From: a virus
Length of the DNA stretch: 64,000 nucleotides
Strand: one strand, 5' to 3'
IMG/VR virus record: IMGVR_UViG_3300037247_001314
Span: 42,805 to 106,804 of that record
Shown here: positions 1-64,000 of the stretch, one piece after another
Position numbering within the stretch: the stretch's first letter is position 1
How the letters are laid out: each line of letters opens with the position of its first letter
Notes under the pieces: model-generated
What the model saw: the letters and a program-made list of their open reading frames with translations, nothing else
Told to the model about the DNA's origin: nothing
Database searches by the model: none
Translations under genes and position numbers: made by a program

Positions 1-137
1 AAATAGTAACGCTCTTCGCGCTCCCATTTGCGTTGCAGGATGCGGTCGACAAGCCGCGGATTTCTCTGCACCCCTAGCGTGTACCCCGCGAAGAACCCGA
101 ACATTGCGCCGACAGTCACGAATAACCAGTCAAGCAT
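1..137 (-). CDS. Small membrane protein, runs off the window edge
   Basis: ATG at 137 overlapping the upstream stop; MLDWLFVTVGAMFGFFAGYTLGV is hydrophobic. Confidence 0.45.
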   Translation of the reverse strand, partial: MLDWLFVTVGAMFGFFAGYTLGVQRNPRLVDRILQRKWEREERYY

Positions 138-684
138 TGGCGTCCAGACGCGCAGCTTTCCATCGAGACTGATTCCAACAGCGCTTGCAAGTGACCTCGT
201 CCCAATCGTCGGTAAGCCGGCATCCGTACTGCGCCGCACACGACGCGAGCTTCTTGTTATACGGATCGCGCATATGAATCTTCCACCTCGGAGGGTTCGC
301 GCTATCGACGAAAGACTTTTCTTCCAGACGGGCGGGCTGCGTATGACAAAGCGCCTTAAGTCGCCCCAACTCTTCCAAGAGTTCGGGGTCACTACCCGCT
401 GGCCACCACATCGTGCCGTGCTCATCAGTCCAGCCGCCCTCAACATTGAGCGACTCGCCGGCAGCCTTCTCTTCTTTCGGGGCGGGTTGGTCTTCGATGA
501 CTCCCTGCTTCCGCAGCCGAGCGTTTGTTTCCTCGATACGCGTATCGGTCGCCGTAATGGCAGCGCCCCACTTCTCCACCGCCGCAGAGGTAACACCGTA
601 CTGCTCAGCGACGTCGTCAACTCGGGCACCGTTCCGCACAGCGCGGGCAGCCATCGACCTATCCCTGTTTGTGAGCATTGCCAT
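130..684 (-). CDS. HTH-containing hypothetical protein
   Basis: N-terminal GARVDDVAEQYGVTSAAVEKW is HTH-like; C-terminal CKRC. Confidence 0.55.
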   Translation of the reverse strand: MAMLTNRDRSMAARAVRNGARVDDVAEQYGVTSAAVEKWGAAITATDTRIEETNARLRKQGVIEDQPAPKEEKAAGESLNVEGGWTDEHGTMWWPAGSDPELLEELGRLKALCHTQPARLEEKSFVDSANPPRWKIHMRDPYNKKLASCAAQYGCRLTDDWDEVTCKRCWNQSRWKAARLDANA

Positions 685-898
685 CTGAAAGTCCAGACGC
701 GCACCAGGCACGAGCAGCGTGCTCATGCAGTTCCGGTGAGCTTGCATCAGTGTACGCCCGGATCTTGTCGTTCAGATCGTAAAGTGTCCAGACACTTTTC
801 CCATTCCGAAACGCCCAGCCTGCTGGCCCACCCAGCTGCCTGCCTCCTGGGAGCGTTTCCTGTTCAACGACGAGGTCAATACCAGCTGGATGATTCAC
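659..898 (-). CDS. Hypothetical protein
   Basis: Fills the gap between neighbours; GTG start inferred. Confidence 0.4.
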   Translation of the reverse strand: MNHPAGIDLVVEQETLPGGRQLGGPAGWAFRNGKSVWTLYDLNDKIRAYTDASSPELHEHAARAWCASGLSDGNAHKQG

Positions 899-1073
899 GA
901 GCTTTCTCCCCTTCTGCATGTTCAATGAGATCGGTGGACTGCGCGAGCAGTTCTGCCTTCGCCGCAGCGTCGAAGGTGTCCGGTTCTTCTGCAAGCTTCT
1001 TGAGTCGCCGAGTGACGCGCAGCATCTCCCATCGCCAATCGGTTTGCACCTTGGTGTCGTCGTCTTCTCCCAT
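876..1073 (-). CDS. Hypothetical protein
   Basis: GGAGG SD just upstream of ATG. Confidence 0.6.
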   Translation of the reverse strand: MGEDDDTKVQTDWRWEMLRVTRRLKKLAEEPDTFDAAAKAELLAQSTDLIEHAEGEKARESSSWY

Positions 1074-1083
1074 GTAGTCCTCC

Positions 1084-1692
1084 TTAGACTTCCTCGGGCT
1101 CTCCCGTCCAACTGCCGCTGAGTGCTCTTGTGGTCATTGAACCGAACGCGCGGCCCAAAGCTTGGCGGGTCGCAACAGGTGCGCTCACGGGCGAGGTGGG
1201 GGCTTCTGTCGACGCGTCTAGACTATTGGTATTATCCCTGTGGGCCAGAGCCGCGCTTGGAATATCTCCGCTGTGGTTCAGCATGTACCTCGCAATACCT
1301 TTGGAGCATTCGGTGGCCTCTACTTGAATCGCTACTGCTTCCTCGCGCGGGAGTTTGCTGGCCGCGGCAAATCGTCTCCAGACAGAAGCCAACTGCTCAA
1401 CCCCAGCAAGCACCGTAGTCATTGGGACCTTCGCGTCGCCGCCGTTGGCGCCAACGAACTTGTCTACACATTTGAGCAGCTCAGTGCTGAGCGCGTGCGC
1501 GCATTCGTGGGCTCGGTCCTGTCGTTGTGCAAAATGGCGAAAACACTTCTCGTGCGACGTGAAGACCGTTTCCTGCACCGCAATGGAATGCCCCGGCACT
1601 ATCGGCTTGCGACAAAAAGGACAGATGCCCAACGGCTGCGTGGCCAGCCCCAGCATTACCTTCTCGAAGTCGAGCCCTTTGATGAACATCAA
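1084..1692 (-). CDS. Hypothetical protein with N-terminal CxxC...HxxC zinc-finger-like motif
   Basis: CPFCRKPI...HEKC; start overlaps upstream stop. Confidence 0.6.
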   Translation of the reverse strand: MMFIKGLDFEKVMLGLATQPLGICPFCRKPIVPGHSIAVQETVFTSHEKCFRHFAQRQDRAHECAHALSTELLKCVDKFVGANGGDAKVPMTTVLAGVEQLASVWRRFAAASKLPREEAVAIQVEATECSKGIARYMLNHSGDIPSAALAHRDNTNSLDASTEAPTSPVSAPVATRQALGRAFGSMTTRALSGSWTGEPEEV

Positions 1693-2285
1693 AAATCTCC
1701 CGCGATGGTGAACACACCTTTGGGGCCGATCGCTTCCTCACCGGGAAAGCAGGCCTCTAACGCTTTCAGGATCCGCCGCTTGAGCTCCGGAGAACACTTC
1801 ACGGCCCAACCCTTCCAGACAGGCTTCTTAGCCTTCTTAGGCGCAGGCGCCCAGAGGGCTTTGCGGTTTGTCCAATCAATATTTTGCTTGATCAACCCAT
1901 TAAACTTCTTCGACACATACGGCGTCTGGACAATCAACACAGGGCAGAGCTCGGCCTGGAACATGGACTCGCCACGGGTGAGGGTAATGACTTTCTTGAT
2001 GAATCGCTTGCGCACGATTTCACCAAAGTGAGGGAAACCCAACGCAGCTACTTGGTCGGCCAGATGCATCTTCTGCGCATTTGACGTTGTTGCCAGCGCT
2101 GCGAGAAACACCAGCTTGTTAGCCTCTTGCCGCTGCTCGTCGGTGGCGCAGTCGCTCACCATGTACTTGCTGCGGCAGATGGGGCCGATGCCCGTCTCTA
2201 CCGACACCGCGTCTAGCAGCGGCTTGCCACAACAGACGCAGTTGATAGCGGTGAGCAGCGTAGCTTTTGCGTTCAAGTAACCCAT
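1689..2285 (-). CDS. DUF6011-like zinc-ribbon protein
   Basis: CVCCGKPLLDAVSVETGIGPIC matches the CxxCGxxLxDxxSxxxGIGPxC pattern; directly downstream of a promoter. Confidence 0.75.
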   Translation of the reverse strand: MGYLNAKATLLTAINCVCCGKPLLDAVSVETGIGPICRSKYMVSDCATDEQRQEANKLVFLAALATTSNAQKMHLADQVAALGFPHFGEIVRKRFIKKVITLTRGESMFQAELCPVLIVQTPYVSKKFNGLIKQNIDWTNRKALWAPAPKKAKKPVWKGWAVKCSPELKRRILKALEACFPGEEAIGPKGVFTIAGDF

Positions 2286-2291
2286 AAACCC

Positions 2292-2329
2292 ATCATAGCA
2301 GCGGGCATACTGCTGTCAAGACATTTGTC
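2292..2329 (-). promoter_or_regulatory. Sigma70-type promoter with shared operator (class A)
   Basis: GACAAATGTC-TTGACA-gcagtatgcccgctgc-TATGAT. Confidence 0.8.
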
Positions 2330-2747
2330 GATAAAGTGCGACCGCGCGTCGCTTTTTCTTTGGCCCCAGTACGGCTCTCGCACGCCAATCAAACTCCTCT
2401 GCTGTCCCGCGGAGAACAGTAGCCAGTCGGCCAGCCCGATCCCGAGCCTTACCTAGGGAGCGGTAAGGCGCATCGTGGTCGCAACGGGCGGTGGTCTCCT
2501 GGTGCTGGGCATGAACGGTGTACGTTTTGAACTGCGGCTGGTGTTCGATCCATACGTCCCAAGTTCCATGATCGAACTTCGGTTCCCAGCGTAGTCCGGG
2601 CCCAAAGTTGGTCCCGCTGCCCTCCTCAGGAACGGCGCAGCTCTCTAAAATCTGAGCAGTGAGTCCAAACATGCAAATCACCAAATCCAAGAGAGCGTGA
2701 CCGGCCGCCGTTTCTTCTTTGGCGCCGAAGTAGGGAGAAACTCCCAA
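2316..2747 (-). CDS. Hypothetical protein
   Basis: ORF in gene run, start uncertain; ends KKKRRAVAL. Confidence 0.55.
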   Translation of the reverse strand: MGVSPYFGAKEETAAGHALLDLVICMFGLTAQILESCAVPEEGSGTNFGPGLRWEPKFDHGTWDVWIEHQPQFKTYTVHAQHQETTARCDHDAPYRSLGKARDRAGRLATVLRGTAEEFDWRARAVLGPKKKRRAVALYRQMS

Positions 2748-3055
2748 TCGTAAAGCGTCGCGTCCTCGTTAGTTTTAGCAGGATCTAGCACCGCCGAACC
2801 GAACTGGCTGTTACTGCCGAAGAACTGCTGTTGCGCTGATGGCCGATACTTCCGACGAGCAATGAGTCCTAAGCGCTCCGCCGCCATCAGCGTCTGGCGC
2901 ATGCGGTCGACGTTGTCCGAAACACCGAGTTCACCCGCCATCATCACGAGCTTCTCGCCGTGGATTATGAATCCGGTCCAGCTCGACGCCACCAGAGCCT
3001 CCCAAGCCTTGCCCCCGTGGAGTTCCAAAATCTGTGCGTCAGTGAGTCCAGACAT
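2678..3055 (-). CDS. Hypothetical protein
   Basis: Coupled to upstream stop; ends KKKRRPVTLSWIW. Confidence 0.6.
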   Translation of the reverse strand: MSGLTDAQILELHGGKAWEALVASSWTGFIIHGEKLVMMAGELGVSDNVDRMRQTLMAAERLGLIARRKYRPSAQQQFFGSNSQFGSAVLDPAKTNEDATLYDWEFLPTSAPKKKRRPVTLSWIW

Positions 3056-3573
3056 CAGCAGTACCCCGGCGTGCGCTTGAGCCTGCGAAACTGTGCAGCC
3101 GGATCCAGCACCACGTACTCCTTGCGCTCAGTGCGCCTACCGTCGACGAGGTATCTGGACACCCTCCACGCCACCACAGGCGCCTCAAGGCGGGCGAGGT
3201 CCATGAGCAACGACATATCCCGGCCGTGAAGGCTAGCCCCCTTCCTGTCCAGACGCTTGCGTAGGACGTCAGCCGTCACCGTCTTGGGCCTGACGTAGAA
3301 GCAGTCCGGGGTTTTGGCGTAGCGGTAGGGCGTGTCTGGAACCATCTGGTCTGCCCGCACCAGCGGGGTGGGTTTGTCCTGTGGTGGGTTGATACGGCCC
3401 ACTCTGCCAGCAGCGAGCGCCTTCACGTTGGCGATAACGATGTCCCCCGCGGATATCAAGATGGTTTCCCGCGGGGTTTGTTGGGCGAAAGGCAAATCTT
3501 GCTGTGCGGTCGGCACCTGCAACGTCACGCCGCGCTTCTTTTTCTTGCGAATCTTTTTCTTCTTGGGGAACAT
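3055..3573 (-). CDS. Hypothetical basic protein
   Basis: ATG 3573 with GGGGG SD; N-terminal KKKKRGVTL. Confidence 0.6.
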   Translation of the reverse strand: MFPKKKKIRKKKKRGVTLQVPTAQQDLPFAQQTPRETILISAGDIVIANVKALAAGRVGRINPPQDKPTPLVRADQMVPDTPYRYAKTPDCFYVRPKTVTADVLRKRLDRKGASLHGRDMSLLMDLARLEAPVVAWRVSRYLVDGRRTERKEYVVLDPAAQFRRLKRTPGYC

Positions 3574-3575
3574 AC

Positions 3576-3761
3576 TCAGTCCCCCACGAGGGTAAAGGTC
3601 TGCGCGTCGGTAGTCTTGGTGACGAGAAAGGTGAACCCGTTTATGCGCACCCAACCGGCCAAGTCCTCCAGTTGTCCAGCAAGCACTTCGCGTTCCTCGT
3701 CGTCAAGGTCGGCGCGATTGAAGGCAAGTAAAATATCTTCCAGGCAGCGATGCGGATCCAT
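3576..3761 (-). CDS. Hypothetical protein
   Basis: Short coupled ORF. Confidence 0.5.
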   Translation of the reverse strand: MDPHRCLEDILLAFNRADLDDEEREVLAGQLEDLAGWVRINGFTFLVTKTTDAQTFTLVGD

Positions 3762-4321
3762 TAGTCTTTCCCCTCTTTTTCCAGACGCCGACACTGTTCA
3801 TTGTAGAGCGCGGGCGCCATCTGCCCCTTCTCTGTGATTTGGTAATGGCCTTGCTTGATACGCACGACCAAGCCGAGTTGCTTGGCGCGTACGAGTCGCG
3901 TGTGAGTCGCGTTGCTCGCTAGGTCTAACCGCTTCTGCACTTCTGCAGCGCGCAGCGTCGCATTGGGAGGGAACACCATCAGCAACTCCAAAATGTTTCG
4001 AGCGATGCGCCTACCAGCCACCGGTGTTTTAGGCGCACCAGACGAAGGCTTTAGGGCTGGGGCGGATGTGAGCACTGCGTAGGCGTCAAGGAGACTGAAT
4101 AACGGCGACACGTACCGCGCGTCTACGGGGAGGCCGAGGCGCCGCACATGGTCTTCGGCGAGACGCTTTACTCGCACCTCATTACGAAGATACTCAAGCT
4201 CTACTTCTGCAGCCTGAAGTTTTCGCTCACTGTGCACCACCACGAGAGCATGGGTTTTTCCGAGGCCCTTGCTCACCCAATAATCCCGGCGCTTTTCCGC
4301 ATGCTCGTCGGAGAACGTCAC
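3761..4321 (-). CDS. Winged-helix DNA-binding protein
   Basis: C-terminal LRAAEVQKRLDLASNATHTRLVRAKQLGLVVRIKQGHYQIT is wHTH-like. Confidence 0.6.
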   Translation of the reverse strand: MTFSDEHAEKRRDYWVSKGLGKTHALVVVHSERKLQAAEVELEYLRNEVRVKRLAEDHVRRLGLPVDARYVSPLFSLLDAYAVLTSAPALKPSSGAPKTPVAGRRIARNILELLMVFPPNATLRAAEVQKRLDLASNATHTRLVRAKQLGLVVRIKQGHYQITEKGQMAPALYNEQCRRLEKEGKD

Positions 4322-4830
4322 GAAGACCTCGCAGTCTCGCCAGCGCGAGCCTCGCAGACTTCCTCAATATCCTCAAACTCGTCCCAGTCAAAGTTGGCCT
4401 CCACGAGCTCGTCATAGAGCTCGACGCTGAGCGTCTTCTCCAAGTCGTGGCGAATCTTCACACAGGCTTGGTACATAGCCTCTATTTTGCGGCTGTCGTA
4501 GTCGAGGTCACTGGCCCAATCCTCAAAGCTTTGGTCGGTTCCAGACGCGTCCGTGACGAAGTGCCCCCTGCCCTGCGAAAAGACCACCGTGGCGCTGCGA
4601 CGCCCTTGGTGTTGCAGGCACACCACCCAATGCGAGCAGCCTGTCTTGTAGTTCGTGCGGCGCTCTTCAGGCACCTCCGCGTCGGTCGCGGGTCGCACAA
4701 TGGCAACCACCTTCTCGCTGTCGTCGACAGCGTCAGCTTTCGGCAGCCTGCGATAGACCTGCTGCCGGTTCTGTTCGTTCTGCTCGAAGTCGTGGATGGT
4801 GCGTGGGTTGCTTGTTGTCTGGAATGGCAT
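4318..4830 (-). CDS. Hypothetical phage protein
   Basis: AGGAG SD; first gene after a class A promoter. Confidence 0.65.
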   Translation of the reverse strand: MPFQTTSNPRTIHDFEQNEQNRQQVYRRLPKADAVDDSEKVVAIVRPATDAEVPEERRTNYKTGCSHWVVCLQHQGRRSATVVFSQGRGHFVTDASGTDQSFEDWASDLDYDSRKIEAMYQACVKIRHDLEKTLSVELYDELVEANFDWDEFEDIEEVCEARAGETARSS

Positions 4831-4848
4831 GTGGTGCTCCTTGCATCT

Positions 4849-4887
4849 AGATTACCAGCGGGCATATTGCCTGTCAAGACATTTGTC
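4849..4887 (-). promoter_or_regulatory. Sigma70-type promoter with shared operator (class A)
   Basis: GACAAATGTC-TTGACA-ggcaatatgcccgctgg-TAATCT (17-bp spacer). Confidence 0.8.
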
Positions 4888-4896
4888 TAAGTTTAG

Positions 4897-6105
4897 TTAG
4901 ATCTGAATAGTGACAGCGCGCTTCACTGGGCGGCGTTCCAGATAAGCGCTTATGAACGCCTGCGCTTGCGGAGCGACGATAGCGTTTCCGTAGGCGCACA
5001 ATCGCCCCACGCGGTTGGCAACCCCATGAGCCAACGGGAATGTGCCGGGTTCAACTGGCCGGGCTTTTCCGTCGGTGCAGGGGATCCAGTCAGCGTCTCC
5101 CCAATAGCTCTCTCCGCGTCCAAGGCTAGACAAGCGCAACCGTGCTTCGTCCCGTGCTTGGCCTTCTGCGTTCGGCTGCGTCCTCTGGCGTCGTGCGCTT
5201 GCGGTGTCGTCCAGTGCGCGGCGTGCAACGCTGCCGCCTTCAGAGCCACCCCTCCTTGCCGTCCCGGGGGTATCTGTGGCCCCGTGCCGTCGTTCGCTCG
5301 GGGTGTGGGCCAATGGGCCCGCGTCGCTCTCGTCGGCAGATCGTCGTGTGTCGCTGACCGCTCTTTCCCAACTGACCTCGTCGATGCTCCCTTGTGGTCG
5401 GTGGCGTTCGGCGTCGGCCAAGTTGCCAGCTGCGCTTGTAGGTTGAGGCTGGTCAGCGACACACCCAGCTTGAATCCCTTCGCTATCGCCGCTCTTTTTC
5501 TCGCCAGGAACTGCTCCGGCGTGCCTCCCGCTTCGCGCGCTGCAGGCGTTGCCCATGGAGCCGCTTCTTCGACCGATAGGTTGATGTTGCCGTTTGCCAC
5601 GCTCGTCGTGGGCAGACCAATAGAGTCGTTTCCTTTGGTGCGGGGCACCGAAACCACAAGCCGCGGTAACTGCCGCCCCGACGGTGTATCCGCCACTTTC
5701 CAGGTCTGTCGATACAAGGTCGAGCCAAGTTTCGCCTGGCTTACCCGCAACCTGTTCGCCAAAGATGTTGTGAGGAGCGCACTGCTCAATGAGCCAGAAC
5801 CAGGAGGGCCAGAGGTGCCGCTCGTCAGCAAACCCCGCTCCTTTGCCTGCCGCGCTGAAAGGTTGGCAAGGACAACTTCCAGTCCAGACGGGACGGTCAT
5901 CGGGCCAACCCGCGTTTCTGAGCGCCAAGCTCCAGACACCTATTCCCGCGAAGAAGTGACATTGTGTGTATCCTTTCAGCTCCGATGGAGTGACATCCTC
6001 AATGCTCCGCTCATCGACGTCACCAGGTGCGATATGTCCTGCAGCAATAAGATTGCGGAGCCATTGCGCAGCGTAAAGGTCAATCTCGTTGTAGTACGCG
6101 ACCAC
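4897..6105 (-). CDS. DNA (cytosine-5)-methyltransferase, alpha polypeptide
   Basis: Motif [41 protein letters not shown]; motif IX not evident in this frame. Confidence 0.9.
4950..5939 (-). CDS. Overlapping alternative-frame C5-MTase beta polypeptide
   Basis: 329 open codons nested in the MTase; four W[APT]TP repeats and motif-IX-like [13 protein letters not shown]. Confidence 0.7.
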
Positions 6106-6122
6106 AGGGTCACCTCAACCGT

Positions 6123-6161
6123 AAACTAGCAGCGGGCAATATGCCTGTCAAGACATTTGTC
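6123..6161 (-). promoter_or_regulatory. Sigma70-type promoter with shared operator (class A), upstream of MTase
   Basis: GACAAATGTC-TTGACA-ggcatattgcccgctgc-TAGTTT. Confidence 0.75.
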
Positions 6162-6355
6162 TAAGTTTCTTCAGTCGCGGTCTCGAGGCTCTTTGCGATC
6201 ATCTCCTCAATGGCAGCCGAGGGGATCGGCCATTTCTTCGCGCGCTCACGAAAAGCATCAGGGTCTTTAGCTATCGTCACTCTATCTGCGTCAGGAATGC
6301 CCGTCGTAGCGTGCTCCCATGAGTCAAAAGCTGCGGCCCCATCAGTCATCGCCAT
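6161..6355 (-). CDS. Hypothetical protein
   Basis: Short coupled ORF. Confidence 0.55.
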   Translation of the reverse strand: MAMTDGAAAFDSWEHATTGIPDADRVTIAKDPDAFRERAKKWPIPSAAIEEMIAKSLETATEET

Positions 6356-7556
6356 CTCCCAGTTTATGCGCCGTCACTTCCGCCTTAGGCGCCTCACTGG
6401 AGCCACGCCAGAACGGAGCGCGAAACTTCCAGACGCGTTCTGTGCGCCCCTTGCCCGAGGCGAAGCGTTGCCAATGTCCAGACACCAACGTGCGCACCTT
6501 GAGTTCTGACCGACTAGCTGCAGACACCTCGTCGACAGCTGTGGGCATGGTGCGGTTGAGCTTGACGCTGCGACCGAGGACAATGCGAGGTTGCTTGGGG
6601 AGCTTCTTGTGCTCGACGACAAGCTTTGCGCGCTTCTTATTTCGTGCGCTGGGCATCTTCTGGATGCGCTGCCACAACTTTCGCGCTGCCGGATTAGCTT
6701 CGATGTGCTCGCGCTCCGCGACGGGCGACGTCGTGTAGAACAGCAGGTTCATCACCCACCGAAAGCAGTCGACCCACATATGGGCTTCGCGTTCCATCCC
6801 CTCGTCGTCTTGAGGGAGGTTGCGCTCTGCGCGTTGGTCTTTGGGTATCTGGACGCTGGTGAACACATCGGCCAACGTCTTGGCTATTGGCTCGTCATCG
6901 AAGAGCGGCATGAAGAAATGCGAAAGCGCGTCGTCGTGCACATCGTCAGTTATCCCGCGAGCAGTGAGTAGCAAGCGCAGACCTCGCATACCCTCGTGCT
7001 CATCAGCAGCGACATAGGCGCCGGTGACAGGGTGCCAACCTGTCTGGATGCTAATGGTCTTGAAACCAAGCTGCTCAGGCACTTCCAGATAGACTGTTGG
7101 GAACGGTAGCTGCAGGTCCCGCCCCTTGATGCCGCGGAGCTCTGTCAAAAGCAGCTGCTGCGCTAACCCTGGCGATGGTGAGAACGTGTGCCGGCCGCTC
7201 AGCCGAAAGCGCGCTGTCTGCCACGCCATCATCGCTTGCGTGAGCGCTTCGCCCGTCGCTGCTGCTGCGCTGTAGCCAGCCTCTGCCCCAAGCATTCTAC
7301 TCGTGCGATAGATTTCTAGGCCGTGGACGGTGGTGGTGTACCAGTCGTCGAAGGAAACGTCTGGACGCTCAGTCAGCGAGCGCTCAGCCCAGACACTTTG
7401 CAGCGCTAGCATGCCCATACCTTTATCCCGCTCAACGAGGTCCAGGAGCACACGCGTGAGCGGTGCGTCCCCCCACTTGCCCGCCTGAGCGCGGGCGCTA
7501 GCGAGGTGTGGGTCGATAATGCGCTCGTAGTGGTGTTGGTTTTGCTGCTCAGTCAC
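6342..7556 (-). CDS. Conserved hypothetical phage protein
   Basis: 404 aa; C-terminal VSGHWQRFASGKGRTERVWKFRAPFWRG resembles a common phage VxGHW...PxWxG motif of unknown function. Confidence 0.7.
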   Translation of the reverse strand: MTEQQNQHHYERIIDPHLASARAQAGKWGDAPLTRVLLDLVERDKGMGMLALQSVWAERSLTERPDVSFDDWYTTTVHGLEIYRTSRMLGAEAGYSAAAATGEALTQAMMAWQTARFRLSGRHTFSPSPGLAQQLLLTELRGIKGRDLQLPFPTVYLEVPEQLGFKTISIQTGWHPVTGAYVAADEHEGMRGLRLLLTARGITDDVHDDALSHFFMPLFDDEPIAKTLADVFTSVQIPKDQRAERNLPQDDEGMEREAHMWVDCFRWVMNLLFYTTSPVAEREHIEANPAARKLWQRIQKMPSARNKKRAKLVVEHKKLPKQPRIVLGRSVKLNRTMPTAVDEVSAASRSELKVRTLVSGHWQRFASGKGRTERVWKFRAPFWRGSSEAPKAEVTAHKLGDGDD

Positions 7557-8344
7557 TTGGCTGCTCCTCGAAGCAACATGCGAATCGTAAAAAGAGCCTC
7601 GTCGGCGGCCAGCGTCGTGTCCTCCGCTATACGGGACAGCGTCTGAAGCAGTACCGGGGTCGGCTCTGGCGTGGGCATCGGAGGTAGGATCTCGACCTCA
7701 GGCCCAATAGCAGTCTGCTCAAAAACGTGGGCCGGAGCATCAGCTGCGTCGAAAACATAAAGGACGCCGTCAGCAGACTTGCGCAGTGTTCCGTTGCGGA
7801 GCAACTCGCCTACACAACCGTAGCTGCTACTGCGCTTAGCGTAGAGCACCCTCGCGAGTTCGGCTTTAGTCTTAGGCCGCGCTGCGAGGGACCCCAAGAT
7901 TTCAGCGCGAAGTTCCACGTAGGTATCGTTCTGATTGTTGTTCCAAGGGTAACCCTGTCCTCGCTGTGGCCCAAGCGCAATAGGTGCAGACACTGTGCGC
8001 TCCAAAGGCTCAACCGAAATAAGAGGAGCAAACAGCGGTGGTGTTCTCCGGGAAGCGTCCCGAGGGCGAATGTGTTGTACGCCGACGGGAGCGGCAAACT
8101 GTTTAGGTCCGTAATATTTGCGGCTACGAACCCCACCCAGGCGCTTTCCCTCCACAACATCGACCCAACACGCAGAAATACGATCAGCTGCGTTCAGCAG
8201 ACAAAGCGCCGCGCGAACTGTCGAGTCACTGTAGCGTTTGGACACGTCTTGGGCGGCGCGGATGTCGTCAGCCGGCGAGAACTCAGTTAAGGACTCGACG
8301 ATACTAAGAACGTGCTGCTGCGCTTCTTTTGACGCTGACTTCAT
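7553..8344 (-). CDS. Putative winged-helix DNA-binding protein
   Basis: ILGSLAARPKTKAELARVL...VGELLRNGTL; first gene after a class A promoter. Confidence 0.55.
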   Translation of the reverse strand: MKSASKEAQQHVLSIVESLTEFSPADDIRAAQDVSKRYSDSTVRAALCLLNAADRISACWVDVVEGKRLGGVRSRKYYGPKQFAAPVGVQHIRPRDASRRTPPLFAPLISVEPLERTVSAPIALGPQRGQGYPWNNNQNDTYVELRAEILGSLAARPKTKAELARVLYAKRSSSYGCVGELLRNGTLRKSADGVLYVFDAADAPAHVFEQTAIGPEVEILPPMPTPEPTPVLLQTLSRIAEDTTLAADEALFTIRMLLRGAAK

Positions 8345-8373
8345 CTTATTTTCCAGACGTTGGGGGTTGCCCC

Positions 8374-8412
8374 ACGATACACAGCGGGCAATGTGCCGTC
8401 AAGACATTTGTC
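8374..8412 (-). promoter_or_regulatory. Sigma70-type promoter with shared operator (class A)
   Basis: GACAAATGTC-TTGACG-gcacattgcccgctgtg-TATCGT. Confidence 0.75.
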
Positions 8413-8414
8413 TG

Positions 8415-8447
8415 AAAAAGAAACGGCGAGACACATGGCCCCGCCGC
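8415..8447 (-). terminator. Intrinsic terminator downstream of HU
   Basis: GCGGCGGGGC-catgt-GTCTCGCCGT hairpin followed by TTCTTTTT. Confidence 0.6.
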
Positions 8448-8571
8448 TCCAATCCGCTGTTCTTATGGCCCTTGGTGAAAGTCCCTCCCCAAAGCGGGGT
8501 AACCGCCCGCGGCCTCGCTACTCCCCCTCGACGGTGGGCGACCTTTCGGCCTTTCCCACCCACAGTGATTT

Positions 8572-8865
8572 CTATTTGCGTTTGCCCAAAAGGTCCTTGA
8601 AGACCTCCGTCGGCTTGAAACCGACCGTGTTGTGCGCGGCCTTCTTCCACGTCTCGCCCGTGGTTGTGCCCGGCACCTTGCCCGAGCTCGCTTTCTTGTG
8701 GCGCTTCTTAAAGGCGCCAAAGCCGCTCAACGAAAAGCGGCCTTCCGTCTTGACGCTGTCCATCGCCTGCTGCTGGAAACTCTCCAGCGCCTTGGTAGCT
8801 TCGCTCTTGGAAATGCCGGCGTCGGTCGCGATGCCCTCGATGAGGGCGGCCTTGGTGATGCTCAT
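8572..8865 (-). CDS. hup: HU-family DNA-binding protein
   Basis: MSITKAALIEGIA...SLSGFGAFKKRHKKASSGKVPGT...VGFKPTEVFKD. Confidence 0.9.
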   Translation of the reverse strand: MSITKAALIEGIATDAGISKSEATKALESFQQQAMDSVKTEGRFSLSGFGAFKKRHKKASSGKVPGTTTGETWKKAAHNTVGFKPTEVFKDLLGKRK

Positions 8866-8949
8866 ATGCTCTGCTCCTGGGTGCCCAGTGTGGGCGAGGT
8901 TTGCGCCTTGTGTACCTGTCTGGACGCGGTGTCAAGGGCTCTGTCGCAT

Positions 8950-9519
8950 TTAGTCCGGCTCGATAAGCTTCTGACCATCCGGCACGGTCGCCTGTGCCCA
9001 CCACGCGGGAAGCCGCATGCGCAGCGGGCTCACGGTGCGCGGCTGCCAAGGTCTGGACCACGAGCGTGGATCCACCTCGGTGTTGGTCCACCAAATAGGT
9101 TGTCCTGGCGCGCAGCCGACGAGATAGCTGTGCCCCATGGGCCCGATGATGTTGAGGTGGCCTACGACGGCAGTGCCATGCTTCCGCAGAGCTTTGACCA
9201 TTGCTATCCCGCCCGACCCATGCATCGTCGAGCAGCAGCGCAACCAGAGCAGCCTGACGTGCTTCCAGCGCTTGTCACTGCGAGGCAAGACCTGTTTGCC
9301 GATGAACGCTTGGCCCGGCGAGCCATGCCCCCAGAAATGGAGCTCAACGTCGCTGCCGATCTCGCGACATTTGTTGAGGACGTCGTACCAGGACGTCGCT
9401 GCTACGACGTGGTCAAAGCGCCAACCAAAGAGAGCTGCGCCAATAATCCAAGTGCGCGCAACGCTGAAGAATGGTGCGGGGGTTGCGTCGTAGGCGAGGA
9501 TGCGAACGGGTTTGGACAT
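8950..9519 (-). CDS. Putative His-Cys (caspase-fold/DUF4347-like) protein
   Basis: ELHFWGHGSPG ... LWLRCC; resembles a family I associate with myxobacteria. Confidence 0.55.
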   Translation of the reverse strand: MSKPVRILAYDATPAPFFSVARTWIIGAALFGWRFDHVVAATSWYDVLNKCREIGSDVELHFWGHGSPGQAFIGKQVLPRSDKRWKHVRLLWLRCCSTMHGSGGIAMVKALRKHGTAVVGHLNIIGPMGHSYLVGCAPGQPIWWTNTEVDPRSWSRPWQPRTVSPLRMRLPAWWAQATVPDGQKLIEPD

Positions 9520-9568
9520 GTGGAGGCCTCCGCGAAGTGCTTACCCCGAGGAGGCCTTCACGTCATCG

Positions 9569-9802
9569 TCAGGCTGCCAGCTTTTGCATAGCGCATCGAA
9601 TGTGATGGGGTAGGTGCGCGAGGGGTCGGCGGACGTCAAAGCCCGAGGCCACAGCGATATCGCGCAGGAGCGCCCCCATCGAGACTGCGTCCCGCTCAGC
9701 GTGATTCTTGTCCGCTTTGCTGTTGCTGGCCTCTGCCTGCGCTGAAGTGCAATGTGACCGCGCGCTTGCGAGGTCGGTCTTTAGCTTTTCGATTTGAGTC
9801 AT
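9569..9802 (-). CDS. Hypothetical coiled-coil protein
   Basis: ATG with GGGG SD. Confidence 0.5.
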   Translation of the reverse strand: MTQIEKLKTDLASARSHCTSAQAEASNSKADKNHAERDAVSMGALLRDIAVASGFDVRRPLAHLPHHIRCAMQKLAA

Positions 9803-10196
9803 GGCTTGCCCCCTTCTCTGCGGTTAGATGTCCAGACGAGTATATCGGTTCGGTCAACATCGTGCGGGCAACGCGAGACATGTCTCCCATTTCAAACGCC
9901 GCAACGCGCACGCTGTTAGACACCGGCGCACCTTCCAGACAGTTTTCGATTCGTTTCGCTTGGTCGCAAAGTGCATCGAGCACGACGCCAAGACGCTTTA
10001 GTCGCACCGCTGGGTCTTCGGGGAAATGCTGCGGGCCGTCCTCGAGCTTGGTCTCGTAGCCCATGCACGTGCCGCAACCTGGCTCAAAACAATACAGAGT
10101 ATGGTGGACGATACGGTAGAGTTCTTTCTCCCGCTTCGACAGCTGCGTTGGTGTCCGGCCCTGCTTCTTCTTTGCCATCCCAACAACCGTAGGCAT
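9696..10196 (-). CDS. Hypothetical protein
   Basis: GGAG SD; CFEPGCGTC cluster. Confidence 0.55.
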   Translation of the reverse strand: MPTVVGMAKKKQGRTPTQLSKREKELYRIVHHTLYCFEPGCGTCMGYETKLEDGPQHFPEDPAVRLKRLGVVLDALCDQAKRIENCLEGAPVSNSVRVAAFEMGDMSRVARTMLTEPIYSSGHLTAEKGASHDSNRKAKDRPRKRAVTLHFSAGRGQQQQSGQESR

Positions 10197-10226
10197 ATCT
10201 CCAGACAGACGTCCAGACCGGCCAGG

Positions 10227-10580
10227 CTATTCGGTAGGGATTTCGCCGTCTTCGTCCGGTCGATCGAGGCAGTTGAACGTCTTGTCGGAGAGCACACCGT
10301 TCTCGCTGGCAATGGGATTGTGGGCTTGCGCCGTCGCCGCTTTGCGCTTCTTTGGGCGCGGCTTGGGGGATGGGGCTTCGGGCGCATCGAGTTCTTCCAG
10401 ACGTTTTTCCAGATGGTCGCCCACCTCGCTGATGAGCCCGATAGTTCGTTCTAGCGCGTGCTTGGTGCCCTTCCCGCCACGGATGAAAAGCTCAACACCA
10501 ACCTTGCCCCCAACGATGAGCCCGTCGAAAAGCTTGTCCACTAGCGGATGTTCTTCGGTCTTTTTGTCGTCGTCAATCAT
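10227..10580 (-). CDS. Hypothetical protein
   Basis: ORF in gene run. Confidence 0.55.
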   Translation of the reverse strand: MIDDDKKTEEHPLVDKLFDGLIVGGKVGVELFIRGGKGTKHALERTIGLISEVGDHLEKRLEELDAPEAPSPKPRPKKRKAATAQAHNPIASENGVLSDKTFNCLDRPDEDGEIPTE

Positions 10581-10767
10581 CACTATCAAGTGTCCCTTCA
10601 ATGTTTTGGGCCTCCTCCCAAGTGTCGGCGAGCCCCCTGAGAGTTTTAGGGAGGGAGGCCATGTCACACTCAACGGCGGGCAGAAGCCCGCTAGACGTGG
10701 TCAACTGAATCGTCACCGGTCGTGGGTCTCTTGCGAGTTTGACTTCCTCGTCACTCGGCATCGTCAC
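10573..10767 (-). CDS. Hypothetical protein
   Basis: Short coupled ORF. Confidence 0.45.
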   Translation of the reverse strand: MTMPSDEEVKLARDPRPVTIQLTTSSGLLPAVECDMASLPKTLRGLADTWEEAQNIEGTLDSDD

Positions 10768-11254
10768 CGCCGCTCAGTTCAGCGCTCACCATGCCGCCAA
10801 AGGTTATTTTCTTTCCGCTCGCGTCATACGCATGCTCAATGATGCGCTTACCGGGGATGGCCACAAGACCGCCGCGCTTCGCTGCACCTTCGTACTGGGG
10901 AGCGGCCTCGTGTCCCGTGACGAGAGGGCCACCGTTGGCTAGCTGCGTAAGCTTATCATCCGTCACCGCCACCCCAGTGACGGGCGTAGCCTCGTCGCAC
11001 TCCTCTTTGGTGAGCACGCGGTTGAGGTATTCCTCTGCGATGCCGATGTGGCTCACCTCCATACCGAAAGATTCACCGTCTGGACGAATGCCGAGCTCCT
11101 CAACGCGCTCCTCAGCTTGGCGCACGTTGCCGGCCTGCACGATGACCACGCCGCGGAATACGTCGTTGTCCATGTAGCTCAGCCACCACAGCTGTGCGCC
11201 GGTGACGTAGCCCGCTGCCGGTTTGTCGCTACCAACGTCGATCGTTTTAGCCAT
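10751..11254 (-). CDS. Hypothetical protein
   Basis: LWWLSY...FRGVVIVQA core. Confidence 0.6.
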   Translation of the reverse strand: MAKTIDVGSDKPAAGYVTGAQLWWLSYMDNDVFRGVVIVQAGNVRQAEERVEELGIRPDGESFGMEVSHIGIAEEYLNRVLTKEECDEATPVTGVAVTDDKLTQLANGGPLVTGHEAAPQYEGAAKRGGLVAIPGKRIIEHAYDASGKKITFGGMVSAELSGGDDAE

Positions 11255-11807
11255 CGCTGATAACCTTATTGGCGTCTGGAAGTTGTTCGCCTGCGATGCC
11301 CACCACTGACTCCAACTCGTCAACAGGGATCTCAGCCCCCTGGCGGTGGTGGTCCGCATCGAACCACTGGACGGCGACAATGGGCGAGTCATACTTCAAC
11401 CAGACAATCGTCATCAGCTGTGCGCTGGTTTTGCGTTTCACGGTCGTGCCGATACGAAATCGATTACCAAAGGTTGTAAAGCTGTCAGCGTGCATGTCCC
11501 GGCGTTCGCGCGCGCGGTTGAGTTCGATGCTCGCCTCCGTGACCACTTTGTCGCTGAGGAACTTGAATCGAGGAACTTCAGTGCCGTCATCCAACACAAC
11601 CAGCTCGTTAAACTCTTCCTCGCTGCGCACCCACCACCGACCTTGCTCGTACAAACGCCCCTCTGCGGTTTGCTGACTTTCTTCCACAGCCAAATAAATA
11701 ATGACGGGGGTTCCCTCCCGCCCATTGGTAGCGTCGTCGGCACCCGCCAGCACTCGATACTGTCCGCCTTTGTAGTGTTCGTATAGACCGGCTTTCGTTT
11801 TAACCAT
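11247..11807 (-). CDS. DUF1653-like plus YodC/DUF2158-like fusion protein
   Basis: GLYEHYKGGQYRV...WVRSEEEFNE...PRF; C-terminal FRIGTTVKRKTSAQLMTI...QWFD. Confidence 0.7.
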   Translation of the reverse strand: MVKTKAGLYEHYKGGQYRVLAGADDATNGREGTPVIIYLAVEESQQTAEGRLYEQGRWWVRSEEEFNELVVLDDGTEVPRFKFLSDKVVTEASIELNRARERRDMHADSFTTFGNRFRIGTTVKRKTSAQLMTIVWLKYDSPIVAVQWFDADHHRQGAEIPVDELESVVGIAGEQLPDANKVISDG

Positions 11808-12297
11808 CGCTGCCAACTCCGCTGCGATGTGGGCCCGGGAGGCGGCTGTAATAGCAACCCCCGTCGTGGTCCTTCGCAAGTCGACAACGAAGCTCAGGCG
11901 CGTCTGGATAATGTTTTGAGCAGAGGACCTTTGTTGGAGCGGGCGGCTCAATCTTAGACTTAGCGTCGATGAGGCTGGGGGTCGTAAGGTCGATGGTCCC
12001 GTCTGTGTGTCTCACGCCTTTAAGCGCAAGGGCTAGGCCCGCGAGTGTGTTGGCTGCTGCATTTGCTCTCGGCGTATCGAAAAATGAAAACTCGACTACA
12101 GCCGCATCGCCCTCCATCTCGACAGCGTGAACGTAGCCGACGATGTCTTCGACTTTCTGGCTGAAGTCCAACGTCACGTAGAGCCTATCCACGTTGGCGC
12201 GCTCCACCATCGAAGCAATAGCCTCACGAGTGAAAACGTCCTGCCCGTCGTCACCGGCACGAATGAGTTCCATGCGATGTTTCACTCTCTCAGCCAT
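11800..12297 (-). CDS. Hypothetical protein, weakly prohead-protease-like
   Basis: VFTREAI...LDFS...IVGYV...FFDTP. Confidence 0.5.
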   Translation of the reverse strand: MAERVKHRMELIRAGDDGQDVFTREAIASMVERANVDRLYVTLDFSQKVEDIVGYVHAVEMEGDAAVVEFSFFDTPRANAAANTLAGLALALKGVRHTDGTIDLTTPSLIDAKSKIEPPAPTKVLCSKHYPDAPELRCRLAKDHDGGCYYSRLPGPHRSGVGSDG

Positions 12298-12682
12298 CAC
12301 TTTTCTCCTCGTCGGTGTCTGGAAGTTTTCGGAGGGCAATAGCTGCGTTGCGGCTATGCGAAGCGGACACCGGTAGCCCGCCAGCTGTAACAGCATCTGC
12401 GTGGTTGTCTAACCACCTCGCGCAGCGCTCCCGTTCGCCCGCCCTAATCGCTGCGCCGTCGTCAAACGCTCGCTGCACCTTTGCAGCGTTGAGCGTCTTC
12501 GTCTTTTCGCCCAGTCGCCTGAGTGTATCGTCTCGACTGGTGTTCGCATCAGCAAGGTCAGCGCGCGCTTTCGCGAGTCGCGTGAGAAGTTCTCGAGCGA
12601 AATCAGTTGAGGCGCCAGGCAAAAGGCTTTGTAGCCGCATGCGCGCTGCCTTTATCACCGCGTCCTCGTAGTCAGCTGGCAT
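12290..12682 (-). CDS. Hypothetical protein
   Basis: GERERCARWL motif, coupled ORF. Confidence 0.55.
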   Translation of the reverse strand: MPADYEDAVIKAARMRLQSLLPGASTDFARELLTRLAKARADLADANTSRDDTLRRLGEKTKTLNAAKVQRAFDDGAAIRAGERERCARWLDNHADAVTAGGLPVSASHSRNAAIALRKLPDTDEEKSDG

Positions 12683-13208
12683 CAGACTTCTCTTCGTGCT
12701 TCGCGATAGCCCATATCTCGTCGATGAGCGCATGCAGTTTAGCGGTTGCTGGGTGCCCCTCGGGGAACACCGCTTGGCGCAATAGCTGGATGCCGTCAAC
12801 GATAGCACCGTGCGGCTTGCCGTTGCGCCCCTTGTCCCTCGTGTCTTCCAGGCTACTCAACGGGGTGCCGTGCTCGTCGACGTCGCTGTAGCAACCGACG
12901 CGGATGCCCTTGACCAGCTCGGCAAAGCACTTTGGGCAGAAGTCCCACTCCCACTCGCCGAAGGCTTGAAAGAGCAGCGGGTTCTCGGGGTCATCGCGGT
13001 TGATGGCCGAAAGCCCGCTGCGTTGCCGCACTGTTGTTGTCTGGAAGCCGACACCAGGGCGGACCTTGCCTTCCTCGTCATCGTCGGGGACGGACCAGCT
13101 CTGCCCGTGCCTTGGGACGTCACGCCCGCCTCGGTCCTCCGTCCTACACTTGTCGCAGACAAGCCCGATGGTGGGGCATTGCGGGTGTTCGCGATTGAGG
13201 AGTTTCAC
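12672..13208 (-). CDS. Zinc-ribbon hypothetical protein
   Basis: CDKC...DFCPKC. Confidence 0.55.
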   Translation of the reverse strand: MKLLNREHPQCPTIGLVCDKCRTEDRGGRDVPRHGQSWSVPDDDEEGKVRPGVGFQTTTVRQRSGLSAINRDDPENPLLFQAFGEWEWDFCPKCFAELVKGIRVGCYSDVDEHGTPLSSLEDTRDKGRNGKPHGAIVDGIQLLRQAVFPEGHPATAKLHALIDEIWAIAKHEEKSDAS

Positions 13209-13429
13209 GCGGAAGCTTTCTCAAGCTGTCTTACGAAGGCACGGAAGGGGGCCGGGTCATGCCCCTTGAAGTTTGGCGACGTCTCCATCGTGTGCAGCAG
13301 CTCCTTAGCTGCCTTGAGGAAGGCACCCTTGTACGGATGACGTCGGAGCAAGTTGCGGACGGTCATCGGATAGGTCGAGGGTGCGGGGACACCGAAGGCT
13401 TCGGTGGGTAGTTCGGACGCGTGAACCAT
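13205..13429 (-). CDS. Hypothetical protein
   Basis: Short coupled ORF. Confidence 0.5.
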   Translation of the reverse strand: MVHASELPTEAFGVPAPSTYPMTVRNLLRRHPYKGAFLKAAKELLHTMETSPNFKGHDPAPFRAFVRQLEKASA

Positions 13430-13432
13430 GTC

Positions 13433-13936
13433 TCAGCCCCCAAACACACGACGGCTAAGAAGATTGCGAACGGTGGAGAGCGCGTGTGCACCTTCCGACC
13501 CCTCAGGAAAACGGCCGCCGTTCGCCACAGCATCGAGTTCAGCAAACACGTCTTTCTCGACGGTAGCGAGCTTCTCCTTAAGCTCTTTTATCCGGGCAAC
13601 AGCGGCGAGCGCTGGGTCTTCGAGGTTCTCTCCCCGACAACCCACTAAAAACAGGTCAGCGTTGGCGAGCTTGACTGCTGTGACCTGGCGATCGAGAGCA
13701 TCCCGCTCTTCGCTGGCCTCGTCTGGACGCTTCAAAACCACAGTATTGTCTGGAAACGATTTTTCGCAAAGAGCGTCTTGCTCAGCCCGGTGCGCGTTAG
13801 TCGCCGTCTGCACTTCGCCGGGGAGATCGTCAGTGCCCCAACAGTTGGGCAGCACTTTCGTCCAACAAATGCCCTTTTTCGAGACGAGCGTGGCGCCGAC
13901 AGGGGCAGCTTCGAGTTCTTCGACGGAGTAGCTCAT
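13433..13936 (-). CDS. Hypothetical protein
   Basis: ATGA overlap with upstream gene. Confidence 0.6.
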   Translation of the reverse strand: MSYSVEELEAAPVGATLVSKKGICWTKVLPNCWGTDDLPGEVQTATNAHRAEQDALCEKSFPDNTVVLKRPDEASEERDALDRQVTAVKLANADLFLVGCRGENLEDPALAAVARIKELKEKLATVEKDVFAELDAVANGGRFPEGSEGAHALSTVRNLLSRRVFGG

Positions 13937-14370
13937 GACGGCTTTCCCTTGCGTTCCAGACGGAGCTTATCATTGGAATCCCGCAGCAGGGCGTTGGACT
14001 CCTGTATGTCGTCAATCTTGGCCTGCAGGTTTCCGTTGGCCTCGCGAAGTTTATCCTTGTCGGCGCATACGCTCCGCAGGCTCTCCTCAGTACGATCGTG
14101 ATTCGCTTGGAGCGCGGCTTGTGCCTCGAAAAGCTCGTTGTACGCTTTTTGCAAATGAGAGGCTTCAGCCTCGGCGGCCCTGTCCTCGGGAGGCAACACA
14201 CCGGCTTGCTCCAGCAATGCCCCAATGTCCAGACGCTGCACCTCGTCGGCCATGCGGTCTTTGCCTAGCCGTCGGAGCTCGTCAGCTATGACGTCACGGT
14301 ACCGGTCCGCCAGCTGCTTCAGTTCGGACACCATCACGCGGGCGAGTCGTTCATTCATCTTTTCGGTCAT
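13933..14370 (-). CDS. Coiled-coil hypothetical protein
   Basis: AGGAG SD, heptad-rich C-terminus. Confidence 0.6.
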   Translation of the reverse strand: MTEKMNERLARVMVSELKQLADRYRDVIADELRRLGKDRMADEVQRLDIGALLEQAGVLPPEDRAAEAEASHLQKAYNELFEAQAALQANHDRTEESLRSVCADKDKLREANGNLQAKIDDIQESNALLRDSNDKLRLERKGKPS

Positions 14371-15028
14371 CGGATTCTCCTTGGTTGGGTGTCGCTGCTT
14401 CTACATCTTCCAGAGCTGCTTCGGCAGCTTCCAGATAGGCAGAACCCTCGTGAACCACGCCGGATACGCTCGGGGCAGCAGGTTCGGCCTCAGCCTTAGC
14501 ACTCACCCGACTCGCGGCTTTCTCCCACAACAAACGGCTGACATTGTGCCGTCGCTGACGAGAAGCCCCCGAATCTTTCTCGATAGCGTGCAAAGCCTGC
14601 TCCACCATTGCAGACTGTTCCAGACAAATCGCGAGATCGGTAGCTGCACGCTCAGGATTACGTTCAGCGTCATCGGACCGCAACACTGCGTCGACGCGGG
14701 TCACAGCTTCCGCGACTGCACCAACGAGGCCACGCTGGTTGTAGGTCATGCCCTTCAGCATATCTTCGACGTCAGCATGGGGGTGCCCAGGGCGAACGGG
14801 CACTTGCTCCGTGATGTTGCCACCAAACGTAGTCACTTGCGCGCCGTCCTCGACGAGCGAAGTCATCTGCATGCGGATAGTGCTGGCCGCGTCCGCAAAA
14901 TCGTCGGCGTGCTCTCTCTCGTACGCTGATGGGTCTGGATTCATAACTAAGCATCGCGCAAGTGAGTTAGCTAGGTATTCCAGATACTCAGCGACTTCGG
15001 CCAAAGTTTCGCGGCTTGGTTTTTTCAT
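14351..15028 (-). CDS. Hypothetical protein
   Basis: ATGA overlap; 225 aa. Confidence 0.6.
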   Translation of the reverse strand: MKKPSRETLAEVAEYLEYLANSLARCLVMNPDPSAYEREHADDFADAASTIRMQMTSLVEDGAQVTTFGGNITEQVPVRPGHPHADVEDMLKGMTYNQRGLVGAVAEAVTRVDAVLRSDDAERNPERAATDLAICLEQSAMVEQALHAIEKDSGASRQRRHNVSRLLWEKAASRVSAKAEAEPAAPSVSGVVHEGSAYLEAAEAALEDVEAATPNQGESDDRKDE

Positions 15029-15672
15029 TCGGGCTGTCCTTTGAGGTCTGCGAGATAGCCGGCCAAGCGGCGCCTCTCAACGTTTCCTAGTTCCAGACGT
15101 TGCACATCCGGCTTCGGTGGGGAAGGGGGCAATGTGCCTCCTGCCATAATAGGAACGAAGGCCCGGCCATGGCGCTTACTCAGCTCTCGAATAGCAGCCT
15201 CAACTGTCTGGAAAGCTATCTGCCCGCAAAGCATCGTCTGCCACAGCTGCCATTGCTCCTCGATGCCTTTGTTATTGCGTAGCACCACGGGCAGGCAGTC
15301 GCCCAACATCTTGAGCTCGCCCTTGTTCGGGTTGCGGCTCCATATCTCGAAGCGGCCGGGGATGCGCTCCGAGGTCTTCATGAGCGCGGTGCTGCCCTTG
15401 AACTCACGGCGCATCGCTGCGTCTGGAAAACGAAAGCCGAGCTCCAGCTTGCCATGCCTCCAGAGGACGTAGCGAAGCCGGCTCTGGCGCTGCATGTCTG
15501 GAGGTCGTGGGCGGAGGTAGATGTCCTCGTCGCCTACCGCATCGTCATACACTTGCTCTGCGACTGTCTCGCCTGCAGGGCCGTAGATTTCGTCAGCCTC
15601 GACCACGTTGCGTCTGGAATGCCACTGGCCGTGGCTCATGACGAGAATGAGTTCTTTGCCGTCGTCAGCCAT
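15025..15672 (-). CDS. Hypothetical protein
   Basis: Start placed at 15672 to avoid a long overlap. Confidence 0.55.
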   Translation of the reverse strand: MADDGKELILVMSHGQWHSRRNVVEADEIYGPAGETVAEQVYDDAVGDEDIYLRPRPPDMQRQSRLRYVLWRHGKLELGFRFPDAAMRREFKGSTALMKTSERIPGRFEIWSRNPNKGELKMLGDCLPVVLRNNKGIEEQWQLWQTMLCGQIAFQTVEAAIRELSKRHGRAFVPIMAGGTLPPSPPKPDVQRLELGNVERRRLAGYLADLKGQPE

Positions 15673-16147
15673 CAAAGCCCCTTCGTCTACCCCACTCGTC
15701 GCGTGGGTCGCGCATCTCTTCCAGTTGTCGGGCAAAATCATCTGCGCGAGCTCGCTGCTCGTCGTGCTTTCTAACCAAGCTAATGACGGCAGCGCGCCTG
15801 CGCTCGCTGATAGGCCATTCGCCCACATCGCGAACGGTAGAGGCCACGACAGCCTCCGACACAGGACTGAGCCGTGCGATGCAGGTTTCCAGTCGCCGAC
15901 GTTCACGCGTAGCCCAGTTCAGCTGCGCTTTAACAGCTTTGCGCTCCTCATCGGCTTGAGTGTAGAGCGCGCGGTGAACGAGCGCAGTTTTCTCGCTCAG
16001 GTGACTGTCCTTCAACTCGTCGCGCTCTTTGCATACATTCTTGTAGAGCTGCTCCATCTCCGCTGCGTCTTCGCGTATCTGAGCGGCCTCCTCTTTCGAT
16101 ATTGAAGAATCGCATGTCGGGCAACAGCCTTGGTCGTCGTCAGTCAT
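15665..16147 (-). CDS. Hypothetical protein (CxxC plus coiled coil)
   Basis: CPTC at N-terminus. Confidence 0.5.
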   Translation of the reverse strand: MTDDDQGCCPTCDSSISKEEAAQIREDAAEMEQLYKNVCKERDELKDSHLSEKTALVHRALYTQADEERKAVKAQLNWATRERRRLETCIARLSPVSEAVVASTVRDVGEWPISERRRAAVISLVRKHDEQRARADDFARQLEEMRDPRDEWGRRRGFDG

Positions 16148-16385
16148 CCGTAAAGTTCTTCTCGCTGAGCTTTTTCCAATCGTCCTCGTTGCCGTGAGCG
16201 AGGAGAAAGTTGTGCTTCATGGTTTCCAGTTGCTGGCGATAATCAGGCAAACCAACAGGCGGGTCGGCCACGGACAAACGAAAGCCCCCAGTGGTCACAG
16301 CGGACGCACCGATTTCAGCCATGTGTTCACCAGCGGCGACGATCTTTGCCTCTAGTTCTGGATGTTGTTTCGTATAGTCAACCAT
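16140..16385 (-). CDS. Hypothetical protein
   Basis: GGGAG SD. Confidence 0.55.
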   Translation of the reverse strand: MVDYTKQHPELEAKIVAAGEHMAEIGASAVTTGGFRLSVADPPVGLPDYRQQLETMKHNFLLAHGNEDDWKKLSEKNFTDD

Positions 16386-16581
16386 TGCTCTCCCTAGCGG
16401 TCACCTGTCGGTTCCCATCACGTCTGCGGTTGTATCGACGTCGTCGCAGCGAGGTGGCTACGAGGTCAGCGTTAAATCGCCCGCTGTGGATGCCTAGCAG
16501 CAACACACAGGCAGCATCCCATTGCGTGTCGTCGAGGTCGACGAGCTTGGTATCGGTGGTGGTTCGTATCTGCGCCTTCAT
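16378..16581 (-). CDS. Hypothetical protein
   Basis: ATGA overlap. Confidence 0.5.
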   Translation of the reverse strand: MKAQIRTTTDTKLVDLDDTQWDAACVLLLGIHSGRFNADLVATSLRRRRYNRRRDGNRQVTARESNG

Positions 16582-16763
16582 GTCGTCTCGTCGTCATCCT
16601 CTGTAAAGGCAAACTCAATGCGGCGCAGACTCGATTGGTTCTCCTTGTTGACCAACCCAAGTAACCGGTCGACGAGTTCTGGCGGAACATCTCCGTGGGC
16701 GAGAGGAGCTAGCGGAAGATATTTATTTGCTTGTTGGCGGTACAGAGTCGCTCGACATTTCAC
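16578..16763 (-). CDS. Hypothetical protein
   Basis: GTGA overlap. Confidence 0.45.
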   Translation of the reverse strand: MKCRATLYRQQANKYLPLAPLAHGDVPPELVDRLLGLVNKENQSSLRRIEFAFTEDDDETT

Positions 16764-17140
16764 AGCGCACCTCGCTCGACCAGGAGCTCGCGCACCTTCA
16801 CCCAGTCGACGTAGGGCCGCGGAGCATCGTGCTTCAACGGACAGCCAAGTGCTGCATCGTCGATGTAAATCTGCGCATAGGCTTTAGGTGACGTCGTCCA
16901 ATCCTGCGCAGGGTTCCGCTGAACGCCGTAGAGCGGGATGTCGTTTGCTGCGTACCAGTTGACTGCGTCTTGTAGCTTCTCATCGCAGCGCATTGTCCAC
17001 AGAATGAGCCCGTGCCCAGCGGCGACGAGTTCTTTCTGCACCTCAACAGCACCGGGGAGTGTGCCACCGACGTTGGGATACTCGTGATAAACGCAGGTGC
17101 CGTCAAAGTCGACGCAGATGTTGAGGGACATTGCTTTCAT
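16760..17140 (-). CDS. HAD-superfamily (BT0820-like) phosphatase
   Basis: ICVDFDGTCV, ILWTMR, SPKAYAQIYIDD. Confidence 0.85.
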   Translation of the reverse strand: MKAMSLNICVDFDGTCVYHEYPNVGGTLPGAVEVQKELVAAGHGLILWTMRCDEKLQDAVNWYAANDIPLYGVQRNPAQDWTTSPKAYAQIYIDDAALGCPLKHDAPRPYVDWVKVRELLVERGAL

Positions 17141-17347
17141 TTAGTTTTTCTCGACGCGAAGGTTAAAAGGTTCGCCGCAATCAATCTCACCGGAATGACA
17201 CCACTCCTCGTCTGGCTTCCCATCGTTGCCCTCAAGCCCCTGTAGGGGCCGGTCCTCTGCGAGCTCGATCGCTTTCGCTTTTGTGGGCGCCTCGACGTGG
17301 GTGTGCAGCGAGATTGTACCGAGTGCGGCCACTACAAACTTAGGCAT
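17141..17347 (-). CDS. Hypothetical protein
   Basis: Short coupled ORF. Confidence 0.5.
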   Translation of the reverse strand: MPKFVVAALGTISLHTHVEAPTKAKAIELAEDRPLQGLEGNDGKPDEEWCHSGEIDCGEPFNLRVEKN

Positions 17348-17972
17348 TCGTCAGCTCGCCGACGTCGTCAAACACAACGGGGATACGACTCCGAAACTCG
17401 GCCAGCATAGGGCGCGTTATTTCGCGAAGCTGTGGGTGAGCTGTGTCGGGTGTGCGCATCTTGAAAAAGTGCCGCCACTCGCGCAAGTTCGCGGTCATCA
17501 CGATTTCGGTCTTGAGGCTGTTGGGCAAGACCGAACGAGCCATCTGTGGGCTGGCACCTGCATCGAGCATCTGGAAGTAAATCGACTCCGCAAACAACAC
17601 CCCCGCCCGCCAGGCCTCAAATGTCACCTCGTCCACATGTGGTCGCGGATCGATGACGGTGATTTCCCGACCGAACTTGTTCTTGGTGTAGTTGCAGTAG
17701 CGCGTCGACTCCTGCGAGTAGGACGCAAGACGATGACGCACAATCTCGTGAGAGATGCCGCGGTCGCAGATGATCCGCACGCTCGCGGACTCATGTTCGA
17801 TGACCGTCTCGTGGCCGCGCTTGAGCACCATGGCCACAAACTTCTGCGAACTGTCATCCGTGATTTTGTCCTCGGACTTGTAACAAGTTCGCCCAGCCAG
17901 CTCGATGCGACGCAGCATCTCGTAGCCGTTGATAAGTGACACAATCTCGTAGGATGACTTAACGATTTTCAT
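17340..17972 (-). CDS. thyX: FAD-dependent thymidylate synthase
   Basis: GHETVIEH, SHEIVRHRLASYSQESTRYC, ARSVLPNS, NLREWRHF, AHPQLR. Confidence 0.95.
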   Translation of the reverse strand: MKIVKSSYEIVSLINGYEMLRRIELAGRTCYKSEDKITDDSSQKFVAMVLKRGHETVIEHESASVRIICDRGISHEIVRHRLASYSQESTRYCNYTKNKFGREITVIDPRPHVDEVTFEAWRAGVLFAESIYFQMLDAGASPQMARSVLPNSLKTEIVMTANLREWRHFFKMRTPDTAHPQLREITRPMLAEFRSRIPVVFDDVGELTNA

Positions 17973-18565
17973 GATTCTGGTTCCTTGTCGTCGAGGACGT
18001 ACGCAACAGCTGCAAGACGCGTAGCAGTGGTTGTGCCCTCGGGGTTGCAATGAGCGAGCGTGCTCAAGACGATAGCCTCGTCATGTTTGCGCGCAAGGCC
18101 ATCGGTGCTCGCTTCCTCTATTTTCGCCACGATCGCGTCAATCTTTTCGCGACACTCATCTGCGTCCCTCCAACAGGCTCGTACACGAGAGTGGTGGCTG
18201 TAGCCTTCGCGGGCCAGCGATCTCAGTTTTGGAAGCAGCTCTCGAACGCGAGCCAGTTGAGCAGCGAGCTCAGCGTGCGCGTCACCAAGAGCAGAGACAA
18301 GGTTCGCAGGATCGCGAGCCTGGTCGTCGAAAGGAACGCCGAGGTGTTCCTCCACGCTCTGCCGAAGTGCCAGCACCACCTCGTCCTCTTGGGGCACATC
18401 ACCCCACTCTGTGCGACGCGTGAAGCTCGGCTGTGAATGGATTTCGTCGTCTAGAGCATATTGCGCCATTGTCACCAAAGCGCACGCTGCACAGAACTCA
18501 GTAGCGTCTCCACACCAAACGACTGTAACTTTCGCTTCGTCTGGACAATCTTCACATTTAGCCAT
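17969..18565 (-). CDS. Hypothetical protein with N-terminal CxxC...CxxC
   Basis: CEDC...FCAAC; AGGA SD. Confidence 0.55.
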   Translation of the reverse strand: MAKCEDCPDEAKVTVVWCGDATEFCAACALVTMAQYALDDEIHSQPSFTRRTEWGDVPQEDEVVLALRQSVEEHLGVPFDDQARDPANLVSALGDAHAELAAQLARVRELLPKLRSLAREGYSHHSRVRACWRDADECREKIDAIVAKIEEASTDGLARKHDEAIVLSTLAHCNPEGTTTATRLAAVAYVLDDKEPES

Positions 18566-18567
18566 CG

Positions 18568-18915
18568 TTATTTCCTTTCAGGCCCAACGTGGAAGTCGCA
18601 ATCGCCAGCTTCGTCTGGACAGTCTTCCCCCGAAGTGCATTTGGATTTGTAGCCGGACGTGCAGCCCGGATCGATTTCGTCGCAAGGCGCGAGGTCGGAA
18701 AGCAGACAAGCGCACTCCCCGTCCCTGTAGAGGCCGTCGAAGCCGTTAGCCTTGAGGTACGCGCCAGCCATCCCAACGACAGTTAGCGCTTTCGGTTTCT
18801 TGTCACCGTTGGCTGGCGCGTACTTGGCCAACTTCTTCGCCAGGTTCACGGATATCTTCCGCTGAGCGTCGAGGTCAGCGAGAGCCTGCGTCAGTCGCTC
18901 TAGGGTGGTGCTCAC
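18568..18915 (-). CDS. Cys-rich hypothetical phage protein
   Basis: YLKANGFDGLY...ECAC...APC...C...C. Confidence 0.6.
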   Translation of the reverse strand: MSTTLERLTQALADLDAQRKISVNLAKKLAKYAPANGDKKPKALTVVGMAGAYLKANGFDGLYRDGECACLLSDLAPCDEIDPGCTSGYKSKCTSGEDCPDEAGDCDFHVGPERK

Positions 18916-19271
18916 GTCTCCCCCTTGGGCTTGTCGACGTCAGCTCTGAGGTCGACATTGACCGACGCCGTGGGGGTGGGCACCCTGAGCGTGACCTTGC
19001 CTCGCAGCTCCTTGCCCGGCATCCAAAAAACGCCTTGAAAACCGTCAATCTCACCTTGCGAAACCAAAAGGGCGAGACTTTTGAGCCACTCGGCGACTTG
19101 ACCGCGCTCGAGGTGAGCGCGGTCAAAGGTGGTGCCGGGGGGTACGTCAATATTAGGCACCCACGTCTGGGGCTTGCCCTGTACTTCTCGCGAAACACGG
19201 CAAGCCTCAGTCATCGCCATGCGCAGCGAGCTATCGATGTGGGAAATGGATTCTTCGTTGTCGTCGGTCAT
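18912..19271 (-). CDS. Hypothetical protein
   Basis: ATGA overlap. Confidence 0.55.
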   Translation of the reverse strand: MTDDNEESISHIDSSLRMAMTEACRVSREVQGKPQTWVPNIDVPPGTTFDRAHLERGQVAEWLKSLALLVSQGEIDGFQGVFWMPGKELRGKVTLRVPTPTASVNVDLRADVDKPKGET

Positions 19272-19768
19272 ACTTTTTCTTTCTTAGCCTTCTTGGTCTC
19301 AGCGCCAAATGGCCTACGCACGATGCGCTCTTTAGCGTTGAAATGTTTGCAGCCCTCGTAGGGGCAGGTGGACTGACTGTTAGGAAACGACGAGCACATC
19401 CGCGGTCGGTCCTCGTAGTCCAGACAGTTGCGTGTCTCGCCATCGAAATACTTGCAGGTGAAGAAGTTCACGCGAATGTCGTCGCGGTCATCCTGGCGCT
19501 GCGGGTGTATTGGGTTCCGCTTGTGCTTACCAAGGGGGATGAGCATGTCGGCAGCCTTCTGGACGTCGCGCCAACGCTCGTGCGCTCTCTCCCACGTTCC
19601 ATCGCAGGGGTAGTCGTTCCACGTCGGCTCTACTTCCTCGCGCGCCATTTTCTTGAGGGTAGTCAGCGAGAACGCCGCGCAACAATAGCCTTTGCAGCTG
19701 TTGGTCTTCGCCACCGTTTTGGGTGCAGACAGCTTTGGCAGCGAGTTCAGATTTGAAACTTTAACCAT
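19268..19768 (-). CDS. YkgJ-family cysteine-cluster protein
   Basis: CKGYCC...CKYFD...CLDYEDRPRMCSSFP. Confidence 0.75.
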   Translation of the reverse strand: MVKVSNLNSLPKLSAPKTVAKTNSCKGYCCAAFSLTTLKKMAREEVEPTWNDYPCDGTWERAHERWRDVQKAADMLIPLGKHKRNPIHPQRQDDRDDIRVNFFTCKYFDGETRNCLDYEDRPRMCSSFPNSQSTCPYEGCKHFNAKERIVRRPFGAETKKAKKEKV

Positions 19769-20015
19769 TGAGGTGCTCCCGTGCGCGAGCTAGCCACTCA
19801 GTGGTGTTGACCGACCGCTGTGTGAATGCGCTGGTTACGCGGTCACCTGCTTTGTGTTCCAGGAGGAACACAGCGTCGTCGACGATAGATCGACTGGTCG
19901 TGTCTTTTGCGCGCAAGCTCTTGACGTACTCGCGCACCGCGTTCTCCTTGCAGCCGTCGACCTTTTCGAGCGCAGCGAGCCACTCGTCGAATCTGTCGTC
20001 AGTCATCGGGGGCAT
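19761..20015 (-). CDS. Hypothetical protein
   Basis: Short coupled ORF. Confidence 0.5.
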   Translation of the reverse strand: MPPMTDDRFDEWLAALEKVDGCKENAVREYVKSLRAKDTTSRSIVDDAVFLLEHKAGDRVTSAFTQRSVNTTEWLARAREHLNG

Positions 20016-20395
20016 AGTCCGCGAGCCTCCGCGAGTAGCTGTTCAAGCACGCACTCGCGTTGTAGTGATTCCAGAATCGCTTTGGCGTCTTTGCGCCGCA
20101 GTGGGAAGCCGTCGCCGTTGTCCCAACCGGCTTTCGCGACGCCGCCAATGAACTCGACGAGAGTGTTGACGGCGACGTGGGTAGACTCATACCCCTGCAG
20201 CGCGAAAGCTCGTCGATTGAAATCGCATTTCTTCCACGTCGACGGGGTAGCCCATTCTTCAATGCGGAGGGTCTTGATGGTGTCCGCCTGTCTATCGATG
20301 CCGACGACGCGGCATTGCTGAGCCCAACGGTCAATGAGCAGCTGCCCAATGCGAGCAACTTTGAAGGTGAGGATGTCGCCGATGTGTAAGCTCAC
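20003..20395 (-). CDS. Hypothetical protein
   Basis: GTGA overlap. Confidence 0.55.
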   Translation of the reverse strand: MSLHIGDILTFKVARIGQLLIDRWAQQCRVVGIDRQADTIKTLRIEEWATPSTWKKCDFNRRAFALQGYESTHVAVNTLVEFIGGVAKAGWDNGDGFPLRRKDAKAILESLQRECVLEQLLAEARGLCPR

Positions 20396-20559
20396 ACACG
20401 TCTCCGCTCGTCGTAGTCGTTGCGTTTGCGGAACTCGCGCACGGCCGTGTCAGCTTCGCACGCCGCCTGCGCGCACCCGGAACAGGTAACCACCTCAGCA
20501 TAGACGCGCGTCCACAGCTGGCGCTCGTGGTCGTTCTTAAACTCTTCCAGTTGGTGCAT
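20392..20559 (-). CDS. Small hypothetical protein (55 aa, not in ORF track)
   Basis: AGGAGG SD; MHQLEEFKNDHERQLWTRVYAE...; follows a class B element. Confidence 0.6.
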   Translation of the reverse strand: MHQLEEFKNDHERQLWTRVYAEVVTCSGCAQAACEADTAVREFRKRNDYDERRRV

Positions 20560-20605
20560 CTGGACCTCCTACCCTAGACAACACTGGAGGTGTCTGGAGT
20601 GCAAC
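20560..20605 (-). promoter_or_regulatory. Class B upstream element
   Basis: GTTGCACTCCAGACACCTCCAGTGTTGTCTAGGGTAGGAGG, near-identical to 33013-33057. Confidence 0.65.
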
Positions 20606-21050
20606 CTCTTTTCTTTCGTCGGCGTGACATTTCTCGATGACCCCGCGGAGACAGGCTCACCCACGTGTGCCCTTCCTTGCGCACCACCGTTAGCCGCCCC
20701 GCTTCCTCAGCGCTCTTCACGTGGGCTGAAGCTGTCGACTGGGGCATGTCTAGGCCGTCGCGAATGTCCTGCAGCCTGAGCGTGCTCGCGCCCACGTAGA
20801 GCATGAGAACGAAGTGCCTGATGGGGATGAGGTCAGAGCGCGATGTGGGCATCGTCTGGAAGATGCTGCGGGCGAGCTCGCGGTCAGCGCGTCGCGGGCG
20901 GCACGCTGGGATGTGTCGGCGTTTGCGGGCCGCGTAGATCGCCTGCACCGAGACGTCCAGACGGGTGGCCAGCACCTGGTCCGGCACTTCCCCTAGAGGT
21001 TGCTCGTCCCACGCGACGCCACGAGGGGCAGATGTGCCACTTTTAGCCAT
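20574..21050 (-). CDS. Two-domain HTH/wHTH transcriptional regulator
   Basis: WDEQPLGEVPDQVLATRLDVS...; LQDIRDGLDMPQSTASAHVKSAEEAGRL. Confidence 0.7.
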   Translation of the reverse strand: MAKSGTSAPRGVAWDEQPLGEVPDQVLATRLDVSVQAIYAARKRRHIPACRPRRADRELARSIFQTMPTSRSDLIPIRHFVLMLYVGASTLRLQDIRDGLDMPQSTASAHVKSAEEAGRLTVVRKEGHTWVSLSPRGHREMSRRRKKRGCTPDTSSVV

Positions 21051-21148
21051 GCTGCCTCCGCACTCCCCCACCCCCGAAAGGCCCCATAAATGCCAGCAGA
21101 TCACCCTAAGTCGGATACTCCTCTAGCTTTTTTCGCTTTTTGAGGGGA

Positions 21149-21424
21149 TTAGCCGATCACCTTGAGCCGTGCCCGCCGCTCATTGCGAATGCGCACGCTC
21201 TGCACCACCTCCACACGCTTCGCTTTGGCGGCACCAGCAAGGTCTGCGGCCTGGATGAGCTTACGCTCCTCACTCGGCAATAGACGTGTCTGGATGCTTC
21301 CACAGAGGCACTGGCGCCAATGCTCCGCAGTGTTCACCGCCTCCTGCTCGACTATGTCCCCGCATTCAGGGCAGAAGAACGCGGTCATCTCTAAGTTTAT
21401 CTTGCTGCGCTTACGCTTTCCCAT
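21149..21424 (-). CDS. Zinc-ribbon hypothetical protein
   Basis: CPECG...QCLCG. Confidence 0.55.
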   Translation of the reverse strand: MGKRKRSKINLEMTAFFCPECGDIVEQEAVNTAEHWRQCLCGSIQTRLLPSEERKLIQAADLAGAAKAKRVEVVQSVRIRNERRARLKVIG

Positions 21425-22949
21425 CGTCGTCTCCTTTGATGTCTGGAAGCGTGCTGCCGTCTATAGGTGGGCGACCTGTCGTCGCTCGACGAAGGTTAAC
21501 CTCCTCCACAAAGCAATGCTTGCTTACGCGGCCACCAACCCAGTGGTACAAATACATCTGGACATCGTGATGAGCTCTTGGGTGGGTAGGCAGAGACTGC
21601 AGCTGGAGCTCGTCCGCGGAGGGGAAATCTCCTAGTTTGAGAGTTGAGGGGTTGCCCGCTAAGAACAGCTGCACGATATCTTTTACGCTCATCGGTGCGC
21701 TGTCTGTCTGGACGTCGTTGGTGGACCATTCCTCGGGCCCTGGAGTGAGGTTGCCCTGCCCGTCAACCGCAATCGTGCGCGACACCAACACAGCATCTTT
21801 GGTAGGAGTAGCTGCCACAGGCTCTCGGATGGTGATGGTCTTCTCATCCAAGTCCACTTCCAGATGGCAGACAGCGAGCATGCGAGCAGTGATTCCATGG
21901 TGCAGCAGCGCCTCGGGCATCGAGCCGCGGTTCTCAGTTGAAATGTCAGACAGCACACCTCGTACCTGCTGCACCAAGGGTTCGGCATTTCGGGGCACGC
22001 GGAAGGCGAGGGGTAGCCCCTGGTATTCCAGACGCACGCCGTTGAATATCAGTGCGCAATCAACGCAGTCGATGCGCCCCCACTGCAGGAGCTTTGCTTT
22101 GTCTTCCCTCTGTCCCTCGTACATGCGGTGCCACGTCTCCGCGTCTCGGCCAAGGTGCTCGTGGGCTGCAGGATCCTTCACCTCGTTGGCGAAGGTGGCC
22201 GCTAGTTCTTTGAGCCGCTCAGGCTGGCCGTCGGAGCTCATCGACGTCCAGACAGTCTTGAGGTTTTCATGGGCAAGTGTGTTGGGCTCGATGGATAGCC
22301 CTGAGTCGAGGGCAGTGACAAGTCCGCGCAGGAGACCATGCAGCACGATGACTTGGACCTTTTGTTCTGTCAGCGTGGTGGGCTGCCCGCCAGCATCGGC
22401 CACCCCGACGTAATAAGCAGCGTGCGCTTCACTGCGTGCGTTCTGTAGCTTCTGCTCGAAGTCCGGTATCTGGCTCGCACGCTCTGCGAGTTCGGCGATG
22501 AGCCTTGGAATGTTTTCGATGTCCTGGTCGGACGTGCGCAAGCTCATCGCCTTGTACACCTTGCCCACGAACGCCGCATAGAGCCCCTTCGCCGTGAGCA
22601 GCTCTCTGTCGTCATTGCCTAGCAGCTTGAGGTCTGGACGCTTGTGTTTCGTGCTCACGTGGTTGAACTTCGAGATGACGTGCTTGGCGAGGTCGATGCC
22701 GAGCGCCGTCGCTGTGAGGTCGACGTACGTGATGGTGTCCGCGAGCTCGTCGGCGACCATCTCTTTGGTGCCCTTGCCCTGCCTGAGTTTGTTGATGGCG
22801 TTGCAAACCTCACCGGCTTCGCCGGCCATGAGCGCCGCCCATTCAAGCGGGCTGTTGTGCTCGATGGGGTAGAACACGGCTTCACATCTAGCGGCGTTGG
22901 TGCGGCTGAGTTCGCCAAAGGTCAGATGGGTTTCGTTAGGCGTCGTCAT
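21411..22949 (-). CDS. MazG-like NTP pyrophosphohydrolase domain fused to an unknown region
   Basis: MAGEAGEVCNAINKL...ADELADTITYVDL (ExxE...ExxD). Confidence 0.75.
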   Translation of the reverse strand: MTTPNETHLTFGELSRTNAARCEAVFYPIEHNSPLEWAALMAGEAGEVCNAINKLRQGKGTKEMVADELADTITYVDLTATALGIDLAKHVISKFNHVSTKHKRPDLKLLGNDDRELLTAKGLYAAFVGKVYKAMSLRTSDQDIENIPRLIAELAERASQIPDFEQKLQNARSEAHAAYYVGVADAGGQPTTLTEQKVQVIVLHGLLRGLVTALDSGLSIEPNTLAHENLKTVWTSMSSDGQPERLKELAATFANEVKDPAAHEHLGRDAETWHRMYEGQREDKAKLLQWGRIDCVDCALIFNGVRLEYQGLPLAFRVPRNAEPLVQQVRGVLSDISTENRGSMPEALLHHGITARMLAVCHLEVDLDEKTITIREPVAATPTKDAVLVSRTIAVDGQGNLTPGPEEWSTNDVQTDSAPMSVKDIVQLFLAGNPSTLKLGDFPSADELQLQSLPTHPRAHHDVQMYLYHWVGGRVSKHCFVEEVNLRRATTGRPPIDGSTLPDIKGDDDGKA

Positions 22950-23146
22950 TGTCGTTGCTCTTCGTGTTTAGGTTGGACGCAGCTCATCCCTTCGTCCAGA
23001 CAGTTGCATTCGCACGGCTGCACAACGGATTCCACAAAGTAAAGGAGGCCTGCCACGAACGCGGCCAATCCGAGCACAAACGCGAGGGCGAGCAGACTCG
23101 CCTGGAACAGCCTCAGGAACAGAGTTTCTAGATCAACCATCGGCAT
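22946..23146 (-). CDS. Small membrane protein
   Basis: One long hydrophobic helix. Confidence 0.55.
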   Translation of the reverse strand: MPMVDLETLFLRLFQASLLALAFVLGLAAFVAGLLYFVESVVQPCECNCLDEGMSCVQPKHEEQRQ

Positions 23147-23483
23147 TGTCCTTCGTGTGTAGGTTGGACCGAGCCTTGATGAGTTCCGTGGTGGCCGTCA
23201 CAAGCGCAGCTTCCAGACGCGTGCGCTGAGCTTTCACTTCGGGCAACACAGGGTCTTCCTGCATGTTGTGCACAGCGACGGCCGCGTTGGCGACAGCGTT
23301 CTCAAGCTCGCCGATGTGCGCGCCCTTCTCGAAGCACTCGGTCATCACCTCTTGCAGCTTCTTATCGCTATCGAACGGTTTGAAGGTCACGCATCCGGCG
23401 CCGGCAGGGCAAGGCGAGTCTACGGTGATCACGTCGAAGATGTCGTAAGGCCATTCGATTTTAATAGTGGGTACGTCAGCCAT
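23133..23483 (-). CDS. Hypothetical protein
   Basis: ATG 23483 with GAGGAG SD. Confidence 0.55.
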   Translation of the reverse strand: MADVPTIKIEWPYDIFDVITVDSPCPAGAGCVTFKPFDSDKKLQEVMTECFEKGAHIGELENAVANAAVAVHNMQEDPVLPEVKAQRTRLEAALVTATTELIKARSNLHTKDNADG

Positions 23484-23703
23484 CTGGAAGCTCCTCGACG
23501 GGTAGTTCGGTGAACGCCTCGCCGTACAGGTTGAGGTGTTGTCTGTACTCGGCCTTCGTTCGCGCGATGAGCGTGTCGTCCGGGTACTCGTAGACGCCAT
23601 GGCGCTCACACGCCTTTGTCCCACAGTCCAGACAGTCTCGCGGGTTGTCCATCGGCTGGATGGTGCCGGGCGGGTCAGGATCGCCCGGCTGCCACTTAGC
23701 CAT
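23476..23703 (-). CDS. Hypothetical protein
   Basis: CLDC...C motif. Confidence 0.5.
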   Translation of the reverse strand: MAKWQPGDPDPPGTIQPMDNPRDCLDCGTKACERHGVYEYPDDTLIARTKAEYRQHLNLYGEAFTELPVEELPDG

Positions 23704-24313
23704 CGTCGCTGTCCTTTGGGTCGAGTTCGCCGGTAGTTACGCCACCGTGCAAATAGCGATGAAGGTCTTTCTTTCCTCGCATACTCTCGTCGATGATGTC
23801 GTCCACCTGCTCAGGGGAGAGGACGGCTTTGGGGTCCGTCTTCTCAGCCACATCCATCGGACATGGCACGCCTTCTTGGCTGCCGGAGTCGTACGGTTCG
23901 TTAAGCACAGCGAGGTGATCGACCTCCTCGACAACACGCGTGACGGTCAGCTTCAACTCGCTCGCGCCCGGCTCAACATCGACAACGTCGTCAGCGCTGT
24001 ATTGGAACGTGTGAAGGGAGTCTGGAGCCGTAAGTAGTTCCCAAGCGGTCCCGCACATTACGCACTTACCCTCGTGGTAGCTGGTCGACCCGCAAGCGCG
24101 GCAATGACGCTTAGTCTGTCCCACGCGCACGCCGCCTATTTCCAGACGGGAGATGCGTGGTGTGAAGCCGGCTTTGGGTGGCTGCGCACGTGCCGCGATG
24201 AGCGCGTCGCACGCGGCGTGTAATCGTTCCTCTGCGTTTGGATCGTCCGACACTCCAGACGTCCGCCACGCGAGAGCCGCTTCAATAACGCCGTCTTCTT
24301 CTTCGGTGAGCAT
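23696..24313 (-). CDS. Zinc-ribbon hypothetical protein
   Basis: CRACG...CVMCG. Confidence 0.55.
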   Translation of the reverse strand: MLTEEEDGVIEAALAWRTSGVSDDPNAEERLHAACDALIAARAQPPKAGFTPRISRLEIGGVRVGQTKRHCRACGSTSYHEGKCVMCGTAWELLTAPDSLHTFQYSADDVVDVEPGASELKLTVTRVVEEVDHLAVLNEPYDSGSQEGVPCPMDVAEKTDPKAVLSPEQVDDIIDESMRGKKDLHRYLHGGVTTGELDPKDSDDG

Positions 24314-24315
24314 CG

Positions 24316-24567
24316 TCAGCCCCCCATGGTGCCGAGTTCTTCATCTGAAGGCTCGCGCGGTTGTTGTTTTGTGAGAACACGAATCGTCGTGCCAGCGAGC
24401 ACTGCCCGTGCCCGCGAGACAGCTGCAATCTGTTTGTCCTCGTCGTCGATATCGATGTCGTGTAGCGAGGTCTCTGCCCCGAGTCTACTAAGCACCTCAG
24501 CAATGTACGCAGCGGCAGTTGTCTTCCCGCTTCTCCAGGGGCCTTCAACGGTAATCGTAATGGTCAT
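24316..24567 (-). CDS. Miniature P-loop protein (dTMP-kinase-like N-terminus only)
   Basis: ITVEGPWRSGKTT; only 83 aa. Confidence 0.55.
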   Translation of the reverse strand: MTITITVEGPWRSGKTTAAAYIAEVLSRLGAETSLHDIDIDDEDKQIAAVSRARAVLAGTTIRVLTKQQPREPSDEELGTMGG

Positions 24568-24822
24568 CTAATCCTCCTCGTCGTGTGAAATCATCTCAGC
24601 CGACCAGCCTCCAGGGGCGGAGGTCTTCTTCTCGGCGAGCTTGGCTTTGCATTGGCCCACCGCCTCCTTGGCGACATCTGGACACATGACTTCGTTGGCG
24701 CCCATGACGAGGTGCCCGTGCTCGGTGCTCTTGCAGCCAAGGCAAGGTGGGTCCGCGCGGGGCCACAAGATGAAAGGGCCGATGTCGAAGTCGATGGTGT
24801 GCTTGTCGTCGTCAGTCGCCAT
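24568..24822 (-). CDS. Hypothetical protein
   Basis: GGGAGG SD. Confidence 0.5.
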   Translation of the reverse strand: MATDDDKHTIDFDIGPFILWPRADPPCLGCKSTEHGHLVMGANEVMCPDVAKEAVGQCKAKLAEKKTSAPGGWSAEMISHDEED

Positions 24823-26752
24823 CGCTGCCTCCCAAGATCATCATCTGCTCGTGCGTGATGAGGCAAAGCTTGTTTGCGTTGAGGTAGTTGTGCAGCGCCT
24901 TCTCGAAAAGCTTCTGGAACGCTGGCCCCTCGGCGAGCGGCTGGACGTCGAGCTCCATGCCCTCAAGGAGGACGGCAGTCATCGTCTGGACATCGTGGGC
25001 TTCCATCCACTCGTCGATCTGCTGCCCGAACTTATGGAGCTTCGAGAACTGCCCGTGCGGCGTGTCGGCGGGGACCTTGAGCGTGATGACAAACACTGGC
25101 GGGCCGAGCTCGTCTGGGGCCAGCGCCTGAACACTCGGCGCGTCTATGGCGAGGTGCGAGTTGTCGGCGCCGGCCACCATTTGGTACCACTTCTCTTTGA
25201 ACTCAGCGAGAGCCTTAGGCGGAACCTCGCCCGTGAACTTGATGACGTCGTTAGGTCGGGGCTCTTTCTCCTCGTGAGGGATGTTGTCGACGTCAATACC
25301 CAGCTGCTTCGCGGCCGTGGGGGACATGCACACATCGGTGGGTGGGCTGAAGTTGTGGGCGCTCTTGATGATGTCGACCGCAGCAGCGACGTCGTCCGCG
25401 TCGATAGGCTTGTGGGTCTGCCAGTTAGGGGTCTCCAAGTTAGAGGTGGGCACTCCCATAGCTGCAACGGCCTTCTTCTCTTTCTTCGTTAAAGGCGCTT
25501 GGGACGCTGTCCAGACAGGAACCCCTTCGGCCTCAGAGATCGCCTTAGCCATCGCAAGCTTCGTGGGCACGGTAGCGAAGTTAGTTGTTGCGGGCGCAGG
25601 CACGACATCGCCCGCGTCCGCCATGGCGGCAACAGCCTTTTGCGCAAGAGTATCTGCGTCCAACCCAATCTTGACGACGTCGCTTTCCCTCACCTTCTTG
25701 AGCAGGTGGAACGTAATGTCGCCGCCCTCGTCGGTAGCCCTGGGCACCACCTTAAGCTCTGCATACGCGGCGGCAGAAGCAGCGGATGAGTAGGGGTTGG
25801 TGAAAGCTTTGAGAGGGTCATCAAACCAGCTTGGCTTTTCCGGCATGAGTGCTGACAAGTCGGACAGGTCGGTACTCACCAGGTTGGCTACCCCCTCCAG
25901 CCCATACTGAAACGTATGTAGGGGGAAGCCCGGCCCTAGCTCCGCATTCGGGTCGTGCGCGTACACATCCCACCCCAGCTTCATCTCCACACCGCTGGGT
26001 GAACTGAGGTCCAGACACTGTTGCAGCGCGACCTGCACGTCTTGAAATACCGCCTGCGACGTCACACCCTCGGGCACGACAACGTGCACACCAACCTTGT
26101 GGCAAGGGGCGGTGCCAAACGAATAACCCGGCATGTGGTCTATTTTCAGCACAGTGAACCCGTACTTTCTCAGGTTCTCCTTCACGAAATAGTCGAGGTC
26201 GTAGTCGGTAACCAGCGTGTGTACAGAGGGTTTGACGTCAACGGCTACGGCAAGCCCCTGGGGCGCGGCCAGCGCGATATGGGCTGGCGGCTTCTTGAGC
26301 TTGATAGAGAAGCCAGGGTTGACGCCGGGCGGTGGGAGAAGCGCGCCTACTAGGGAGACCTTCAACCCAGCCAACTTCTTGAACTCGTTTAAGAGGGCCG
26401 GGTCAACGTCGGCACCCTCCGTCTTCGCAAGAAGGTCGGTGTAATCCATGATGGCGGGCCCTTGCGCCAACGCAGGGTAGCCGCCAACCGCCTTGGTGCT
26501 ATCAAAAGCAGCCTGCCCCTGCACCAACGCATTCACAGAGGGCACCCACTTCACCGGACCTTTTAGGGGGCCAAGCCATTCATTCGTCGACTCGAAGTCG
26601 AAGGCGACGAGCGGTTCCTTAGGTGTCGCGCCAATCGCCTTCATAGGCGCGTCGACGTCGAACAGACTTAGCGACTCGCCGGTGTCCTTTGGCTGCCCAT
26701 CGAACCCCAGCGATACGTGCGGAACCAGGGGCGTGATTTTGATGTCCATCAT
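24812..26752 (-). CDS. Large mosaic hypothetical protein
   Basis: 646 aa; short segments resemble capsid and portal motifs. Confidence 0.65.
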   Translation of the reverse strand: MMDIKITPLVPHVSLGFDGQPKDTGESLSLFDVDAPMKAIGATPKEPLVAFDFESTNEWLGPLKGPVKWVPSVNALVQGQAAFDSTKAVGGYPALAQGPAIMDYTDLLAKTEGADVDPALLNEFKKLAGLKVSLVGALLPPPGVNPGFSIKLKKPPAHIALAAPQGLAVAVDVKPSVHTLVTDYDLDYFVKENLRKYGFTVLKIDHMPGYSFGTAPCHKVGVHVVVPEGVTSQAVFQDVQVALQQCLDLSSPSGVEMKLGWDVYAHDPNAELGPGFPLHTFQYGLEGVANLVSTDLSDLSALMPEKPSWFDDPLKAFTNPYSSAASAAAYAELKVVPRATDEGGDITFHLLKKVRESDVVKIGLDADTLAQKAVAAMADAGDVVPAPATTNFATVPTKLAMAKAISEAEGVPVWTASQAPLTKKEKKAVAAMGVPTSNLETPNWQTHKPIDADDVAAAVDIIKSAHNFSPPTDVCMSPTAAKQLGIDVDNIPHEEKEPRPNDVIKFTGEVPPKALAEFKEKWYQMVAGADNSHLAIDAPSVQALAPDELGPPVFVITLKVPADTPHGQFSKLHKFGQQIDEWMEAHDVQTMTAVLLEGMELDVQPLAEGPAFQKLFEKALHNYLNANKLCLITHEQMMILGGSDGD

Positions 26753-27144
26753 GCAGCCTTGAACTCGCGCCGTAGCGTAGCCTCGATACCGGACAGCGCA
26801 TCATCCGTGTAATAGCCTGGGTCCAGTCTGAACGCCGCCATCACCTTGTCGACGAACGCGCCGTTAATGCTGCGGGCCTCTTTGAGCTCACCTGCGCGCT
26901 GCGCGAGGAGAAGCACCTGCCCGTCGATGGTGTCCTGGGCCGCCTCTAGTTTGAGGATGAGTTCCAGAGCTTCTACCGAGGAGGTAGTGGCGGGCTGTTG
27001 TGCAGCGGCGCTTTGTAGCTCTTCAGCGTGAGCCTGAAGCCGTGTGCAGCGGTCGCCCAGTTCAGCAATCATACACACATCGTCGCTGCGGGCCTCGTGG
27101 ATAAGACCGATAGCAGTCCGTATTTTATCATCAGCATCTGACAC
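26749..27144 (-). CDS. Coiled-coil hypothetical protein
   Basis: GTG start after GAGGG SD. Confidence 0.55.
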   Translation of the reverse strand: MSDADDKIRTAIGLIHEARSDDVCMIAELGDRCTRLQAHAEELQSAAAQQPATTSSVEALELILKLEAAQDTIDGQVLLLAQRAGELKEARSINGAFVDKVMAAFRLDPGYYTDDALSGIEATLRREFKAA

Positions 27145-27146
27145 GA

Positions 27147-27398
27147 TTATCCCTCGGGAAGCAGCGCGGTGACCTTGAGCCCCAACGCATCCGCGATAAC
27201 GCACATCGTGGCCAGCGTCGGGTGGCGGTCACCCCGCTCCAGTTTGAGGATGGCGTCGTAGTGCATGTCGCAAGCGGCTGCCAACTGGGAACGAGTGAGT
27301 TTCTGCTCCCCGCGCACGCCTTCCAGACGCGTGCCGAACCCGGCACGAGCTTGTTTATTAAACTCGCTTGCTTCTTTTTCGGAGTTACCCATGATCAC
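27147..27398 (-). CDS. XRE-family HTH regulator
   Basis: FGTRLEGVRGEQKLTRSQLA...ILKLERGDRHPTLATM...IADALG. Confidence 0.9.
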   Translation of the reverse strand: MIMGNSEKEASEFNKQARAGFGTRLEGVRGEQKLTRSQLAAACDMHYDAILKLERGDRHPTLATMCVIADALGLKVTALLPEG

Positions 27399-27407
27399 CT
27401 TTCAGAG

Positions 27408-28160
27408 TTAAAGGAACGCTTCCTCGTCGAAGTTTGCGAAGTATTCGGATGTGTAATACTTGTCGGCAAGCACTTTCCTACGAGGACGAGGCGCCGGCCT
27501 GGCAGCTTGAGCCCGTCGTTTTTGCCAAAGACGGTCTTTGTCGGTGCCTACCGAAAAGTTCCCCTCGCGCAGGGCAGCGCAGAGGTCTAGGTCGTCGGTG
27601 ATGGGACGCTTGAACTCCGTCCAAACGACGCCGAGCATGCTCGCATGGTGCGCGTCGCTGCCGGCTGTAATGGGCAGCCCCATCGAAATCGCAGCCTGCC
27701 GTGCCAACCGATTGGTCTCGCGGTGGTCCACCTCAACCTGACCGTTGTAGCCCTCGACGGCGGCAAGACCCGTGAGTTCTTTGAGCCGCTCCCCCGCGGA
27801 CCTCTTGTACACTTTGTACGGATGGGGCAGCACACAAGCGCCGCCCATCGCGTTGACCTCGTCAATGACCGCTTGGGTGTCGGGGTACATCCCCCACGCC
27901 CCCCACGGGACGTCCACACCAAAAATCAGTAGATGGTTGAGGCTCGTGCTGTACTCGACGCCGATGAACGCGCGGATGCCTGCTTCTTCCAAGGCCGCAG
28001 CCACTCGGTAAACCTCCGTGTTGTCCTCGACGGTGTTGGCATGGTGATCGGTGAGGCAAACCCCATCCAACCCGGTAGACACCGCGGCCCGCACGATGTC
28101 CGCGGCCGGACTCCGGCCGTCGCTGCCCAACGTATGCGCATGTAAATCAACCTTGAACAT
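27408..28160 (-). CDS. PHP-domain phosphoesterase
   Basis: DLHAHT...SDG, LTDHH, GVEYST, HPY, VEGYNG, GSDAH. Confidence 0.9.
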   Translation of the reverse strand: MFKVDLHAHTLGSDGRSPAADIVRAAVSTGLDGVCLTDHHANTVEDNTEVYRVAAALEEAGIRAFIGVEYSTSLNHLLIFGVDVPWGAWGMYPDTQAVIDEVNAMGGACVLPHPYKVYKRSAGERLKELTGLAAVEGYNGQVEVDHRETNRLARQAAISMGLPITAGSDAHHASMLGVVWTEFKRPITDDLDLCAALREGNFSVGTDKDRLWQKRRAQAARPAPRPRRKVLADKYYTSEYFANFDEEAFL

Positions 28161-28177
28161 CCCAGCCTCCACCAACC

Positions 28178-28210
28178 AGCATAGCAGCGGGCACATTGCT
28201 GTCAAGACAA
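28178..28210 (-). promoter_or_regulatory. Sigma70-type promoter with shared operator (class A), upstream of PHP-XRE
   Basis: TGTC-TTGACA-gcaatgtgcccgctgc-TATGCT. Confidence 0.75.
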
Positions 28211-28219
28211 AAGACTTGG

Positions 28220-28552
28220 TTATTCACATTTCCGTGAAAGCAGCCGCAGCTGCAACGAACAATCTTGAAGAGCGGCGTGCGACTGTCGGTCCCAATAGTC
28301 GCAGCGAGCCATGAGCCGCTGGCCATAGTCCAGACAGTAGTCGGTGAGCTCTCCCTCCACCGAAGATATTTGCACATCGAGAGTCGTGGCGGCGCGTGCA
28401 TCCGCTAAGGCCTGGTTAGCCTCCCTGAGTTCGGTGCGCAGATGCATCGAAAGCAGCACGCCTACAAACGTCAAAGCCACGAAAGCAAAGGTAACCCCGC
28501 GCGGGATCGGGGCAGGCTTAAGCATTTTTGAGCGCTGCATCTGCGAGGGCAT
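28220..28552 (-). CDS. Membrane-anchored Cys-containing protein
   Basis: N-terminal TM helix, coiled coil, four Cys. Confidence 0.55.
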   Translation of the reverse strand: MPSQMQRSKMLKPAPIPRGVTFAFVALTFVGVLLSMHLRTELREANQALADARAATTLDVQISSVEGELTDYCLDYGQRLMARCDYWDRQSHAALQDCSLQLRLLSRKCE

Positions 28553-29021
28553 GTGCGCCCTCTAAGGTTTCGGTAGCGCCGATGGTCTGGAGCGCGACGC
28601 GCATCCGGCCGACGCTGATGATGGTCGTACGACCAACCTCGCTGTCGAGGAAGATAGCGGCAGCAAACTCTGGTTTGCCGCGTTTAGCCACCTCCGCTTC
28701 CAGCTCTACCACCCTCTCGCGAAGATGTTGGAGGGTCTGTCTCTCGCTGTCGTCGTGACTCGTCATCTTTTCCTCTGCTTTCGTAGGCGCGCTCTTTAGC
28801 GGACGGAGAGCGAAGAGTTCTTTTTCAAGTTCCCCGATGCGGTCGAGCAGCCCCCGCTCGTACTCATCTTCTTCTTTGGCTGCAGCCGCATCCGTATTGT
28901 CGCGGGCTGCGTACACCTCGTCTAGCTCCGCCTCTGCGTCAGCCAGTGCTTCCAGAAGAGATTGGTTTGTCCCCGTCTGGACCTGAGCGAGGCGAAGGTG
29001 TCGACGAAGCCAAGGGATCAT
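28518..29021 (-). CDS. Coiled-coil hypothetical protein
   Basis: AGGAG SD. Confidence 0.55.
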   Translation of the reverse strand: MIPWLRRHLRLAQVQTGTNQSLLEALADAEAELDEVYAARDNTDAAAAKEEDEYERGLLDRIGELEKELFALRPLKSAPTKAEEKMTSHDDSERQTLQHLRERVVELEAEVAKRGKPEFAAAIFLDSEVGRTTIISVGRMRVALQTIGATETLEGAHALADAALKNA

Positions 29022-29388
29022 CTGTGGCTCCTTGAGCTACTTTGGATGCGAGGAGCACTCGCCCCTTGAGCAGTTGATACTGCTCGAAAGAAATCGCCCG
29101 AGCGCGTCGGGCTGTGACGATGATACCCTTGACGCGGCCTTGCTCAAATGCACGACGCTGCGCAACTTCCGACTTCTGCCCCAGGAGAGCAGCAGCCATG
29201 TCGTGCGAGATGTCAGGGGGGATAGGGACGGCGAGTTCGTGGGTCAACACTTGGATTTTCTTGATAGCCTCGTCGAGAACTTCAGCCATGCGCGCATCAA
29301 ACTTCCCGTCTGGAAACGCTGGCAAGTCCCCTTTGCTCGTGGGAGTCGGCTTCGCCTTTGCAGCGCTCTTCTTCTTACGTGCAGCCAT
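28939..29388 (-). CDS. Hypothetical protein with basic N-terminus
   Basis: MAARKKKSAAKAK. Confidence 0.55.
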   Translation of the reverse strand: MAARKKKSAAKAKPTPTSKGDLPAFPDGKFDARMAEVLDEAIKKIQVLTHELAVPIPPDISHDMAAALLGQKSEVAQRRAFEQGRVKGIIVTARRARAISFEQYQLLKGRVLLASKVAQGATDDPLASSTPSPRSGPDGDKPISSGSTG

Positions 29389-29390
29389 GG

Positions 29391-29720
29391 CTATCCCGGA
29401 ATGATGATGGGTACGTGAGCGTCCTGCGTCTTGGCGACGAGAGAGGCCAACACTCGAAGATGCAGCTCCTCAGCCAAAGCAGTGGGGATGTTTCGCGTCC
29501 GCTGCAGAGCAGCGACTGTTCCCTGGGCGCTGCCGGCAGCCATGAGAAACGCTTGCGTCAAGCGCTGAGCCTTTTCTGCAGAGCCAGGCTGATTCGGGTC
29601 GATGGCCTCAATCTCCGCGCGCTTGAGCGAGATCGCGTCCACCATTTCCAAAAGCCAGTTCTTGCACTCTTCCTCGCTTTCGAGAAACCAGCCTATTTCT
29701 TGGGAAAGTTGAGCAAACAT
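29391..29720 (-). CDS. Hypothetical protein
   Basis: AGGGG SD. Confidence 0.55.
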   Translation of the reverse strand: MFAQLSQEIGWFLESEEECKNWLLEMVDAISLKRAEIEAIDPNQPGSAEKAQRLTQAFLMAAGSAQGTVAALQRTRNIPTALAEELHLRVLASLVAKTQDAHVPIIIPG

Positions 29721-29729
29721 AAAAACCCC

Positions 29730-29978
29730 TTAATGCATTTTGTCTGGAGCGAACTGTCCTGCAGCTTCCGCTTCCAGAAGGTCCGCTATCTGTCGCAGCA
29801 ACGCCCACGGTCCGAGTACGTGCTGCGAACGTTTCGCCGTGCCTTTGACGCCGTGCACAGTGTACTTCGCCTTGATTTCGAAAGAACCCGGCACGGAATC
29901 CGCATTCGGGTCAGCCCGTCGAAAATCCAGCTCATTGAAGACGCTGAAATCATCCAACGTGATGGTGTCGCCCGCCAT
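29730..29978 (-). CDS. Hypothetical protein
   Basis: Short ORF in gene run. Confidence 0.5.
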   Translation of the reverse strand: MAGDTITLDDFSVFNELDFRRADPNADSVPGSFEIKAKYTVHGVKGTAKRSQHVLGPWALLRQIADLLEAEAAGQFAPDKMH

Positions 29979-29981
29979 TGT

Positions 29982-30806
29982 TCAGCCCGTCGCCAGCAGC
30001 TCGTTGATGGCGCCACGGCCAGCGCCGTCGCAGCTGATGGAGTGCTGCGTGGCGAGTGTCTGGACTTCGGCTTCGGGCCAAAGAAATGACATGAGCGGCC
30101 CGAGTTCGTCGGCCGTGCTGTTGGAGTAGATGACAAACGCGCCAGCGTTACGCCACTTCCAAATCTGACAGAGAAGCTCGACGTGGTCGGCGTGCGTGAA
30201 ACCATCAGCGGAGTACCCGTCAAAAGTTCCGTAATAGGGTGGGTCGACGTAGACGACGGCGCCAGGAGCGACGACGAGGTCAGTGTACGGCTCGTATCGA
30301 AGTTCTACGTATTGCAGAGTCTCGTGCCAAGCTTTGATGTTCCCCTCGTCGAGGATTGTAGCCTTCGCGTACTTTCCCCACGACGAGTTGAGTTCACCCT
30401 TTCGATTCAGACGCCACAGCCCGTTGAACGCCGTCTGCTTCAGAAACACGAAGCGCGCAGGCGTGCGTTCACCTTGGTTCCAGAGGTCGCGTTGCTCGTA
30501 ATAAAGCCGCTCAGCGTCACGCTGCGGATGGTGATACTTGCGCTGAAAATAAAGCAGATTGGCGAGGAGTTCTTCCATCCGTTTTGGATCCTGCACCGCG
30601 AAGTACAAATCCATAAGTCCGTCGTTAATGTCACCAAGCGAAACGCGGGCGCACTCGTTGAGGTCCTCGTTGGCAATGAGTTCGCAGAAAACTGCCGCAC
30701 CGCCAGCAAAAGGCTCATGGTACTCGGTCATCACGACGGGCACATGCTCGGTGATGACGGGGGCCAAGCGAGTCTTGCCCCCCACATATTTTATCAATGG
30801 CTTCAC
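29982..30806 (-). CDS. dam: Dam-family (D12 class) N6-adenine DNA methyltransferase
   Basis: KYVGGK, EPFAGGAAVF, FNGLWRLNRKG, YVDPPY. Confidence 0.9.
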   Translation of the reverse strand: MKPLIKYVGGKTRLAPVITEHVPVVMTEYHEPFAGGAAVFCELIANEDLNECARVSLGDINDGLMDLYFAVQDPKRMEELLANLLYFQRKYHHPQRDAERLYYEQRDLWNQGERTPARFVFLKQTAFNGLWRLNRKGELNSSWGKYAKATILDEGNIKAWHETLQYVELRYEPYTDLVVAPGAVVYVDPPYYGTFDGYSADGFTHADHVELLCQIWKWRNAGAFVIYSNSTADELGPLMSFLWPEAEVQTLATQHSISCDGAGRGAINELLATG

Positions 30807-30952
30807 GATCGATCCTCCACATACCCACAACAGCTACAAACCCACTTCACCGTCGACGTGCGAACAAGCGACTCCTCATCACAGCTAGGACACGTCCTGA
30901 CGTCAGGAGACTGTTTGTCGGGTGTTTTCCTCGTCTGGAAACGGTGCGGCAT
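30803..30952 (-). CDS. Small zinc-ribbon protein
   Basis: GGAGG SD; CPSC...WVCSCCG. Confidence 0.55.
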   Translation of the reverse strand: MPHRFQTRKTPDKQSPDVRTCPSCDEESLVRTSTVKWVCSCCGYVEDRS

Positions 30953-31961
30953 AGTCCTCCTCCTCAACCTCAAGTAGGTACAGTCGATCGGCTGGGGTCG
31001 ACGAGCGCAGGAGCCTAAAAGCAAGTGCCTGGAGCTCGTCGCTCTTTTCGAGAGCCTCTACCCAATCAGACCTAATGGCCGCAAAACCGTGGAAGGCCCC
31101 AGCGAGCGCGCCTGCAATGGACGCGATGCTGTCGCTGTCTCCGGGGCTGGTCGCAGCCGTAAGCACCACATCCTCGTGGCCAGCGTCGACCTCGCGAAGG
31201 AAGACGAAGAGCGCGGCGGCGATGGCCTCATGGCCAGCCCACCCACGCCACATATCGAGCATGTCGTCGGTCTCGCAAAACTTGTCCGACGCTGACGCCT
31301 CAGCCTGCACGAGCATATCCCCGGTAGCCTGGTCGTACTTGTAGGCCGCGTCCTGCATAAACGACGCGATGCGTGCAGGGTCGTAATCGCGCAGAGCAGC
31401 CCATACACCCACAGCAAGCGCAGCACTGGCCGCCATGGCCAGCGGAGCCCCGTGCGTGAGTCGGCTATGCTCGGCCGCTGTCGTCATCGCGCGCTCTCGG
31501 TCCTCAAAGTAGAAGAGCCCATACGGGTGCGAGCGCATGACGCTGCCACAACCTCCAGCCCCTTCATTGTTGACGGGCCCGCCAGCTTCTCGCCACGGAA
31601 CTTTGCCCGACGCGAGCTTTGCGCAACCAGCCATACACGCAGCGCCCGGCGCGCGATTGTTCTCGGCGCTCCTGTACCAAGCAATGAAGTCTTCCGCTAT
31701 CTCGCTAGCGGCAGCGTCGAGCGAAGCACTTCGCCCCGCTCGGATGAGCCCTTCACTGACTGCGCGAGCCATCTGTGTGTCGTCGCTGTAAAACGCAACA
31801 CGTTCGCCGTTAAGCTCACGCCGGCAAAGGTGCAAGCCATCAGGAAATCGACGACGGATGTCCGCCATCGAGCAAAACTCAACTTCATAGCCAAGCGCGT
31901 CCCCGATGGCAGCCCCTGCGATACACCCCTTGAACTTGTCTCTCAGATCGATTGTAGGCAT
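30903..31961 (-). CDS. ADP-ribosylglycohydrolase (DraG/ARH family)
   Basis: GAAIGDALG, YSDDTQM, GCGSVMR, LTH, GDSDSIASIAGALAGA. Confidence 0.92.
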   Translation of the reverse strand: MPTIDLRDKFKGCIAGAAIGDALGYEVEFCSMADIRRRFPDGLHLCRRELNGERVAFYSDDTQMARAVSEGLIRAGRSASLDAAASEIAEDFIAWYRSAENNRAPGAACMAGCAKLASGKVPWREAGGPVNNEGAGGCGSVMRSHPYGLFYFEDRERAMTTAAEHSRLTHGAPLAMAASAALAVGVWAALRDYDPARIASFMQDAAYKYDQATGDMLVQAEASASDKFCETDDMLDMWRGWAGHEAIAAALFVFLREVDAGHEDVVLTAATSPGDSDSIASIAGALAGAFHGFAAIRSDWVEALEKSDELQALAFRLLRSSTPADRLYLLEVEEEDYAAPFPDEENTRQTVS

Positions 31962-31987
31962 AAGGCCCTCCTTTGTGTCTGGAAACT

Positions 31988-32026
31988 AGCGTAGGGCAGT
32001 ATGCCCGCTCTGTCAAGACAAATGTC
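31988..32026 (-). promoter_or_regulatory. Sigma70-type promoter with the operator inverted (class A), upstream of ARH
   Basis: GACATTTGTC-TTGACA-gagcgggcatactgccc-TACGCT. Confidence 0.75.
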
Positions 32027-32040
32027 GTGGGGCGGATCTA

Positions 32041-33012
32041 CTACTGAGGCATCGCTGGCGGAGGGTATCCAGGAGCGGGAGCCATGGGTGGTTGCTGCAT
32101 GGGCTGCGGCATCCCGGGCTGCTGTTGAGGCATGGGTTGGGGCGCCATTCCTGGCTGCGGAACCATTCCAGGTTGGGGAGGCATTCCCGGCTGAGGCGGC
32201 ATACCCGGTTGAGGAGGCATGCCAGGCTGAGGAACCATGCCCGGTTGCGGCGCCATGGGCGGCTGTGGGTAGCCAGGAGCGGCTGGCACAGGACCTGGAA
32301 CCCCAGGCGCGGGAGCGCCCGGCATTGGCGGCGCAGGATAACCTGCAGCCTGCGGAGGAGCCCCGGGTTGGGGTTGCCCCTGTGGGACAGGAGCAGCGGG
32401 GGCAGCTGCTACTGCGGGCTGCCCTCCCTGCATAGCGAGCAGCTGGTTGATTCCGTCACGAATCTCCGTGAGCAGCTGGAGGGCTTGGGCTTCCATTTCT
32501 TTCTCCGTCCACCAGGGTACTTCCTCATCGCTGAGCAGTGCCGTGGCTTCTTCTTCTGTTGGGGGTTCAGTCTCGACGACAGATGCGTCGGCGAGCTCCT
32601 GGTGAACCGGAGCACCCGGTTCGGGAGGTGGTGGTGGCGGTGCTGTTGTCTGGACAGCGGGCTGCTCTGACTGGCAACACCAGTTGCCGGTCGCGTCACG
32701 CGTCGCCGCAAACATGCCCGTGCCTGTGCGCGAGATGAGACCGTCGGCTTCCAACTTTTCGAGGACCTTGGCCGCGTCCACTTGGATCGCACTAACGAGT
32801 TCCTCCGCCTCGCCTAGAGTAATGCCGGTGTGCGCACGCGTGGAACACACAACCGAGAGGATGGAGCTCTTAGCTTGGCCCAACGGAGTTAGTCGCTCGT
32901 CGACAGGCTCCGCAGGGGCCTTCTTAGCTGTGGCCTTTTTCTTTTGGGTACCGGTCTTCTTTGCTCCCGCTTTCTTGGCGGTAGCCTTCTTTTTAGTGCT
33001 GCGAGTAGCCAT
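32041..33012 (-). CDS. Protein with Lys/Ala-rich tail, wHTH and Pro/Gln/Met low-complexity C-terminus
   Basis: KKKATAKK repeats; [18 protein letters not shown] wHTH; (PQPGMx)n tail; possible internal start MEAQAL. Confidence 0.7.
32140..32255 (-). repeat. 18-bp coding tandem repeat (PQPGM[VPA], about 6 copies)
   Basis: [37 protein letters not shown]. Confidence 0.8.
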
Positions 33013-33057
33013 TCGAGCCTCCTACCTTAGACAACACTGGAGTTGTCTGGAGTGCAA
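33013..33057 (-). promoter_or_regulatory. Class B upstream element
   Basis: GTTGCACTCCAGACAACTCCAGTGTTGTCTAAGGTAGGAGG; contains inverted repeat AGACAAC-N6-GTTGTCT. Confidence 0.65.
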
Positions 33058-33058
33058 C

Positions 33059-33093
33059 AAAAAAAGGACACCAAACTAACGGTGTCCTTTTTT
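33059..33093. terminator. Bidirectional-looking intrinsic terminator
   Basis: AAAAAAGGACACC-aaactaac-GGTGTCCTTTTTT. Confidence 0.8.
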
Positions 33094-33110
33094 CTTGGGT
33101 TTTCTGGGAT

Positions 33111-33506
33111 TCAGACGTCCAGGTCTTCGGCCGCATCTTCGTCGTATTCCGACAAAGGTTCCACTTCAACCGCCGGGGGAGGGGCGGGCTTGACCATCAC
33201 CTCAGCCGCCCAGCTCGCGAGCATCGCGGCCGTGTCGTGGGTAATCACCGCGATAGCGTATTGTTTGCCCTGGAAGCGTTCTAGGATGAGTAGACCGATC
33301 TGCTCGCTGACCTTGTCCTTAGCGTGGCCATTATCGAGAAGCGCTACCCGGAGCGCCATATCGATGCCTTCAGGATTTTTGCACTTGGCGACAACCAGAT
33401 TCGCGTCGTCTTTGTGCGGTTGCATGCGCAGCGTCGGGAACCCCGCAAACTGCATATAGACCCGAGAAGGCTTGAGAGTCGGAACTGTGATTTCTTCTTC
33501 GTCCAT
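33111..33506 (-). CDS. Hypothetical protein
   Basis: Has its own promoter and terminator; GGGAG SD. Confidence 0.65.
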   Translation of the reverse strand: MDEEEITVPTLKPSRVYMQFAGFPTLRMQPHKDDANLVVAKCKNPEGIDMALRVALLDNGHAKDKVSEQIGLLILERFQGKQYAIAVITHDTAAMLASWAAEVMVKPAPPPAVEVEPLSEYDEDAAEDLDV

Positions 33507-33547
33507 GGTGTTCTCCCTTGTCGCTCTTATGTGAGCGGGTTGGGCCC

Positions 33548-33576
33548 AGCATAGTTGTCGGGCATATTGCCGTCAA
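33548..33576 (-). promoter_or_regulatory. Sigma70-type promoter with shared operator (class A)
   Basis: TTGACG-gcaatatgcccgacaac-TATGCT. Confidence 0.75.
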
Positions 33577-33591
33577 GTGTTTTGTCTGGTT

Positions 33592-34383
33592 TTATTCGGT
33601 TTCCAAACTCATCTCGGGATCGAACTCGACCGGAGACAGGCAGCTCTCAGAGTCTTCGTCGTAGTAGCGGCGTGCTTCCATATCCTCAAACTCGACGTCG
33701 CTGTTGTCGTCGTCGAGAAATGCGTACGAAGACATCACCTCAAATGGAAATAGCGGACCGGGGTCGTGCTTGCGGTTAGGGGAAATATCGCTGTGCCTCA
33801 ACACTCGGTCAGCGTCGAGCTCTGGGCAGAGCCCAGCGAGGACCTGCAACACCTGCATGTTGGAGCTACGCAACGCAGTCGGAAACGGCTCCCACCAGCG
33901 TTCTACACCGTCGTGCCCGACAGCTAGCTGAGGTCGCAGTAATTTCTTGGGGTACCGTCTACCCTTCGACCACTTCTTAGTGACCGGGTTCTTCCTCGGA
34001 ACATAGAAGTCTGTCCCGTCTTTGATGAGCCAGCCGTAGTTGCTGTTTTCAATGCCGACGGTGAACTCGTTTATCTCAACGTGGGCGTCAATACCTGACC
34101 ACCGCCCTCGATTGCGCCCGCCCGCGTGCAAACAAACGGAGTCAAACGGAGCCTGCTGGAGGACGTGGCCGTCTCGACAGACGGTGAGGTGCGCGTAATA
34201 TTTTGGGGGAGGCACCACCTTGCCCTTCACCCGGGTGAGGCCGGCAACCCATCGCGCGAGCGCGCGACCGGAACCACCAGCAGTGTAGTGCTGCACGACG
34301 CCAGAAATCGGGAGGCTGCGATGCTCGCGGTGAATCCGTGCAGCCTGGAGCCACTCCCAATCAGTGTGTGCTGCTTTCCCCAT
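33592..34383 (-). CDS. N-acetylmuramoyl-L-alanine amidase (Amidase_2/AmpD-like), probable endolysin
   Basis: VVQHYTAG, AHLTVCRDG, LHAG, TVGIE, RHSDISPNRKHDPGPLF. Confidence 0.85.
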   Translation of the reverse strand: MGKAAHTDWEWLQAARIHREHRSLPISGVVQHYTAGGSGRALARWVAGLTRVKGKVVPPPKYYAHLTVCRDGHVLQQAPFDSVCLHAGGRNRGRWSGIDAHVEINEFTVGIENSNYGWLIKDGTDFYVPRKNPVTKKWSKGRRYPKKLLRPQLAVGHDGVERWWEPFPTALRSSNMQVLQVLAGLCPELDADRVLRHSDISPNRKHDPGPLFPFEVMSSYAFLDDDNSDVEFEDMEARRYYDEDSESCLSPVEFDPEMSLETE

Positions 34384-34386
34384 AGC

Positions 34387-35484
34387 TCAACCCTCCACTT
34401 GAATGAGAGGCCACACAGCCTCGACGAAACGATCGCCCTCCAAACGAAGAGGGTCCGTCGGCGTGGAATAGCACAGCGTAATGGTGTCATCCGTCATATT
34501 GTGCAACGCCTCCCAAAGGAGCTTACCTCTGTAACGCGTAACGACAAGCGGGCCTGTTGCGTCGAAAGGGAGCGACTGCGCGTACTTCACCTCGCCGTCG
34601 GCCTCGATGCCTTGGATGCTAATCAACCCTTCCCCAAAGCGGAGTTCTACCTGCTGAGACATCACCGAGTTCTGCGCGTGCTTCACCGCCTCCTTAAAAT
34701 GAACACGGTCAACGGTAGCGCGCAGCCCGAGGTGGGCGTCTGGAAGCATCGCCGAGAGATTGAAATATTCTTCAACGTCCAGACACCTCGCGAAGCGGAG
34801 CTCGTCATTGACCCAGAAAAACGCGTGGTCTTCCTGCCAGCCCACCGCCATACCCAGCGGCGCCTTCTTTTTGAGAGGCCACTGGTCGAATAACTTCGCG
34901 GGCACCAGCCTGGATTCGTGCGTGAGCGCCAGCGACGTGCGAGCTATGCGGTTCTGGTCGGTAGCCTCAGTCCACTTCGGATGGAAGTGCACCCCCATGA
35001 GCGCAGGCCTTTCACGGCCGTCTTTAGTGTCCTTCTGCGCAGCGTGAAGAACGCATTTGATGTGGGGCCAACCATCGAAACGATGGAGTTCTGTAGGAAA
35101 ACCGGGGAACGGGGGAAACTCCGAGCCGTCCTGGCAAGGGATTACAAACTTGTGGCCAGACTGCAAATCAATGCGGGCGGTCTGGACGCCGGTGACCTCG
35201 ACGGTGAACTTGATGCCCTGTTTCGTCCCCTTGAACGCAGTGACCACAGCTGCAGCCTGCATCGTAAGATCCGGCACGGGGTCTATGGGGTCGACGACGA
35301 TGAAGACGCCGATGCTCCCATCTGTGGCCGTCACGTAGCCGGGGAAAGCCGGCCACCAGGCACCGCCCTCGTCCTGTGTTAGGTCGACCGGAGGCACGCA
35401 ACGTATGCAGTTGAGCGCCCGGCCAGCAGGGTCCTTCGCCGCAAACTTCGCGGCACGAAGTAAAGCATCACGTAATCGCATCAT
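34387..35484 (-). CDS. Beta sliding-clamp-like protein
   Basis: ATDG, RPALMGVHF...ATDQNRIA, GKLLWEAL...PLRL...WPL; about 365 aa. Confidence 0.75.
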   Translation of the reverse strand: MMRLRDALLRAAKFAAKDPAGRALNCIRCVPPVDLTQDEGGAWWPAFPGYVTATDGSIGVFIVVDPIDPVPDLTMQAAAVVTAFKGTKQGIKFTVEVTGVQTARIDLQSGHKFVIPCQDGSEFPPFPGFPTELHRFDGWPHIKCVLHAAQKDTKDGRERPALMGVHFHPKWTEATDQNRIARTSLALTHESRLVPAKLFDQWPLKKKAPLGMAVGWQEDHAFFWVNDELRFARCLDVEEYFNLSAMLPDAHLGLRATVDRVHFKEAVKHAQNSVMSQQVELRFGEGLISIQGIEADGEVKYAQSLPFDATGPLVVTRYRGKLLWEALHNMTDDTITLCYSTPTDPLRLEGDRFVEAVWPLIQVEG

Positions 35485-36268
35485 CGCCTCCCAAGGTTTT
35501 CGCTCGTCGTTGTTTAAGGATCGCCAGCGCGGCAGAGCGCACCTCGTCCGTGGAGAGTTTTGGTTTCTCCAACCCAACAGGCCCGCCGAGGGTCCCCATA
35601 GCGTGACCTGCGGCGGCGCCCGCGCCGTAACCCGGTGTGGCCGTGACCTGCAGAATAGCCTCAGCCATCTCCTCGCGGACTTTCACGAGTTTGAGCAGCG
35701 CGTCGACAGCCTTGTCCCCAGACACACCAAGAAACGGATCGAAATGCTGGTGACGAGTCATACCGCAAACCGCGCACACCTCGACGACAGTGTCACGCCG
35801 ACCCGGAAGGTTGACAATATCGCCAGGTTCCCAATCGTGGTCGAGGGGAATGAGCCGCCTGAAAAGATGGGCCTGGATTTTCTCCATCTGCTCGATGATC
35901 GCTATCTTTCCCTTGATGAGCTTGTTGCCAAGTTTTGTCTCTATCTGGATGCGCCATCGGTCGAGGAGTTCACGACGACGTGGCCCCCAGTTGTCCTTGA
36001 CGCTCCACTTCTCGAACGTCGACAACGGGATTGATTGGAACAACGGATCCTTGTTGAGTTCCGCAACTGAAATCCCATTAAGGTCGGTCGTATACTGCAG
36101 TCCCGCCGTGTATTGCAGAAAACGGCGACTAGCATCCGAGCCCTCAGGCACGTCGACATAAACCACTTCGGGGGCAAGAATGCGCACTGCTCGCTTTTTC
36201 TTTTTCGCGGGCGCTTTGCGTCTGGCCACCGCTTTCTTTCTTGTAGGAGCTTTCCTCTTCGACGCCAT
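35468..36268 (-). CDS. Hypothetical protein with basic N-terminus and HTH-like segment (possibly terminase-small-like)
   Basis: ISVAEL...IPLSTFEKWSVKDNW..RR. Confidence 0.5.
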   Translation of the reverse strand: MASKRKAPTRKKAVARRKAPAKKKKRAVRILAPEVVYVDVPEGSDASRRFLQYTAGLQYTTDLNGISVAELNKDPLFQSIPLSTFEKWSVKDNWGPRRRELLDRWRIQIETKLGNKLIKGKIAIIEQMEKIQAHLFRRLIPLDHDWEPGDIVNLPGRRDTVVEVCAVCGMTRHQHFDPFLGVSGDKAVDALLKLVKVREEMAEAILQVTATPGYGAGAAAGHAMGTLGGPVGLEKPKLSTDEVRSAALAILKQRRAKTLGGDDAIT

Positions 36269-36567
36269 CAGATGCAGCCTGCCCCTTCACAACGCTTGCG
36301 ATACTCGCGCAGGGCAATGCCGATTAGCTGGCCGACATGCTCTTTGATCCAGAAGTGCGACTCCTTGAAGAACTTGCCGCGCTTCTGGTCGTCCTCAAGA
36401 TCGTCTGGAACATGGAAGATGACTTCGGGAACGAGATTGCCGCCCTTGTTAGGAACGAGCTTGAGCTCCACCCATTTGAGTTCGAGTCCGAGGGATACCG
36501 CGACGCGCATGCGGCACGCGCTCAACGTTTCGAAGCGGATGGAGTCTTGGTTAAGAAGGATAATCAT
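36268..36567 (-). CDS. Hypothetical protein
   Basis: AGGAG SD. Confidence 0.6.
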   Translation of the reverse strand: MIILLNQDSIRFETLSACRMRVAVSLGLELKWVELKLVPNKGGNLVPEVIFHVPDDLEDDQKRGKFFKESHFWIKEHVGQLIGIALREYRKRCEGAGCI

Positions 36568-36576
36568 AATACTCTC

Positions 36577-36840
36577 CTAAATGAGTTGGGGCACACCGTC
36601 GCCGGTGCGATAGGTCCAACCCTCAACTTTCCAGGTACGGTAAACGACCTCCATATGGATGCCATACTCACCCTCGGGCGTCGGGATTTCGCGCGTCCTA
36701 ACCTTGCCCTTCTCATCGACATCCACAGTACACACCTCGTGCGTGCTGTCATCCAGCCAGATACAGCGTGGGACCTCGTCGCCGTTGCGGTCGTAGACCT
36801 TCGTCGTGCAAAAGTCCGGATGCTCGCTATCGATTCGCAT
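36577..36840 (-). CDS. Hypothetical protein
   Basis: Coupled ORF. Confidence 0.55.
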   Translation of the reverse strand: MRIDSEHPDFCTTKVYDRNGDEVPRCIWLDDSTHEVCTVDVDEKGKVRTREIPTPEGEYGIHMEVVYRTWKVEGWTYRTGDGVPQLI

Positions 36841-37543
36841 TCTTCTCGTTTCGCTTGCGCTGGGTCTGGACATCTCGCTCAGTCGCGGTCTTCTTGTCGG
36901 AGCATGCGCGGCACATCACCTGAAGGTTAGCGAGTTCGCAGAACATCGACGCGACGACGAGGTCCCACGACACGAAGCCGACAGCAGGGTCAATGATGGG
37001 AACGATGTGGTCGACGATGACATTGTTGATTCGCTTCTTCTTGGACTTGTGTCCCGGTGGGGTAGGGATCGACGACGTCACCACCTTGTTGCATGTAGAG
37101 CAGAGGTACATTCCTCGGCTCACCTTGGCGTTGCGCTTAGCCTGTTGAATCGGTGCCCACTTCATTGACGCCTGCCTCAACGCGCTCTTGATAAAACTCC
37201 TGTAGCGCGCCTCTGTCCAGACGTTGCCGCACCTCGTGAGCGGCACTCCGCCCTTACTGAACGGGACATTGCTAGTCGTTCTCAGGCTGAGCGGGATCGG
37301 GGCCGGCGCTGGTGTCGATACGGGAAGCACCAACTGCAGCGGGGGTGCCGGGCTCGGTGACTTCCGCACTGTCCTCTTCCGCGAAGTCGCCGCTGATGTC
37401 CGGGAGTGCGCCCGCGAAAGGGTCGAGGCGAGGTGCAGCATCACCGCTCGCTTCTTCTTTCGCTTCAAGTTCGCGAACGGCTTCAGCGTTAGAGGTCTTG
37501 GCTCGGTTGACAAGGGCCGCAGCGAGCTTCTCGGGGTCGGCAT
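36827..37543 (-). CDS. HNH endonuclease (start uncertain)
   Basis: YLCSTC...VDHIVPI...NLQVMCRACSDKKT. Confidence 0.8.
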   Translation of the reverse strand: MPTPRSSLRPLSTEPRPLTLKPFANLKRKKKRAVMLHLASTLSRAHSRTSAATSRKRTVRKSPSPAPPLQLVLPVSTPAPAPIPLSLRTTSNVPFSKGGVPLTRCGNVWTEARYRSFIKSALRQASMKWAPIQQAKRNAKVSRGMYLCSTCNKVVTSSIPTPPGHKSKKKRINNVIVDHIVPIIDPAVGFVSWDLVVASMFCELANLQVMCRACSDKKTATERDVQTQRKRNEKNANR

Positions 37544-37901
37544 TCTCTACTCCCTTGAACGTAGCCACGATTTCTTCCTCGCTGAGAGGACCCTCAACAC
37601 GGCAGAGTTTGAGATTATTTGTCATAACGATGACAGGCTTGCCCAGCGAGTCCATCACGCGCTGCTCGATACTGCGCGCCATGTCGTAGCTGCACGTAGG
37701 GGGCACGAGGACAACGAAACAATCTTCGAACGGGGTATCGATGATTTCGGCTTTCGGATGGTCCTGGATGAGGGTCTCCTTTATCGTCGGACCAATACCG
37801 TCCTGTTGGTCAGCTTGTACGACCTCCATCGGGACTACTCGCCAGAAAGTATTTTCCTTCGCGATGTGTCGGCGGGCGCGGCGTTTTGATGAACTGCTCA
37901 T
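37272..37901 (-). CDS. Hypothetical protein
   Basis: ATGA overlap with sbcC. Confidence 0.6.
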   Translation of the reverse strand: MSSSSKRRARRHIAKENTFWRVVPMEVVQADQQDGIGPTIKETLIQDHPKAEIIDTPFEDCFVVLVPPTCSYDMARSIEQRVMDSLGKPVIVMTNNLKLCRVEGPLSEEEIVATFKGVENADPEKLAAALVNRAKTSNAEAVRELEAKEEASGDAAPRLDPFAGALPDISGDFAEEDSAEVTEPGTPAAVGASRIDTSAGPDPAQPEND

Positions 37902-39811
37902 TTCGAAGCCTCAAGGATTGTGGACTCGCCGTTGACCTTCTGGACGACGACAGTTTCGGCGAACGTCCCTTGGAACCGCGGGTCATGGTCAATAACAAAA
38001 ATGGAACTCTTCTCCGCAGCCAGTTGCTGCAGCATTTCGGCAACAGCCTCCTTGCCCGCTTGGTCCAGATGCTTGCCGAAGATTTCGTCCAGAAAGAGAA
38101 TGTCGTAGCTCTGCGCTGCCCGGTTGGCAACGAGCCTTGCTAGTCCAAAATCAACACCAGAGCCCACACGGGCCTTCTCCCCACCACACCAAGAGCGATA
38201 GTTGCGGTCCGTCTGGGAGTTGTCTGGATTATGACGAAACACTCGCACAGAAAACTTGTCGACGAGTTTTTCGGTTTTGCCCTTGCCCGTCTTGCTCTGC
38301 GTCTCGAAGCGCACCCAAATAGTGCCGCCCGTTAGAAGGCTCACCCAGCGGTTAGCCTCGTCGGTCATTTCCTGCAGGCGACTGTCGAGAATGTGGCTCT
38401 TGATTCCTCGGGGGCCAAACGCATCCACCCAAAACTTGTAGTAGGGCAGCTGCGAGTCCAGATGGGCGGCAGCCTGAGTAGCCGCGTTGAGCTCCGCCGA
38501 AGTTGTTTCCCACGTCTGGAGCCAAGCATTTACCCTCTCGTCGTAGGGGTTGGGTATCTGATTCGCCTCAGCCTGTTGTACCTGCAGCTGGAAACCTGCG
38601 AGCTCCTTTTGGACTTCGTCATGCCGCGCGACGAGTCGATTGTAGCGCTCGTTCTGTGGTGCGATGGACTGCACGTAGGCTTGGTGCTGCTGCGTCTGGA
38701 CCTGATGGTTTGCCGCCAAACTGTTGACCTGCGTCTGGAACATTTGAACTTGGTCGCGAGCTTGCGCGAGTTCGTGCGCTGCGTGATCCAGCATCCGCTG
38801 CGCATCCGCGTGGGCTTGTTCGGGTGGCGGACAGTCAGCTGTAACGGCTTGGCCGCACGTCGGACAAGTTCCAGACGCCGCAGCAGCGGCTGCTGCTGTC
38901 TTGAGCGAGGTTGCGTGCCCCTGAGCTTCCCCCTGCTTCTGGAAAGCGAGATTCACCGCGCCGGCCACGAGCTCCAAATCTGCGGCAACCTGCACGGCTT
39001 CAGGGGCCGCAAGCGGAGCCGAAGGTACTTGGGTGAAGGGGTTGGCCTGCATCTCAGTTGTAAGTGCCTGGAGCCCGTTAGCGTATTCATGGGCCTTGGT
39101 GCGAAGTGTTTCGAGCGCTTGCGCCTTTTGTCCTTCCCACTCGGCCGCAAGCGGGCGTGGGTCATTGTTGCGCAAGCTGTCGAGCGCGATTTGCTGGCCT
39201 CTGGCTTTCTCACCGGCAGCAAAGGCCTCATCCGCGACTTCAGCCGCGCGCGCCTTCGCGTGCACGAGCCATTCGTCGACGACAGCGAGTTCAGGGATAA
39301 TCTTTGAAAGCAGCGCTTTGCGCTGTGCGTCTGTAGCGTCGGCGAACTTCCATTCGTCAAACTGCGCGAACAGCACAGCGCTGTGAAATACCGAGCGGTC
39401 CATCCCGAGATAGTTATCCAGACGTCGTTGAGACTCAGCAACGTCGGGTGTGGTTTTCTCCTCGCCACCTACCCAAAAACGCACCCCGCTCTTCTCGCCC
39501 TTTACCTTTCGTCGGCGAATAATCTTGAGGACAACTCCATCGTCCAAGCGCACGCGCGTGGTAACCTCAGTACCCCTCTTAGCCTTCTCATTGATAATCG
39601 AATCTGCAACGTCGTCACGGGGCACTTCCCCAAACAAGCACCAGTCAAGCGCGTCTGGAATCATGCTCTTGCCCGCGGCGTTGCTATTCATGCGTGGGTC
39701 ATCGCGGTTGTCCCCGAGGATAAGACAAAGTCCCCGGTCAGCGAGGCGGAATGAATGCGTGCCGAAGAACGACCCGTAGTTGGTGAGCGTGATGTCGAGA
39801 AACTGACTCAT
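37898..39811 (-). CDS. sbcC: SbcC/Rad50-like ATPase (T4 gp46-like)
   Basis: Walker A NAAGKS, zinc hook CPTCGQ, signature WCGGEK, Walker B LFLDE, IDH. Confidence 0.92.
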   Translation of the reverse strand: MSQFLDITLTNYGSFFGTHSFRLADRGLCLILGDNRDDPRMNSNAAGKSMIPDALDWCLFGEVPRDDVADSIINEKAKRGTEVTTRVRLDDGVVLKIIRRRKVKGEKSGVRFWVGGEEKTTPDVAESQRRLDNYLGMDRSVFHSAVLFAQFDEWKFADATDAQRKALLSKIIPELAVVDEWLVHAKARAAEVADEAFAAGEKARGQQIALDSLRNNDPRPLAAEWEGQKAQALETLRTKAHEYANGLQALTTEMQANPFTQVPSAPLAAPEAVQVAADLELVAGAVNLAFQKQGEAQGHATSLKTAAAAAAASGTCPTCGQAVTADCPPPEQAHADAQRMLDHAAHELAQARDQVQMFQTQVNSLAANHQVQTQQHQAYVQSIAPQNERYNRLVARHDEVQKELAGFQLQVQQAEANQIPNPYDERVNAWLQTWETTSAELNAATQAAAHLDSQLPYYKFWVDAFGPRGIKSHILDSRLQEMTDEANRWVSLLTGGTIWVRFETQSKTGKGKTEKLVDKFSVRVFRHNPDNSQTDRNYRSWCGGEKARVGSGVDFGLARLVANRAAQSYDILFLDEIFGKHLDQAGKEAVAEMLQQLAAEKSSIFVIDHDPRFQGTFAETVVVQKVNGESTILEASK

Positions 39812-40788
39812 GTGTCGGTGACCTCAGCAAACACGGCGAGCAGCTGAGTTACGTCGAGCTCGCCCCCATGTGTTTGCGCGTACGCCCGCGCGGTCTCGAC
39901 GGCGCCGGCAGCATTGCCAAGGCCGAGCCGATCGGCACCATAGGACTGGAGCGGTGGCGCGATGAAAACTTCGGCGCCCGTCAACTCCTGGACGCGCTTG
40001 GTTACCTCGACAGGGTCAAGCCCATCTTCCAAAACAATGTGAACTCGATCTCCCGGTGCCGCATCAGCAAGCTCGGGATTGGGGACATTGGCGCGCATAC
40101 GCACGCGATGGTGCCGACGGCCAGCGCGTATCGGCACATGCTCCCAGCCGTCATCATCCACCCAAATGAAACCCTTTTCTTGCCCAGCCTCATCAGCGCG
40201 CGTTTGCCACGGACTACCAACGTAAACGACGGGGCCAACCTCCTGGTGCCGATGCCAGTGCCCGGCGAACACGGTGTCGAAGGACGCAAAGACTTCTGGA
40301 GGCAAACCATCGAGCAACCCCGCGACGATGTGGTTGTTCATTATGGCGCCCTGCACACCGTGATGTAACCAGGCTGTGTTCGGCAGGTCATCCAGACGCG
40401 GATACTTCTGAATAAACTCGACGAGTTCCGTCGTATTCCGACGGTAGGGCAACCAAAGGCCGTGGTCATTCCAACAAGGGTCGGTCATCACGCTCACGTG
40501 GGAGCCAAACACCTCCAGCGCATGCCGCCCCACGATGTTGTCCTGGTCGTGGTTGCCAGGGAGGATGATGAGTTCGTCGAAAACCTGCACCGCTTCCTCA
40601 ATCCAATCGAGCAGCCTGTTCTGCAGCGCGATAGGAACGGTGTAGCGAAGGTCGTAGACGTCCCCGAGGAGCACACCTGTCTGGACTTCACACTCTTTGG
40701 CTTTCTCCAGAAAAAGCCGCAGCACTTCGAACACGGTGTCCTGTGTGTCCGGTTTGAGATGCAGGTCCGCCGTGATCAAGTAGCTCAC
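39808..40788 (-). CDS. sbcD: SbcD/Mre11-like nuclease (T4 gp47-like)
   Basis: ADLHL, LGDVYD, PGNHD, GHWH, YVGSP. Confidence 0.92.
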   Translation of the reverse strand: MSYLITADLHLKPDTQDTVFEVLRLFLEKAKECEVQTGVLLGDVYDLRYTVPIALQNRLLDWIEEAVQVFDELIILPGNHDQDNIVGRHALEVFGSHVSVMTDPCWNDHGLWLPYRRNTTELVEFIQKYPRLDDLPNTAWLHHGVQGAIMNNHIVAGLLDGLPPEVFASFDTVFAGHWHRHQEVGPVVYVGSPWQTRADEAGQEKGFIWVDDDGWEHVPIRAGRRHHRVRMRANVPNPELADAAPGDRVHIVLEDGLDPVEVTKRVQELTGAEVFIAPPLQSYGADRLGLGNAAGAVETARAYAQTHGGELDVTQLLAVFAEVTDT

Positions 40789-41033
40789 ATGTCGCTCCGC
40801 TTCTTGTCAGTGCGCACGTTGTCGACGCGCTGCTTTGAGCCGTCAGACATGATGGCCTGCATGCTGTACTTGGGCTTAGAGAAGTCACGAGGCTGAATGA
40901 GTTCCGGAGCGCCGGTGGGCCGCGTACCCTCCCCACACTCTTTGCAAACCTCGACGAGGGTATCCTTCTCGCTGTGCTTGCAGAGCACCTCTTGTGGATG
41001 CCCTTCTGCGCAGACAAATGTGTAAAGCGGCAT
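40785..41033 (-). CDS. FmdB-like zinc-ribbon protein
   Basis: MPLYTFVCAEGH...CKECG. Confidence 0.7.
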   Translation of the reverse strand: MPLYTFVCAEGHPQEVLCKHSEKDTLVEVCKECGEGTRPTGAPELIQPRDFSKPKYSMQAIMSDGSKQRVDNVRTDKKRSDM

Positions 41034-41258
41034 CTAGTCCTCCGTCCAGCCACGTTGTCTAGCAAACCAATCGGTGACGATGAGAACCCCCTGCGTGTCC
41101 GCTCGATAGACCTCGCTGTCGCCGTCAATCTGACTCTTGGGGACGGCGCAATCGTCGCTGCCCAATAAGTCATCTGGAGCGTCGTCGTCTTCGCTGCGAA
41201 CGAAGACGCACTTATCTGTCTCACCCGCGGCGTAGCAATCTTCTATGCGAAACGTCAC
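41034..41258 (-). CDS. Conserved small phage protein
   Basis: ETDK...VPKSQIDGDSEV...WFA. Confidence 0.6.
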   Translation of the reverse strand: MTFRIEDCYAAGETDKCVFVRSEDDDAPDDLLGSDDCAVPKSQIDGDSEVYRADTQGVLIVTDWFARQRGWTED

Positions 41259-41470
41259 GAGGAAGACTCCGGCCTCTGGATCTGACTGCGCAGAAAACTA
41301 TCGCGAGACTCCATGAGTTTGCGAAGAGCAACAGTGCGCTCAGCCTCGTCATAGGCCGGGCAACTCGCAAGGTGAGTAGCCAGTTCCAAGAACGGCTGAT
41401 TGTGGAAGCGCAGCTCTGGGGGAAACTGCGATTCGTCTGTAAAATAAGCAAAAAGTCGATGTTGAGCCAT
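41255..41470 (-). CDS. Small helical-hairpin protein, Acb2/Tad1-like candidate
   Basis: PFLELATHL...ERTVALRKLMESRDSFLRS. Confidence 0.5.
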   Translation of the reverse strand: MAQHRLFAYFTDESQFPPELRFHNQPFLELATHLASCPAYDEAERTVALRKLMESRDSFLRSQIQRPESSS

Positions 41471-41479
41471 GAAAGCCCC

Positions 41480-42712
41480 CTAAGGTAGAGCGTTGTAAAT
41501 CTGGACCGCGGTAGCAAACAGCTTTGGGTCCTCGTGAAGTTTTTGACCGAAGCCGATGAATGAGTTCTGGAACCTGATGTCGTGTCCGTCCGTCGTCGCG
41601 AAGGTGTGCCAACCACCGCCGACGGTAATGTACTTATATTCGGTAAGCTTCCAGAAGAGAGGCACGACGTCGTCAATACCGTTCCCCCACATGATGGCGA
41701 ACCTCTCATTGCGCCACGGCACGCCGACGTTGTTCTTGTTAAACTTCGACAACACCTCGATGCCCGCGAACGTGCCGTCGCCAAGCTTGATGGCTTCAGT
41801 GCGTACGAGTTCAATGCGCAGCGTCGAAGCGAAACGAAGCGCGAGGCCACCATAGGTGATGGTCTGGGAACCCTTCTGGAACTTCGCAGCAAAGCCAGTG
41901 ACGATTTTGGTGTAGACCTGATTGACAGCAAAGAGCGTAGCGTTGGCTCGAGCAAGCCTCTCTGGGAGCGTGCGCATAGCCCCCTTGAGCAACTTCGCTG
42001 CTTTGCCTGGCGCTTGCGCCTCGTCGGTGCCTTTATCAAACTCCGACTGCGAGGGGGTTTGCCCGACGCTGTCCCAGACTACCCCGAGCGGAATGTCCCC
42101 AAGGCCACGGGCGACCCAATGGTCAAGCGCGCGTTCCATCGCATCGATGACCGCCTCAAAAGTATGGCGTGCGGGTTGAATGACGATAAGCGCATCAGCG
42201 TCGACTCCAAGGCGGGCCACGTAGGGGAGGTCCCATTTGTGCTCGACATCGACAACCATGGCGACACCACCGACACTTTGAATCTCCGCAATAGCGTGCA
42301 GAACCACCGTGGTTTTGCCCACACTCTCCTTGCCACTGATCTCGATGATGCGACCCCGAGGCCAGCCGCCGATACCTGTGCCTTTGTTCAATGCGATACA
42401 TCGCGCCGAAGTGGTGCCGGCGCTGTGCCCAATGACGTTGGTGTCGGAGAACACCAGCACCTCGACAGGGTTGTAGACGCGTTTGGGCGCGTTCTTATCA
42501 CTCTTGTTGCCCTTGTCTTTTGCCGCCCCCTTTCCCGTCGTCAGCGTCTTACCAACAATGGCAGTCTTAAAATCGCTAGCAACGTAGACGCCCTGCACAG
42601 GCTTCTTCGTCTTCTTCGCCTTCGTCTCCTTTTGCGCCGCTTTAGGCTTTGGTGGCGACGACGAGTCCACAGCGCCAACAGTAACAGCGCGCTTTTTCTT
42701 CTTAGCTGCCAT
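41480..42712 (-). CDS. recA: RecA recombinase
   Basis: GIGGWPRGRIIEISGKESVGKTT, DVEH, WDSV, NQ, GGLALRFASTLRIEL. Confidence 0.95.
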   Translation of the reverse strand: MAAKKKKRAVTVGAVDSSSPPKPKAAQKETKAKKTKKPVQGVYVASDFKTAIVGKTLTTGKGAAKDKGNKSDKNAPKRVYNPVEVLVFSDTNVIGHSAGTTSARCIALNKGTGIGGWPRGRIIEISGKESVGKTTVVLHAIAEIQSVGGVAMVVDVEHKWDLPYVARLGVDADALIVIQPARHTFEAVIDAMERALDHWVARGLGDIPLGVVWDSVGQTPSQSEFDKGTDEAQAPGKAAKLLKGAMRTLPERLARANATLFAVNQVYTKIVTGFAAKFQKGSQTITYGGLALRFASTLRIELVRTEAIKLGDGTFAGIEVLSKFNKNNVGVPWRNERFAIMWGNGIDDVVPLFWKLTEYKYITVGGGWHTFATTDGHDIRFQNSFIGFGQKLHEDPKLFATAVQIYNALP

Positions 42713-42727
42713 TGTCCGAGCTCCGAA

Positions 42728-44092
42728 TCAGCCGCGCATTTGTGTCTGCAACTGCTGGAGGCCTTGGGGCACCTGCTGTTGTTGCTGCTGGGGTTGTTGC
42801 ATGTAGACCTGTCCCGGCGCAGTCGTGCCTGTGTGGCCTGGACCGTGTTGGAACGTCGTCGCCACAGGTTGCCCTTGTTGTGCTGGGTAGATGCCCCCAG
42901 GAGCCGGCTGCTGCGGGGGAAGTGCGGCATAGACCGGCTGACCTGGAGGCTGGCCCATGGTGGTCGGGTAACCACCGTAGGGATTTTGTGCTGGCGCGTT
43001 TGGCGCGGGCGAGTAAGCAGGTTGCTGCTGCGGAACCTGCATTTGTTGTTGGCCCTGCGGGAGCAGCATCGGTTGCTGCTGCGGCAACCCACCTTGCTGG
43101 CCTTGTGCAGCCAACTGTGCTTGTTCTTGCTGCACGAGCGCTGGCAGCTGCTGCGGAACAGGAAAGCCCATCGCAATGATGGCCTGGTACTGCTCGCCGA
43201 GCGTCGGCTGCTTCACAAACTTCGTGAGGTCGTACAAGTTCTGGAAGGCTGGATAGAAATACTGGTCGAGGGGCCGCGGATCGAGGTCGTCGATCGACCA
43301 GTCGATGTCGAAGTTGTTGGAGCCCTTCTTCTTTTTCTTGAGGATGAGCGGGCGGCCGTATTGCGGGTGCACGATTCGCGCGAGCGTTCGCGTTTTAATC
43401 TTCTCCCAAATGTCGGTGTGCAGCCCGCCAGGAGCTCGGAAGAGCCACGGAACAAAGCGACCGTCTGGAGTGAAATGTGACTGGTAATGCTCCAGCAGAA
43501 GAATCTGGTAGATGGCTCGTTTGCTGAGCTTGCCCGCGTCCTGCGCTTTCTTGGCGTCAACCTCGCTGCCGGTCTTGAACATCGCATTGCGTGCAGCACA
43601 GACCCAGCACCCGTTGCCTGCGCAAGTGATGCCTGTGCCCTGCGGCTTCTCCTGCGTGCGGTAGAAATGCGACGGGTCGTCGACGTAGTTGAGCATTCCA
43701 GCCGCCCACGGGGGGAGCAGCCAGATGACGTAGCTCGCCTCGTAGCCGATAGGAACGTTCGCTCCCCACTTCGGCTCGCCAGCGGGGCCAAGAGGTGAGA
43801 ACCAATGCAGGTCGCCGCCGCCACCTTGGCCCGAGCGGATACGGGCGATGCGAGCTTGTTCCTCAGCCGCACGAGCGAACGCCTGCTGCACAAGCGCGTC
43901 GTCGGGCATATGGATGACGGGCATCATCCCCGCTTGCTGTTGGGGCTGTTGCTGCACCTGCTGAACGGGAGCCCACACGCCCGCCTGAGTCTGCTGCATC
44001 GGCACGGTCGCAGGCTGCGTGGGTTGCTGCTGCTGTGGATAACCGGTCGCGGGAGCACCCGGCTGGGGATACGGGTTGTAAGGCTGATTCAT
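42728..44092 (-). CDS. Putative ssDNA-binding protein (gp32-like) with Gln/Pro-rich termini
   Basis: WLLPP...SHF...C...CWVC, HPQYGRPLILKK; lies between uvsY-like and recA. Confidence 0.65.
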   Translation of the reverse strand: MNQPYNPYPQPGAPATGYPQQQQPTQPATVPMQQTQAGVWAPVQQVQQQPQQQAGMMPVIHMPDDALVQQAFARAAEEQARIARIRSGQGGGGDLHWFSPLGPAGEPKWGANVPIGYEASYVIWLLPPWAAGMLNYVDDPSHFYRTQEKPQGTGITCAGNGCWVCAARNAMFKTGSEVDAKKAQDAGKLSKRAIYQILLLEHYQSHFTPDGRFVPWLFRAPGGLHTDIWEKIKTRTLARIVHPQYGRPLILKKKKKGSNNFDIDWSIDDLDPRPLDQYFYPAFQNLYDLTKFVKQPTLGEQYQAIIAMGFPVPQQLPALVQQEQAQLAAQGQQGGLPQQQPMLLPQGQQQMQVPQQQPAYSPAPNAPAQNPYGGYPTTMGQPPGQPVYAALPPQQPAPGGIYPAQQGQPVATTFQHGPGHTGTTAPGQVYMQQPQQQQQQVPQGLQQLQTQMRG

Positions 44093-44139
44093 CTGGTCCT
44101 CCTATTTAGTTACAACAACGGTTGAGCCTGGAGTGCAAC
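44093..44139 (-). promoter_or_regulatory. Class B upstream element
   Basis: GTTGCACTCCAGGCTCAACCGTTGTTGTAACTAAATAGGAGG. Confidence 0.55.
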
Positions 44140-44140
44140 C

Positions 44141-44662
44141 TCAAATCGACATACCCGTCAAACTTTGATCGCTAGCGCGCCAAACCCACTTGTGGAGGTT
44201 CTCGCGCTTAGCTCGGAAAGCCGCAACTACGCCCTTGCACGAGTGTGCGGCTTCCTTCACTTCTTCCAGACGACGGTGAATAGGCGTGTACTCCTCATGG
44301 CAGCGGTAAAGGTCCTCTAGCTGTGCCACAGTCACCTTCTTGCCCGTGGCCGGATGCTCGTCTGCCGCGTGGTCCAGACGGAAGCGAGATTTCCAGATGG
44401 CATATTTGCGTTCTTGATGCTGGACCACGCGCTCGCATTGGGCCTCCAGACGGGACCACCACGCAACTTCTGCTGTGACTCGCTCACACTGACCGCCAAG
44501 GTCAAACTCCGAAATGCTCACAGCAGGAATCAGCGTGCTGCCCTCGACGCGCATGTGCGCGACGAGTTCGTCGGTGGCCTCGTCGATGAGATACGCGGTG
44601 AACGGTCGCATCTGCTGTAGGACCTTCATGTACTCGCTTGTCGTCGTCACGCCTCGATTCAT
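44141..44662 (-). CDS. UvsY-like recombination mediator
   Basis: Helical; KKVTVAQLE...AFRAKRENL; gene context. Confidence 0.55.
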   Translation of the reverse strand: MNRGVTTTSEYMKVLQQMRPFTAYLIDEATDELVAHMRVEGSTLIPAVSISEFDLGGQCERVTAEVAWWSRLEAQCERVVQHQERKYAIWKSRFRLDHAADEHPATGKKVTVAQLEDLYRCHEEYTPIHRRLEEVKEAAHSCKGVVAAFRAKRENLHKWVWRASDQSLTGMSI

Positions 44663-46617
44663 ATGGCTATCCCTCGTTTCTCGGCCCAGTTGGTGGTCAT
44701 GACCTCAACGTCCGTCTCAGGCACGATGGGGCGGAACTCGTGGAAGTCCTCCATGATGTGCTTCACACCGCGCGAGATTTCTACGAAGTATTGAGACGGC
44801 GTATCGATCTGAATCTCGTCGTGAATCGTCGAGCACGGCTTCATTCCAATGTTGTGCTGATGGTTCCACTTATGTAGACGGACGATGCTCTTTTTCATCA
44901 GGTGCGCAGCTGTGCCCTGGATGAGCGTGCCAATAGCTTTTCGCTCAGCCCGCCCTCGCTGGTAGGCGTCGAGGTTCTTCATACCCGGCACACGTCGCGG
45001 GCGCCCGTACAGGTTTTGAAAAAAGCAATCGTTTTGACGCACGTGAGCCCAGAACTCGCGTCGGAATGGAGCGATGCGTGGGTACCGCTCGAAAAATACG
45101 AGCATGAAAGCTTCAGCCTCAGCGAGCGGAATCTTCGCCTGCCGCGAGAACCCTTTGGCCGAAAGGCAATATGCCAGCCCAAAGTTGACAATCTTCGCGT
45201 CTCGGCGTTTCCCGTCAGGGCCCCCAACTTCCAGACGCGTACGCTCGTGAATGTCTTCGCCTTTGAGATAGACGTCGATCATCGTCGGGTCTTGGGAGTA
45301 ATGAGCAAGAACGCGGAGCTCAATCTGCGAATAGTCGTAGTAACCTCGACTCCAGCCTTCACCGCGAACCACAAAAGCACGCTTCACAGACCATGGGTCA
45401 AAGCCCCCGTCCTCAAGGCTCTTGCCCGTATGTGCTATCGCGCGCTTGTCACTGTCGCCCGCAAAGTTCTGAAGATTGGGCGATGACGACGACAACCGTC
45501 CAGTGTTGGTGCCCAGCTGGCGCAAGTCGCCGTGGAGTAATCCATCGTAGCCAATGCTTTTGAGAATACTGTCGGTGTACGTCGTAGAGATTTTGCGCGC
45601 CTGGCGCCACTGGAGGATAAGCTCCATCGCCGGATGGTCGTCGGCGAAATGCTCCAGCACTTCCTTATCCACCGACATCGCGCCCGTCTTTGTTTTCTTC
45701 CACATCTTGAGCCCAAGTCTTTGGCTCATGACGTGTCGGAGCTCGTCATCACTACCGAGGTTAAACTGGTAGCCGCCGAGCGCGTGCATTACCTGCGGCT
45801 CTAACTGGTCCTGAGCAGCCTCGGTGATGCGTTTTAGATGGTGGATGTAGTCCACGTCGAGAGGAAGCCCGTTTTCCTCCATCTCAATGAGCGCACCCGT
45901 AAGGTCTATCTCTAGCTCGTACGTGCTCGCAAACTCAGTACGAACGTTTTTGGCGTCGTATAGCCGGGCAAGGTCCCAAGTAAACTCAGTGTCAAAACAG
46001 GCGTAAATACCGGTCGTCTGGATGGGCAGCTGGCTATAACCAAAGCGGTCCTTGTATTCGGTCTTACCGTACGGCGACTCCTTTACACGCCGATTGACCT
46101 CGTTATCGAGGATAGCCTCGTAAACAAGAGCGTCTGGACGTTGTAGATCCACCACTGCGCGCATCTTCAAAGCGAGCGGGACATTCTCGTCAGCAAGAGC
46201 CGCTTCGATCATCGTGTCGCGACGTGGGCCGAGCATGTCGATGCCGTCGGCGCGGACCATGTGCCAATCGAACTTGGTGTTGTGGCAAATCTTCTCGATG
46301 TTGGGGTTCTGGACAATGTCCCGACATCCCCTAAGCGCGAGCCCCTCGTCGAGCTGAAGCTCACCGGTCTGATGCCTGAAAGGGACGTACCAAGACTGCA
46401 GCGCACCGTCGGGCGAGCAAGTGAACGAGTAGCCGCAGATGCGCGCGTGCCGGTACCAGGCTGTTCCAGACGTCTCCGTATCAAACGCCACAGACTTCTG
46501 CTGCAAAAGCACAGCCATCATCCACTGGAACTGTGACAGCGTCGTCACCACCTGACGACGCGGGTCGTTAGGCCGCGCGTGGTAGTCGAACGCTCGTGCT
46601 TGAATATAGAGCGACAA
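44659..46617 (-). CDS. polA: Family A DNA polymerase with 3'-5' exonuclease
   Basis: DTET, HNTKFD, YACFD; TGRLSSSSPNLQN; DYSQIELRVLAH; RRDAKIVNFGLAY; IHDEI; TTG start. Confidence 0.96.
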   Translation of the reverse strand: MSLYIQARAFDYHARPNDPRRQVVTTLSQFQWMMAVLLQQKSVAFDTETSGTAWYRHARICGYSFTCSPDGALQSWYVPFRHQTGELQLDEGLALRGCRDIVQNPNIEKICHNTKFDWHMVRADGIDMLGPRRDTMIEAALADENVPLALKMRAVVDLQRPDALVYEAILDNEVNRRVKESPYGKTEYKDRFGYSQLPIQTTGIYACFDTEFTWDLARLYDAKNVRTEFASTYELEIDLTGALIEMEENGLPLDVDYIHHLKRITEAAQDQLEPQVMHALGGYQFNLGSDDELRHVMSQRLGLKMWKKTKTGAMSVDKEVLEHFADDHPAMELILQWRQARKISTTYTDSILKSIGYDGLLHGDLRQLGTNTGRLSSSSPNLQNFAGDSDKRAIAHTGKSLEDGGFDPWSVKRAFVVRGEGWSRGYYDYSQIELRVLAHYSQDPTMIDVYLKGEDIHERTRLEVGGPDGKRRDAKIVNFGLAYCLSAKGFSRQAKIPLAEAEAFMLVFFERYPRIAPFRREFWAHVRQNDCFFQNLYGRPRRVPGMKNLDAYQRGRAERKAIGTLIQGTAAHLMKKSIVRLHKWNHQHNIGMKPCSTIHDEIQIDTPSQYFVEISRGVKHIMEDFHEFRPIVPETDVEVMTTNWAEKRGIAI

Positions 46618-46626
46618 ATGGCTCCC

Positions 46627-46658
46627 AATAAAGAGGCCCGAGATTTCTCCCGGACCTC
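46627..46658 (-). terminator. Intrinsic terminator with GAAA tetraloop
   Basis: GAGGTCCGGGA-GAAA-TCTCGGGCCTC-TTTATT. Confidence 0.65.
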
Positions 46659-46667
46659 GTTAACAAG

Positions 46668-47825
46668 CTAGAGCTTCCAGAACTTCGGACTCGACCAGTT
46701 GGCCATCGCGCGGGTGCCCCCACCGTCCCCCTGGCGAGCGAAGTCCTTGGTACCGGTGATGTGCACGACGGTGGCGTAGAGAGTCTCGTATTTTCTACCA
46801 GACATCTTGTAGCCGTCCCTGAGGACAGTCACCTTCCACTCCTTGCCCTCGTACACACGCTTCAAAACAGTGCCCGTCTTGAGTGCTGCAACTTTTGGAG
46901 AACGCGAACGCTCCCGAGCAAACCGAGACATCACCTCGCCAATACCTTTTTTCTTCGCGGGCGCTTTCTTGGGAGCCGTCTTCTTCGTCGCTGACGTTTT
47001 CTTGCTCACAGCCTTTTTCTTAGAGACAACCTTCTTCGCGACTTTCTTTTTGGCCACCACCTTTTTAGCCGCAACCGCCTTTTTCTTCGCGACAGTTTTC
47101 TTCTTCGCGGCTGCTTTCTTTTTAACAGGGGCCTTCTTCGCCGCTACTTTCTTCTTATTTCGGGACATACCCGTATCCTTCGCGTTCTCGTCCCCCACGG
47201 TAACCTCGACGACAACAGTACCGTCTGGCAGCGAGAGTTCATCTGAATCCGATTCTTCCGCCGAAGAAACTTCTTTGGCGTCCTCGTCGCTGGCCCCACC
47301 TAGGACGAGCGAAAGGCCCCCACCCTCTGCGGGCTTCGTCTCAACGGTAGGTGGTTCTGGGGCAACGCCCTTTCGCTGTGCAGCAAGCGCCTCAGCGAGT
47401 TCTGGCGTTGGTTCAGCTTGAGGGCCAATAAGAGCCTCGATGGGGTTCCCTTCGACGTCCTCCCGCCACTTACCTGTCGGGTGCCCACCCTTGTTACGCG
47501 CCAGCAAAGGAAGCAGTTTGCGACCCAGAGTGATGCCGTCGACACACTCTGCCCCCATCGCCTCAGCAACGTCAGCATCGTCTGCGGTTTGCCCGTTGTC
47601 GACGGCGCTCTTCCCGAGCTTCTGAGTTTCGATACCAGGGATTTTACGCGCAATAATCATAATGCAGCGGTCGCGCACAAGGCACGTTCCCATACATACG
47701 CTCTCATCCCCCTCGTCGGTGTCGTCTTCAAAAGCCGAGCCGTAGCACTCGTACTCGCGTTGGATCTTCTTGTCGTTCCATTGCCGAGGGTCAAGAACAC
47801 GCGATTCATCTGCTTCATTAGCCAT
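46668..47825 (-). CDS. Protein with histone-H1-like Lys/Ala region and C-terminal DUF2924-like domain
   Basis: (V/A)AKKK repeats; GTVLKRVYEGKEWKVTV...Y.TL...ITGT...NWSSPKFWKL. Confidence 0.75.
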   Translation of the reverse strand: MANEADESRVLDPRQWNDKKIQREYECYGSAFEDDTDEGDESVCMGTCLVRDRCIMIIARKIPGIETQKLGKSAVDNGQTADDADVAEAMGAECVDGITLGRKLLPLLARNKGGHPTGKWREDVEGNPIEALIGPQAEPTPELAEALAAQRKGVAPEPPTVETKPAEGGGLSLVLGGASDEDAKEVSSAEESDSDELSLPDGTVVVEVTVGDENAKDTGMSRNKKKVAAKKAPVKKKAAAKKKTVAKKKAVAAKKVVAKKKVAKKVVSKKKAVSKKTSATKKTAPKKAPAKKKGIGEVMSRFARERSRSPKVAALKTGTVLKRVYEGKEWKVTVLRDGYKMSGRKYETLYATVVHITGTKDFARQGDGGGTRAMANWSSPKFWKL

Positions 47826-47835
47826 GGTGGTCCTT

Positions 47836-48447
47836 TCAGGCGAGCTCTGCCGCCGCAGCTTTGCGAGCTGAGGCAACTCTGTTGCGCCAGCCCTGGTATG
47901 AAATGCCGAGGTCAGCGCAAACTTCCTGCACCTCACCTCGAGCCCGCTGCAGCTCACCTCGGACACGTGGAATGCCTGGTGGGCTCAGCGCAACGACATG
48001 CTTCAGCGTGTCTTTATGTCGGAGCGACAGTCGCGCGTCCAGACGCCGAAGGCAAGACCGATCTTCCAGACGATTACCCAAATCGAAAGGGGCGATAGCG
48101 ACGCAGGCAGCCCGCGGCGTGCCAGCACCGTCAAAATCATCCGCCTCAAAATCCTCCACCACTGGGGCCTGATGCGAAAAAGTGTCAGTTCGGCGGGATG
48201 CACGCCTGATGTTGCGCGCGTGGTTCCACATCGCTGTGTAAACATACTTGAGCGGGCGAGTGCGGTCCTCGTAAAGCACCTCACAAATCTTAAGATGTAT
48301 TTCTTGCTCCACATCTGCAAAAGACAACGCGCGAGCGTCCCTCCCGGACCGATTACGATTTCGAAACGCAAACCGGGCTACCTTCCGCACCTCCCAGGCA
48401 GACGGGTACACCGATGCCACCACGGGCACCTTCCTTTTCTTCAGCAT
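47836..48447 (-). CDS. Sigma-70/ECF-like sigma factor
   Basis: Region 2-like ADVEQEIHLKI...YVYTAMWNHARNIRR; region 4-like VQEVCADLGISYQGWRNRV. Confidence 0.65.
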   Translation of the reverse strand: MLKKRKVPVVASVYPSAWEVRKVARFAFRNRNRSGRDARALSFADVEQEIHLKICEVLYEDRTRPLKYVYTAMWNHARNIRRASRRTDTFSHQAPVVEDFEADDFDGAGTPRAACVAIAPFDLGNRLEDRSCLRRLDARLSLRHKDTLKHVVALSPPGIPRVRGELQRARGEVQEVCADLGISYQGWRNRVASARKAAAAELA

Positions 48448-48508
48448 GTTTTTTCTTCTCCCTTTGCGGGACCGTTCGGCCCCTGTCGACGAGATAACCC
48501 CGTCGATG

Positions 48509-48769
48509 TTAACTAAGCTCGGCTCTCGCCTCCTTGAGCTCTTTATTGAACTCTCTCTCAAGCACGTCCAGAACTGCCTTGGGTGCTTTCATGGTCTTTG
48601 CCAGCTGAACACCCTTGGTCAGAATGGACAAAACAAAAAACGAGTTGCGAGATACACCAGCGTCGACGAGAAGCCGGTCAATAGCTCTCTGGGCTTTCCG
48701 ACCGAAGCGTATCGTCGTCTTCAATGCGACGTCTTGCCTGAGGGGCGTTAGTTTTTTTGGTGGGACCAT
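48509..48769 (-). CDS. Ribbon-helix-helix-like regulator
   Basis: KTTIRFGRKAQRAIDRL...GVSRNSF. Confidence 0.6.
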   Translation of the reverse strand: MVPPKKLTPLRQDVALKTTIRFGRKAQRAIDRLLVDAGVSRNSFFVLSILTKGVQLAKTMKAPKAVLDVLEREFNKELKEARAELS

Positions 48770-48777
48770 GAGCTACC

Positions 48778-49839
48778 TCACAAAAGCAATGTGCCTGGTG
48801 AAAATGGCTGGGCGTGTGCGCGATAGGCATCGAGTTCGGCACGGCTGTAGTCGCCGGGGTCGCCCCGCGGCAGAAAAACTAAACGGACATCCATGAATGC
48901 GGAGAGCTGACCCGCGGCTTGAATCATCGACTCCCAAGCCCCGCGGGGCTCCTTTGGTGTCGGGCCATCCCACATGAAATCGACCGCGCGCACACCAGCG
49001 TCGACGAGTCGCGCGATTTGCTGCGGTTGCAGTTGTTTGCCGAACGTCGCGACGGCTGAAGGGCCCGCGCGGATGCACGACGTCGGGCCCTCGGTGATGC
49101 ACACTCTCGGGTAGGCCGCGGCCTGTTCCAGGTTGAGCACCACATCGCCCGAACCGAAATACCAGATGCCGCCGCGCTCTTGGGACGGGTTGAGCGTCTT
49201 GCGAAACTTGTCCTTGCCGACAGTGCCGTCTTTGCGGGTGAACGGACGAGCCACGTGCTCGTCCTCGTCCCACATCGCTCTTGCCTGCCAATAGATACAT
49301 TGCCCACGCTCCCAAACAGGAAACACCAGCCGATTAGCCAGCCATCCAGACGCACACCACCCAAGGCCAAAAAGCCTCGCATCTTCCAGCGTAATCTGTC
49401 TTTTGCTAAGGTAAGGCATACTGCCCGCGATAGCAAGCGTTCCATCTGGAAGACCTGTCGGGCATACTGCCGGGGGCGTTTTTTGTCCAGAGAGGAACGA
49501 AGTTTCCGGGAGTTCCGTGGGTGAACCTAAAGCATGGCTCACAAACTCGGCGATGCGCTGGATAGCCTGGCTGGTGTTCAAGCCCTCCAACCACTTGACC
49601 AGACCGAGCGCGCGGCCGGCGCCGGCAATGGCGCGCTTCTTACCAAGGGCATCCACCAGATACTTCTCGCAGCGGAAGCAGCGCCAAAACCCCGTCGACG
49701 TGTTGATACTGAGCTTTGCGAGTCCGCATTTCGGGCAGCCCAGAAGCAGTTCGTTGCGCCCCTCACGCTCAGCCGCGAACCCCTGCAGGTACCGCTCGAC
49801 GTCAAACCGCTGCAGCAGAAGGTCAAGGTTTTCTTTCAC
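48778..49839 (-). CDS. DNA primase (zinc finger plus TOPRIM)
   Basis: CPKC...WRCFRC, RLVFPV, WQAR, ITEGPTS, MWDG, DPGD; GTG start inferred. Confidence 0.85.
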   Translation of the reverse strand: MKENLDLLLQRFDVERYLQGFAAEREGRNELLLGCPKCGLAKLSINTSTGFWRCFRCEKYLVDALGKKRAIAGAGRALGLVKWLEGLNTSQAIQRIAEFVSHALGSPTELPETSFLSGQKTPPAVCPTGLPDGTLAIAGSMPYLSKRQITLEDARLFGLGWCASGWLANRLVFPVWERGQCIYWQARAMWDEDEHVARPFTRKDGTVGKDKFRKTLNPSQERGGIWYFGSGDVVLNLEQAAAYPRVCITEGPTSCIRAGPSAVATFGKQLQPQQIARLVDAGVRAVDFMWDGPTPKEPRGAWESMIQAAGQLSAFMDVRLVFLPRGDPGDYSRAELDAYRAHAQPFSPGTLLL

Positions 49840-49988
49840 CAGGCGCAGCGCCCGGCGCCCATGAGCATCAGCCAAATGACGTCGTCGTCAAATGGGTCCG
49901 GCTCTGCGGGGACAAGATACGTGAGGTCGTGCCAGACGAAGCTAACCCCAATCACCGCAGACTCGAAAAAACCTTTCTTTCGAGCCAT
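49836..49988 (-). CDS. Small hypothetical protein (not in ORF track)
   Basis: MARKKGFFESAVIG...; fills the helicase-primase gap with a GTGA overlap. Confidence 0.45.
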   Translation of the reverse strand: MARKKGFFESAVIGVSFVWHDLTYLVPAEPDPFDDDVIWLMLMGAGRCAW

Positions 49989-49990
49989 CG

Positions 49991-51460
49991 CTACACCCCC
50001 TGCTTCTGCTGCCAGCTATTTACGCCACTAGAATAACCAAGCGGGTGCGTCGTCTGCACCGTCGTCGTCTGTAATGTGGCTGGCGCAGGCATCTCACCAC
50101 CGATTTTCATCCGTTGGAAATCACAAGGCACCAACATCTCAACGTCAGCCGCATTGTCCCGCAGAAGCTCAACATAAAGCCTCATGACCCCTTGACGCCG
50201 TTCTTCACGCGTCTGGTTGATGGAGCCCACCATGTCAGCAATGCGCACCTTCGCGTAGCAGTCGGCGATGTGTTTGCTCTTGAGGATATCCTGGATGTCG
50301 TCGAAGTCGTCGTCCTTCGGGCGCTGCACTTGGCTCGCCGTCCAAACCGCGTAGCCGCGGTTAGCCAGCGTCTTGCAGTCCTGGAATGAAGCCTTCTGAC
50401 TGTCGGTGTCGCTTTTGTACCCGCCCGGTCGCGGTCGACCGTCGAGGAGGTCGCAGTAGTCGATGATGATGACGTCGGGCTTCCACCCGTGCGCCTGTTT
50501 AAGCTCGCGCATCTCATTCCAGATGTGCGTCATGTTGAAGTCCCACTCGTCAGTGAACGCGCGCACGACACACTGCTGCCTGAGCATCTGCATCTCTTGA
50601 TAGGCCAGCGCATAACGGGGGGCGTCGATCTCTCCTCGACGGACGTTCGTGTAGAGCTCCTCAGTGAAGACGGTATCGTAGCGATCGGCGATGTACTCGC
50701 CCGACCCTTCGAGCGGGATGTGCAGCACCTTTCGGTTGTACGCGCGCAGGGCCACCGCGCCCTTGTTAACGAGGAACGTCGTCTTGCCCGCCTTCGGCCT
50801 GGATAGCCACACGCCGAGAAATCCCGGGTGAGCTCCGCCGTCGAGCGTCTTGTCTAGGAGCGGAATGCCCGTACCCGTGTGTCTGCCCTGCATCTCCAGC
50901 GACTGACGACGGATGTGCCGGTCAGGAAGCTCGTCCATAAGCCATTGCCGGTCTGGGCTTTCCCACGCGACTGAATGCAGCGAGTCCATACGCGTTTGCA
51001 TAAGGTCGTACGCGTCGTCGACCTTGCCCGCGTTGAACAAGTCGCGCGAGTCAATGAACGCGTCACGAAAAACCTGGCGCTTGATAAAATCCATCGTCTT
51101 GTCGCGTAACCAGGGCTCGTCAGTAACTGGGCGCTCGCGGACACCATTGAGCACAGCCGCAAAGATGGGCTGGATGTTGGCATCGAGGGTGCGCACCTGG
51201 TCGAGGACCACGAGCAGCGTCGGGAACGTTCCGTACGTTTCCGAGTACCACTGCGCGAAACCAAAGGCCCACGCCATCGCCTCATTCTGAAAAAACTTAG
51301 GCTGAAGGTACTTGGCCACCTGTCTGGCGAAGGCGCTGTCCTCTAGGAGAAGCCGGATGAGCATGCCCTGGAACACAACGCCAAATGCGCTACCGAGGTC
51401 TTCTGCTGCCGGCGTCGCTTGCGGGCGCTGCTGTATGAGAGTGACGGCGCGCCTATCCAT
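49991..51460 (-). CDS. DnaB-like (SF4) replicative helicase
   Basis: TGIPLLD, RPKAGKTT, LEGS, IIIDYCD, WTASQ. Confidence 0.9.
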   Translation of the reverse strand: MDRRAVTLIQQRPQATPAAEDLGSAFGVVFQGMLIRLLLEDSAFARQVAKYLQPKFFQNEAMAWAFGFAQWYSETYGTFPTLLVVLDQVRTLDANIQPIFAAVLNGVRERPVTDEPWLRDKTMDFIKRQVFRDAFIDSRDLFNAGKVDDAYDLMQTRMDSLHSVAWESPDRQWLMDELPDRHIRRQSLEMQGRHTGTGIPLLDKTLDGGAHPGFLGVWLSRPKAGKTTFLVNKGAVALRAYNRKVLHIPLEGSGEYIADRYDTVFTEELYTNVRRGEIDAPRYALAYQEMQMLRQQCVVRAFTDEWDFNMTHIWNEMRELKQAHGWKPDVIIIDYCDLLDGRPRPGGYKSDTDSQKASFQDCKTLANRGYAVWTASQVQRPKDDDFDDIQDILKSKHIADCYAKVRIADMVGSINQTREERRQGVMRLYVELLRDNAADVEMLVPCDFQRMKIGGEMPAPATLQTTTVQTTHPLGYSSGVNSWQQKQGV

Positions 51461-52073
51461 GAACTCTCCGCGAGATGGACTCTGCCTGTGACGACGACAA
51501 ACGCCCTTCACGCAAAGCCAAAATATCGAACATCACGTAGCTCTGAATCCGTATTGAGCATCGATCCCGCAGCGGGCACGCCCAGCACACCTTGGACGCG
51601 GGGTGGAACCCCAGCGTGCGTTCCAAAACTTGTTCCAGACACTCTTGAGCTTTCCCCGTCTGGACATACTGGCGCTTCATCGCTTCGACTGTGTGGGCAA
51701 GGTCCCGGTTAGGATCGAAAGCCTGTTCGGCAGCGGCGTCGCGACCGGTCGCGCGCACCCGCCGCCCAAAAAAACCGATACCCCGCATTCGTCGATAACG
51801 GAAAATCTGCTTCTCGCTCAGGAGGTGGCCGCGGAGCAAACTCGGTGCCCCCACCCAACTGCGATTCTTGAACAACGCAAACAGCCACAGCCGCGGCTCC
51901 AGCCGTTTTTCCCGGCACCATACGATAAGGTCGTCGAGAAGCGCGCGAAGCTCGGGGGTCATCTTCTTCGGTCCGATGCGAGCACCCTTGCCTTGCAGCG
52001 TATGGAAATGCTTCGTGAGGGTTCGGTAATAACTCCAATCTGCGAGCAGTTGAACCGCAAGATCGCTACTCAT
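51453..52073 (-). CDS. Hypothetical protein (possible helicase loader)
   Basis: Directly upstream of the helicase; GFHPASKVCWACP...C. Confidence 0.55.
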   Translation of the reverse strand: MSSDLAVQLLADWSYYRTLTKHFHTLQGKGARIGPKKMTPELRALLDDLIVWCREKRLEPRLWLFALFKNRSWVGAPSLLRGHLLSEKQIFRYRRMRGIGFFGRRVRATGRDAAAEQAFDPNRDLAHTVEAMKRQYVQTGKAQECLEQVLERTLGFHPASKVCWACPLRDRCSIRIQSYVMFDILALREGRLSSSQAESISRRVHG

Positions 52074-52327
52074 CCGCGCTCGAACCCAGTCCCCTCGACG
52101 AGGAAAAGACGCGCAACAGCGTGCTTAGGAATCATCTCCTGGCGGTTGTGGGGGTCGGGCGGAAGTTCAACGCCGTAGCTGTAACGGTCGACCCACAAGA
52201 GTTGACAGCGCAGGAACTTGATGGGCGTCGTCGCAGACACCTTTTCGTCGCCGACGAAAACGATGCCGATTTGCTTTCCTTTGAGCTTGTCCAAGAACCC
52301 AGATTCCGGCCCATTGTTTTTACCCAC
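52070..52327 (-). CDS. Hfq/Sm-like RNA-binding protein
   Basis: FLDKLK...LRCQLLWVDRYS...EMIPKHAV parallels Hfq FLNALR...LQGQIESFDQF...QMVYKHAI. Confidence 0.6.
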   Translation of the reverse strand: MGKNNGPESGFLDKLKGKQIGIVFVGDEKVSATTPIKFLRCQLLWVDRYSYGVELPPDPHNRQEMIPKHAVARLFLVEGTGFERG

Positions 52328-52709
52328 GTCGTGCGCTCCGTTTCTTCAAGTCAGCTTGATGTTGGGCCTTGAGCCGTTGCAGCTGGGCAATGGCGTTGTC
52401 AATCTCATCAAGCCAAAGCCTGTCATCCTTGAAGATGGGTGCGCCCACCGCGGACCCACCAGCCACTTGCTCGTCGACAACGTAACCCGTCTTCTCGACA
52501 TTGCGCTGGCTGTTGTACGCGTGCACAACTTGCATGAGCGCGTCGACGCCGGTGGGCCAAGGAAGTCCTCGCACCAGCGTCGGAGCGTGGAACACGAGGT
52601 ACGTGCGGTCACTGCCCTGCAGAAACCTAATCAGATGTTCGGGGTCGCTGATAGCAACCGCTTCCTGTGCTCGGGCTAGAGCGCGTGCATCAACGGTAGG
52701 CATCACCAT
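52320..52709 (-). CDS. Hypothetical protein
   Basis: GGAGG SD. Confidence 0.6.
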   Translation of the reverse strand: MVMPTVDARALARAQEAVAISDPEHLIRFLQGSDRTYLVFHAPTLVRGLPWPTGVDALMQVVHAYNSQRNVEKTGYVVDEQVAGGSAVGAPIFKDDRLWLDEIDNAIAQLQRLKAQHQADLKKRSARRG

Positions 52710-52723
52710 AAAATCCTCCAGAC

Positions 52724-52770
52724 AAAAAAAGAAAAAATGCCCGCCGCACCGGGAGCCAGCGCGACGGGCG
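52724..52770 (-). terminator. Intrinsic terminator after SF2 helicase
   Basis: GCCCGTCGCGCTGG-ctc-CCGGTGCGGCGGGC followed by ATTTTTTCTTTTTTT. Confidence 0.75.
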
Positions 52771-52797
52771 TCAAGGGCTCTTACTTACGAACAACAC

Positions 52798-55398
52798 TCA
52801 ACGCGGCCGGTTTGCAACCCAGGCGCCAAAAAAAGATGCGTCCTCAAGAACCTCAACGTTAAATGTAGCTTCCTTCCAGAACACACTCAACCGCTCAAGG
52901 CTGTGATCCATAAGGGTTCGGTGGTGTCTATCCGAGAAATCAACGAAGAGCGCGCGGGTCTTACCAGGCACTGCGGTGCACGCTCGATACGCAGCTTGGA
53001 TGAGAGGGACTTCCGCTTTCTGGCCTGGGCAGTAAACACAGGCGGCAGTGTTTGGCAGGTCAGTGCCCTCTCCGACCATGCTCGTGCCGATTAGCACCTG
53101 GATGGCCGAGCTCTCTGCAAAGGTGTCGATGATGTTTTGACAAATGTGTGCTGGCCGATTGGTGCTCACAAACTCCACAGCCCGAAACTGCCTACCTGCT
53201 GGCGTCGGGTACTGATGCTTAAGTCGATCCAGAATAGTGTTGCCTTGCTCTTTTGTCCCGACGAGGACGAGCACCTTGTGCCCGTGGTGGGTGAGCACCT
53301 GTGTGGCCCATGCAGCGAGGTCAGTGCGATATTCATGTTGATAGATGCCGTTCTTGCCACAACCCGTCTGGAACGTGGGGCCGCCCTTCGCCCGAGGACC
53401 GTTGACCGGTAAATAGCAAACGTCGGTGGGCACGAGGTAGCCACGCTCGACGAGTTCTTCGGCCGTGACCTTGTAGATGGTCTTTGAAAGAACGGCATGC
53501 ATCGCAAGTGCGTCCTCGCCCGAGCGAAAGAACGTCCCCGTCATGCCGTAGCGATAGTAGATGCTCGGACACTTGGCGACGAGCTCGTGGTAGGTCTTCG
53601 CGGCGCTGTTGGAGACTTTGACCCCTTCTGCGAAATAGTTGTGGTCGTGCTCTACTTCGAGATCGTAAACCGCAGCACACGTCGACGGGAAAATCTCGAC
53701 GCTGAGCACCTCACCCGCAACCACTCGGCTGCCGCCTCGACTTGATTCGCGGGAACACGAATCACCGCCCAACCGATCGCCAGAAGAAAAGCATCCTTCC
53801 TGTCGTCGACATCCCGCCGATTCTGATGGGACGACCCGTCGATTTCCACCGCAACTTTCCGAGAGAGCAGCGCGAAATCGAGGCTGTACCAAGTCGCTCC
53901 CTCGCCCTTTTTGTTCCCGGTCTTCACCACCACCTCGCGCGCGAAACCCAGTGGCTTGAGGATCTTCCAAGCTTTTCGCTCTGACAAAGTTGGGCCCGAA
54001 CCTTTGCCTCCTGTGCCACGCCCGTAAGCCACCATTCGCCCGTCCGCTATCGCTCGCTGGATTCCCGCCGTCATTCGCGCACGACTGGTGGGGGAACGCG
54101 TTTGATTTTTCTCGCGCATGCGCTCGCTGAGTTGCTGTCGATAACTCTGATTCTCGGAGCGGACCTTCATCGCGCGTCGATGCACCGCGGGGTTCGCAAA
54201 AGGATTCCGCCCCGAACACGTCAGCACGTGTCCCCCCAGCGATTTGAGCTTCACCTCGACGCCGCAAATAGGGCACGGCTTGGTTTTCTTCTTGGGGCCC
54301 TGGCAAACCCTCTCGTGCAGGAGAAACGGACCGCGCCGCTTGATTTTCCGGCCGCACTTCGAGCACGTGAACGATGCTCCCAACTCGAAGATCACCGGCG
54401 CGTTTTTTACCATCTGAGGTGAAGACTTCGTGCTCACTTGTAACCTCCATCGTTCCTACCGTCGTGCCAATACGCAACATCGTTGGTGGCGGCGTGCGCT
54501 TCCAGACGCGCGCAACCTTACGGGGAACTACCCCTTCCGCCGTATCAGCAAATACTTCATCACCCGCCCGCAGGCATTGAATCTCTCGTGGACCAGTAGG
54601 TGTAGTTACCAGCGTGGTGGGACTAAAGCAATGGTGAAACTCGTCGATGAAGAGCATGTCCCGCGTCGCGAAAAACTCGGGGGGAAGGTCTCTTGCCGTC
54701 GCTGCCGTGCAAATGACAACACGACAGTGCACCTCGCCACGCCAGTTGCTCGCGCCAACTAGGTGCCCAACGTAGTTCTCACCGAAAAATCCTTTGAACG
54801 CGCGCACGGTTTGTTTGACGATGTTTGTCGTCGGAGCAATCCAAATAGCGGGCAGCGCTAGCCGCCGTTGGATTTCAATACCTGTACGAGTTTTTCCCGA
54901 GCGTGGAGGCATATCGAGAACGCCACGTCCTTCTCGGAGCGCAGCCTCCACAGCAGCTAGCTGGTAGTCGCGGTCGACGACAGGTGTGTGGAGGTCGGGA
55001 AGGCCGTCAAGCGGAACCTCTCTGCTGTCGTCGATAGAGAACGCAAAGCCATAGCGCTGGCAAACCCACTGGCAAAGGTCGAGCAAACCCGTTGGGGTTA
55101 TCCCTGGTCCTTGAGCGGGAAAGCGCGTGAGATGGATCCAGCCGTCCCAGTAGTCTTCGCCGATGTACGCTTCAGGAGGCTTCCAACCCTCCGTCTGCTG
55201 GAGCGCAACGTCAGACGGGTATCTGGTGTGGAAAGCGAGAAGCTGCTGCAAGTAGGGAGGGGCTCCGTAAATCCGACAGAAGGTGTTGCCTACTTCGAAA
55301 ATCGTTTCAGAAAAACCGTCCGCAAGGATGGGCGCTGGAGCCCCGAGGCCGAAGGCCGAGGGTGCTCCTAGCGCTTGTTGGTTTCCTGCCCAGTTCAT
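52798..55398 (-). CDS. SF2 (UvsW-like) DExH helicase containing an intein
   Basis: RDYQ, PPRSGKT, DEFHH|intein|SAA, GMTGT, EGTDLP, QAAYR. Confidence 0.92.
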   Translation of the reverse strand: MNWAGNQQALGAPSAFGLGAPAPILADGFSETIFEVGNTFCRIYGAPPYLQQLLAFHTRYPSDVALQQTEGWKPPEAYIGEDYWDGWIHLTRFPAQGPGITPTGLLDLCQWVCQRYGFAFSIDDSREVPLDGLPDLHTPVVDRDYQLAAVEAALREGRGVLDMPPRSGKTRTGIEIQRRLALPAIWIAPTTNIVKQTVRAFKGFFGENYVGHLVGASNWRGEVHCRVVICTAATARDLPPEFFATRDMLFIDEFHHCFSPTTLVTTPTGPREIQCLRAGDEVFADTAEGVVPRKVARVWKRTPPPTMLRIGTTVGTMEVTSEHEVFTSDGKKRAGDLRVGSIVHVLEVRPENQAARSVSPAREGLPGPQEENQAVPYLRRRGEAQIAGGTRADVFGAESFCEPRGASTRDEGPLRESELSTATQRAHAREKSNAFPHQSCANDGGNPASDSGRANGGLRAWHRRQRFGPNFVRAKSLEDPQATGFRARGGGEDREQKGRGSDLVQPRFRAALSESCGGNRRVVPSESAGCRRQEGCFSSGDRLGGDSCSRESSRGGSRVVAGEVLSVEIFPSTCAAVYDLEVEHDHNYFAEGVKVSNSAAKTYHELVAKCPSIYYRYGMTGTFFRSGEDALAMHAVLSKTIYKVTAEELVERGYLVPTDVCYLPVNGPRAKGGPTFQTGCGKNGIYQHEYRTDLAAWATQVLTHHGHKVLVLVGTKEQGNTILDRLKHQYPTPAGRQFRAVEFVSTNRPAHICQNIIDTFAESSAIQVLIGTSMVGEGTDLPNTAACVYCPGQKAEVPLIQAAYRACTAVPGKTRALFVDFSDRHHRTLMDHSLERLSVFWKEATFNVEVLEDASFFGAWVANRPR
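53608..54630 (-). mobile_element. Intein (341 aa) inserted just after helicase motif II
   Basis: Block A CFSPTTLV, block B VTSEHEV, block F VYDLEV, block G NYFAEGVKVSN followed by Ser+1. Confidence 0.92.
53652..54437 (-). CDS. Zinc-finger plus DUF559/Vsr-like endonuclease in an alternative frame inside the intein
   Basis: GGAGG-N6-GTG start; CSKC...H...C, CPIC...H...C; PTLSERK...YSLDFA...VAVEIDGSSH...DDRKDAFL...GWAVIRV. Confidence 0.85.
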   Translation of the reverse strand: MSTKSSPQMVKNAPVIFELGASFTCSKCGRKIKRRGPFLLHERVCQGPKKKTKPCPICGVEVKLKSLGGHVLTCSGRNPFANPAVHRRAMKVRSENQSYRQQLSERMREKNQTRSPTSRARMTAGIQRAIADGRMVAYGRGTGGKGSGPTLSERKAWKILKPLGFAREVVVKTGNKKGEGATWYSLDFALLSRKVAVEIDGSSHQNRRDVDDRKDAFLLAIGWAVIRVPANQVEAAAEWLRVRCSASRFSRRRVLRFTISK

Positions 55399-55556
55399 TG
55401 CTAAAACCTCGTCAAGACAAATGTCTTTGCTCTTCTTCTTTAAGCAAATCTATTAGTTAAACGATCAGCTAGTTATTAGTGGCGCAGGCAAGGAAAGGAC
55501 AAAAAGGGAAATCCCGTTCTGTCCCATCCCGGAAAGGACGTTTTGTCCCATCCGGG

Positions 55557-55982
55557 TTATTCCTGCGGTGGAGGGTCAAAAAGGCCACCTTCCTGCACTG
55601 CGAGCCAAGCTTGGGATAATGTTTGTTCGCGGACGTGAACAAACAGCGCGGTACCTCCGCCAGTCCGTTTGCACGTGCGCCGTTCAATCAGCTCTAGCTT
55701 GTCCAGACGCTGCAACACTCGGTAAGCAGCCTTGCGACCCAACCTGAGTTCTTGCCACCAGCGCGCGTAGGTAGCCTCGACAAAAACTTTGTTGTCGCGC
55801 AGTTCCCACACGTGCTCACTTCGGCGAGCTCGCGCGAGGTTGTCGAATAGTTGCGTCAACACGAGCGCATCGAGGTGTTTGCGTTGGCAGATGTCGAGGA
55901 ATCCAATGCTGAACGAAATGCGTCGGTTCGCTTCGGTTTCGTTGAGCAGATCGGTCATCGACGAAGAGAGATGTTTGTCCAC
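55557..55982 (-). CDS. Short wHTH protein resembling a replication-initiator N-terminus
   Basis: ATYARWWQELRLGRKAAYRVLQRLDKLELIERRT; AGGAGG SD. Confidence 0.6.
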   Translation of the reverse strand: MDKHLSSSMTDLLNETEANRRISFSIGFLDICQRKHLDALVLTQLFDNLARARRSEHVWELRDNKVFVEATYARWWQELRLGRKAAYRVLQRLDKLELIERRTCKRTGGGTALFVHVREQTLSQAWLAVQEGGLFDPPPQE

Positions 55983-56093
55983 GGCGCCTCCTAGCGCCGA
56001 GACAGCCGTTGCGGCATACTCCCGTCGCCATGTGATTCTTAGAGTCGGCGCGACTTATGGTGGGTAGCGCCGGCTCTTTTTATGTTCTGTCTA

Positions 56094-56122
56094 TAGCTAG
56101 GGCATATTGCCCGCTAGGTCAA
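56094..56122 (-). promoter_or_regulatory. Class A promoter/operator heading the replication block
   Basis: TTGACC-tagcgggcaatatgccc-TAGCTA. Confidence 0.6.
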
Positions 56123-56652
56123 GGCGTAGGTTCTGCAGGTGGTATAGCGGGACGCAGTTGACCTACTGCCCAGACGCCCGCGTACGCCAGCACGCCCGCC
56201 ACCAGCACACCAACGAAAAAGGCGACGGGCCCTACGAGCAACGGCTCCTCGTAGACTGGGATCTCACGCTGTTTGCGCGCCTCCTCGAGCGCTGCTGCAA
56301 TCACCCGCAGCTTTCCCTTCAGCGCGCGGTTGTCGACCTCCAGAGGACCTCTGACAACCGCCACGGCCAACTTCTCGCGCCGTGTCGCGTGGTCGCTCTC
56401 CAGGACTCGCGTTTCTTCGCAATGCTCCACCCCCACGCTGAGCTCGGATGCGAGCGAAAACGTGAGCAGCTGGCCCGAGAAAGGTGCCGGCTCACCTAGA
56501 TGCACCTCAATCGCGTTGAGTTCGTCTTCGTCGTTCTCGTCGGAGGCGCTCCCCTGTGCGAACGAGGTGTTTGCTGAGAGCAGAAGGCTTATGGCGAAGA
56601 CGAGCCACTTTAGCGGTCGCTCGGTCATCAGCTTCTTTGATAGTTTCGGCAT
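56119..56652 (-). CDS. Membrane protein, spanin-like candidate
   Basis: Signal-like N-terminus, PAPFSGQLL, coiled coil, C-terminal TM helix; overlaps the upstream gene. Confidence 0.5.
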   Translation of the reverse strand: MPKLSKKLMTERPLKWLVFAISLLLSANTSFAQGSASDENDEDELNAIEVHLGEPAPFSGQLLTFSLASELSVGVEHCEETRVLESDHATRREKLAVAVVRGPLEVDNRALKGKLRVIAAALEEARKQREIPVYEEPLLVGPVAFFVGVLVAGVLAYAGVWAVGQLRPAIPPAEPTP

Positions 56653-56884
56653 GGGTTTTCTCCAGGTGTCTGGACGCCGCCTCGACGCCCTCCATCTGGA
56701 CGAGCTTAGTCGTCTCGGCCACAGAGTCGATGGCCTTCAGCTCATCTTTCACTGTGTCGAGCGGGCTGTTGAACCGACGTTGAAGTGCGATGCCGGCGAG
56801 CATGCTGAGAATGCCGACGGCGAACGTGCCTGGCACGTACCAGTGAAGGCGCAGCCAGGTGGCCGCTGCTCGCAGCTTACTCAT
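56507..56884 (-). CDS. N-anchored coiled-coil protein, i-spanin-like candidate
   Basis: One N-terminal TM helix plus helical domain, downstream of the holin-like gene. Confidence 0.5.
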   Translation of the reverse strand: MSKLRAAATWLRLHWYVPGTFAVGILSMLAGIALQRRFNSPLDTVKDELKAIDSVAETTKLVQMEGVEAASRHLEKTHAETIKEADDRATAKVARLRHKPSALSKHLVRTGERLRRERRRRTQRD

Positions 56885-57233
56885 CGCGTGGCGTGCCGTT
56901 CTCTTTGAGTTTGACCCCGAGGACAGGTAAGTATTTGAGCAACCCAAAACGTTTGAATATGGTGTGGCCCTTCGCCGTCACCGCCGCGAGCACAAGACCC
57001 AACACCACTCGTTCCCCATACGTAGCTGTGGGTTGCCAGGCTACAGTTGTCCAGACAGCAATCTGACAGATGGGCACCGACATGACGACGATGAGTTTCT
57101 GACCGATGGGCCCCGCCCAAAACGATTTGAACAGCGTCTTCAGTATTTCCAGAGTGAACCACGCAGCTACGACGATGAGCACGTTTTGCTGGCTGAGCAA
57201 GTTTGAAAGGGCGAAAGGTGCGTTGTTGTCCAT
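56877..57233 (-). CDS. Putative holin
   Basis: 118 aa, 2-3 TM segments, basic C-terminus, after the tail fibre. Confidence 0.55.
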   Translation of the reverse strand: MDNNAPFALSNLLSQQNVLIVVAAWFTLEILKTLFKSFWAGPIGQKLIVVMSVPICQIAVWTTVAWQPTATYGERVVLGLVLAAVTAKGHTIFKRFGLLKYLPVLGVKLKENGTPRDE

Positions 57234-57234
57234 A

Positions 57235-57537
57235 TCAACTGTCCGTTGGTTTGGGTGGAGTCTCAGTCTCGGTGGCGTCTTTGTCGACGTCATCCTTTTT
57301 GTCTTTGGCGTTAATGACGTCAAGTAACATATCAGCTAAAACCTTCACGCCGCCTTGGGCCACTAAAAGCGACTCCCGGTGGGTGACAACTTGCTTCTCC
57401 AAGTAAGTCAGCTTTTGAACTAAGCCGTTAGCCGACACGATGGTGGATTCCCATTTCTGGAAAACAGGCTTTGCCGAAGCAGGCAGCGTTTCGCCGTGCG
57501 ATGCGCGCAGCGCTTGTAGTTTCTCTTCGTTGGTCAT
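57235..57537 (-). CDS. Small coiled-coil protein (possible tail-fibre chaperone)
   Basis: AGGAG SD; directly after the fibre gene. Confidence 0.5.
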   Translation of the reverse strand: MTNEEKLQALRASHGETLPASAKPVFQKWESTIVSANGLVQKLTYLEKQVVTHRESLLVAQGGVKVLADMLLDVINAKDKKDDVDKDATETETPPKPTDS

Positions 57538-57544
57538 GCCGCTC

Positions 57545-59761
57545 CTATGGTCGCCCGTACACCCGAATCCACCCAGCGATTTCATCGGCGCCGCTCCGTA
57601 GCGTGACTCTGACTGATCCCGAGTGGGCACTGATGTGGTCCTTGTCAAACCACATAGTGACGTCTGCCGTCGGCGCCGCGCTGCTCCCCGTGGTGATAGT
57701 GGCGTCCTCATCGACGAAACGCATCATGTTCATCTGAGTAGCTGTGGCTAACGTCACGCCAGTTTTCGCGGATGCGCCCGCTGTCTTGGTGCCCACATAC
57801 TCTGTCTGCAAGGAAAGGATTTCCGCGCTCGCTCCGGTGATGGTGTCGCCTCCAATCACCGACAACCCTGCACCCTCACCAGCTATGCTGGTCCCCACTA
57901 CTACGACGTCAGATATCGCCTGTACGCGTACTGCGTCTGCGCCAACGTAAATGTTGGTCACATCCACTTCGTCCGCATTCACCTCAGCCCACGGGTTCCC
58001 TGGCGTACCCAGCTTGTATGTGCCCGCTGACGGAAGCACGTCGCCAGTGACGGCGCTGCCGCCCGTCAGGTCTAGGAAAGTCCCGACGTCAAGCACGCCG
58101 CTGAGGTCAATATCTTTTGACCATATTTTGAGGAATCTCTTGTCGGTAGCGCCCTGCGTAACCGTCTCAGTTACTGAGGAGGTGATTAGCGCGGGTCCTA
58201 TCACGACGCCTGCGCCCGTGTCCGCTATCGTAACGTCGGTGGGGTTCAGCGTCGTTGATGCTGAACCGTCGACCGCTCGGACAAGCGCAGCGGCGCCCAC
58301 CGCTTTTATTTCGCCGCCATTGGCTGTGATGTCCCCACTGTTGTTGACGGTGATATTGCTGGAGCCGCTGCCGTTGAGGATAATGTCCCCGTCGTCATTG
58401 ACGGTGATATCGCCAGAGCCCGTACCATTGAGGGTGATGCTTCCGTCGTTGTTGAGAACGATCCCCCCGGAACCCGTACCGTTAAGGGTCAGCACCCCGT
58501 CACCGTTCAGGACAGCGCCGGCACTAGCGATGGTCAAGCTCCCGGTTCCGTCGATGGCGATGTTGCTGGCGCCCGTCATCGTGAGCTCGCCGCCAGCCAT
58601 CTGCAGCGGCCCTGTGCCCATCGAGATTTCGGCGCTGCCCGCAAGGTCCAGAACACCGGCGCCGATAGTGATGTCGTCGCCACTTGAAGGCAGGGTGGCC
58701 TGCTCATCGGTATCAAACACAATAGAACCCAAAGGCTTCGTACTCGGGTTACCGTTTAGGCTCAGTTTGTTATCGAGGCTGTCTGGAGTGTCGTCCCAAA
58801 CTCGACTGCCTGGATAGTCGATTGGGTTGTCACCTGTCTGGATTTCTTCCAGCTTCTTCATAACAAATGCGACAAACGTCTGGAGGTCCTGGATACCGTT
58901 TGGGCCACCACGGTCGTCATTGCGGTCAGCTGCAGTGCCCCACGCAGAGCGGAAGCTATCGGTCTCTGCCCAGTCTCCTACCGCCTCTGAACCTGGAACG
59001 GTGGCGCCTTTGTCGTCGATATCGACTTCGGCGGCAGACGTGCGCGCGACGATGCGGTGCAAGCCAGCGTTGAGGCCAGTGCCGTTTGGGAGGTGTAAAT
59101 ATTTTCCACGTGACGCGGCCGTCATACCCGTGAGGCCTGTAACAGGGATAACCCCAGCACCCGGGGCCCCCATCACAGCCGCTGCTCCAGACGCTGCTGT
59201 CGCGACAAACTCTAGGCCTTCGAAGTAGAGGGGGCGCTTGTTGGTAATAGCCGTGATGGCGCCCGCAAGGACGACGACCTCAGCGGTCTGGAGCCAATCC
59301 GCTCCCGGAGAAACCAAACCAGCGCGTAGGCTCCAGTTAGCGAGACGTTTCGTGGGGATGCTCTGCGTAAACTCGGCGGGTGTCGCCGGATTCCAGAACA
59401 CGCGATTTTCAAAAGTGCCGTCGACGTACTCAAAGCGCACATAAATGTTGTACGTGCCATCAGCGAAGCCAGCCAGGTCCAGAATCTTCTGTGCGTCCCC
59501 TGACGTCGTCAAGGCACCATAGGCCACGGCTCCCTTATTGCGAAAAGCGAGAATGGCCACACCCAACTGCACACGGAGTTGGGCAGCTGTCGGGTTGTCT
59601 GCTTTGAACCCGCCCACAATCCATGCGCGCGTGCCCGCTGGGTTTGTGGAAAAGTTCGCTGGACCTTCGACAGCGTGGTCCTGCGGAGTCACCTGCGCGA
59701 TAGCTTCAAAGTCGCTGCGGTCGATGCGCTCATTGTTTTCTACACGGACTTGGTTTTGCAT
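57545..59761 (-). CDS. Tail fibre / receptor-binding protein
   Basis: 738 aa Gly/Thr/Ala-rich, with NxDGxITLNGxGS repeats; follows baseplate genes. Confidence 0.7.
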   Translation of the reverse strand: MQNQVRVENNERIDRSDFEAIAQVTPQDHAVEGPANFSTNPAGTRAWIVGGFKADNPTAAQLRVQLGVAILAFRNKGAVAYGALTTSGDAQKILDLAGFADGTYNIYVRFEYVDGTFENRVFWNPATPAEFTQSIPTKRLANWSLRAGLVSPGADWLQTAEVVVLAGAITAITNKRPLYFEGLEFVATAASGAAAVMGAPGAGVIPVTGLTGMTAASRGKYLHLPNGTGLNAGLHRIVARTSAAEVDIDDKGATVPGSEAVGDWAETDSFRSAWGTAADRNDDRGGPNGIQDLQTFVAFVMKKLEEIQTGDNPIDYPGSRVWDDTPDSLDNKLSLNGNPSTKPLGSIVFDTDEQATLPSSGDDITIGAGVLDLAGSAEISMGTGPLQMAGGELTMTGASNIAIDGTGSLTIASAGAVLNGDGVLTLNGTGSGGIVLNNDGSITLNGTGSGDITVNDDGDIILNGSGSSNITVNNSGDITANGGEIKAVGAAALVRAVDGSASTTLNPTDVTIADTGAGVVIGPALITSSVTETVTQGATDKRFLKIWSKDIDLSGVLDVGTFLDLTGGSAVTGDVLPSAGTYKLGTPGNPWAEVNADEVDVTNIYVGADAVRVQAISDVVVVGTSIAGEGAGLSVIGGDTITGASAEILSLQTEYVGTKTAGASAKTGVTLATATQMNMMRFVDEDATITTGSSAAPTADVTMWFDKDHISAHSGSVRVTLRSGADEIAGWIRVYGRP

Positions 59762-59768
59762 ATTGGCC

Positions 59769-62165
59769 TCAGGAACTGACTTCGGGGATCACACCAGCAA
59801 CAGTTAGCTCGTCGATGAACGCCTCAAAAGCTCCGAGCGTGCTCGACGGTAGAAAAAACGGATAGTGCGTATACTCTACGGGATCGGTCGCTGGAATGGG
59901 CGTGGTGTCGTCAGAGCTATCGATTAGCGCTTGAGCGCTCAGCACCATCGTGTACCGCACCCGCATGATGAGTTCGATGTTTGTGAAGTTGAACGGAGGG
60001 TTGTCTCGCAACGTCGCCACCAAACCCGCGACCGATCCAGCATCGGACAACTCCCACGCGAGCGTACCGGTCTCATCAACAAAGTTGGGGTCCAGACGCA
60101 CCGTCAACCCAGATTCAGTTACGTAACCTGAGGACTCACGAAGCTCCCACGTGATGGTGGTCTCAGTGACAAACGATTGGCCAATGCTGACGCTGTTCAC
60201 TTCCACTTCATCAGCGGAAATGTAAGCGGTGATTTGAAACACGCCGGTGTTTGTCGGATTAGCTGCCAACGGCACGAGAATGACGCGGCCGATATCTCCA
60301 GGCACAAATGCGCTGGCAGTAGCGTCTACAAACCTATCAGGCGCTCCCGAACTTACAGCCCCGTTGGTCCCACTCGTGCCGGTAGCCGCACCAACAACGA
60401 GGCACTCGCCAGAGGCCCCCTCTTCTCCTGGCTGGAAGGGGAAACCTGTGAGCGTATCGAGAACGTGTGTGGCCAAACTGCTCCCCGCGTTAGGACCGGC
60501 GCCCAACACTTCGAGCGTTTTGCCCTGGTCGTCTGGAAACTTGAACGCGTCGTCATCGTTTACAACAGTAACGCGAGCCACATGCGCGGTTTCAACGAAG
60601 GCGCGGTCTTTCTCCCGGCCCACAAGTGTGACCTTGTCTACGTCGACAAAAGTAGCGGCCACCCAAGTGCCGTTGTTGTTGCCCCCCTGCGCATTGGTTA
60701 CCTGCGAATCGAAGGTGCGCACCGCGCTGCCCACGTCGGCGGCGAGGAGATTGGCGGAGTTTGTGTCCAGAGTCGACGGAGCAGCGGCCAGGGTGTCCGC
60801 AACCGTGCCTCGCACATTCCAATAGTCCGTCGAGGTCTCTGCGTTAAAGTTGACGCTCTTGACGAAAATGTCTGGAAGCTCGGTGGCAGCCGTGACGCCA
60901 AATACGAAAGAGGTCTCGGTCGTGGCCGAAAACGAAGCATGAGCGAGCGTCTGGACAACAACGCCATTGCGGGTGAGCGCGACGAGGTCCTCTGCCTTTT
61001 TGTGTATAGCGTAGGTTGCGTACTCGTCAGCGGTGAAGTCGCTGCTACCTGCAATGAAGTTTCCAGACGAGTTTCCAAAACCAACGGCAACGTCCCCCCC
61101 ACCGGCGTCTTCGAACACGATACGCAGCAGGCGGGCCCCATCGGCAAGGTCGAGCGTAAAGTTTTGGTTCCCGTTAGACGTGAGCGCAGCGAAGCGCAAG
61201 TGCGCGTCCAAATAGGCATTGGCCGACTCGGGTTGGATACGGGCGTGGTGCGTGTAGAGTCCAGACGCAGCGCCTCCTGTCATATCAAACTGCGTGACGC
61301 CGTCGTCTGCGGCTACGTTGGCCACTTCAACGCCTTCGCTGCCAGTGCCTGAAAAAGTCCAGACAGCTATCCCCGCGTCACCAGTGTAGCGAATCTCAGT
61401 GAACACACTGGGTAGTTGGGTGAGTAGTTCAAACTCTCCAAGCTCGTCGGCGAGCAGCGCGCTGGCAAAGATGCCAACGAGGGATGCTTCCGCGAGCGTT
61501 ACCTCTTTTGCAGCGTCGTCTAACGCCAATGGTAAATCCACCCCTACGTAGGCTTTGCCCTCCGACACCGTGGTCAGCAGTAAAATGCCGCCCGTGATGC
61601 GAATGAACACCGTGTTGGGAGTGACAACGAGGTTCTCGTAGACTTCGAAGTTACCAGCACCAAAGAAAGCTGTGAGAGCCAACTCCAGCGCGTAGATAGT
61701 TCCCTTCGGTGTGTACGCTAAAGCTTTGATAACTTCGCGGAACACATCGTCATCAGAGAGTTCAGGGGGCCGACCAACGCCAAGGTTGCGACCGAGCGTC
61801 GATAAGTCCGCCCCCACCGCACTGTCCACAAACAAACTTAGGCGCAGTTTGTCAAGGTCACTAAACTCCCGTGAGAAGTCGATGACGTCGGACAGGACGG
61901 CAACGTCCCCCTTGAGCCCCGTGACCTCCGTAACACCCTCGAAGTGCGTGATGCCGTCCAGCGTCGTGAGCGTCTTGCTCGCGTAGAGGTGGACGATGCT
62001 ATTGACCACGATGACGCCCGAGTCAGGCCACTCGTTCGTGGTCTCCACGGTGAGCGTTGTATCAGTAACGGCAGCGGCCACCGTGGAGCGCGTGAACCGC
62101 ACCCCACCGAGCTCGTTGAGCAGCCCGCCGATAGCGCGCGTGATAGCTTCGAGGACGCCAGCCAT
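59769..62165 (-). CDS. Baseplate wedge/tail-associated protein
   Basis: DSAVGADLSTLGRNLGVGRP...DDVFREVIKA...KGTIYAL and C-terminal AGV. Confidence 0.7.
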   Translation of the reverse strand: MAGVLEAITRAIGGLLNELGGVRFTRSTVAAAVTDTTLTVETTNEWPDSGVIVVNSIVHLYASKTLTTLDGITHFEGVTEVTGLKGDVAVLSDVIDFSREFSDLDKLRLSLFVDSAVGADLSTLGRNLGVGRPPELSDDDVFREVIKALAYTPKGTIYALELALTAFFGAGNFEVYENLVVTPNTVFIRITGGILLLTTVSEGKAYVGVDLPLALDDAAKEVTLAEASLVGIFASALLADELGEFELLTQLPSVFTEIRYTGDAGIAVWTFSGTGSEGVEVANVAADDGVTQFDMTGGAASGLYTHHARIQPESANAYLDAHLRFAALTSNGNQNFTLDLADGARLLRIVFEDAGGGDVAVGFGNSSGNFIAGSSDFTADEYATYAIHKKAEDLVALTRNGVVVQTLAHASFSATTETSFVFGVTAATELPDIFVKSVNFNAETSTDYWNVRGTVADTLAAAPSTLDTNSANLLAADVGSAVRTFDSQVTNAQGGNNNGTWVAATFVDVDKVTLVGREKDRAFVETAHVARVTVVNDDDAFKFPDDQGKTLEVLGAGPNAGSSLATHVLDTLTGFPFQPGEEGASGECLVVGAATGTSGTNGAVSSGAPDRFVDATASAFVPGDIGRVILVPLAANPTNTGVFQITAYISADEVEVNSVSIGQSFVTETTITWELRESSGYVTESGLTVRLDPNFVDETGTLAWELSDAGSVAGLVATLRDNPPFNFTNIELIMRVRYTMVLSAQALIDSSDDTTPIPATDPVEYTHYPFFLPSSTLGAFEAFIDELTVAGVIPEVSS

Positions 62166-62938
62166 CAGACGTTTACCCTCCGTGCATCAAAACCGTCGAT
62201 CCACTGGTTCCTTAGATTGTTGAAGTTTTCTCGCATAGTGATCCAAAACCCTACGCGGCACGACGCTGTGCCGTAGGGAACGAACCTCCCACCGGGGCCG
62301 ACCACAACTTCCTGCAACAATGTCCAGACAGGCGTGGCCTCCGTGCCAGAGTTGTAGTAGGCGCGGACAGTGTCGCGATCGACGGTGGGTCCGTTTTTGG
62401 TCGGGATAACGTCAATCCTAACTTGCACCCACGTGCTCACTCCGATGTTGACTAAATCTGTATAGAGAGGCGACCCGAGTGTTCCACCGTTCGTTCCGTT
62501 CACCGCGAAGCCGAGAAACCCATTATCGCTATTCGCATTTCCGCCAGTCCGACCCCCCATCCCCATGCAGAGGCCAGAATGGTAGTTGTTGCTGCTGCTC
62601 GAACCCCCGAGACCACCTTTGACGTGGATACCAACCGCGCACTTTTCATTGTTGTTCGTAGCGGAGCGGATCCAGGCACGCACTGAGATGGCAGCCGTAT
62701 CGGGATATTGAAAGAAATCGGGGTGTGCGATCTCCTCAAGATTGTACGTCAATGTTGTGTTGTGGACTCCATTCGTATTCGACTGCGCGTAGCGTCGACA
62801 ATCCGCGCCGTTCAGAGTGAGCGGACTACCGAGCGAAGCGTTTATTTGCTGCGTCCCCTCGTCACCACCTATGAACGCTGGGGGACCGCTGTTTACAAAC
62901 TTAACCGTATCCCAATCTACAAACGCCATCAGGTCCAC
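62165..62938 (-). CDS. Virion structural protein (beta-sandwich-like)
   Basis: Beta-rich, in the baseplate cluster. Confidence 0.55.
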   Translation of the reverse strand: MDLMAFVDWDTVKFVNSGPPAFIGGDEGTQQINASLGSPLTLNGADCRRYAQSNTNGVHNTTLTYNLEEIAHPDFFQYPDTAAISVRAWIRSATNNNEKCAVGIHVKGGLGGSSSSNNYHSGLCMGMGGRTGGNANSDNGFLGFAVNGTNGGTLGSPLYTDLVNIGVSTWVQVRIDVIPTKNGPTVDRDTVRAYYNSGTEATPVWTLLQEVVVGPGGRFVPYGTASCRVGFWITMRENFNNLRNQWIDGFDARRVNV

Positions 62939-63621
62939 CCACTCGCTGTTTCAAAGCTCTCTGTCTGTTGTGTATCAGGAGCATCGAAGTCAGGCGTAGG
63001 CACGACGATGCCAGTCCACCCCGATGTCGCCTCGAAGCTGTCCAAGAACTGTGTGCTTGGCGCGTCAAAATCGGGCTCACAGAACCCGGTCCACCCCTCA
63101 CACGCCTCAAAGCTGTCCACCTGCTGTGTGTCGGGGGACTCGAAGTCCGCCACTGGAGGCAGCGCACCGAGGAGCGCGGCCACCGTATTCAAACTGCGGG
63201 CGCCCGTCCGCATTCTTGGAGGAAATGCCCGGCGAAGTTCAAACACTTTCGAGCGCCAGCTCCTCGCGGCCACAACGAGTCCTTGGGGCAGCGATCCCGA
63301 GGAGGCTCCCTGTATGACCTCGACAGTGAAGTCCGCGCCGATGGGCATCGGGGGCATGACTACGCGAAGGACGTTGCCCGCAAGAGGCACGGGCCGGTTC
63401 CCTTGCCCACGTGAACCGCTGTAGCACTCGAACGTCAAGGCCTCACGCGTGATGAGGACTTGAGCGGGCTCGTTCTTGAACGTGCCGATGAGGAACACCT
63501 CGTTCCCCCCATCGTCGTCCACCACCGACGGCTGAATAGAATCCACGGCCACCGTGGTGGTCGAGAAATCCTCAAGCGGCGGCGGCACGAAGCCCGTGAA
63601 GATATCAGACATGAGACACAC
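62929..63621 (-). CDS. Virion protein with an IPT/TIG-like domain and three C-terminal repeats
   Basis: SIQPSVVDDDGGNEVFLIG; three copies of DF[ED]xPxTQxxxSFExxxGWT. Confidence 0.6.
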   Translation of the reverse strand: MCLMSDIFTGFVPPPLEDFSTTTVAVDSIQPSVVDDDGGNEVFLIGTFKNEPAQVLITREALTFECYSGSRGQGNRPVPLAGNVLRVVMPPMPIGADFTVEVIQGASSGSLPQGLVVAARSWRSKVFELRRAFPPRMRTGARSLNTVAALLGALPPVADFESPDTQQVDSFEACEGWTGFCEPDFDAPSTQFLDSFEATSGWTGIVVPTPDFDAPDTQQTESFETASGWT

Positions 63622-63690
63622 CGTAGCGCATCCGCGTGAAGCCGGAAGGGGCTACGCGTCCAGACAGTCGGGCGACATTCAGACAAGCCA

Positions 63691-64000
63691 TTAGGTGAGT
63701 GTCACGTTGCCCGCTGTTGTCCGCGGGAGTTGGTCGTCTAAGATAATGACGTCGATAGCTGGCAGCGTGAGCGTGGTATTCGTGACCCCCGAAACGCTCA
63801 TGATGATTTCGATAAGCCGGTTGCGGAGCACATCTCCTGAAATACCAAGATTGTTAATGTACTCCAGTATCGCGTCAGAAACCTCTGTCTGGACGGAAAG
63901 CTCGTCGAAACCTTCAGCAATGACGAGGTTCGCGGTCACCTGCTGAATGAGTATCTGGGGAACGGCAGTTAGCACTCGCACGCCGCCCGCGCGCCAGCCT
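63691..64000 (-). CDS. Baseplate J-like protein, C-terminal part
   Basis: RAGGVRV...AILEYINNLGISGDVLRNRLIEIIMSVSGVTN. Confidence 0.75.
   Translation of the reverse strand, partial: GWRAGGVRVLTAVPQILIQQVTANLVIAEGFDELSVQTEVSDAILEYINNLGISGDVLRNRLIEIIMSVSGVTNTTLTLPAIDVIILDDQLPRTTAGNVTLT

Follow-up and report, generated by a model that had tools for sequence, protein, structure and literature searches.

A dispersed DNA word inherited with a phage lineage and the phage primase as its candidate reader

The window, i.e., the whole 64-kb stretch of DNA analysed here, belongs to the 106.8-kb genome (~107 kb; G000) of an uncultured marine-sediment phage and holds, between positions 143 and 63893 and on both strands, a dispersed array of 124 copies of TCCAGAC/GTCTGGA. 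By our own gene calls, 137 of 141 genes lie on the - strand. They include a DnaG/T7-gp4-type DNA primase (48778..49839, - strand; phrog_47, E=5e-32, with further matches to PDB 5vaz DnaG and to zinc ribbons), which combines a zinc ribbon (CxxC...CxxC) at its N terminus with a TOPRIM/RNA-polymerase domain, and the adjoining DnaB-type replicative helicase (49991..51460, - strand; Pfam DnaB_C), a gene with 0 copies of the word. The phage also encodes a clamp, SSB, PolA, a RecA-like protein, SbcC and SbcD as well as a D12-class N6-adenine DNA methyltransferase (29982..30806, - strand). Some copies of the word lie in promoter spacers or 13 to 36 nt 5' of start codons; one of them (8918..8924, - strand), ~50 nt 5' of the HU gene, occupies the spacer of a promoter resembling the sigma70 type (TTGACA ...), so that regulatory DNA also holds copies. 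An intergenic tandem pair with copies 12 bp apart (10200..10218, + strand) is located 3 to 15 nt 5' of a start codon, and similar pairs are present outside the window at genome positions 19147/19159 and 40519/40532.

An earlier note on this DNA, based on a manual scan, had put the word at ~120 copies, ~60 per orientation, against ~8 expected. Exact counting bears this out, with 62 copies on each strand, at a mean spacing of ~520 bp, compared to 8.5 ± 3.0 (maximum 17) in dinucleotide shuffles of the window, and the positions named in that note, from 143 to 63887 and including 8918, 20592 and 33045, are all true sites. The whole genome contains 204 copies, divided 103 to 101 between the strands and lacking domain structure, which corresponds to 1.9 per kb and a 13- to 15-fold enrichment. 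The word extends beyond its seven letters: a purine follows at 115 of the 124 window sites, as the same note had observed, and at 191 of the 204 genome sites, while G or T directly precedes 154 of the 204. KTCCAGACR occurs 146 times in the genome as opposed to 6 times for the reversed control, and the full word is K-TCCAGAC-R. Spacing is Poisson-like, and closely spaced pairs are not over-represented (8 compared to 11.4 expected). Most copies (178 of 204) are intragenic; the remaining 26 fall in 6,259 nt of non-coding DNA, i.e., 1 per 240 nt compared to 1 per 567 nt in genes, a 2.3-fold intergenic enrichment.

Several lines of evidence support that the word acts at the level of DNA. When synonymous codons were shuffled within genes, TCCAGAC was observed 90 times versus 21.6 ± 3.7 and GTCTGGA 88 times versus 12.7 ± 3.1, so that the coding strands overall carry 178 copies compared to ~34 under a shuffle that preserves protein and codon usage; shuffling of codon order gave expectations of 9.2 and 6.4, respectively. 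A codon or dipeptide artefact is thereby rejected as the source of the word, in agreement with the proposal that it is not an amino-acid motif. The accompanying statement that several codon phases are used holds for five of the six phase/orientation classes (VQT/LQT/FQT/IQT, xPD, RLE/RLD/CLD, xSG and VW), but the SR phase is almost unused, holding just 2 sites. A promoter or RNA signal is rejected because the word occurs in both orientations while the genes lie on one strand, and the even split between strands despite the gene bias sustains the proposal of an orientation-neutral, dispersed tag in the DNA.

The word is also a property of the phage lineage and not of a single assembly. The sister phage G001, which shares 65% nucleotide identity and was assembled independently from another metagenome, carries 197 copies of the same word at the same density, and an assembly artefact, which had been named beforehand as a finding that would undo the proposal, is thus rejected. 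Of 135 sites compared between G000 and G001, 45 (33%) are conserved in place, compared to 6 to 10% for other 7-mers, and third-codon-position identity to G001 is 0.52 within the word versus 0.38 in its flanks. Closer relatives (PolA identity of 77%, 64% and 60%) are seen in Logan/ENA only; the comparisons made here cover G001 and farther relatives. A single-sequence PolA scan of IMG/VR returned no relative, generic PolA patterns matched metagenome contigs at no more than 33% identity, and no near relative was found among GenBank phages. Among sequencing runs, the phage is present as contigs in one marine-sediment DNA run; no RNA run is listed.

Farther relatives of ~110 kb carry one-letter variants, either TCCAGAA or the palindromic TTCCGGAA, in 200 to 470 copies per ~110 kb, and weaker words in relatives are GCTGGA and TGCGGA. 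The palindromic form is the dialect of G411 and G414 and the only one of its kind, TCCAGAC itself being asymmetric. Sequence logos show that TC-Y-GGA is constant in all dialects and that lineage-specific information lies only 5' of it; density per strand is one word per 0.3 to 1 kb. On a tree of primase and DnaB, word-bearing lineages (GC 0.51 to 0.67) are interleaved with word-free ones, and by this topology the word looks ancestral with repeated losses. One and the same word is found in phages with a GC content from 0.51 to 0.65. Close phage pairs with different palindrome-avoidance lists use a common word; this and the spread of word-bearing lineages over GC content and tree both argue for a phage-borne reader. 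Palindromes are purged generally in word-bearing genomes, and the depletion of TCCGGA belongs to this purge; TCCGGAC is depleted in both G000 and G001. Deamination of TCCGGA is rejected as a source of the word because the source pool is far too small, and the one-mismatch neighbours of TCCAGAC are depleted by only ~25%. Altogether, K-TCCAGAC-R is best explained as a selected, lineage-inherited recognition word in DNA, maintained at ~1 per kb per strand.

The reader of such a word would be a factor that reads the whole genome; a core phage protein is the likeliest choice, and the phage's own DNA primase may be this protein. We tentatively regard this DnaG/T7-type primase as the leading candidate, by analogy with the (G/C)GGA template site of Twinkle. 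The primase is a core gene present in every family member, including the word-free ones, and its CxxC...CxxC, EGP and DxD motifs are invariant in the primase alignment. We suggest that the words may be preferred start sites of this enzyme. The template would be read as 5'-Y-G-T-C-T-G-G-A-3', in which the zinc-binding domain would contact the 3' Y-GGA, constant over the dialects, as its recognition or "cryptic" element, whereas the primer would be templated by the 5' letters specific to each lineage, e.g., pppAGAC-R, or pppCAGAC-R if the enzyme is Twinkle-like. Because a 7- to 9-nt site would be too rare by chance, the genome would have become enriched for it on both strands, and both strands would thus be usable as lagging-strand template. 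With RecA and SbcCD, the phage probably replicates via recombination.

The word density per strand matches the scale of Okazaki fragments, and a constant TC-Y-GGA with variable 5' letters is compatible with the layout of known DnaG/T7-type sites, which, like the word, are needed on both strands at ~kb spacing. The phage has the zinc-ribbon and TOPRIM primase that such sites require, and the constant Y-GGA also holds a CTG. This 3' element fits CTG-type or Twinkle-type (GGA) sites, and equally any asymmetric reader. DnaG-type primase sites known so far span 3 to 5 nt, with 5'-(G/T)(G/T)GTC-3' for T7 and 5'-CTG-3' for E. coli. In a control, the known sites were not enriched in the T7 genome, whereas the phage word is 7 to 9 nt long, ~13-fold enriched and without lagging-strand bias; for the primase model to hold, the site would hence have to be unusually long. 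The T7-gp4-type primase of Arabidopsis, Twinkle, uses the template site 5'-(G/C)GGA-3' with a cryptic "GA" (PMC5737085), and NrS-1 provides a documented case of a primase site of 8 nt (PMC8718748). Against the primase, the second zinc knuckle, WHCWVC, is identical in word-bearing G004 and word-free G002, and its residues are associated with the word no better than those of DnaB, PolA and further core proteins; as the column-wise association is equally good for all core proteins, it is confounded by phylogeny. In seven genomes, cumulative skew gave a weak or absent lagging-strand orientation switch without a V shape (p 0.02 to 0.94), which would be excusable only if forks run both ways. The primase, like any other particular protein, is a candidate reader of the word.

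A protein that binds double-stranded DNA would account equally well for a dialect that is palindromic and for copies located in promoter spacers. The word would then mark sites of a sequence-specific phage protein of the architectural, shielding, anti-silencing or global regulatory type, essentially the idea of the earlier note, and its orientation neutrality, intergenic enrichment, positions close upstream of starts and few tandem pairs 12 to 13 bp apart agree with this. We nevertheless consider this idea unlikely overall: the spacing is random, the TCCGGA flanks in G411 are mutually independent and, thus, give no sign of dimer symmetry, and none of the readers put forward is conserved alongside the word. 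HU has no homolog in the ten relatives compared, G001 included; the 323-aa protein (32041-33012) has a patchy distribution; and the DUF2924/H1-like protein (46668-47825) is absent from G411, in which the word is densest, and present in word-free G002. Clustering by presence and absence of all ORFs within ±10 kb of the primase gave no marker for the word, accessory genes around the replication module do not follow its presence, and gene 130 (window 52320-52709) was discarded as a word-tracking gene because ortholog queries identify it as a core gene also of word-free members. The stoperators of cluster A mycobacteriophages likewise repeat one asymmetric site many times over a phage genome, where a phage protein reads it; they number 20 to 35, span 13 bp, are intergenic and are oriented with transcription, in contrast to ~200 copies of 7 to 9 bp that run in both orientations and lie largely within genes. 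Alternatively, the word could be a self-identity or Chi-like mark, which would switch a translocating helicase-nuclease or recombination machine, be it of the phage or the host RecBCD/AddAB, from degradation to protection or recombination, word-rich DNA being "self"; to us, this is improbable, if a little less so than a double-strand binder. The high density on both strands, the dialects and word loss from imported DNA would suit a self mark, as do the RecA-like, SbcC and SbcD proteins. Chi is also an over-represented short asymmetric word that marks DNA for such a machine, and phages can be enriched in it, as documented for host Chi in lambdoid phages (PMC3784561, PMC12315714); the CTGG present in the word occurs in the Chi of E. 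coli and Pseudomonas (PMC5959072). However, none of the phage genes was recognised as RecBCD/AddAB-like, and its two large uncharacterised proteins (798 aa and 738 aa) are weakly tail- or baseplate-like in atlas look-ups. Moreover, Chi is orientation-dependent, usually skewed, specified by the host and found ~1 per 5 kb, whereas the phage word is unskewed, inherited with the lineage and, at 1 per 0.5 kb, ~10 times denser, and its identity across phages of differing GC content is awkward for a host-specific Chi.

Two further explanations place the origin of the word in the host or in DNA modification. The phage could mimic a genome-wide host word of the uptake-sequence, Chi or HIP1 type, or acquire it via host repair or recombination, which we judge quite unlikely. 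The density, frame independence and dialects resemble the DUS of Neisseriaceae and the USS of Pasteurellaceae, which also occur ~1 per kb on both strands in any frame of genes, shape peptides and have one-letter dialects that follow phylogeny; CGTCTGGAA differs by one inserted G from CCGTCTGAA, the DUS core of Neisseria. DUS and USS belong to the chromosomes of competent bacteria, where a pilus or uptake receptor recognises them and transformation spreads them, whereas TCCAGAC is borne by a lytic-type phage lineage with its own replisome, and no accumulation of uptake sequences is known from lytic phages. Among the matches listed and the genomes counted, no bacterial genome with a comparable word density was found: a motif-triplet scan of a 185,579-species collection gave chance or tandem-repeat loci among the matches listed (L117, for instance, is a hairpin repeat of 44 bp), five genomes that looked most suggestive reach 1.25 to 3.8 times the reversed control, and 401 Acidobacteriota have at most 0.34 sites/kb compared to 1.9/kb in the phage. 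These 401 include the unpublished G162, G034 and G059, which have ordinary word counts and on which the claim does not depend. The common word in phages of differing GC and restriction-avoidance profiles also speaks against a host signal. The phage ADP-ribosylglycohydrolase has homologs in cells that are only ~45% identical, so that no host call is possible. A methyltransferase-linked word analogous to HIP1, accumulating by short-patch-repair bias or through protection via methylated sites, is in our view very unlikely. D12 and C5 methyltransferases are indeed present in G000 and G001, deamination of 5-methylcytosine would turn TCCGGA into TCTGGA, TCCGGAC is depleted in both phages, and an asymmetric word with A next to last resembles MmeI/BREX-type sites. 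Yet both enzymes are confined to these two phages, and the D12 methyltransferase is, therefore, rejected as a family-wide reader; with the search covering the D12, N6/N4 and C5 families of the phages, PF02086, PF01555 and PF00145 were not found in the five complete word-bearing genomes G411, G412, G413, G414 and G004, which removes the methyltransferase self-mark suggested in the earlier note as a family-wide explanation. In addition, the slight depletion of neighbours cannot feed a 13-fold excess, the TCCGGA depletion is part of the general purge and, to our knowledge, methylation targets are normally not enriched. HIP1 (GCGATCGC) of cyanobacteria is likewise a hyper-abundant word of unresolved function in otherwise palindrome-purging genomes and is resembled by the palindromic dialect of G411 and G414; it is palindromic and tied to cognate methyltransferases, in contrast to the asymmetric word of the window and to most word-bearing phages, which lack a methyltransferase of the families searched. 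The word is also not an avoided restriction target (e.g., MmeI-type TCCRAC): it is enriched in the same genomes in which palindromic targets are purged.

Returning to a core phage reader, we can picture, speculatively and with considerable doubt, ~110-kb environmental phages with an inherited "genome signature word" (TCCRGA plus flanks), by which a core phage machine would tell phage from host DNA. This machine might be a replisome with a primase that starts only on the phage's own word or a phage nuclease or recombinase that the word switches in a Chi-like manner. The spelling would drift by one-letter dialects, possibly via escape from TCCGGA-cutting host restriction, with repeated loss when the reader relaxes. 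With the primase as reader, a priming map, and perhaps self-specific replication, would be hard-wired into the phage genome; with a nuclease or recombination switch in its place, viruses would possess a self/non-self code. Bacterial chromosomes have functional words of this genome-wide kind, among them Chi, uptake sequences, KOPS and HIP1. Our literature searches on TCCAGAC itself and on phage-wide words returned nothing relevant and, as far as we found, a word inherited with a phage lineage, with ~200 gene places rewritten and evolving dialects, is apparently undescribed. Because several natural word variants and matching protein variants exist, the word provides a directly testable protein–DNA pair.

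Whichever reader applies, the word is a practical marker that groups uncultured phages and sets native DNA apart from recent imports. No copy falls in a 4.35-kb block (genome 11135-15488) that lacks G001 orthologs (P=2e-4), and the largest word-free gap of the window (2.9 kb; 15619..18538) covers small genes, mostly without G001 orthologs (16140-17972, including ThyX).

Here, we show that the heptamer TCCAGAC (reverse complement GTCTGGA) is a strong DNA-level signal that a phage lineage has maintained in evolution, with dialects and repeated loss. The window spans positions 42,805 to 106,804 of a single IMG/VR record (106,804 bp; CheckV completeness ∼99%; GC content 58.5%), here called G000, whose sequence is present in one marine-sediment DNA run that may be its source. 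The window contains 124 copies of TCCAGAC, 62 per strand, compared to 8.5 ± 3.0 in dinucleotide shuffles, which agrees with the ∼120 copies, ∼60 per orientation, counted by eye in an earlier note. The strand symmetry from which a signal at the level of double-stranded DNA had been proposed extends to the whole genome, which has 103 and 101 copies on the two strands while 137 of its 141 genes, by our own gene calling, lie on the minus strand (coding density 94%). The fuller form K-TCCAGAC-R (K, G or T; R, purine) is present 146 times in G000 and its reversed-sequence control 6 times. Among one-letter neighbors, tolerance is seen at the last position only, where TCCAGAT is 5-fold and TCCAGAA 3-fold over expectation and TCCAGAG is at 0.8-fold; thus, the core is TCCAGA plus any base but G. 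The copies are spaced in a Poisson-like manner (CV ∼1), and close pairs are in no excess over expectation.

The word is not a by-product of coding. The coding strands contain 90 copies of TCCAGAC and 88 of GTCTGGA, far above the 21.6 ± 3.7 and 12.7 ± 3.1 obtained when synonymous codons are shuffled per gene with proteins and codon usage kept; the excess therefore persists under a codon-preserving null. Codon-order shuffling gives only 9.2 and 6.4 copies, and the gap between the two nulls indicates that the peptides themselves are bent toward the word. Moreover, the word occupies five of the six phase/orientation classes and is 2.3 times denser in noncoding DNA than in genes, in line with the earlier view that it is no amino acid motif. 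The very conserved capsid, RecA and DnaB genes have zero copies.

G000 has no near relative among GenBank phages (best PolA match, ∼30% identity); a PolA search uncovered a large family of uncultured phages of ∼100 to 113 kb, including a sister phage, G001 (110,147 bp; PolA 79% identical). Aligned genes of the two share 65% nucleotide identity and 43% at third codon positions, and G001 has 197 copies of the word versus 11 of the control. Across 74 codon-aligned ortholog pairs, 45 of 135 G000 sites (33%) are kept in place, compared to a background of 6 to 10% for any 7-mer, so that the preservation in related phages raised as a check in the earlier note is indeed seen. Third-position identity is 0.52 within the word and 0.38 in its flanks. 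Turnover has affected the other two thirds, at unchanged density. Given in-place conservation together with turnover at constant density, site position and genome-wide density both appear to be under maintenance. Two blocks without G001 orthologs are word free and probably represent recently imported genes: genome positions 11135-15488, outside the window (4.35 kb; 0 copies versus 8.3 expected, P=2e-4), which likely hold tail or host-range genes, and window positions 16140-17972, which include ThyX (17340-17972). The nearest family matches of this ThyX are in the complete relatives G415 and G002.

We sampled dialects in 31 family loci from the primase alignment and six further complete genomes. 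TCCAGAA is the word in G004, G412, G413 and the loci L313, L333 and L323, with 336 copies in G413 and, in G004, 105 copies of TTTCTGGAA versus 1.3 expected. TCCGGAA is the word in G411, which has 155 copies of the palindrome TTCCGGAA (5.7 expected), and in G414, which retains TCCAGA besides (128 versus 66 expected, about 2-fold). Weaker GCTGGA and TGCGGA words are found in G415 and L337; G002, G003, G005 and some 15 loci have no word. Read on one strand, TC-Y-GGA is common to all dialects, and the letters with lineage-specific information are located 5′ of this core. In a quick primase plus DnaB tree with SH-aLRT support only, word-bearing lineages (GC content 0.51 to 0.67) are scattered in the main clade, interleaved with word-free ones; an ancestral word and several losses would be the simplest reading. 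TCCGGA itself occurs 364 times in G411, 319 times in G414 and 0 times in G001, G002, G005 and G415. The shift from TCCGGA to TCCAGA may have been an escape from restriction enzymes cutting TCCGGA.

Many 6-bp palindromes are purged almost completely in the family (G000, G001, G004, G411 to G415, G002 and G005), e.g., GGATCC (0 observed/103 expected), GAGCTC (0/97) and CTCGAG (0/91) in G004, and GATC is absent from G413 (1333 expected). Purging is weaker in G000 (CTCGAG, 24/123; GATC, 372/809). The purge list is peculiar to each genome, pointing to different host restriction repertoires. G000 and G001 show the mildest GATC and CTCGAG avoidance and are also the only two family members with genes for a D12 N6-adenine methyltransferase (29982-30806, minus strand) and a C5 methyltransferase-like protein (4897-6105, minus strand; Pfam match to positions 66-165 of 324 only).

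Which factor reads the word? Of the candidates in the earlier note, HU (8572-8865) is present in G000 alone, and G411 lacks the DUF2924/H1-like protein (46668-47825), which word-free G002 has; neither can be the family-wide reader. The same holds for the two methyltransferases, and because five other complete word-bearing genomes lack D12, N6/N4 and C5 enzymes, a methyltransferase-linked word, such as the self-mark once proposed, is very improbable. Gene 130, promising at first, turned out to be core throughout the family, none of the ORF clusters in the ±10 kb around the primase follows word presence, and no single protein stood out in residue-word associations across core proteins. With the accessory candidates set aside, a phage-encoded reader would have to be one of the core proteins, with a specificity that varies by lineage. 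A host-borne reader is disfavored, since the same word spans a wide GC range and is shared by close relatives that differ in which restriction sites they avoid. A host signal is improbable; neither the matches listed in a triplet scan of a genome collection nor a set of 401 Acidobacteriota included a bacterial genome in which the bias is comparable.

The window holds a complete replication and recombination gene set; encoded here are a family-A DNA polymerase (44659-46617), a DnaG/T7-type primase with zinc ribbon and TOPRIM (48778-49839), a DnaB helicase (49991-51460), a sliding clamp (34387-35484), SSB (42728-44092), a RecA-like protein (41480-42712), SbcD (39808-40788), SbcC (37898-39811) and an intein-bearing helicase (52798-55398). 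Our favored, though tentative, reading is that the words are sites at which the primase encoded by the phage itself starts its primers. This primase is a core enzyme of a kind that reads single-stranded sequence and needs sites on both strands at ∼kb spacing; the template-sense form presented to it would be 5′-CGTCTGGAA-3′. In layout, with Y-GGA constant at the 3′ end and the 5′ letters variable, the word resembles DnaG/T7-type sites: a T7-gp4-type primase has a 5′-(G/C)GGA-3′ site with two cryptic bases (PMC5737085), and the NrS-1 primase site is 8 nt (PMC8718748). However, word-free relatives have the same primase, zinc-knuckle residues fail to separate word-bearing G004 from word-free G002, T7 is not enriched in its own short primase sites, and no orientation switch is visible. 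A Chi-like self tag is unlikely, and sites for a dsDNA-binding protein are less likely again. The wider class would be that of genome-wide functional words; literature searches returned no publications on phage-lineage words of this kind.

Other genes and repeats deserve mention. The intein-bearing helicase (minus strand) is of the ResIII/DEAD type, its intein being recognized by Intein_splicing and Hint_2 matches, and Pfam matches place inteins in several PolA relatives within the family. An amidase lies at 33592-34383. An ADP-ribosylglycohydrolase (30903-31961, minus strand; Pfam E=7e-59) is kept in G001, G412 and G413, and its closest named cellular homologs are ∼45% identical and mostly from Myxococcota. 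The palindrome GCTCGAGC is 5- to 6-fold over-represented (50 and 42 copies versus 8.5 expected) in G005, G002, L316 and L317, lineages without a TCCRGA word, in whose sister genomes CTCGAG is wholly purged. Strand-specific repeats of GCTTGAGG (2+25 in L323), TAGCCCTG (0+11 in L337) and TAGGCGGG (0+6 in L336) look like regulatory words. In L117, a contig from a “Xanthomonas sp.” MAG, both ends (1-260 and 5730-5918) consist of a tandem repeat of 44 bp made up of GTCCAGAC-AA-GTCTGGAC hairpins; this repeat includes the same 7-mer as the phage word but is unrelated to the phage. Finally, two unrelated PolA-bearing viral contigs have hyper-abundant words of their own, CGACAAT(C) 28+21 times in 9.7 kb (L018) and GGTGTGG 46 times in 21.8 kb (L083), indicating that the phenomenon is wider than the G000 family.

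Follow-up and report, generated by a model that had tools for sequence, protein, structure and literature searches.

Helicase gene and intein

The window, a 64,000-nt stretch of viral DNA, contains at 52798..55398 an SF2 (ResIII/DEAD-type) phage helicase gene, present in the list of open reading frames with 866 codons including an intein; this gene and all features described below lie on the minus strand. The ORF matched the Pfam families ResIII, DEAD and Helicase_C and a PHROG annotated as DNA helicase, and its 866 codons are free of stops. Reading of the junctions (DEFHH|CFSPTT and VKVSN|SAAKTY) divided the gene into an N-extein ending with motif II, DEFHH (residues 1-256, 54631..55398), an intein of 341 aa (residues 257-597, 53608..54630) and a C-extein beginning with SAAKTY (52798..53607, stop codon included). 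Intein-less orthologues of the helicase are 526 aa long. A terminator-like hairpin of 14 pairs with a T run follows directly after the helicase stop (52739..52769). An Rfam search revealed no group I intron or other RNA element inside the helicase gene; its sole match was a sub-threshold ctRNA on the downstream terminator hairpin. Intein (0.583) and exteins (0.579 and 0.570) have the same GC content, thus the composition is uninformative on a foreign origin. One copy of the genome-wide TCCAGAC motif lies inside the intein.

The intein consists of three parts. The N-terminal splicing domain (residues 257-353, 54340..54630) was modelled by AlphaFold2 as beta-rich with a pLDDT of about 90 and shares 45-65 % identity with those of intein-bearing relatives. 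The C-terminal splicing domain (residues 555-597, 53608..53736) comprises blocks F and G, ends with VKVSN, reaches a pLDDT of about 85-93 and has 34-71 % identity to relatives. Between them lies a stop-free spacer without amino-acid constraint (residues 354-554, 53737..54339), rich in arginine (14.6 %), glycine (14.1 %), alanine (11.2 %) and serine (10.7 %). With a pLDDT below 50 between splicing halves at about 90, it is predicted to be unstructured. The first-pass annotation, made from the letters alone, had described an intein with normal splicing blocks and an Arg/Gly/Ser-rich middle at this place; the blocks proved intact and conserved, and the composition bore out the second point.

A nuclease gene in the +1 frame

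The DNA of the spacer and its borders holds a second gene of 261 codons (53652..54437), offset by +1 relative to the helicase frame. It encodes zinc fingers, a helical linker and a Vsr/DUF559-like nuclease, a putative homing endonuclease. The same annotation had read two zinc fingers and a DUF559/Vsr-like nuclease in this frame, and both were found. The Pfam model DUF559 (PF04480) matched residues 181-236 of the nested ORF with 41.1 bits, above the curated cut-off of 20.6 (E=1.8e-10). Alignments place two beta-beta-alpha C2HC zinc fingers at 54216..54374, with C25, C28, H41 and C45 in the first and C55, C58, H70 and C74 in the second. These fingers appear as hairpin plus helix in the structure model. 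A search against PDB sequences returned only weak matches, to C2H2 zinc-finger proteins and, for the DUF559 part, to 3hrl (E=0.057).

The nuclease core covers residues 151-236 (53730..53987). In an alignment of 64 sequences D187, E198, D200, H204 and D211 were invariant and K214 nearly so. The AlphaFold2 model of the nuclease had a mean pLDDT of 81.9, with about 96 in the core, and the best Foldseek matches were I-Bth0305I (3r3p), a DUF559 protein (3hrl) and Vsr (1vsr/1cw0), all with weak E-values of 4e-3 to 0.3. Alignment and model together support the assignment of the nested ORF to a conserved Vsr/DUF559-type nuclease with a Vsr-like fold.

Relatives and signs of mobility

Related loci were obtained with alignment queries; single-protein queries gave none. 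Among 118 related loci, 80 had the nuclease ORF placed at +1 relative to a host ORF of at least 600 aa; a +2 placement never occurred. Of 52 host ORFs, from the window and 51 related loci, 47 matched both Helicase_C and Intein_splicing, the latter at E<=1e-3. The +1 offset also occurs in isolate genomes, the Vibrio phages CP-T1, 1.194.O and K391. The +1 layout is not unique to the window; the inteins of a large phage helicase intein family usually have it. Other arrangements were present as well: the nuclease is in frame with the intein in L021 and L051, L004 and L065 encode N-extein, N-intein and nuclease as N-terminal fusions in a single frame, and L004, at the same DEFHH|C site, is a fractured form with a stop after the N-intein and a separate start of the C-intein. 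In distant members of the family the stop codon of the nuclease is supplied by block F codons.

The distribution of the intein is sporadic and, by comparison of identities, at odds with the relationships of the host genes. The four closest helicases (60-79 % extein identity) carry no intein and read DEFHH-AAAKTY. Another relative, P0015, has exteins that are only 37-40 % identical, while its splicing domains are 65-71 % identical. The greater similarity to P0015 in the intein than in the exteins, together with the lack of an intein in the closest helicases, points to a recent transfer. Precise loss of the intein rather than gain could account for a part of the sporadic distribution. The 106.8-kb genome itself contained no further copy of the nuclease or of the helicase intein.

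Homing endonucleases often decay after fixation according to the homing-cycle model (discussed in bioRxiv 10.64898/2026.09.14.751524), and the nested gene might be such a relic, no longer made or active, in what is effectively a vertically inherited mini-intein with a long spacer. We regard this as unlikely. The window and the related loci L122, L123 and L124 all retain an undamaged nuclease ORF; the encoded proteins share 51-63 % amino-acid identity, divergence falls preferentially on third codon positions, and the catalytic residues are invariant. Vertical inheritance is also difficult to reconcile with the proximity to the intein of P0015 and with the empty sites of the closest helicases. 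A nuclease that is still made and active is therefore the preferred reading.

Putative translation start of the nuclease

The putative start (54435..54448) consists of GGAGG (54448-54444), a spacer of 6 nt and a GTG codon (54437-54435), just as first proposed. Both signals are written within the intein block B codons M-E-V-T-S-E-H. A GTG or ATG stands in the same alignment column in all four of the window, L122, L123 and L124, with GGAGG or GAGG 6 nt upstream; since conserved block B codons contain both the Shine-Dalgarno (SD) motif and the start, this conservation is confounded with selection on the intein. The GTG requires the serine codon AGT, which represents only 9.9 % of the serine codons in the genome. 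Across the family, 40 % of 65 non-redundant nested ORFs have an SD-like motif before their first start, in comparison to 8.5 % of control +1-frame start-like codons, an approximately five-fold enrichment. A scan of 52600-55700 for one promoter type detected no sigma-70-like promoter, and none inside the helicase gene; expression of the nuclease would then require the helicase mRNA. No RNA runs were listed as containing the stretch.

The nuclease might also arise by a programmed +1 ribosomal frameshift, as a fusion of N-extein, N-intein and nuclease. Such a process would agree with a phase that is always +1 and with the single-frame fusions of L004 and L065. However, six codons before the GTG the nuclease frame is interrupted by a TAG (54456..54458). 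This stop closes the frame towards the N-extein and confines a shift to 18 nt, and inspection by eye revealed no known +1 shift motif in them. The start codon in the same column in four of four relatives, preceded by an SD-like motif, and the family-wide enrichment of such motifs also speak against a frameshift, which we consider very unlikely in comparison with initiation at the GTG.

Predicted splicing of the intein

The residues expected for a class 1 intein are largely present. The nucleophile Cys257 (Cys1) follows directly after DEFHH, block B has the T-x-x-H motif, which reads T-S-E-H in the window and T-S/D-E-H in every relative with an intein, and the terminal Asn is followed by a +1 Ser (VKVSN|S). 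This +1 residue is Ser in the intein-bearing alleles and Ala or Gly in the empty ones. The penultimate His is absent: block G ends with Ser-Asn instead of His-Asn, a deviation that had been noticed at first sight and was confirmed. The Ser-Asn end is common to the window, L122, L123, L124, L127, P0007, P0013 and P0015, while most of the wider intein family ends with His-Asn. Judged from these sequences, Ser-Asn is a conserved subfamily trait and not a sign of decay. A penultimate His is common in inteins but not obligatory, and inteins without it are known to splice. Pfam scores of the intein remained below the gathering scores, with 30.9 bits for Intein_splicing (gathering score 35.8, E=2.8e-7) and 21.9 bits for Hint_2 (gathering score 28.4, E=2.5e-4). 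Because of these scores and the Ser-Asn end, the predicted splicing competence rests on the conservation of the intein and on the intact helicase.

The missing penultimate His and the low Pfam scores would also fit an intein that does not splice, with a helicase that is inactivated or works with an insert of 341 residues, and a frame kept open for another reason. This is highly improbable in view of the complete set of Cys1, T-x-x-H, terminal Asn and +1 Ser, the retention of Ser-Asn throughout the subfamily and the existence of splicing inteins lacking the histidine. Furthermore, exteins with 60-79 % identity to intein-less orthologues retain every helicase motif, and an insert of this size inside the catalytic motif II would presumably break up the ATPase site. 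The intein therefore probably splices.

Double coding of the spacer DNA

Both frames had been described as open for about 260 codons, and counting confirmed this. Over the 786 nt the nuclease frame contains only its own stop, the helicase frame none and the third frame 11. Synonymous resampling of the nuclease gave an expectation of 13.7 stops in the helicase frame against 0 observed, and none of 5000 resamples was free of stops. Codon choice in the nuclease reflects this avoidance: T-ending codons were used at 0 of 59 positions before AA, AG or GA codons, but at 45 of 201 elsewhere. The same resampling predicted 18.6-19 helicase-frame stops for the Vibrio phages CP-T1, 1.194.O and K391, and 11.3 and 12.6 for L122 and L123, respectively; 0 were seen in each.

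Frames were compared in the window, L122, L123 and L124. Identity over the middle was 0.57-0.66 in the nuclease frame, 0.23-0.34 in the helicase frame and 0.21-0.31 in the third frame, and nucleotide divergence at nuclease codon positions 1, 2 and 3 was about 0.35, 0.33 and 0.57. Over the true splicing blocks, the helicase frame of the same four loci had an identity of 0.35-0.65. The double coding is real: stops are selected against in the helicase frame, while selection on amino acids acts in the middle on the nuclease frame only. A spacer without amino-acid constraint that is nevertheless free of stops must be translated and then removed with the intein.

An artefact, i.e. a nuclease truly in frame that was displaced by two compensating sequencing or assembly frameshifts, has practically no probability left, although the contig stems from one metagenome at about 8x depth: Logan contigs of the probable source run, from the same data with another assembler and thus not fully independent, are identical without a differing letter or indel, the same +1 offset recurs in the isolate Vibrio phages CP-T1, 1.194.O and K391 and in 80 other loci, and two frameshifts would not clear all of the approximately 14 expected helicase-frame stops. 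Sequencing error is thereby excluded.

Proposed function and origin

We consider it probable that the locus is a mobile unit of intein and homing endonuclease in helicase motif II, in which one piece of DNA serves two genes through different reading frames. The helicase frame would be read through from the N-extein via the N-terminal splicing domain, a disordered spacer of about 200 residues and the C-terminal splicing domain into the C-extein. The class 1 intein would then excise itself together with the spacer, join DEFHH to SAAKTY and restore the helicase. Read one base later, the spacer DNA would be a separate nuclease gene. Its product is most likely a free protein of 29 kDa, initiated at its own GGAGG-N6-GTG on the helicase mRNA, whose zinc fingers and helical linker presumably bind DNA. 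The nuclease most likely cuts intein-less helicase alleles, and repair would copy the whole unit into the cut allele. We infer splicing, internal initiation, empty-site cleavage and homing from the features of the two frames. Such an arrangement may uncouple the dose of the nuclease from splicing.

For the family, the chances appear evenly balanced that the sense-strand +1 Vsr/DUF559 layout is the dominant, ancient and unannotated state of phage motif-II helicase inteins and goes back to a single overprinting event, after which intein and nuclease travelled together as a unit from one nearby insertion point to another. The phase that is always +1 and the nuclease stop made by block F in distant members point to such a single event. 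The insertion points of the moving unit would be DE|C, DEAH|C, DEASR|C and, in the subfamily of the window, DExHH|S. In this subfamily the proposed ribosome-binding site and start codon of the nuclease lie in the most conserved splicing motif of the intein. As a second frame free of stops through about 260 codons does not arise by chance, the origin needs a stepwise path, and fractured or in-frame forms similar to L004, L021 and L051 may have been steps on it.

Comparison with known systems

Out-of-frame intein endonucleases have already been described in preprints of 2025-2026, but not in this combination of nuclease, frame and host. In actinophage inteins the endonuclease is located in a separate reading frame or on the other strand, as frame-3 endonuclease VII-like, antisense LAGLIDADG or antisense VSR-like ORFs, within polymerase, capsid, terminase and thymidylate synthase genes (Gosselin, Arsenault and Gogarten, bioRxiv 10.1101/2025.01.02.630785). 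The window shows the layout of this type: the intein frame is contiguous and free of stops, and an entire endonuclease ORF lies in a second frame between the splicing blocks. The actinophage system also shares a sporadic distribution suggesting ongoing transfer, and the origin proposed for both is the invasion of an intein by a free-standing endonuclease gene. In contrast, the ORF studied here is a sense-strand +1 VSR/DUF559-like gene with zinc fingers in motif II of an SF2 helicase, found in uncultured phages, Vibrio phages and prophage-like loci. A system of a 2026 preprint resembles ours in an overlapping endonuclease ORF inside a functional intein, coexisting intein-free and intein-bearing alleles and a proposed secondary invasion of a mini-intein; it differs in host gene and orientation and, according to the 2025 preprint, in having a LAGLIDADG endonuclease.

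In fractured genes a free-standing Vsr-like endonuclease gene lies between the halves of split inteins, the N-intein ORF terminates at a stop, trans-splicing joins the halves and overlaps extend over 6-69 bp only (Dassa et al. 2009, PMC2677866). Common to both systems are a Vsr-like endonuclease associated with inteins in phage DNA-metabolism genes, own translation signals, here putative, and the overlap of the endonuclease 3' end with the start of the C-intein coding sequence. The window differs in having no stop, a contiguous intein and an overlap of the entire 786-nt gene. I-Bth0305I, an EDxHD homing endonuclease from a group I intron within recA of phage 0305phi8-36 (Taylor et al. 2011, PMC3239194; PDB 3r3p), ranked first among the structures matched to the nuclease core, with a Foldseek probability of 1.00 and a TM of 0.59 on the target. 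The likeness is at the level of the fold, with about 21 % sequence identity, a location in an intron and another N-terminal DNA-binding part. The hidden out-of-frame HNH endonucleases of the ShiLan type in phage methylase genes are likewise homing-type endonucleases in a second frame of a stop-free host gene, but their insert has no intein and stays as a loop in the host protein (Arsenault et al. 2025, PMC11855218).

With the principle already published, the window taken alone is a modest gain. Amino-acid selection in one frame and stop avoidance alone in the other make such DNA a clean natural system for the evolution of overlapping genes. One nuclease family occurs side by side in overprinted, in-frame (L021, L051) and split (L004) form, the intermediates that models of endonuclease gain by inteins and of the origin of split inteins propose. 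The splicing halves are predicted to accommodate a disordered spacer of 200 residues, and the nucleases are candidate site-specific enzymes for helicase motif II DNA. By gene callers and in GenBank such loci are annotated as a single 'helicase', e.g., gp10 of Vibrio phage CP-T1 and VPHK391_0081 of K391, thus phage annotation lacks an entire class of putative homing endonuclease genes.

The nested nuclease gene

The helicase gene (52798..55398, minus strand, 866 codons) matches the ResIII, DEAD, Helicase_C and PHROG DNA helicase families. It belongs to a replication module that also includes a family A DNA polymerase, a DnaB-like helicase and an SbcC-like protein. The genome is one contig of 106.8 kb with a GC content of 58.5 %, obtained from marine sediment metagenome data. 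The helicase intein comprises residues 257-597, with a Cys after DEFHH and Ser-Asn before SAAKTY; these residues map to 54630..53608 on the minus strand, exactly the interval of the first-pass annotation. An ORF of 261 codons within the intein (54437..53652, minus strand) is offset by 961 from the helicase frame (mod 3 = 1). The nuclease proposed for this +1 frame was recovered by Pfam DUF559 with 41.1 bits against a curated threshold of 20.6. The AlphaFold2 model of the nuclease (mean pLDDT 81.9, core about 96) combines long helices and an alpha/beta nuclease core with the two expected zinc fingers, both seen as hairpin-plus-helix units (C25, C28, H41, C45 and C55, C58, H70, C74). Foldseek ranked the homing endonuclease I-Bth0305I (3r3p) first, followed by a DUF559 protein (3hrl) and, lower, Vsr, all with weak E-values (best 4e-3). 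Among 64 aligned nested ORFs, D187, E198, D200, H204 and D211 are invariant.

A GC-rich hairpin of 14 pairs with a T run (52727-52797, minus strand), strongly terminator-like, lies 3' of the helicase stop; a sub-threshold Rfam match to ctRNA_pGA1 at the same position (26 bits vs 45) is most likely just this hairpin. The 7-mer TCCAGAC/GTCTGGA is strongly over-represented (e.g., at 53366 and 54501): the window has 124 copies and the whole genome 204, about 1.9 per kb over its 106.8 kb; one copy lies inside the intein.

Selection on the two reading frames

A metagenome scan yielded four close relatives that carry the intein at the same site, DE[F/W]HH|C ... SN|S: L122, L123 (the contig encoding the helicase P0001), L124 and the partial L127. 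Among the window, L122, L123 and L124, amino acid identity in the middle of the insert was 0.57-0.66 in the nuclease frame, 0.23-0.34 in the helicase frame and 0.21-0.31 in the third frame. In the terminal parts, which overlap block B or block F, the values were 0.26-0.63 for the nuclease frame and 0.35-0.65 for the helicase frame, and over the real splicing blocks helicase-frame identity equalled or exceeded nuclease-frame identity in most pairs. Nucleotide differences by nuclease codon position were about 0.35, 0.33 and 0.57 for positions one to three. The frame identities and the third-position bias thus place amino-acid selection mainly in one frame per DNA stretch; in the other frame, the sole visible constraint is stop avoidance. 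When the whole helicase was modelled with AlphaFold2, two beta-rich stretches, residues 257-353 and 555-597, were predicted with confidence (pLDDT about 85-93); residues 354-554 stayed below 50 throughout. The earlier view that the helicase frame encodes no coherent protein in mid-intein agrees with this low pLDDT and with an identity near that of the third frame.

The open helicase frame was evaluated by resampling: the nuclease protein was held fixed and synonymous codons were redrawn 5000 times from extein codon usage. The redraws contained on average 13.7 helicase-frame stops and none of the 5000 was stop-free, while the real sequence has no stop; the third frame has 11 stops across the same 786 nt. 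To create a helicase-frame stop, a nuclease codon must end in T and the next one begin with AA, AG or GA; T-ending codons occur at 0 of the 59 positions before such codons vs 45 of 201 elsewhere. The same test in L122, L123 and three Vibrio phages gave 11-19 expected stops, with none observed. A sequencing or assembly artefact, such as two compensating frameshifts, is excluded: the Logan assembly of the probable source run (same data, other assembler) is identical to the window without any indel, and stop avoidance is shared by these five relatives. Simple invasion does not explain how a complete endonuclease gene first came to have a second frame free of stops; the expectation for that frame is about 11-19 stops.

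Probable expression of the nuclease

The start signals reported earlier are present: GGAGG (54448-54444) and, after 6 nt, GTG at 54437. The start column is shared by the window, L122, L123 and L124 (GTG, GTG, GTG and ATG), with GGAGG or GAGG 6 nt upstream. Because the codons for block B, (M/L)-E-V-T-(S/D)-E-H, contain both signals, conservation of the signals cannot be separated from selection on the intein. A synonymous-site signal nevertheless remains: the GTG requires AGT as the block B Ser codon, and AGT accounts for 9.9 % of the Ser codons of this genome. Of 65 non-redundant nested ORFs from the wider family, 40 % have an SD-like motif ahead of their first start codon; among start-like control codons taken from the same host genes in the same frame, 8.5 % do. 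A scan for sigma-70-type promoters inside the helicase gene found none. The nuclease is most likely carried on the helicase mRNA, from which it would be translated. Entry by a +1 frameshift from the helicase frame is a minor rival; the nuclease frame is closed by a TAG six codons upstream of the GTG.

Wider family and variant forms

Using the nuclease alignment, 118 related loci were retrieved from IMG/VR and GTDB genomes. In 80 of the 118, a host ORF of 600-1758 aa contains the nuclease ORF in its +1 frame; no locus has it in +2. Matches to Helicase_C as well as Intein_splicing were obtained for 47 of the 52 host ORFs scanned, which comprise that of the window and 51 of related loci. Sites of the form DE|C...HN|C or DE|C...HN|S account for most inserts, and DEAH|C, DEGH|C or DEASR|C for a few; the window subfamily is inserted at DExHH|S, three codons downstream of the usual site. 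An intein with a +1 nuclease ORF of 249-261 codons is also present in the Vibrio phages CP-T1 (gp10, 'putative helicase'; L001:2929-3678), 1.194.O (NVP1194O_69, 'coil containing protein'; L002:3213-3998) and K391 (VPHK391_0081, 'DNA helicase'; L003:3345-4130); their GenBank records annotate just the long helicase or 'coil containing' ORF and leave the nuclease genes unannotated. Because in distant members the nuclease stop arises within block F, whose codons for ...E-V-E give ...K-stop in the nuclease frame, the sequences argue for common descent of the arrangement.

The helicase-like host ORFs L021:2343-4832 and L051:2289-5087 have canonical inteins at DE|C...HN|CQD, with a Vsr/DUF559-like nuclease in frame and without zinc fingers. 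L004 and L065 each join N-extein, N-intein and nuclease into a single-frame fusion. L004 (2553-4852), on an AT-rich viral contig with the same DEFHH|C site, ends this frame in a stop, and its C-intein and C-extein form a separate ORF that shares about 120 nt with the 3' end of the nuclease; this layout makes L004 a fractured variant of the element, with a split intein. Genes for non-helicase proteins or other ATPases also have inteins with the same +1 nested nuclease (L018, L077, L010, L072); one DEASR|C site among them resembles a terminase Walker B and one is a RecQ-like DEAH|CIS. Two host ORFs, probably L018 and L077, match DNA_pol3_delta2 (clamp-loader-like, DE|C...HN|CH).

Endonucleases in another frame or strand have been described for actinophage inteins, comprising endonuclease VII-like ORFs in frame 3 and antisense LAGLIDADG and VSR-like ORFs (bioRxiv 10.1101/2025.01.02.630785), and likewise, in a 2026 preprint, for the cyanobacterial dnaX intein. 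Vsr-like endonucleases between split-intein halves are known since 2009 (PMC2677866). The general layout is known; the literature searches found no account of helicase inteins with a Vsr/DUF559 gene in the +1 frame of the sense strand. The window member combines a shifted insertion site with a Ser-Asn terminus and with start signals lying inside block B.

Insertion-site alleles

The closest helicases in a set of 5.8 billion proteins are 501-527 aa long and lack the intein. P0003, P0004, P0005 and P0006, with 60-79 % extein identity, read DEFHH-AAAKTY, an Ala occupying the +1 Ser position of intein-bearing alleles. Intein-bearing helicases are more distant (extein identity 37-52 %), but the splicing domains of one, P0015, are 65-71 % identical to those of the window. 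This distribution suggests an element moving between alleles. At the junctions (window 54631-54645 and 53593-53607, minus strand; helicase alignment A5), the first C-extein residue is Ser (SAAKTY) in intein-bearing alleles and Ala or Gly (AAAKTY, GASKTY) in all intein-less orthologues; it follows that the nucleophile either moves together with the intein or is needed for intein gain. The orthologous helicase P0067 (840 aa; aligned in A5 columns about 180-520) has no motif-II intein. Its Walker A motif holds a different intein, PPR|C ... HN|SGKT, with a Hom_end-type (PF05203) endonuclease region, thus the same helicase family has been invaded at two sites by different elements.
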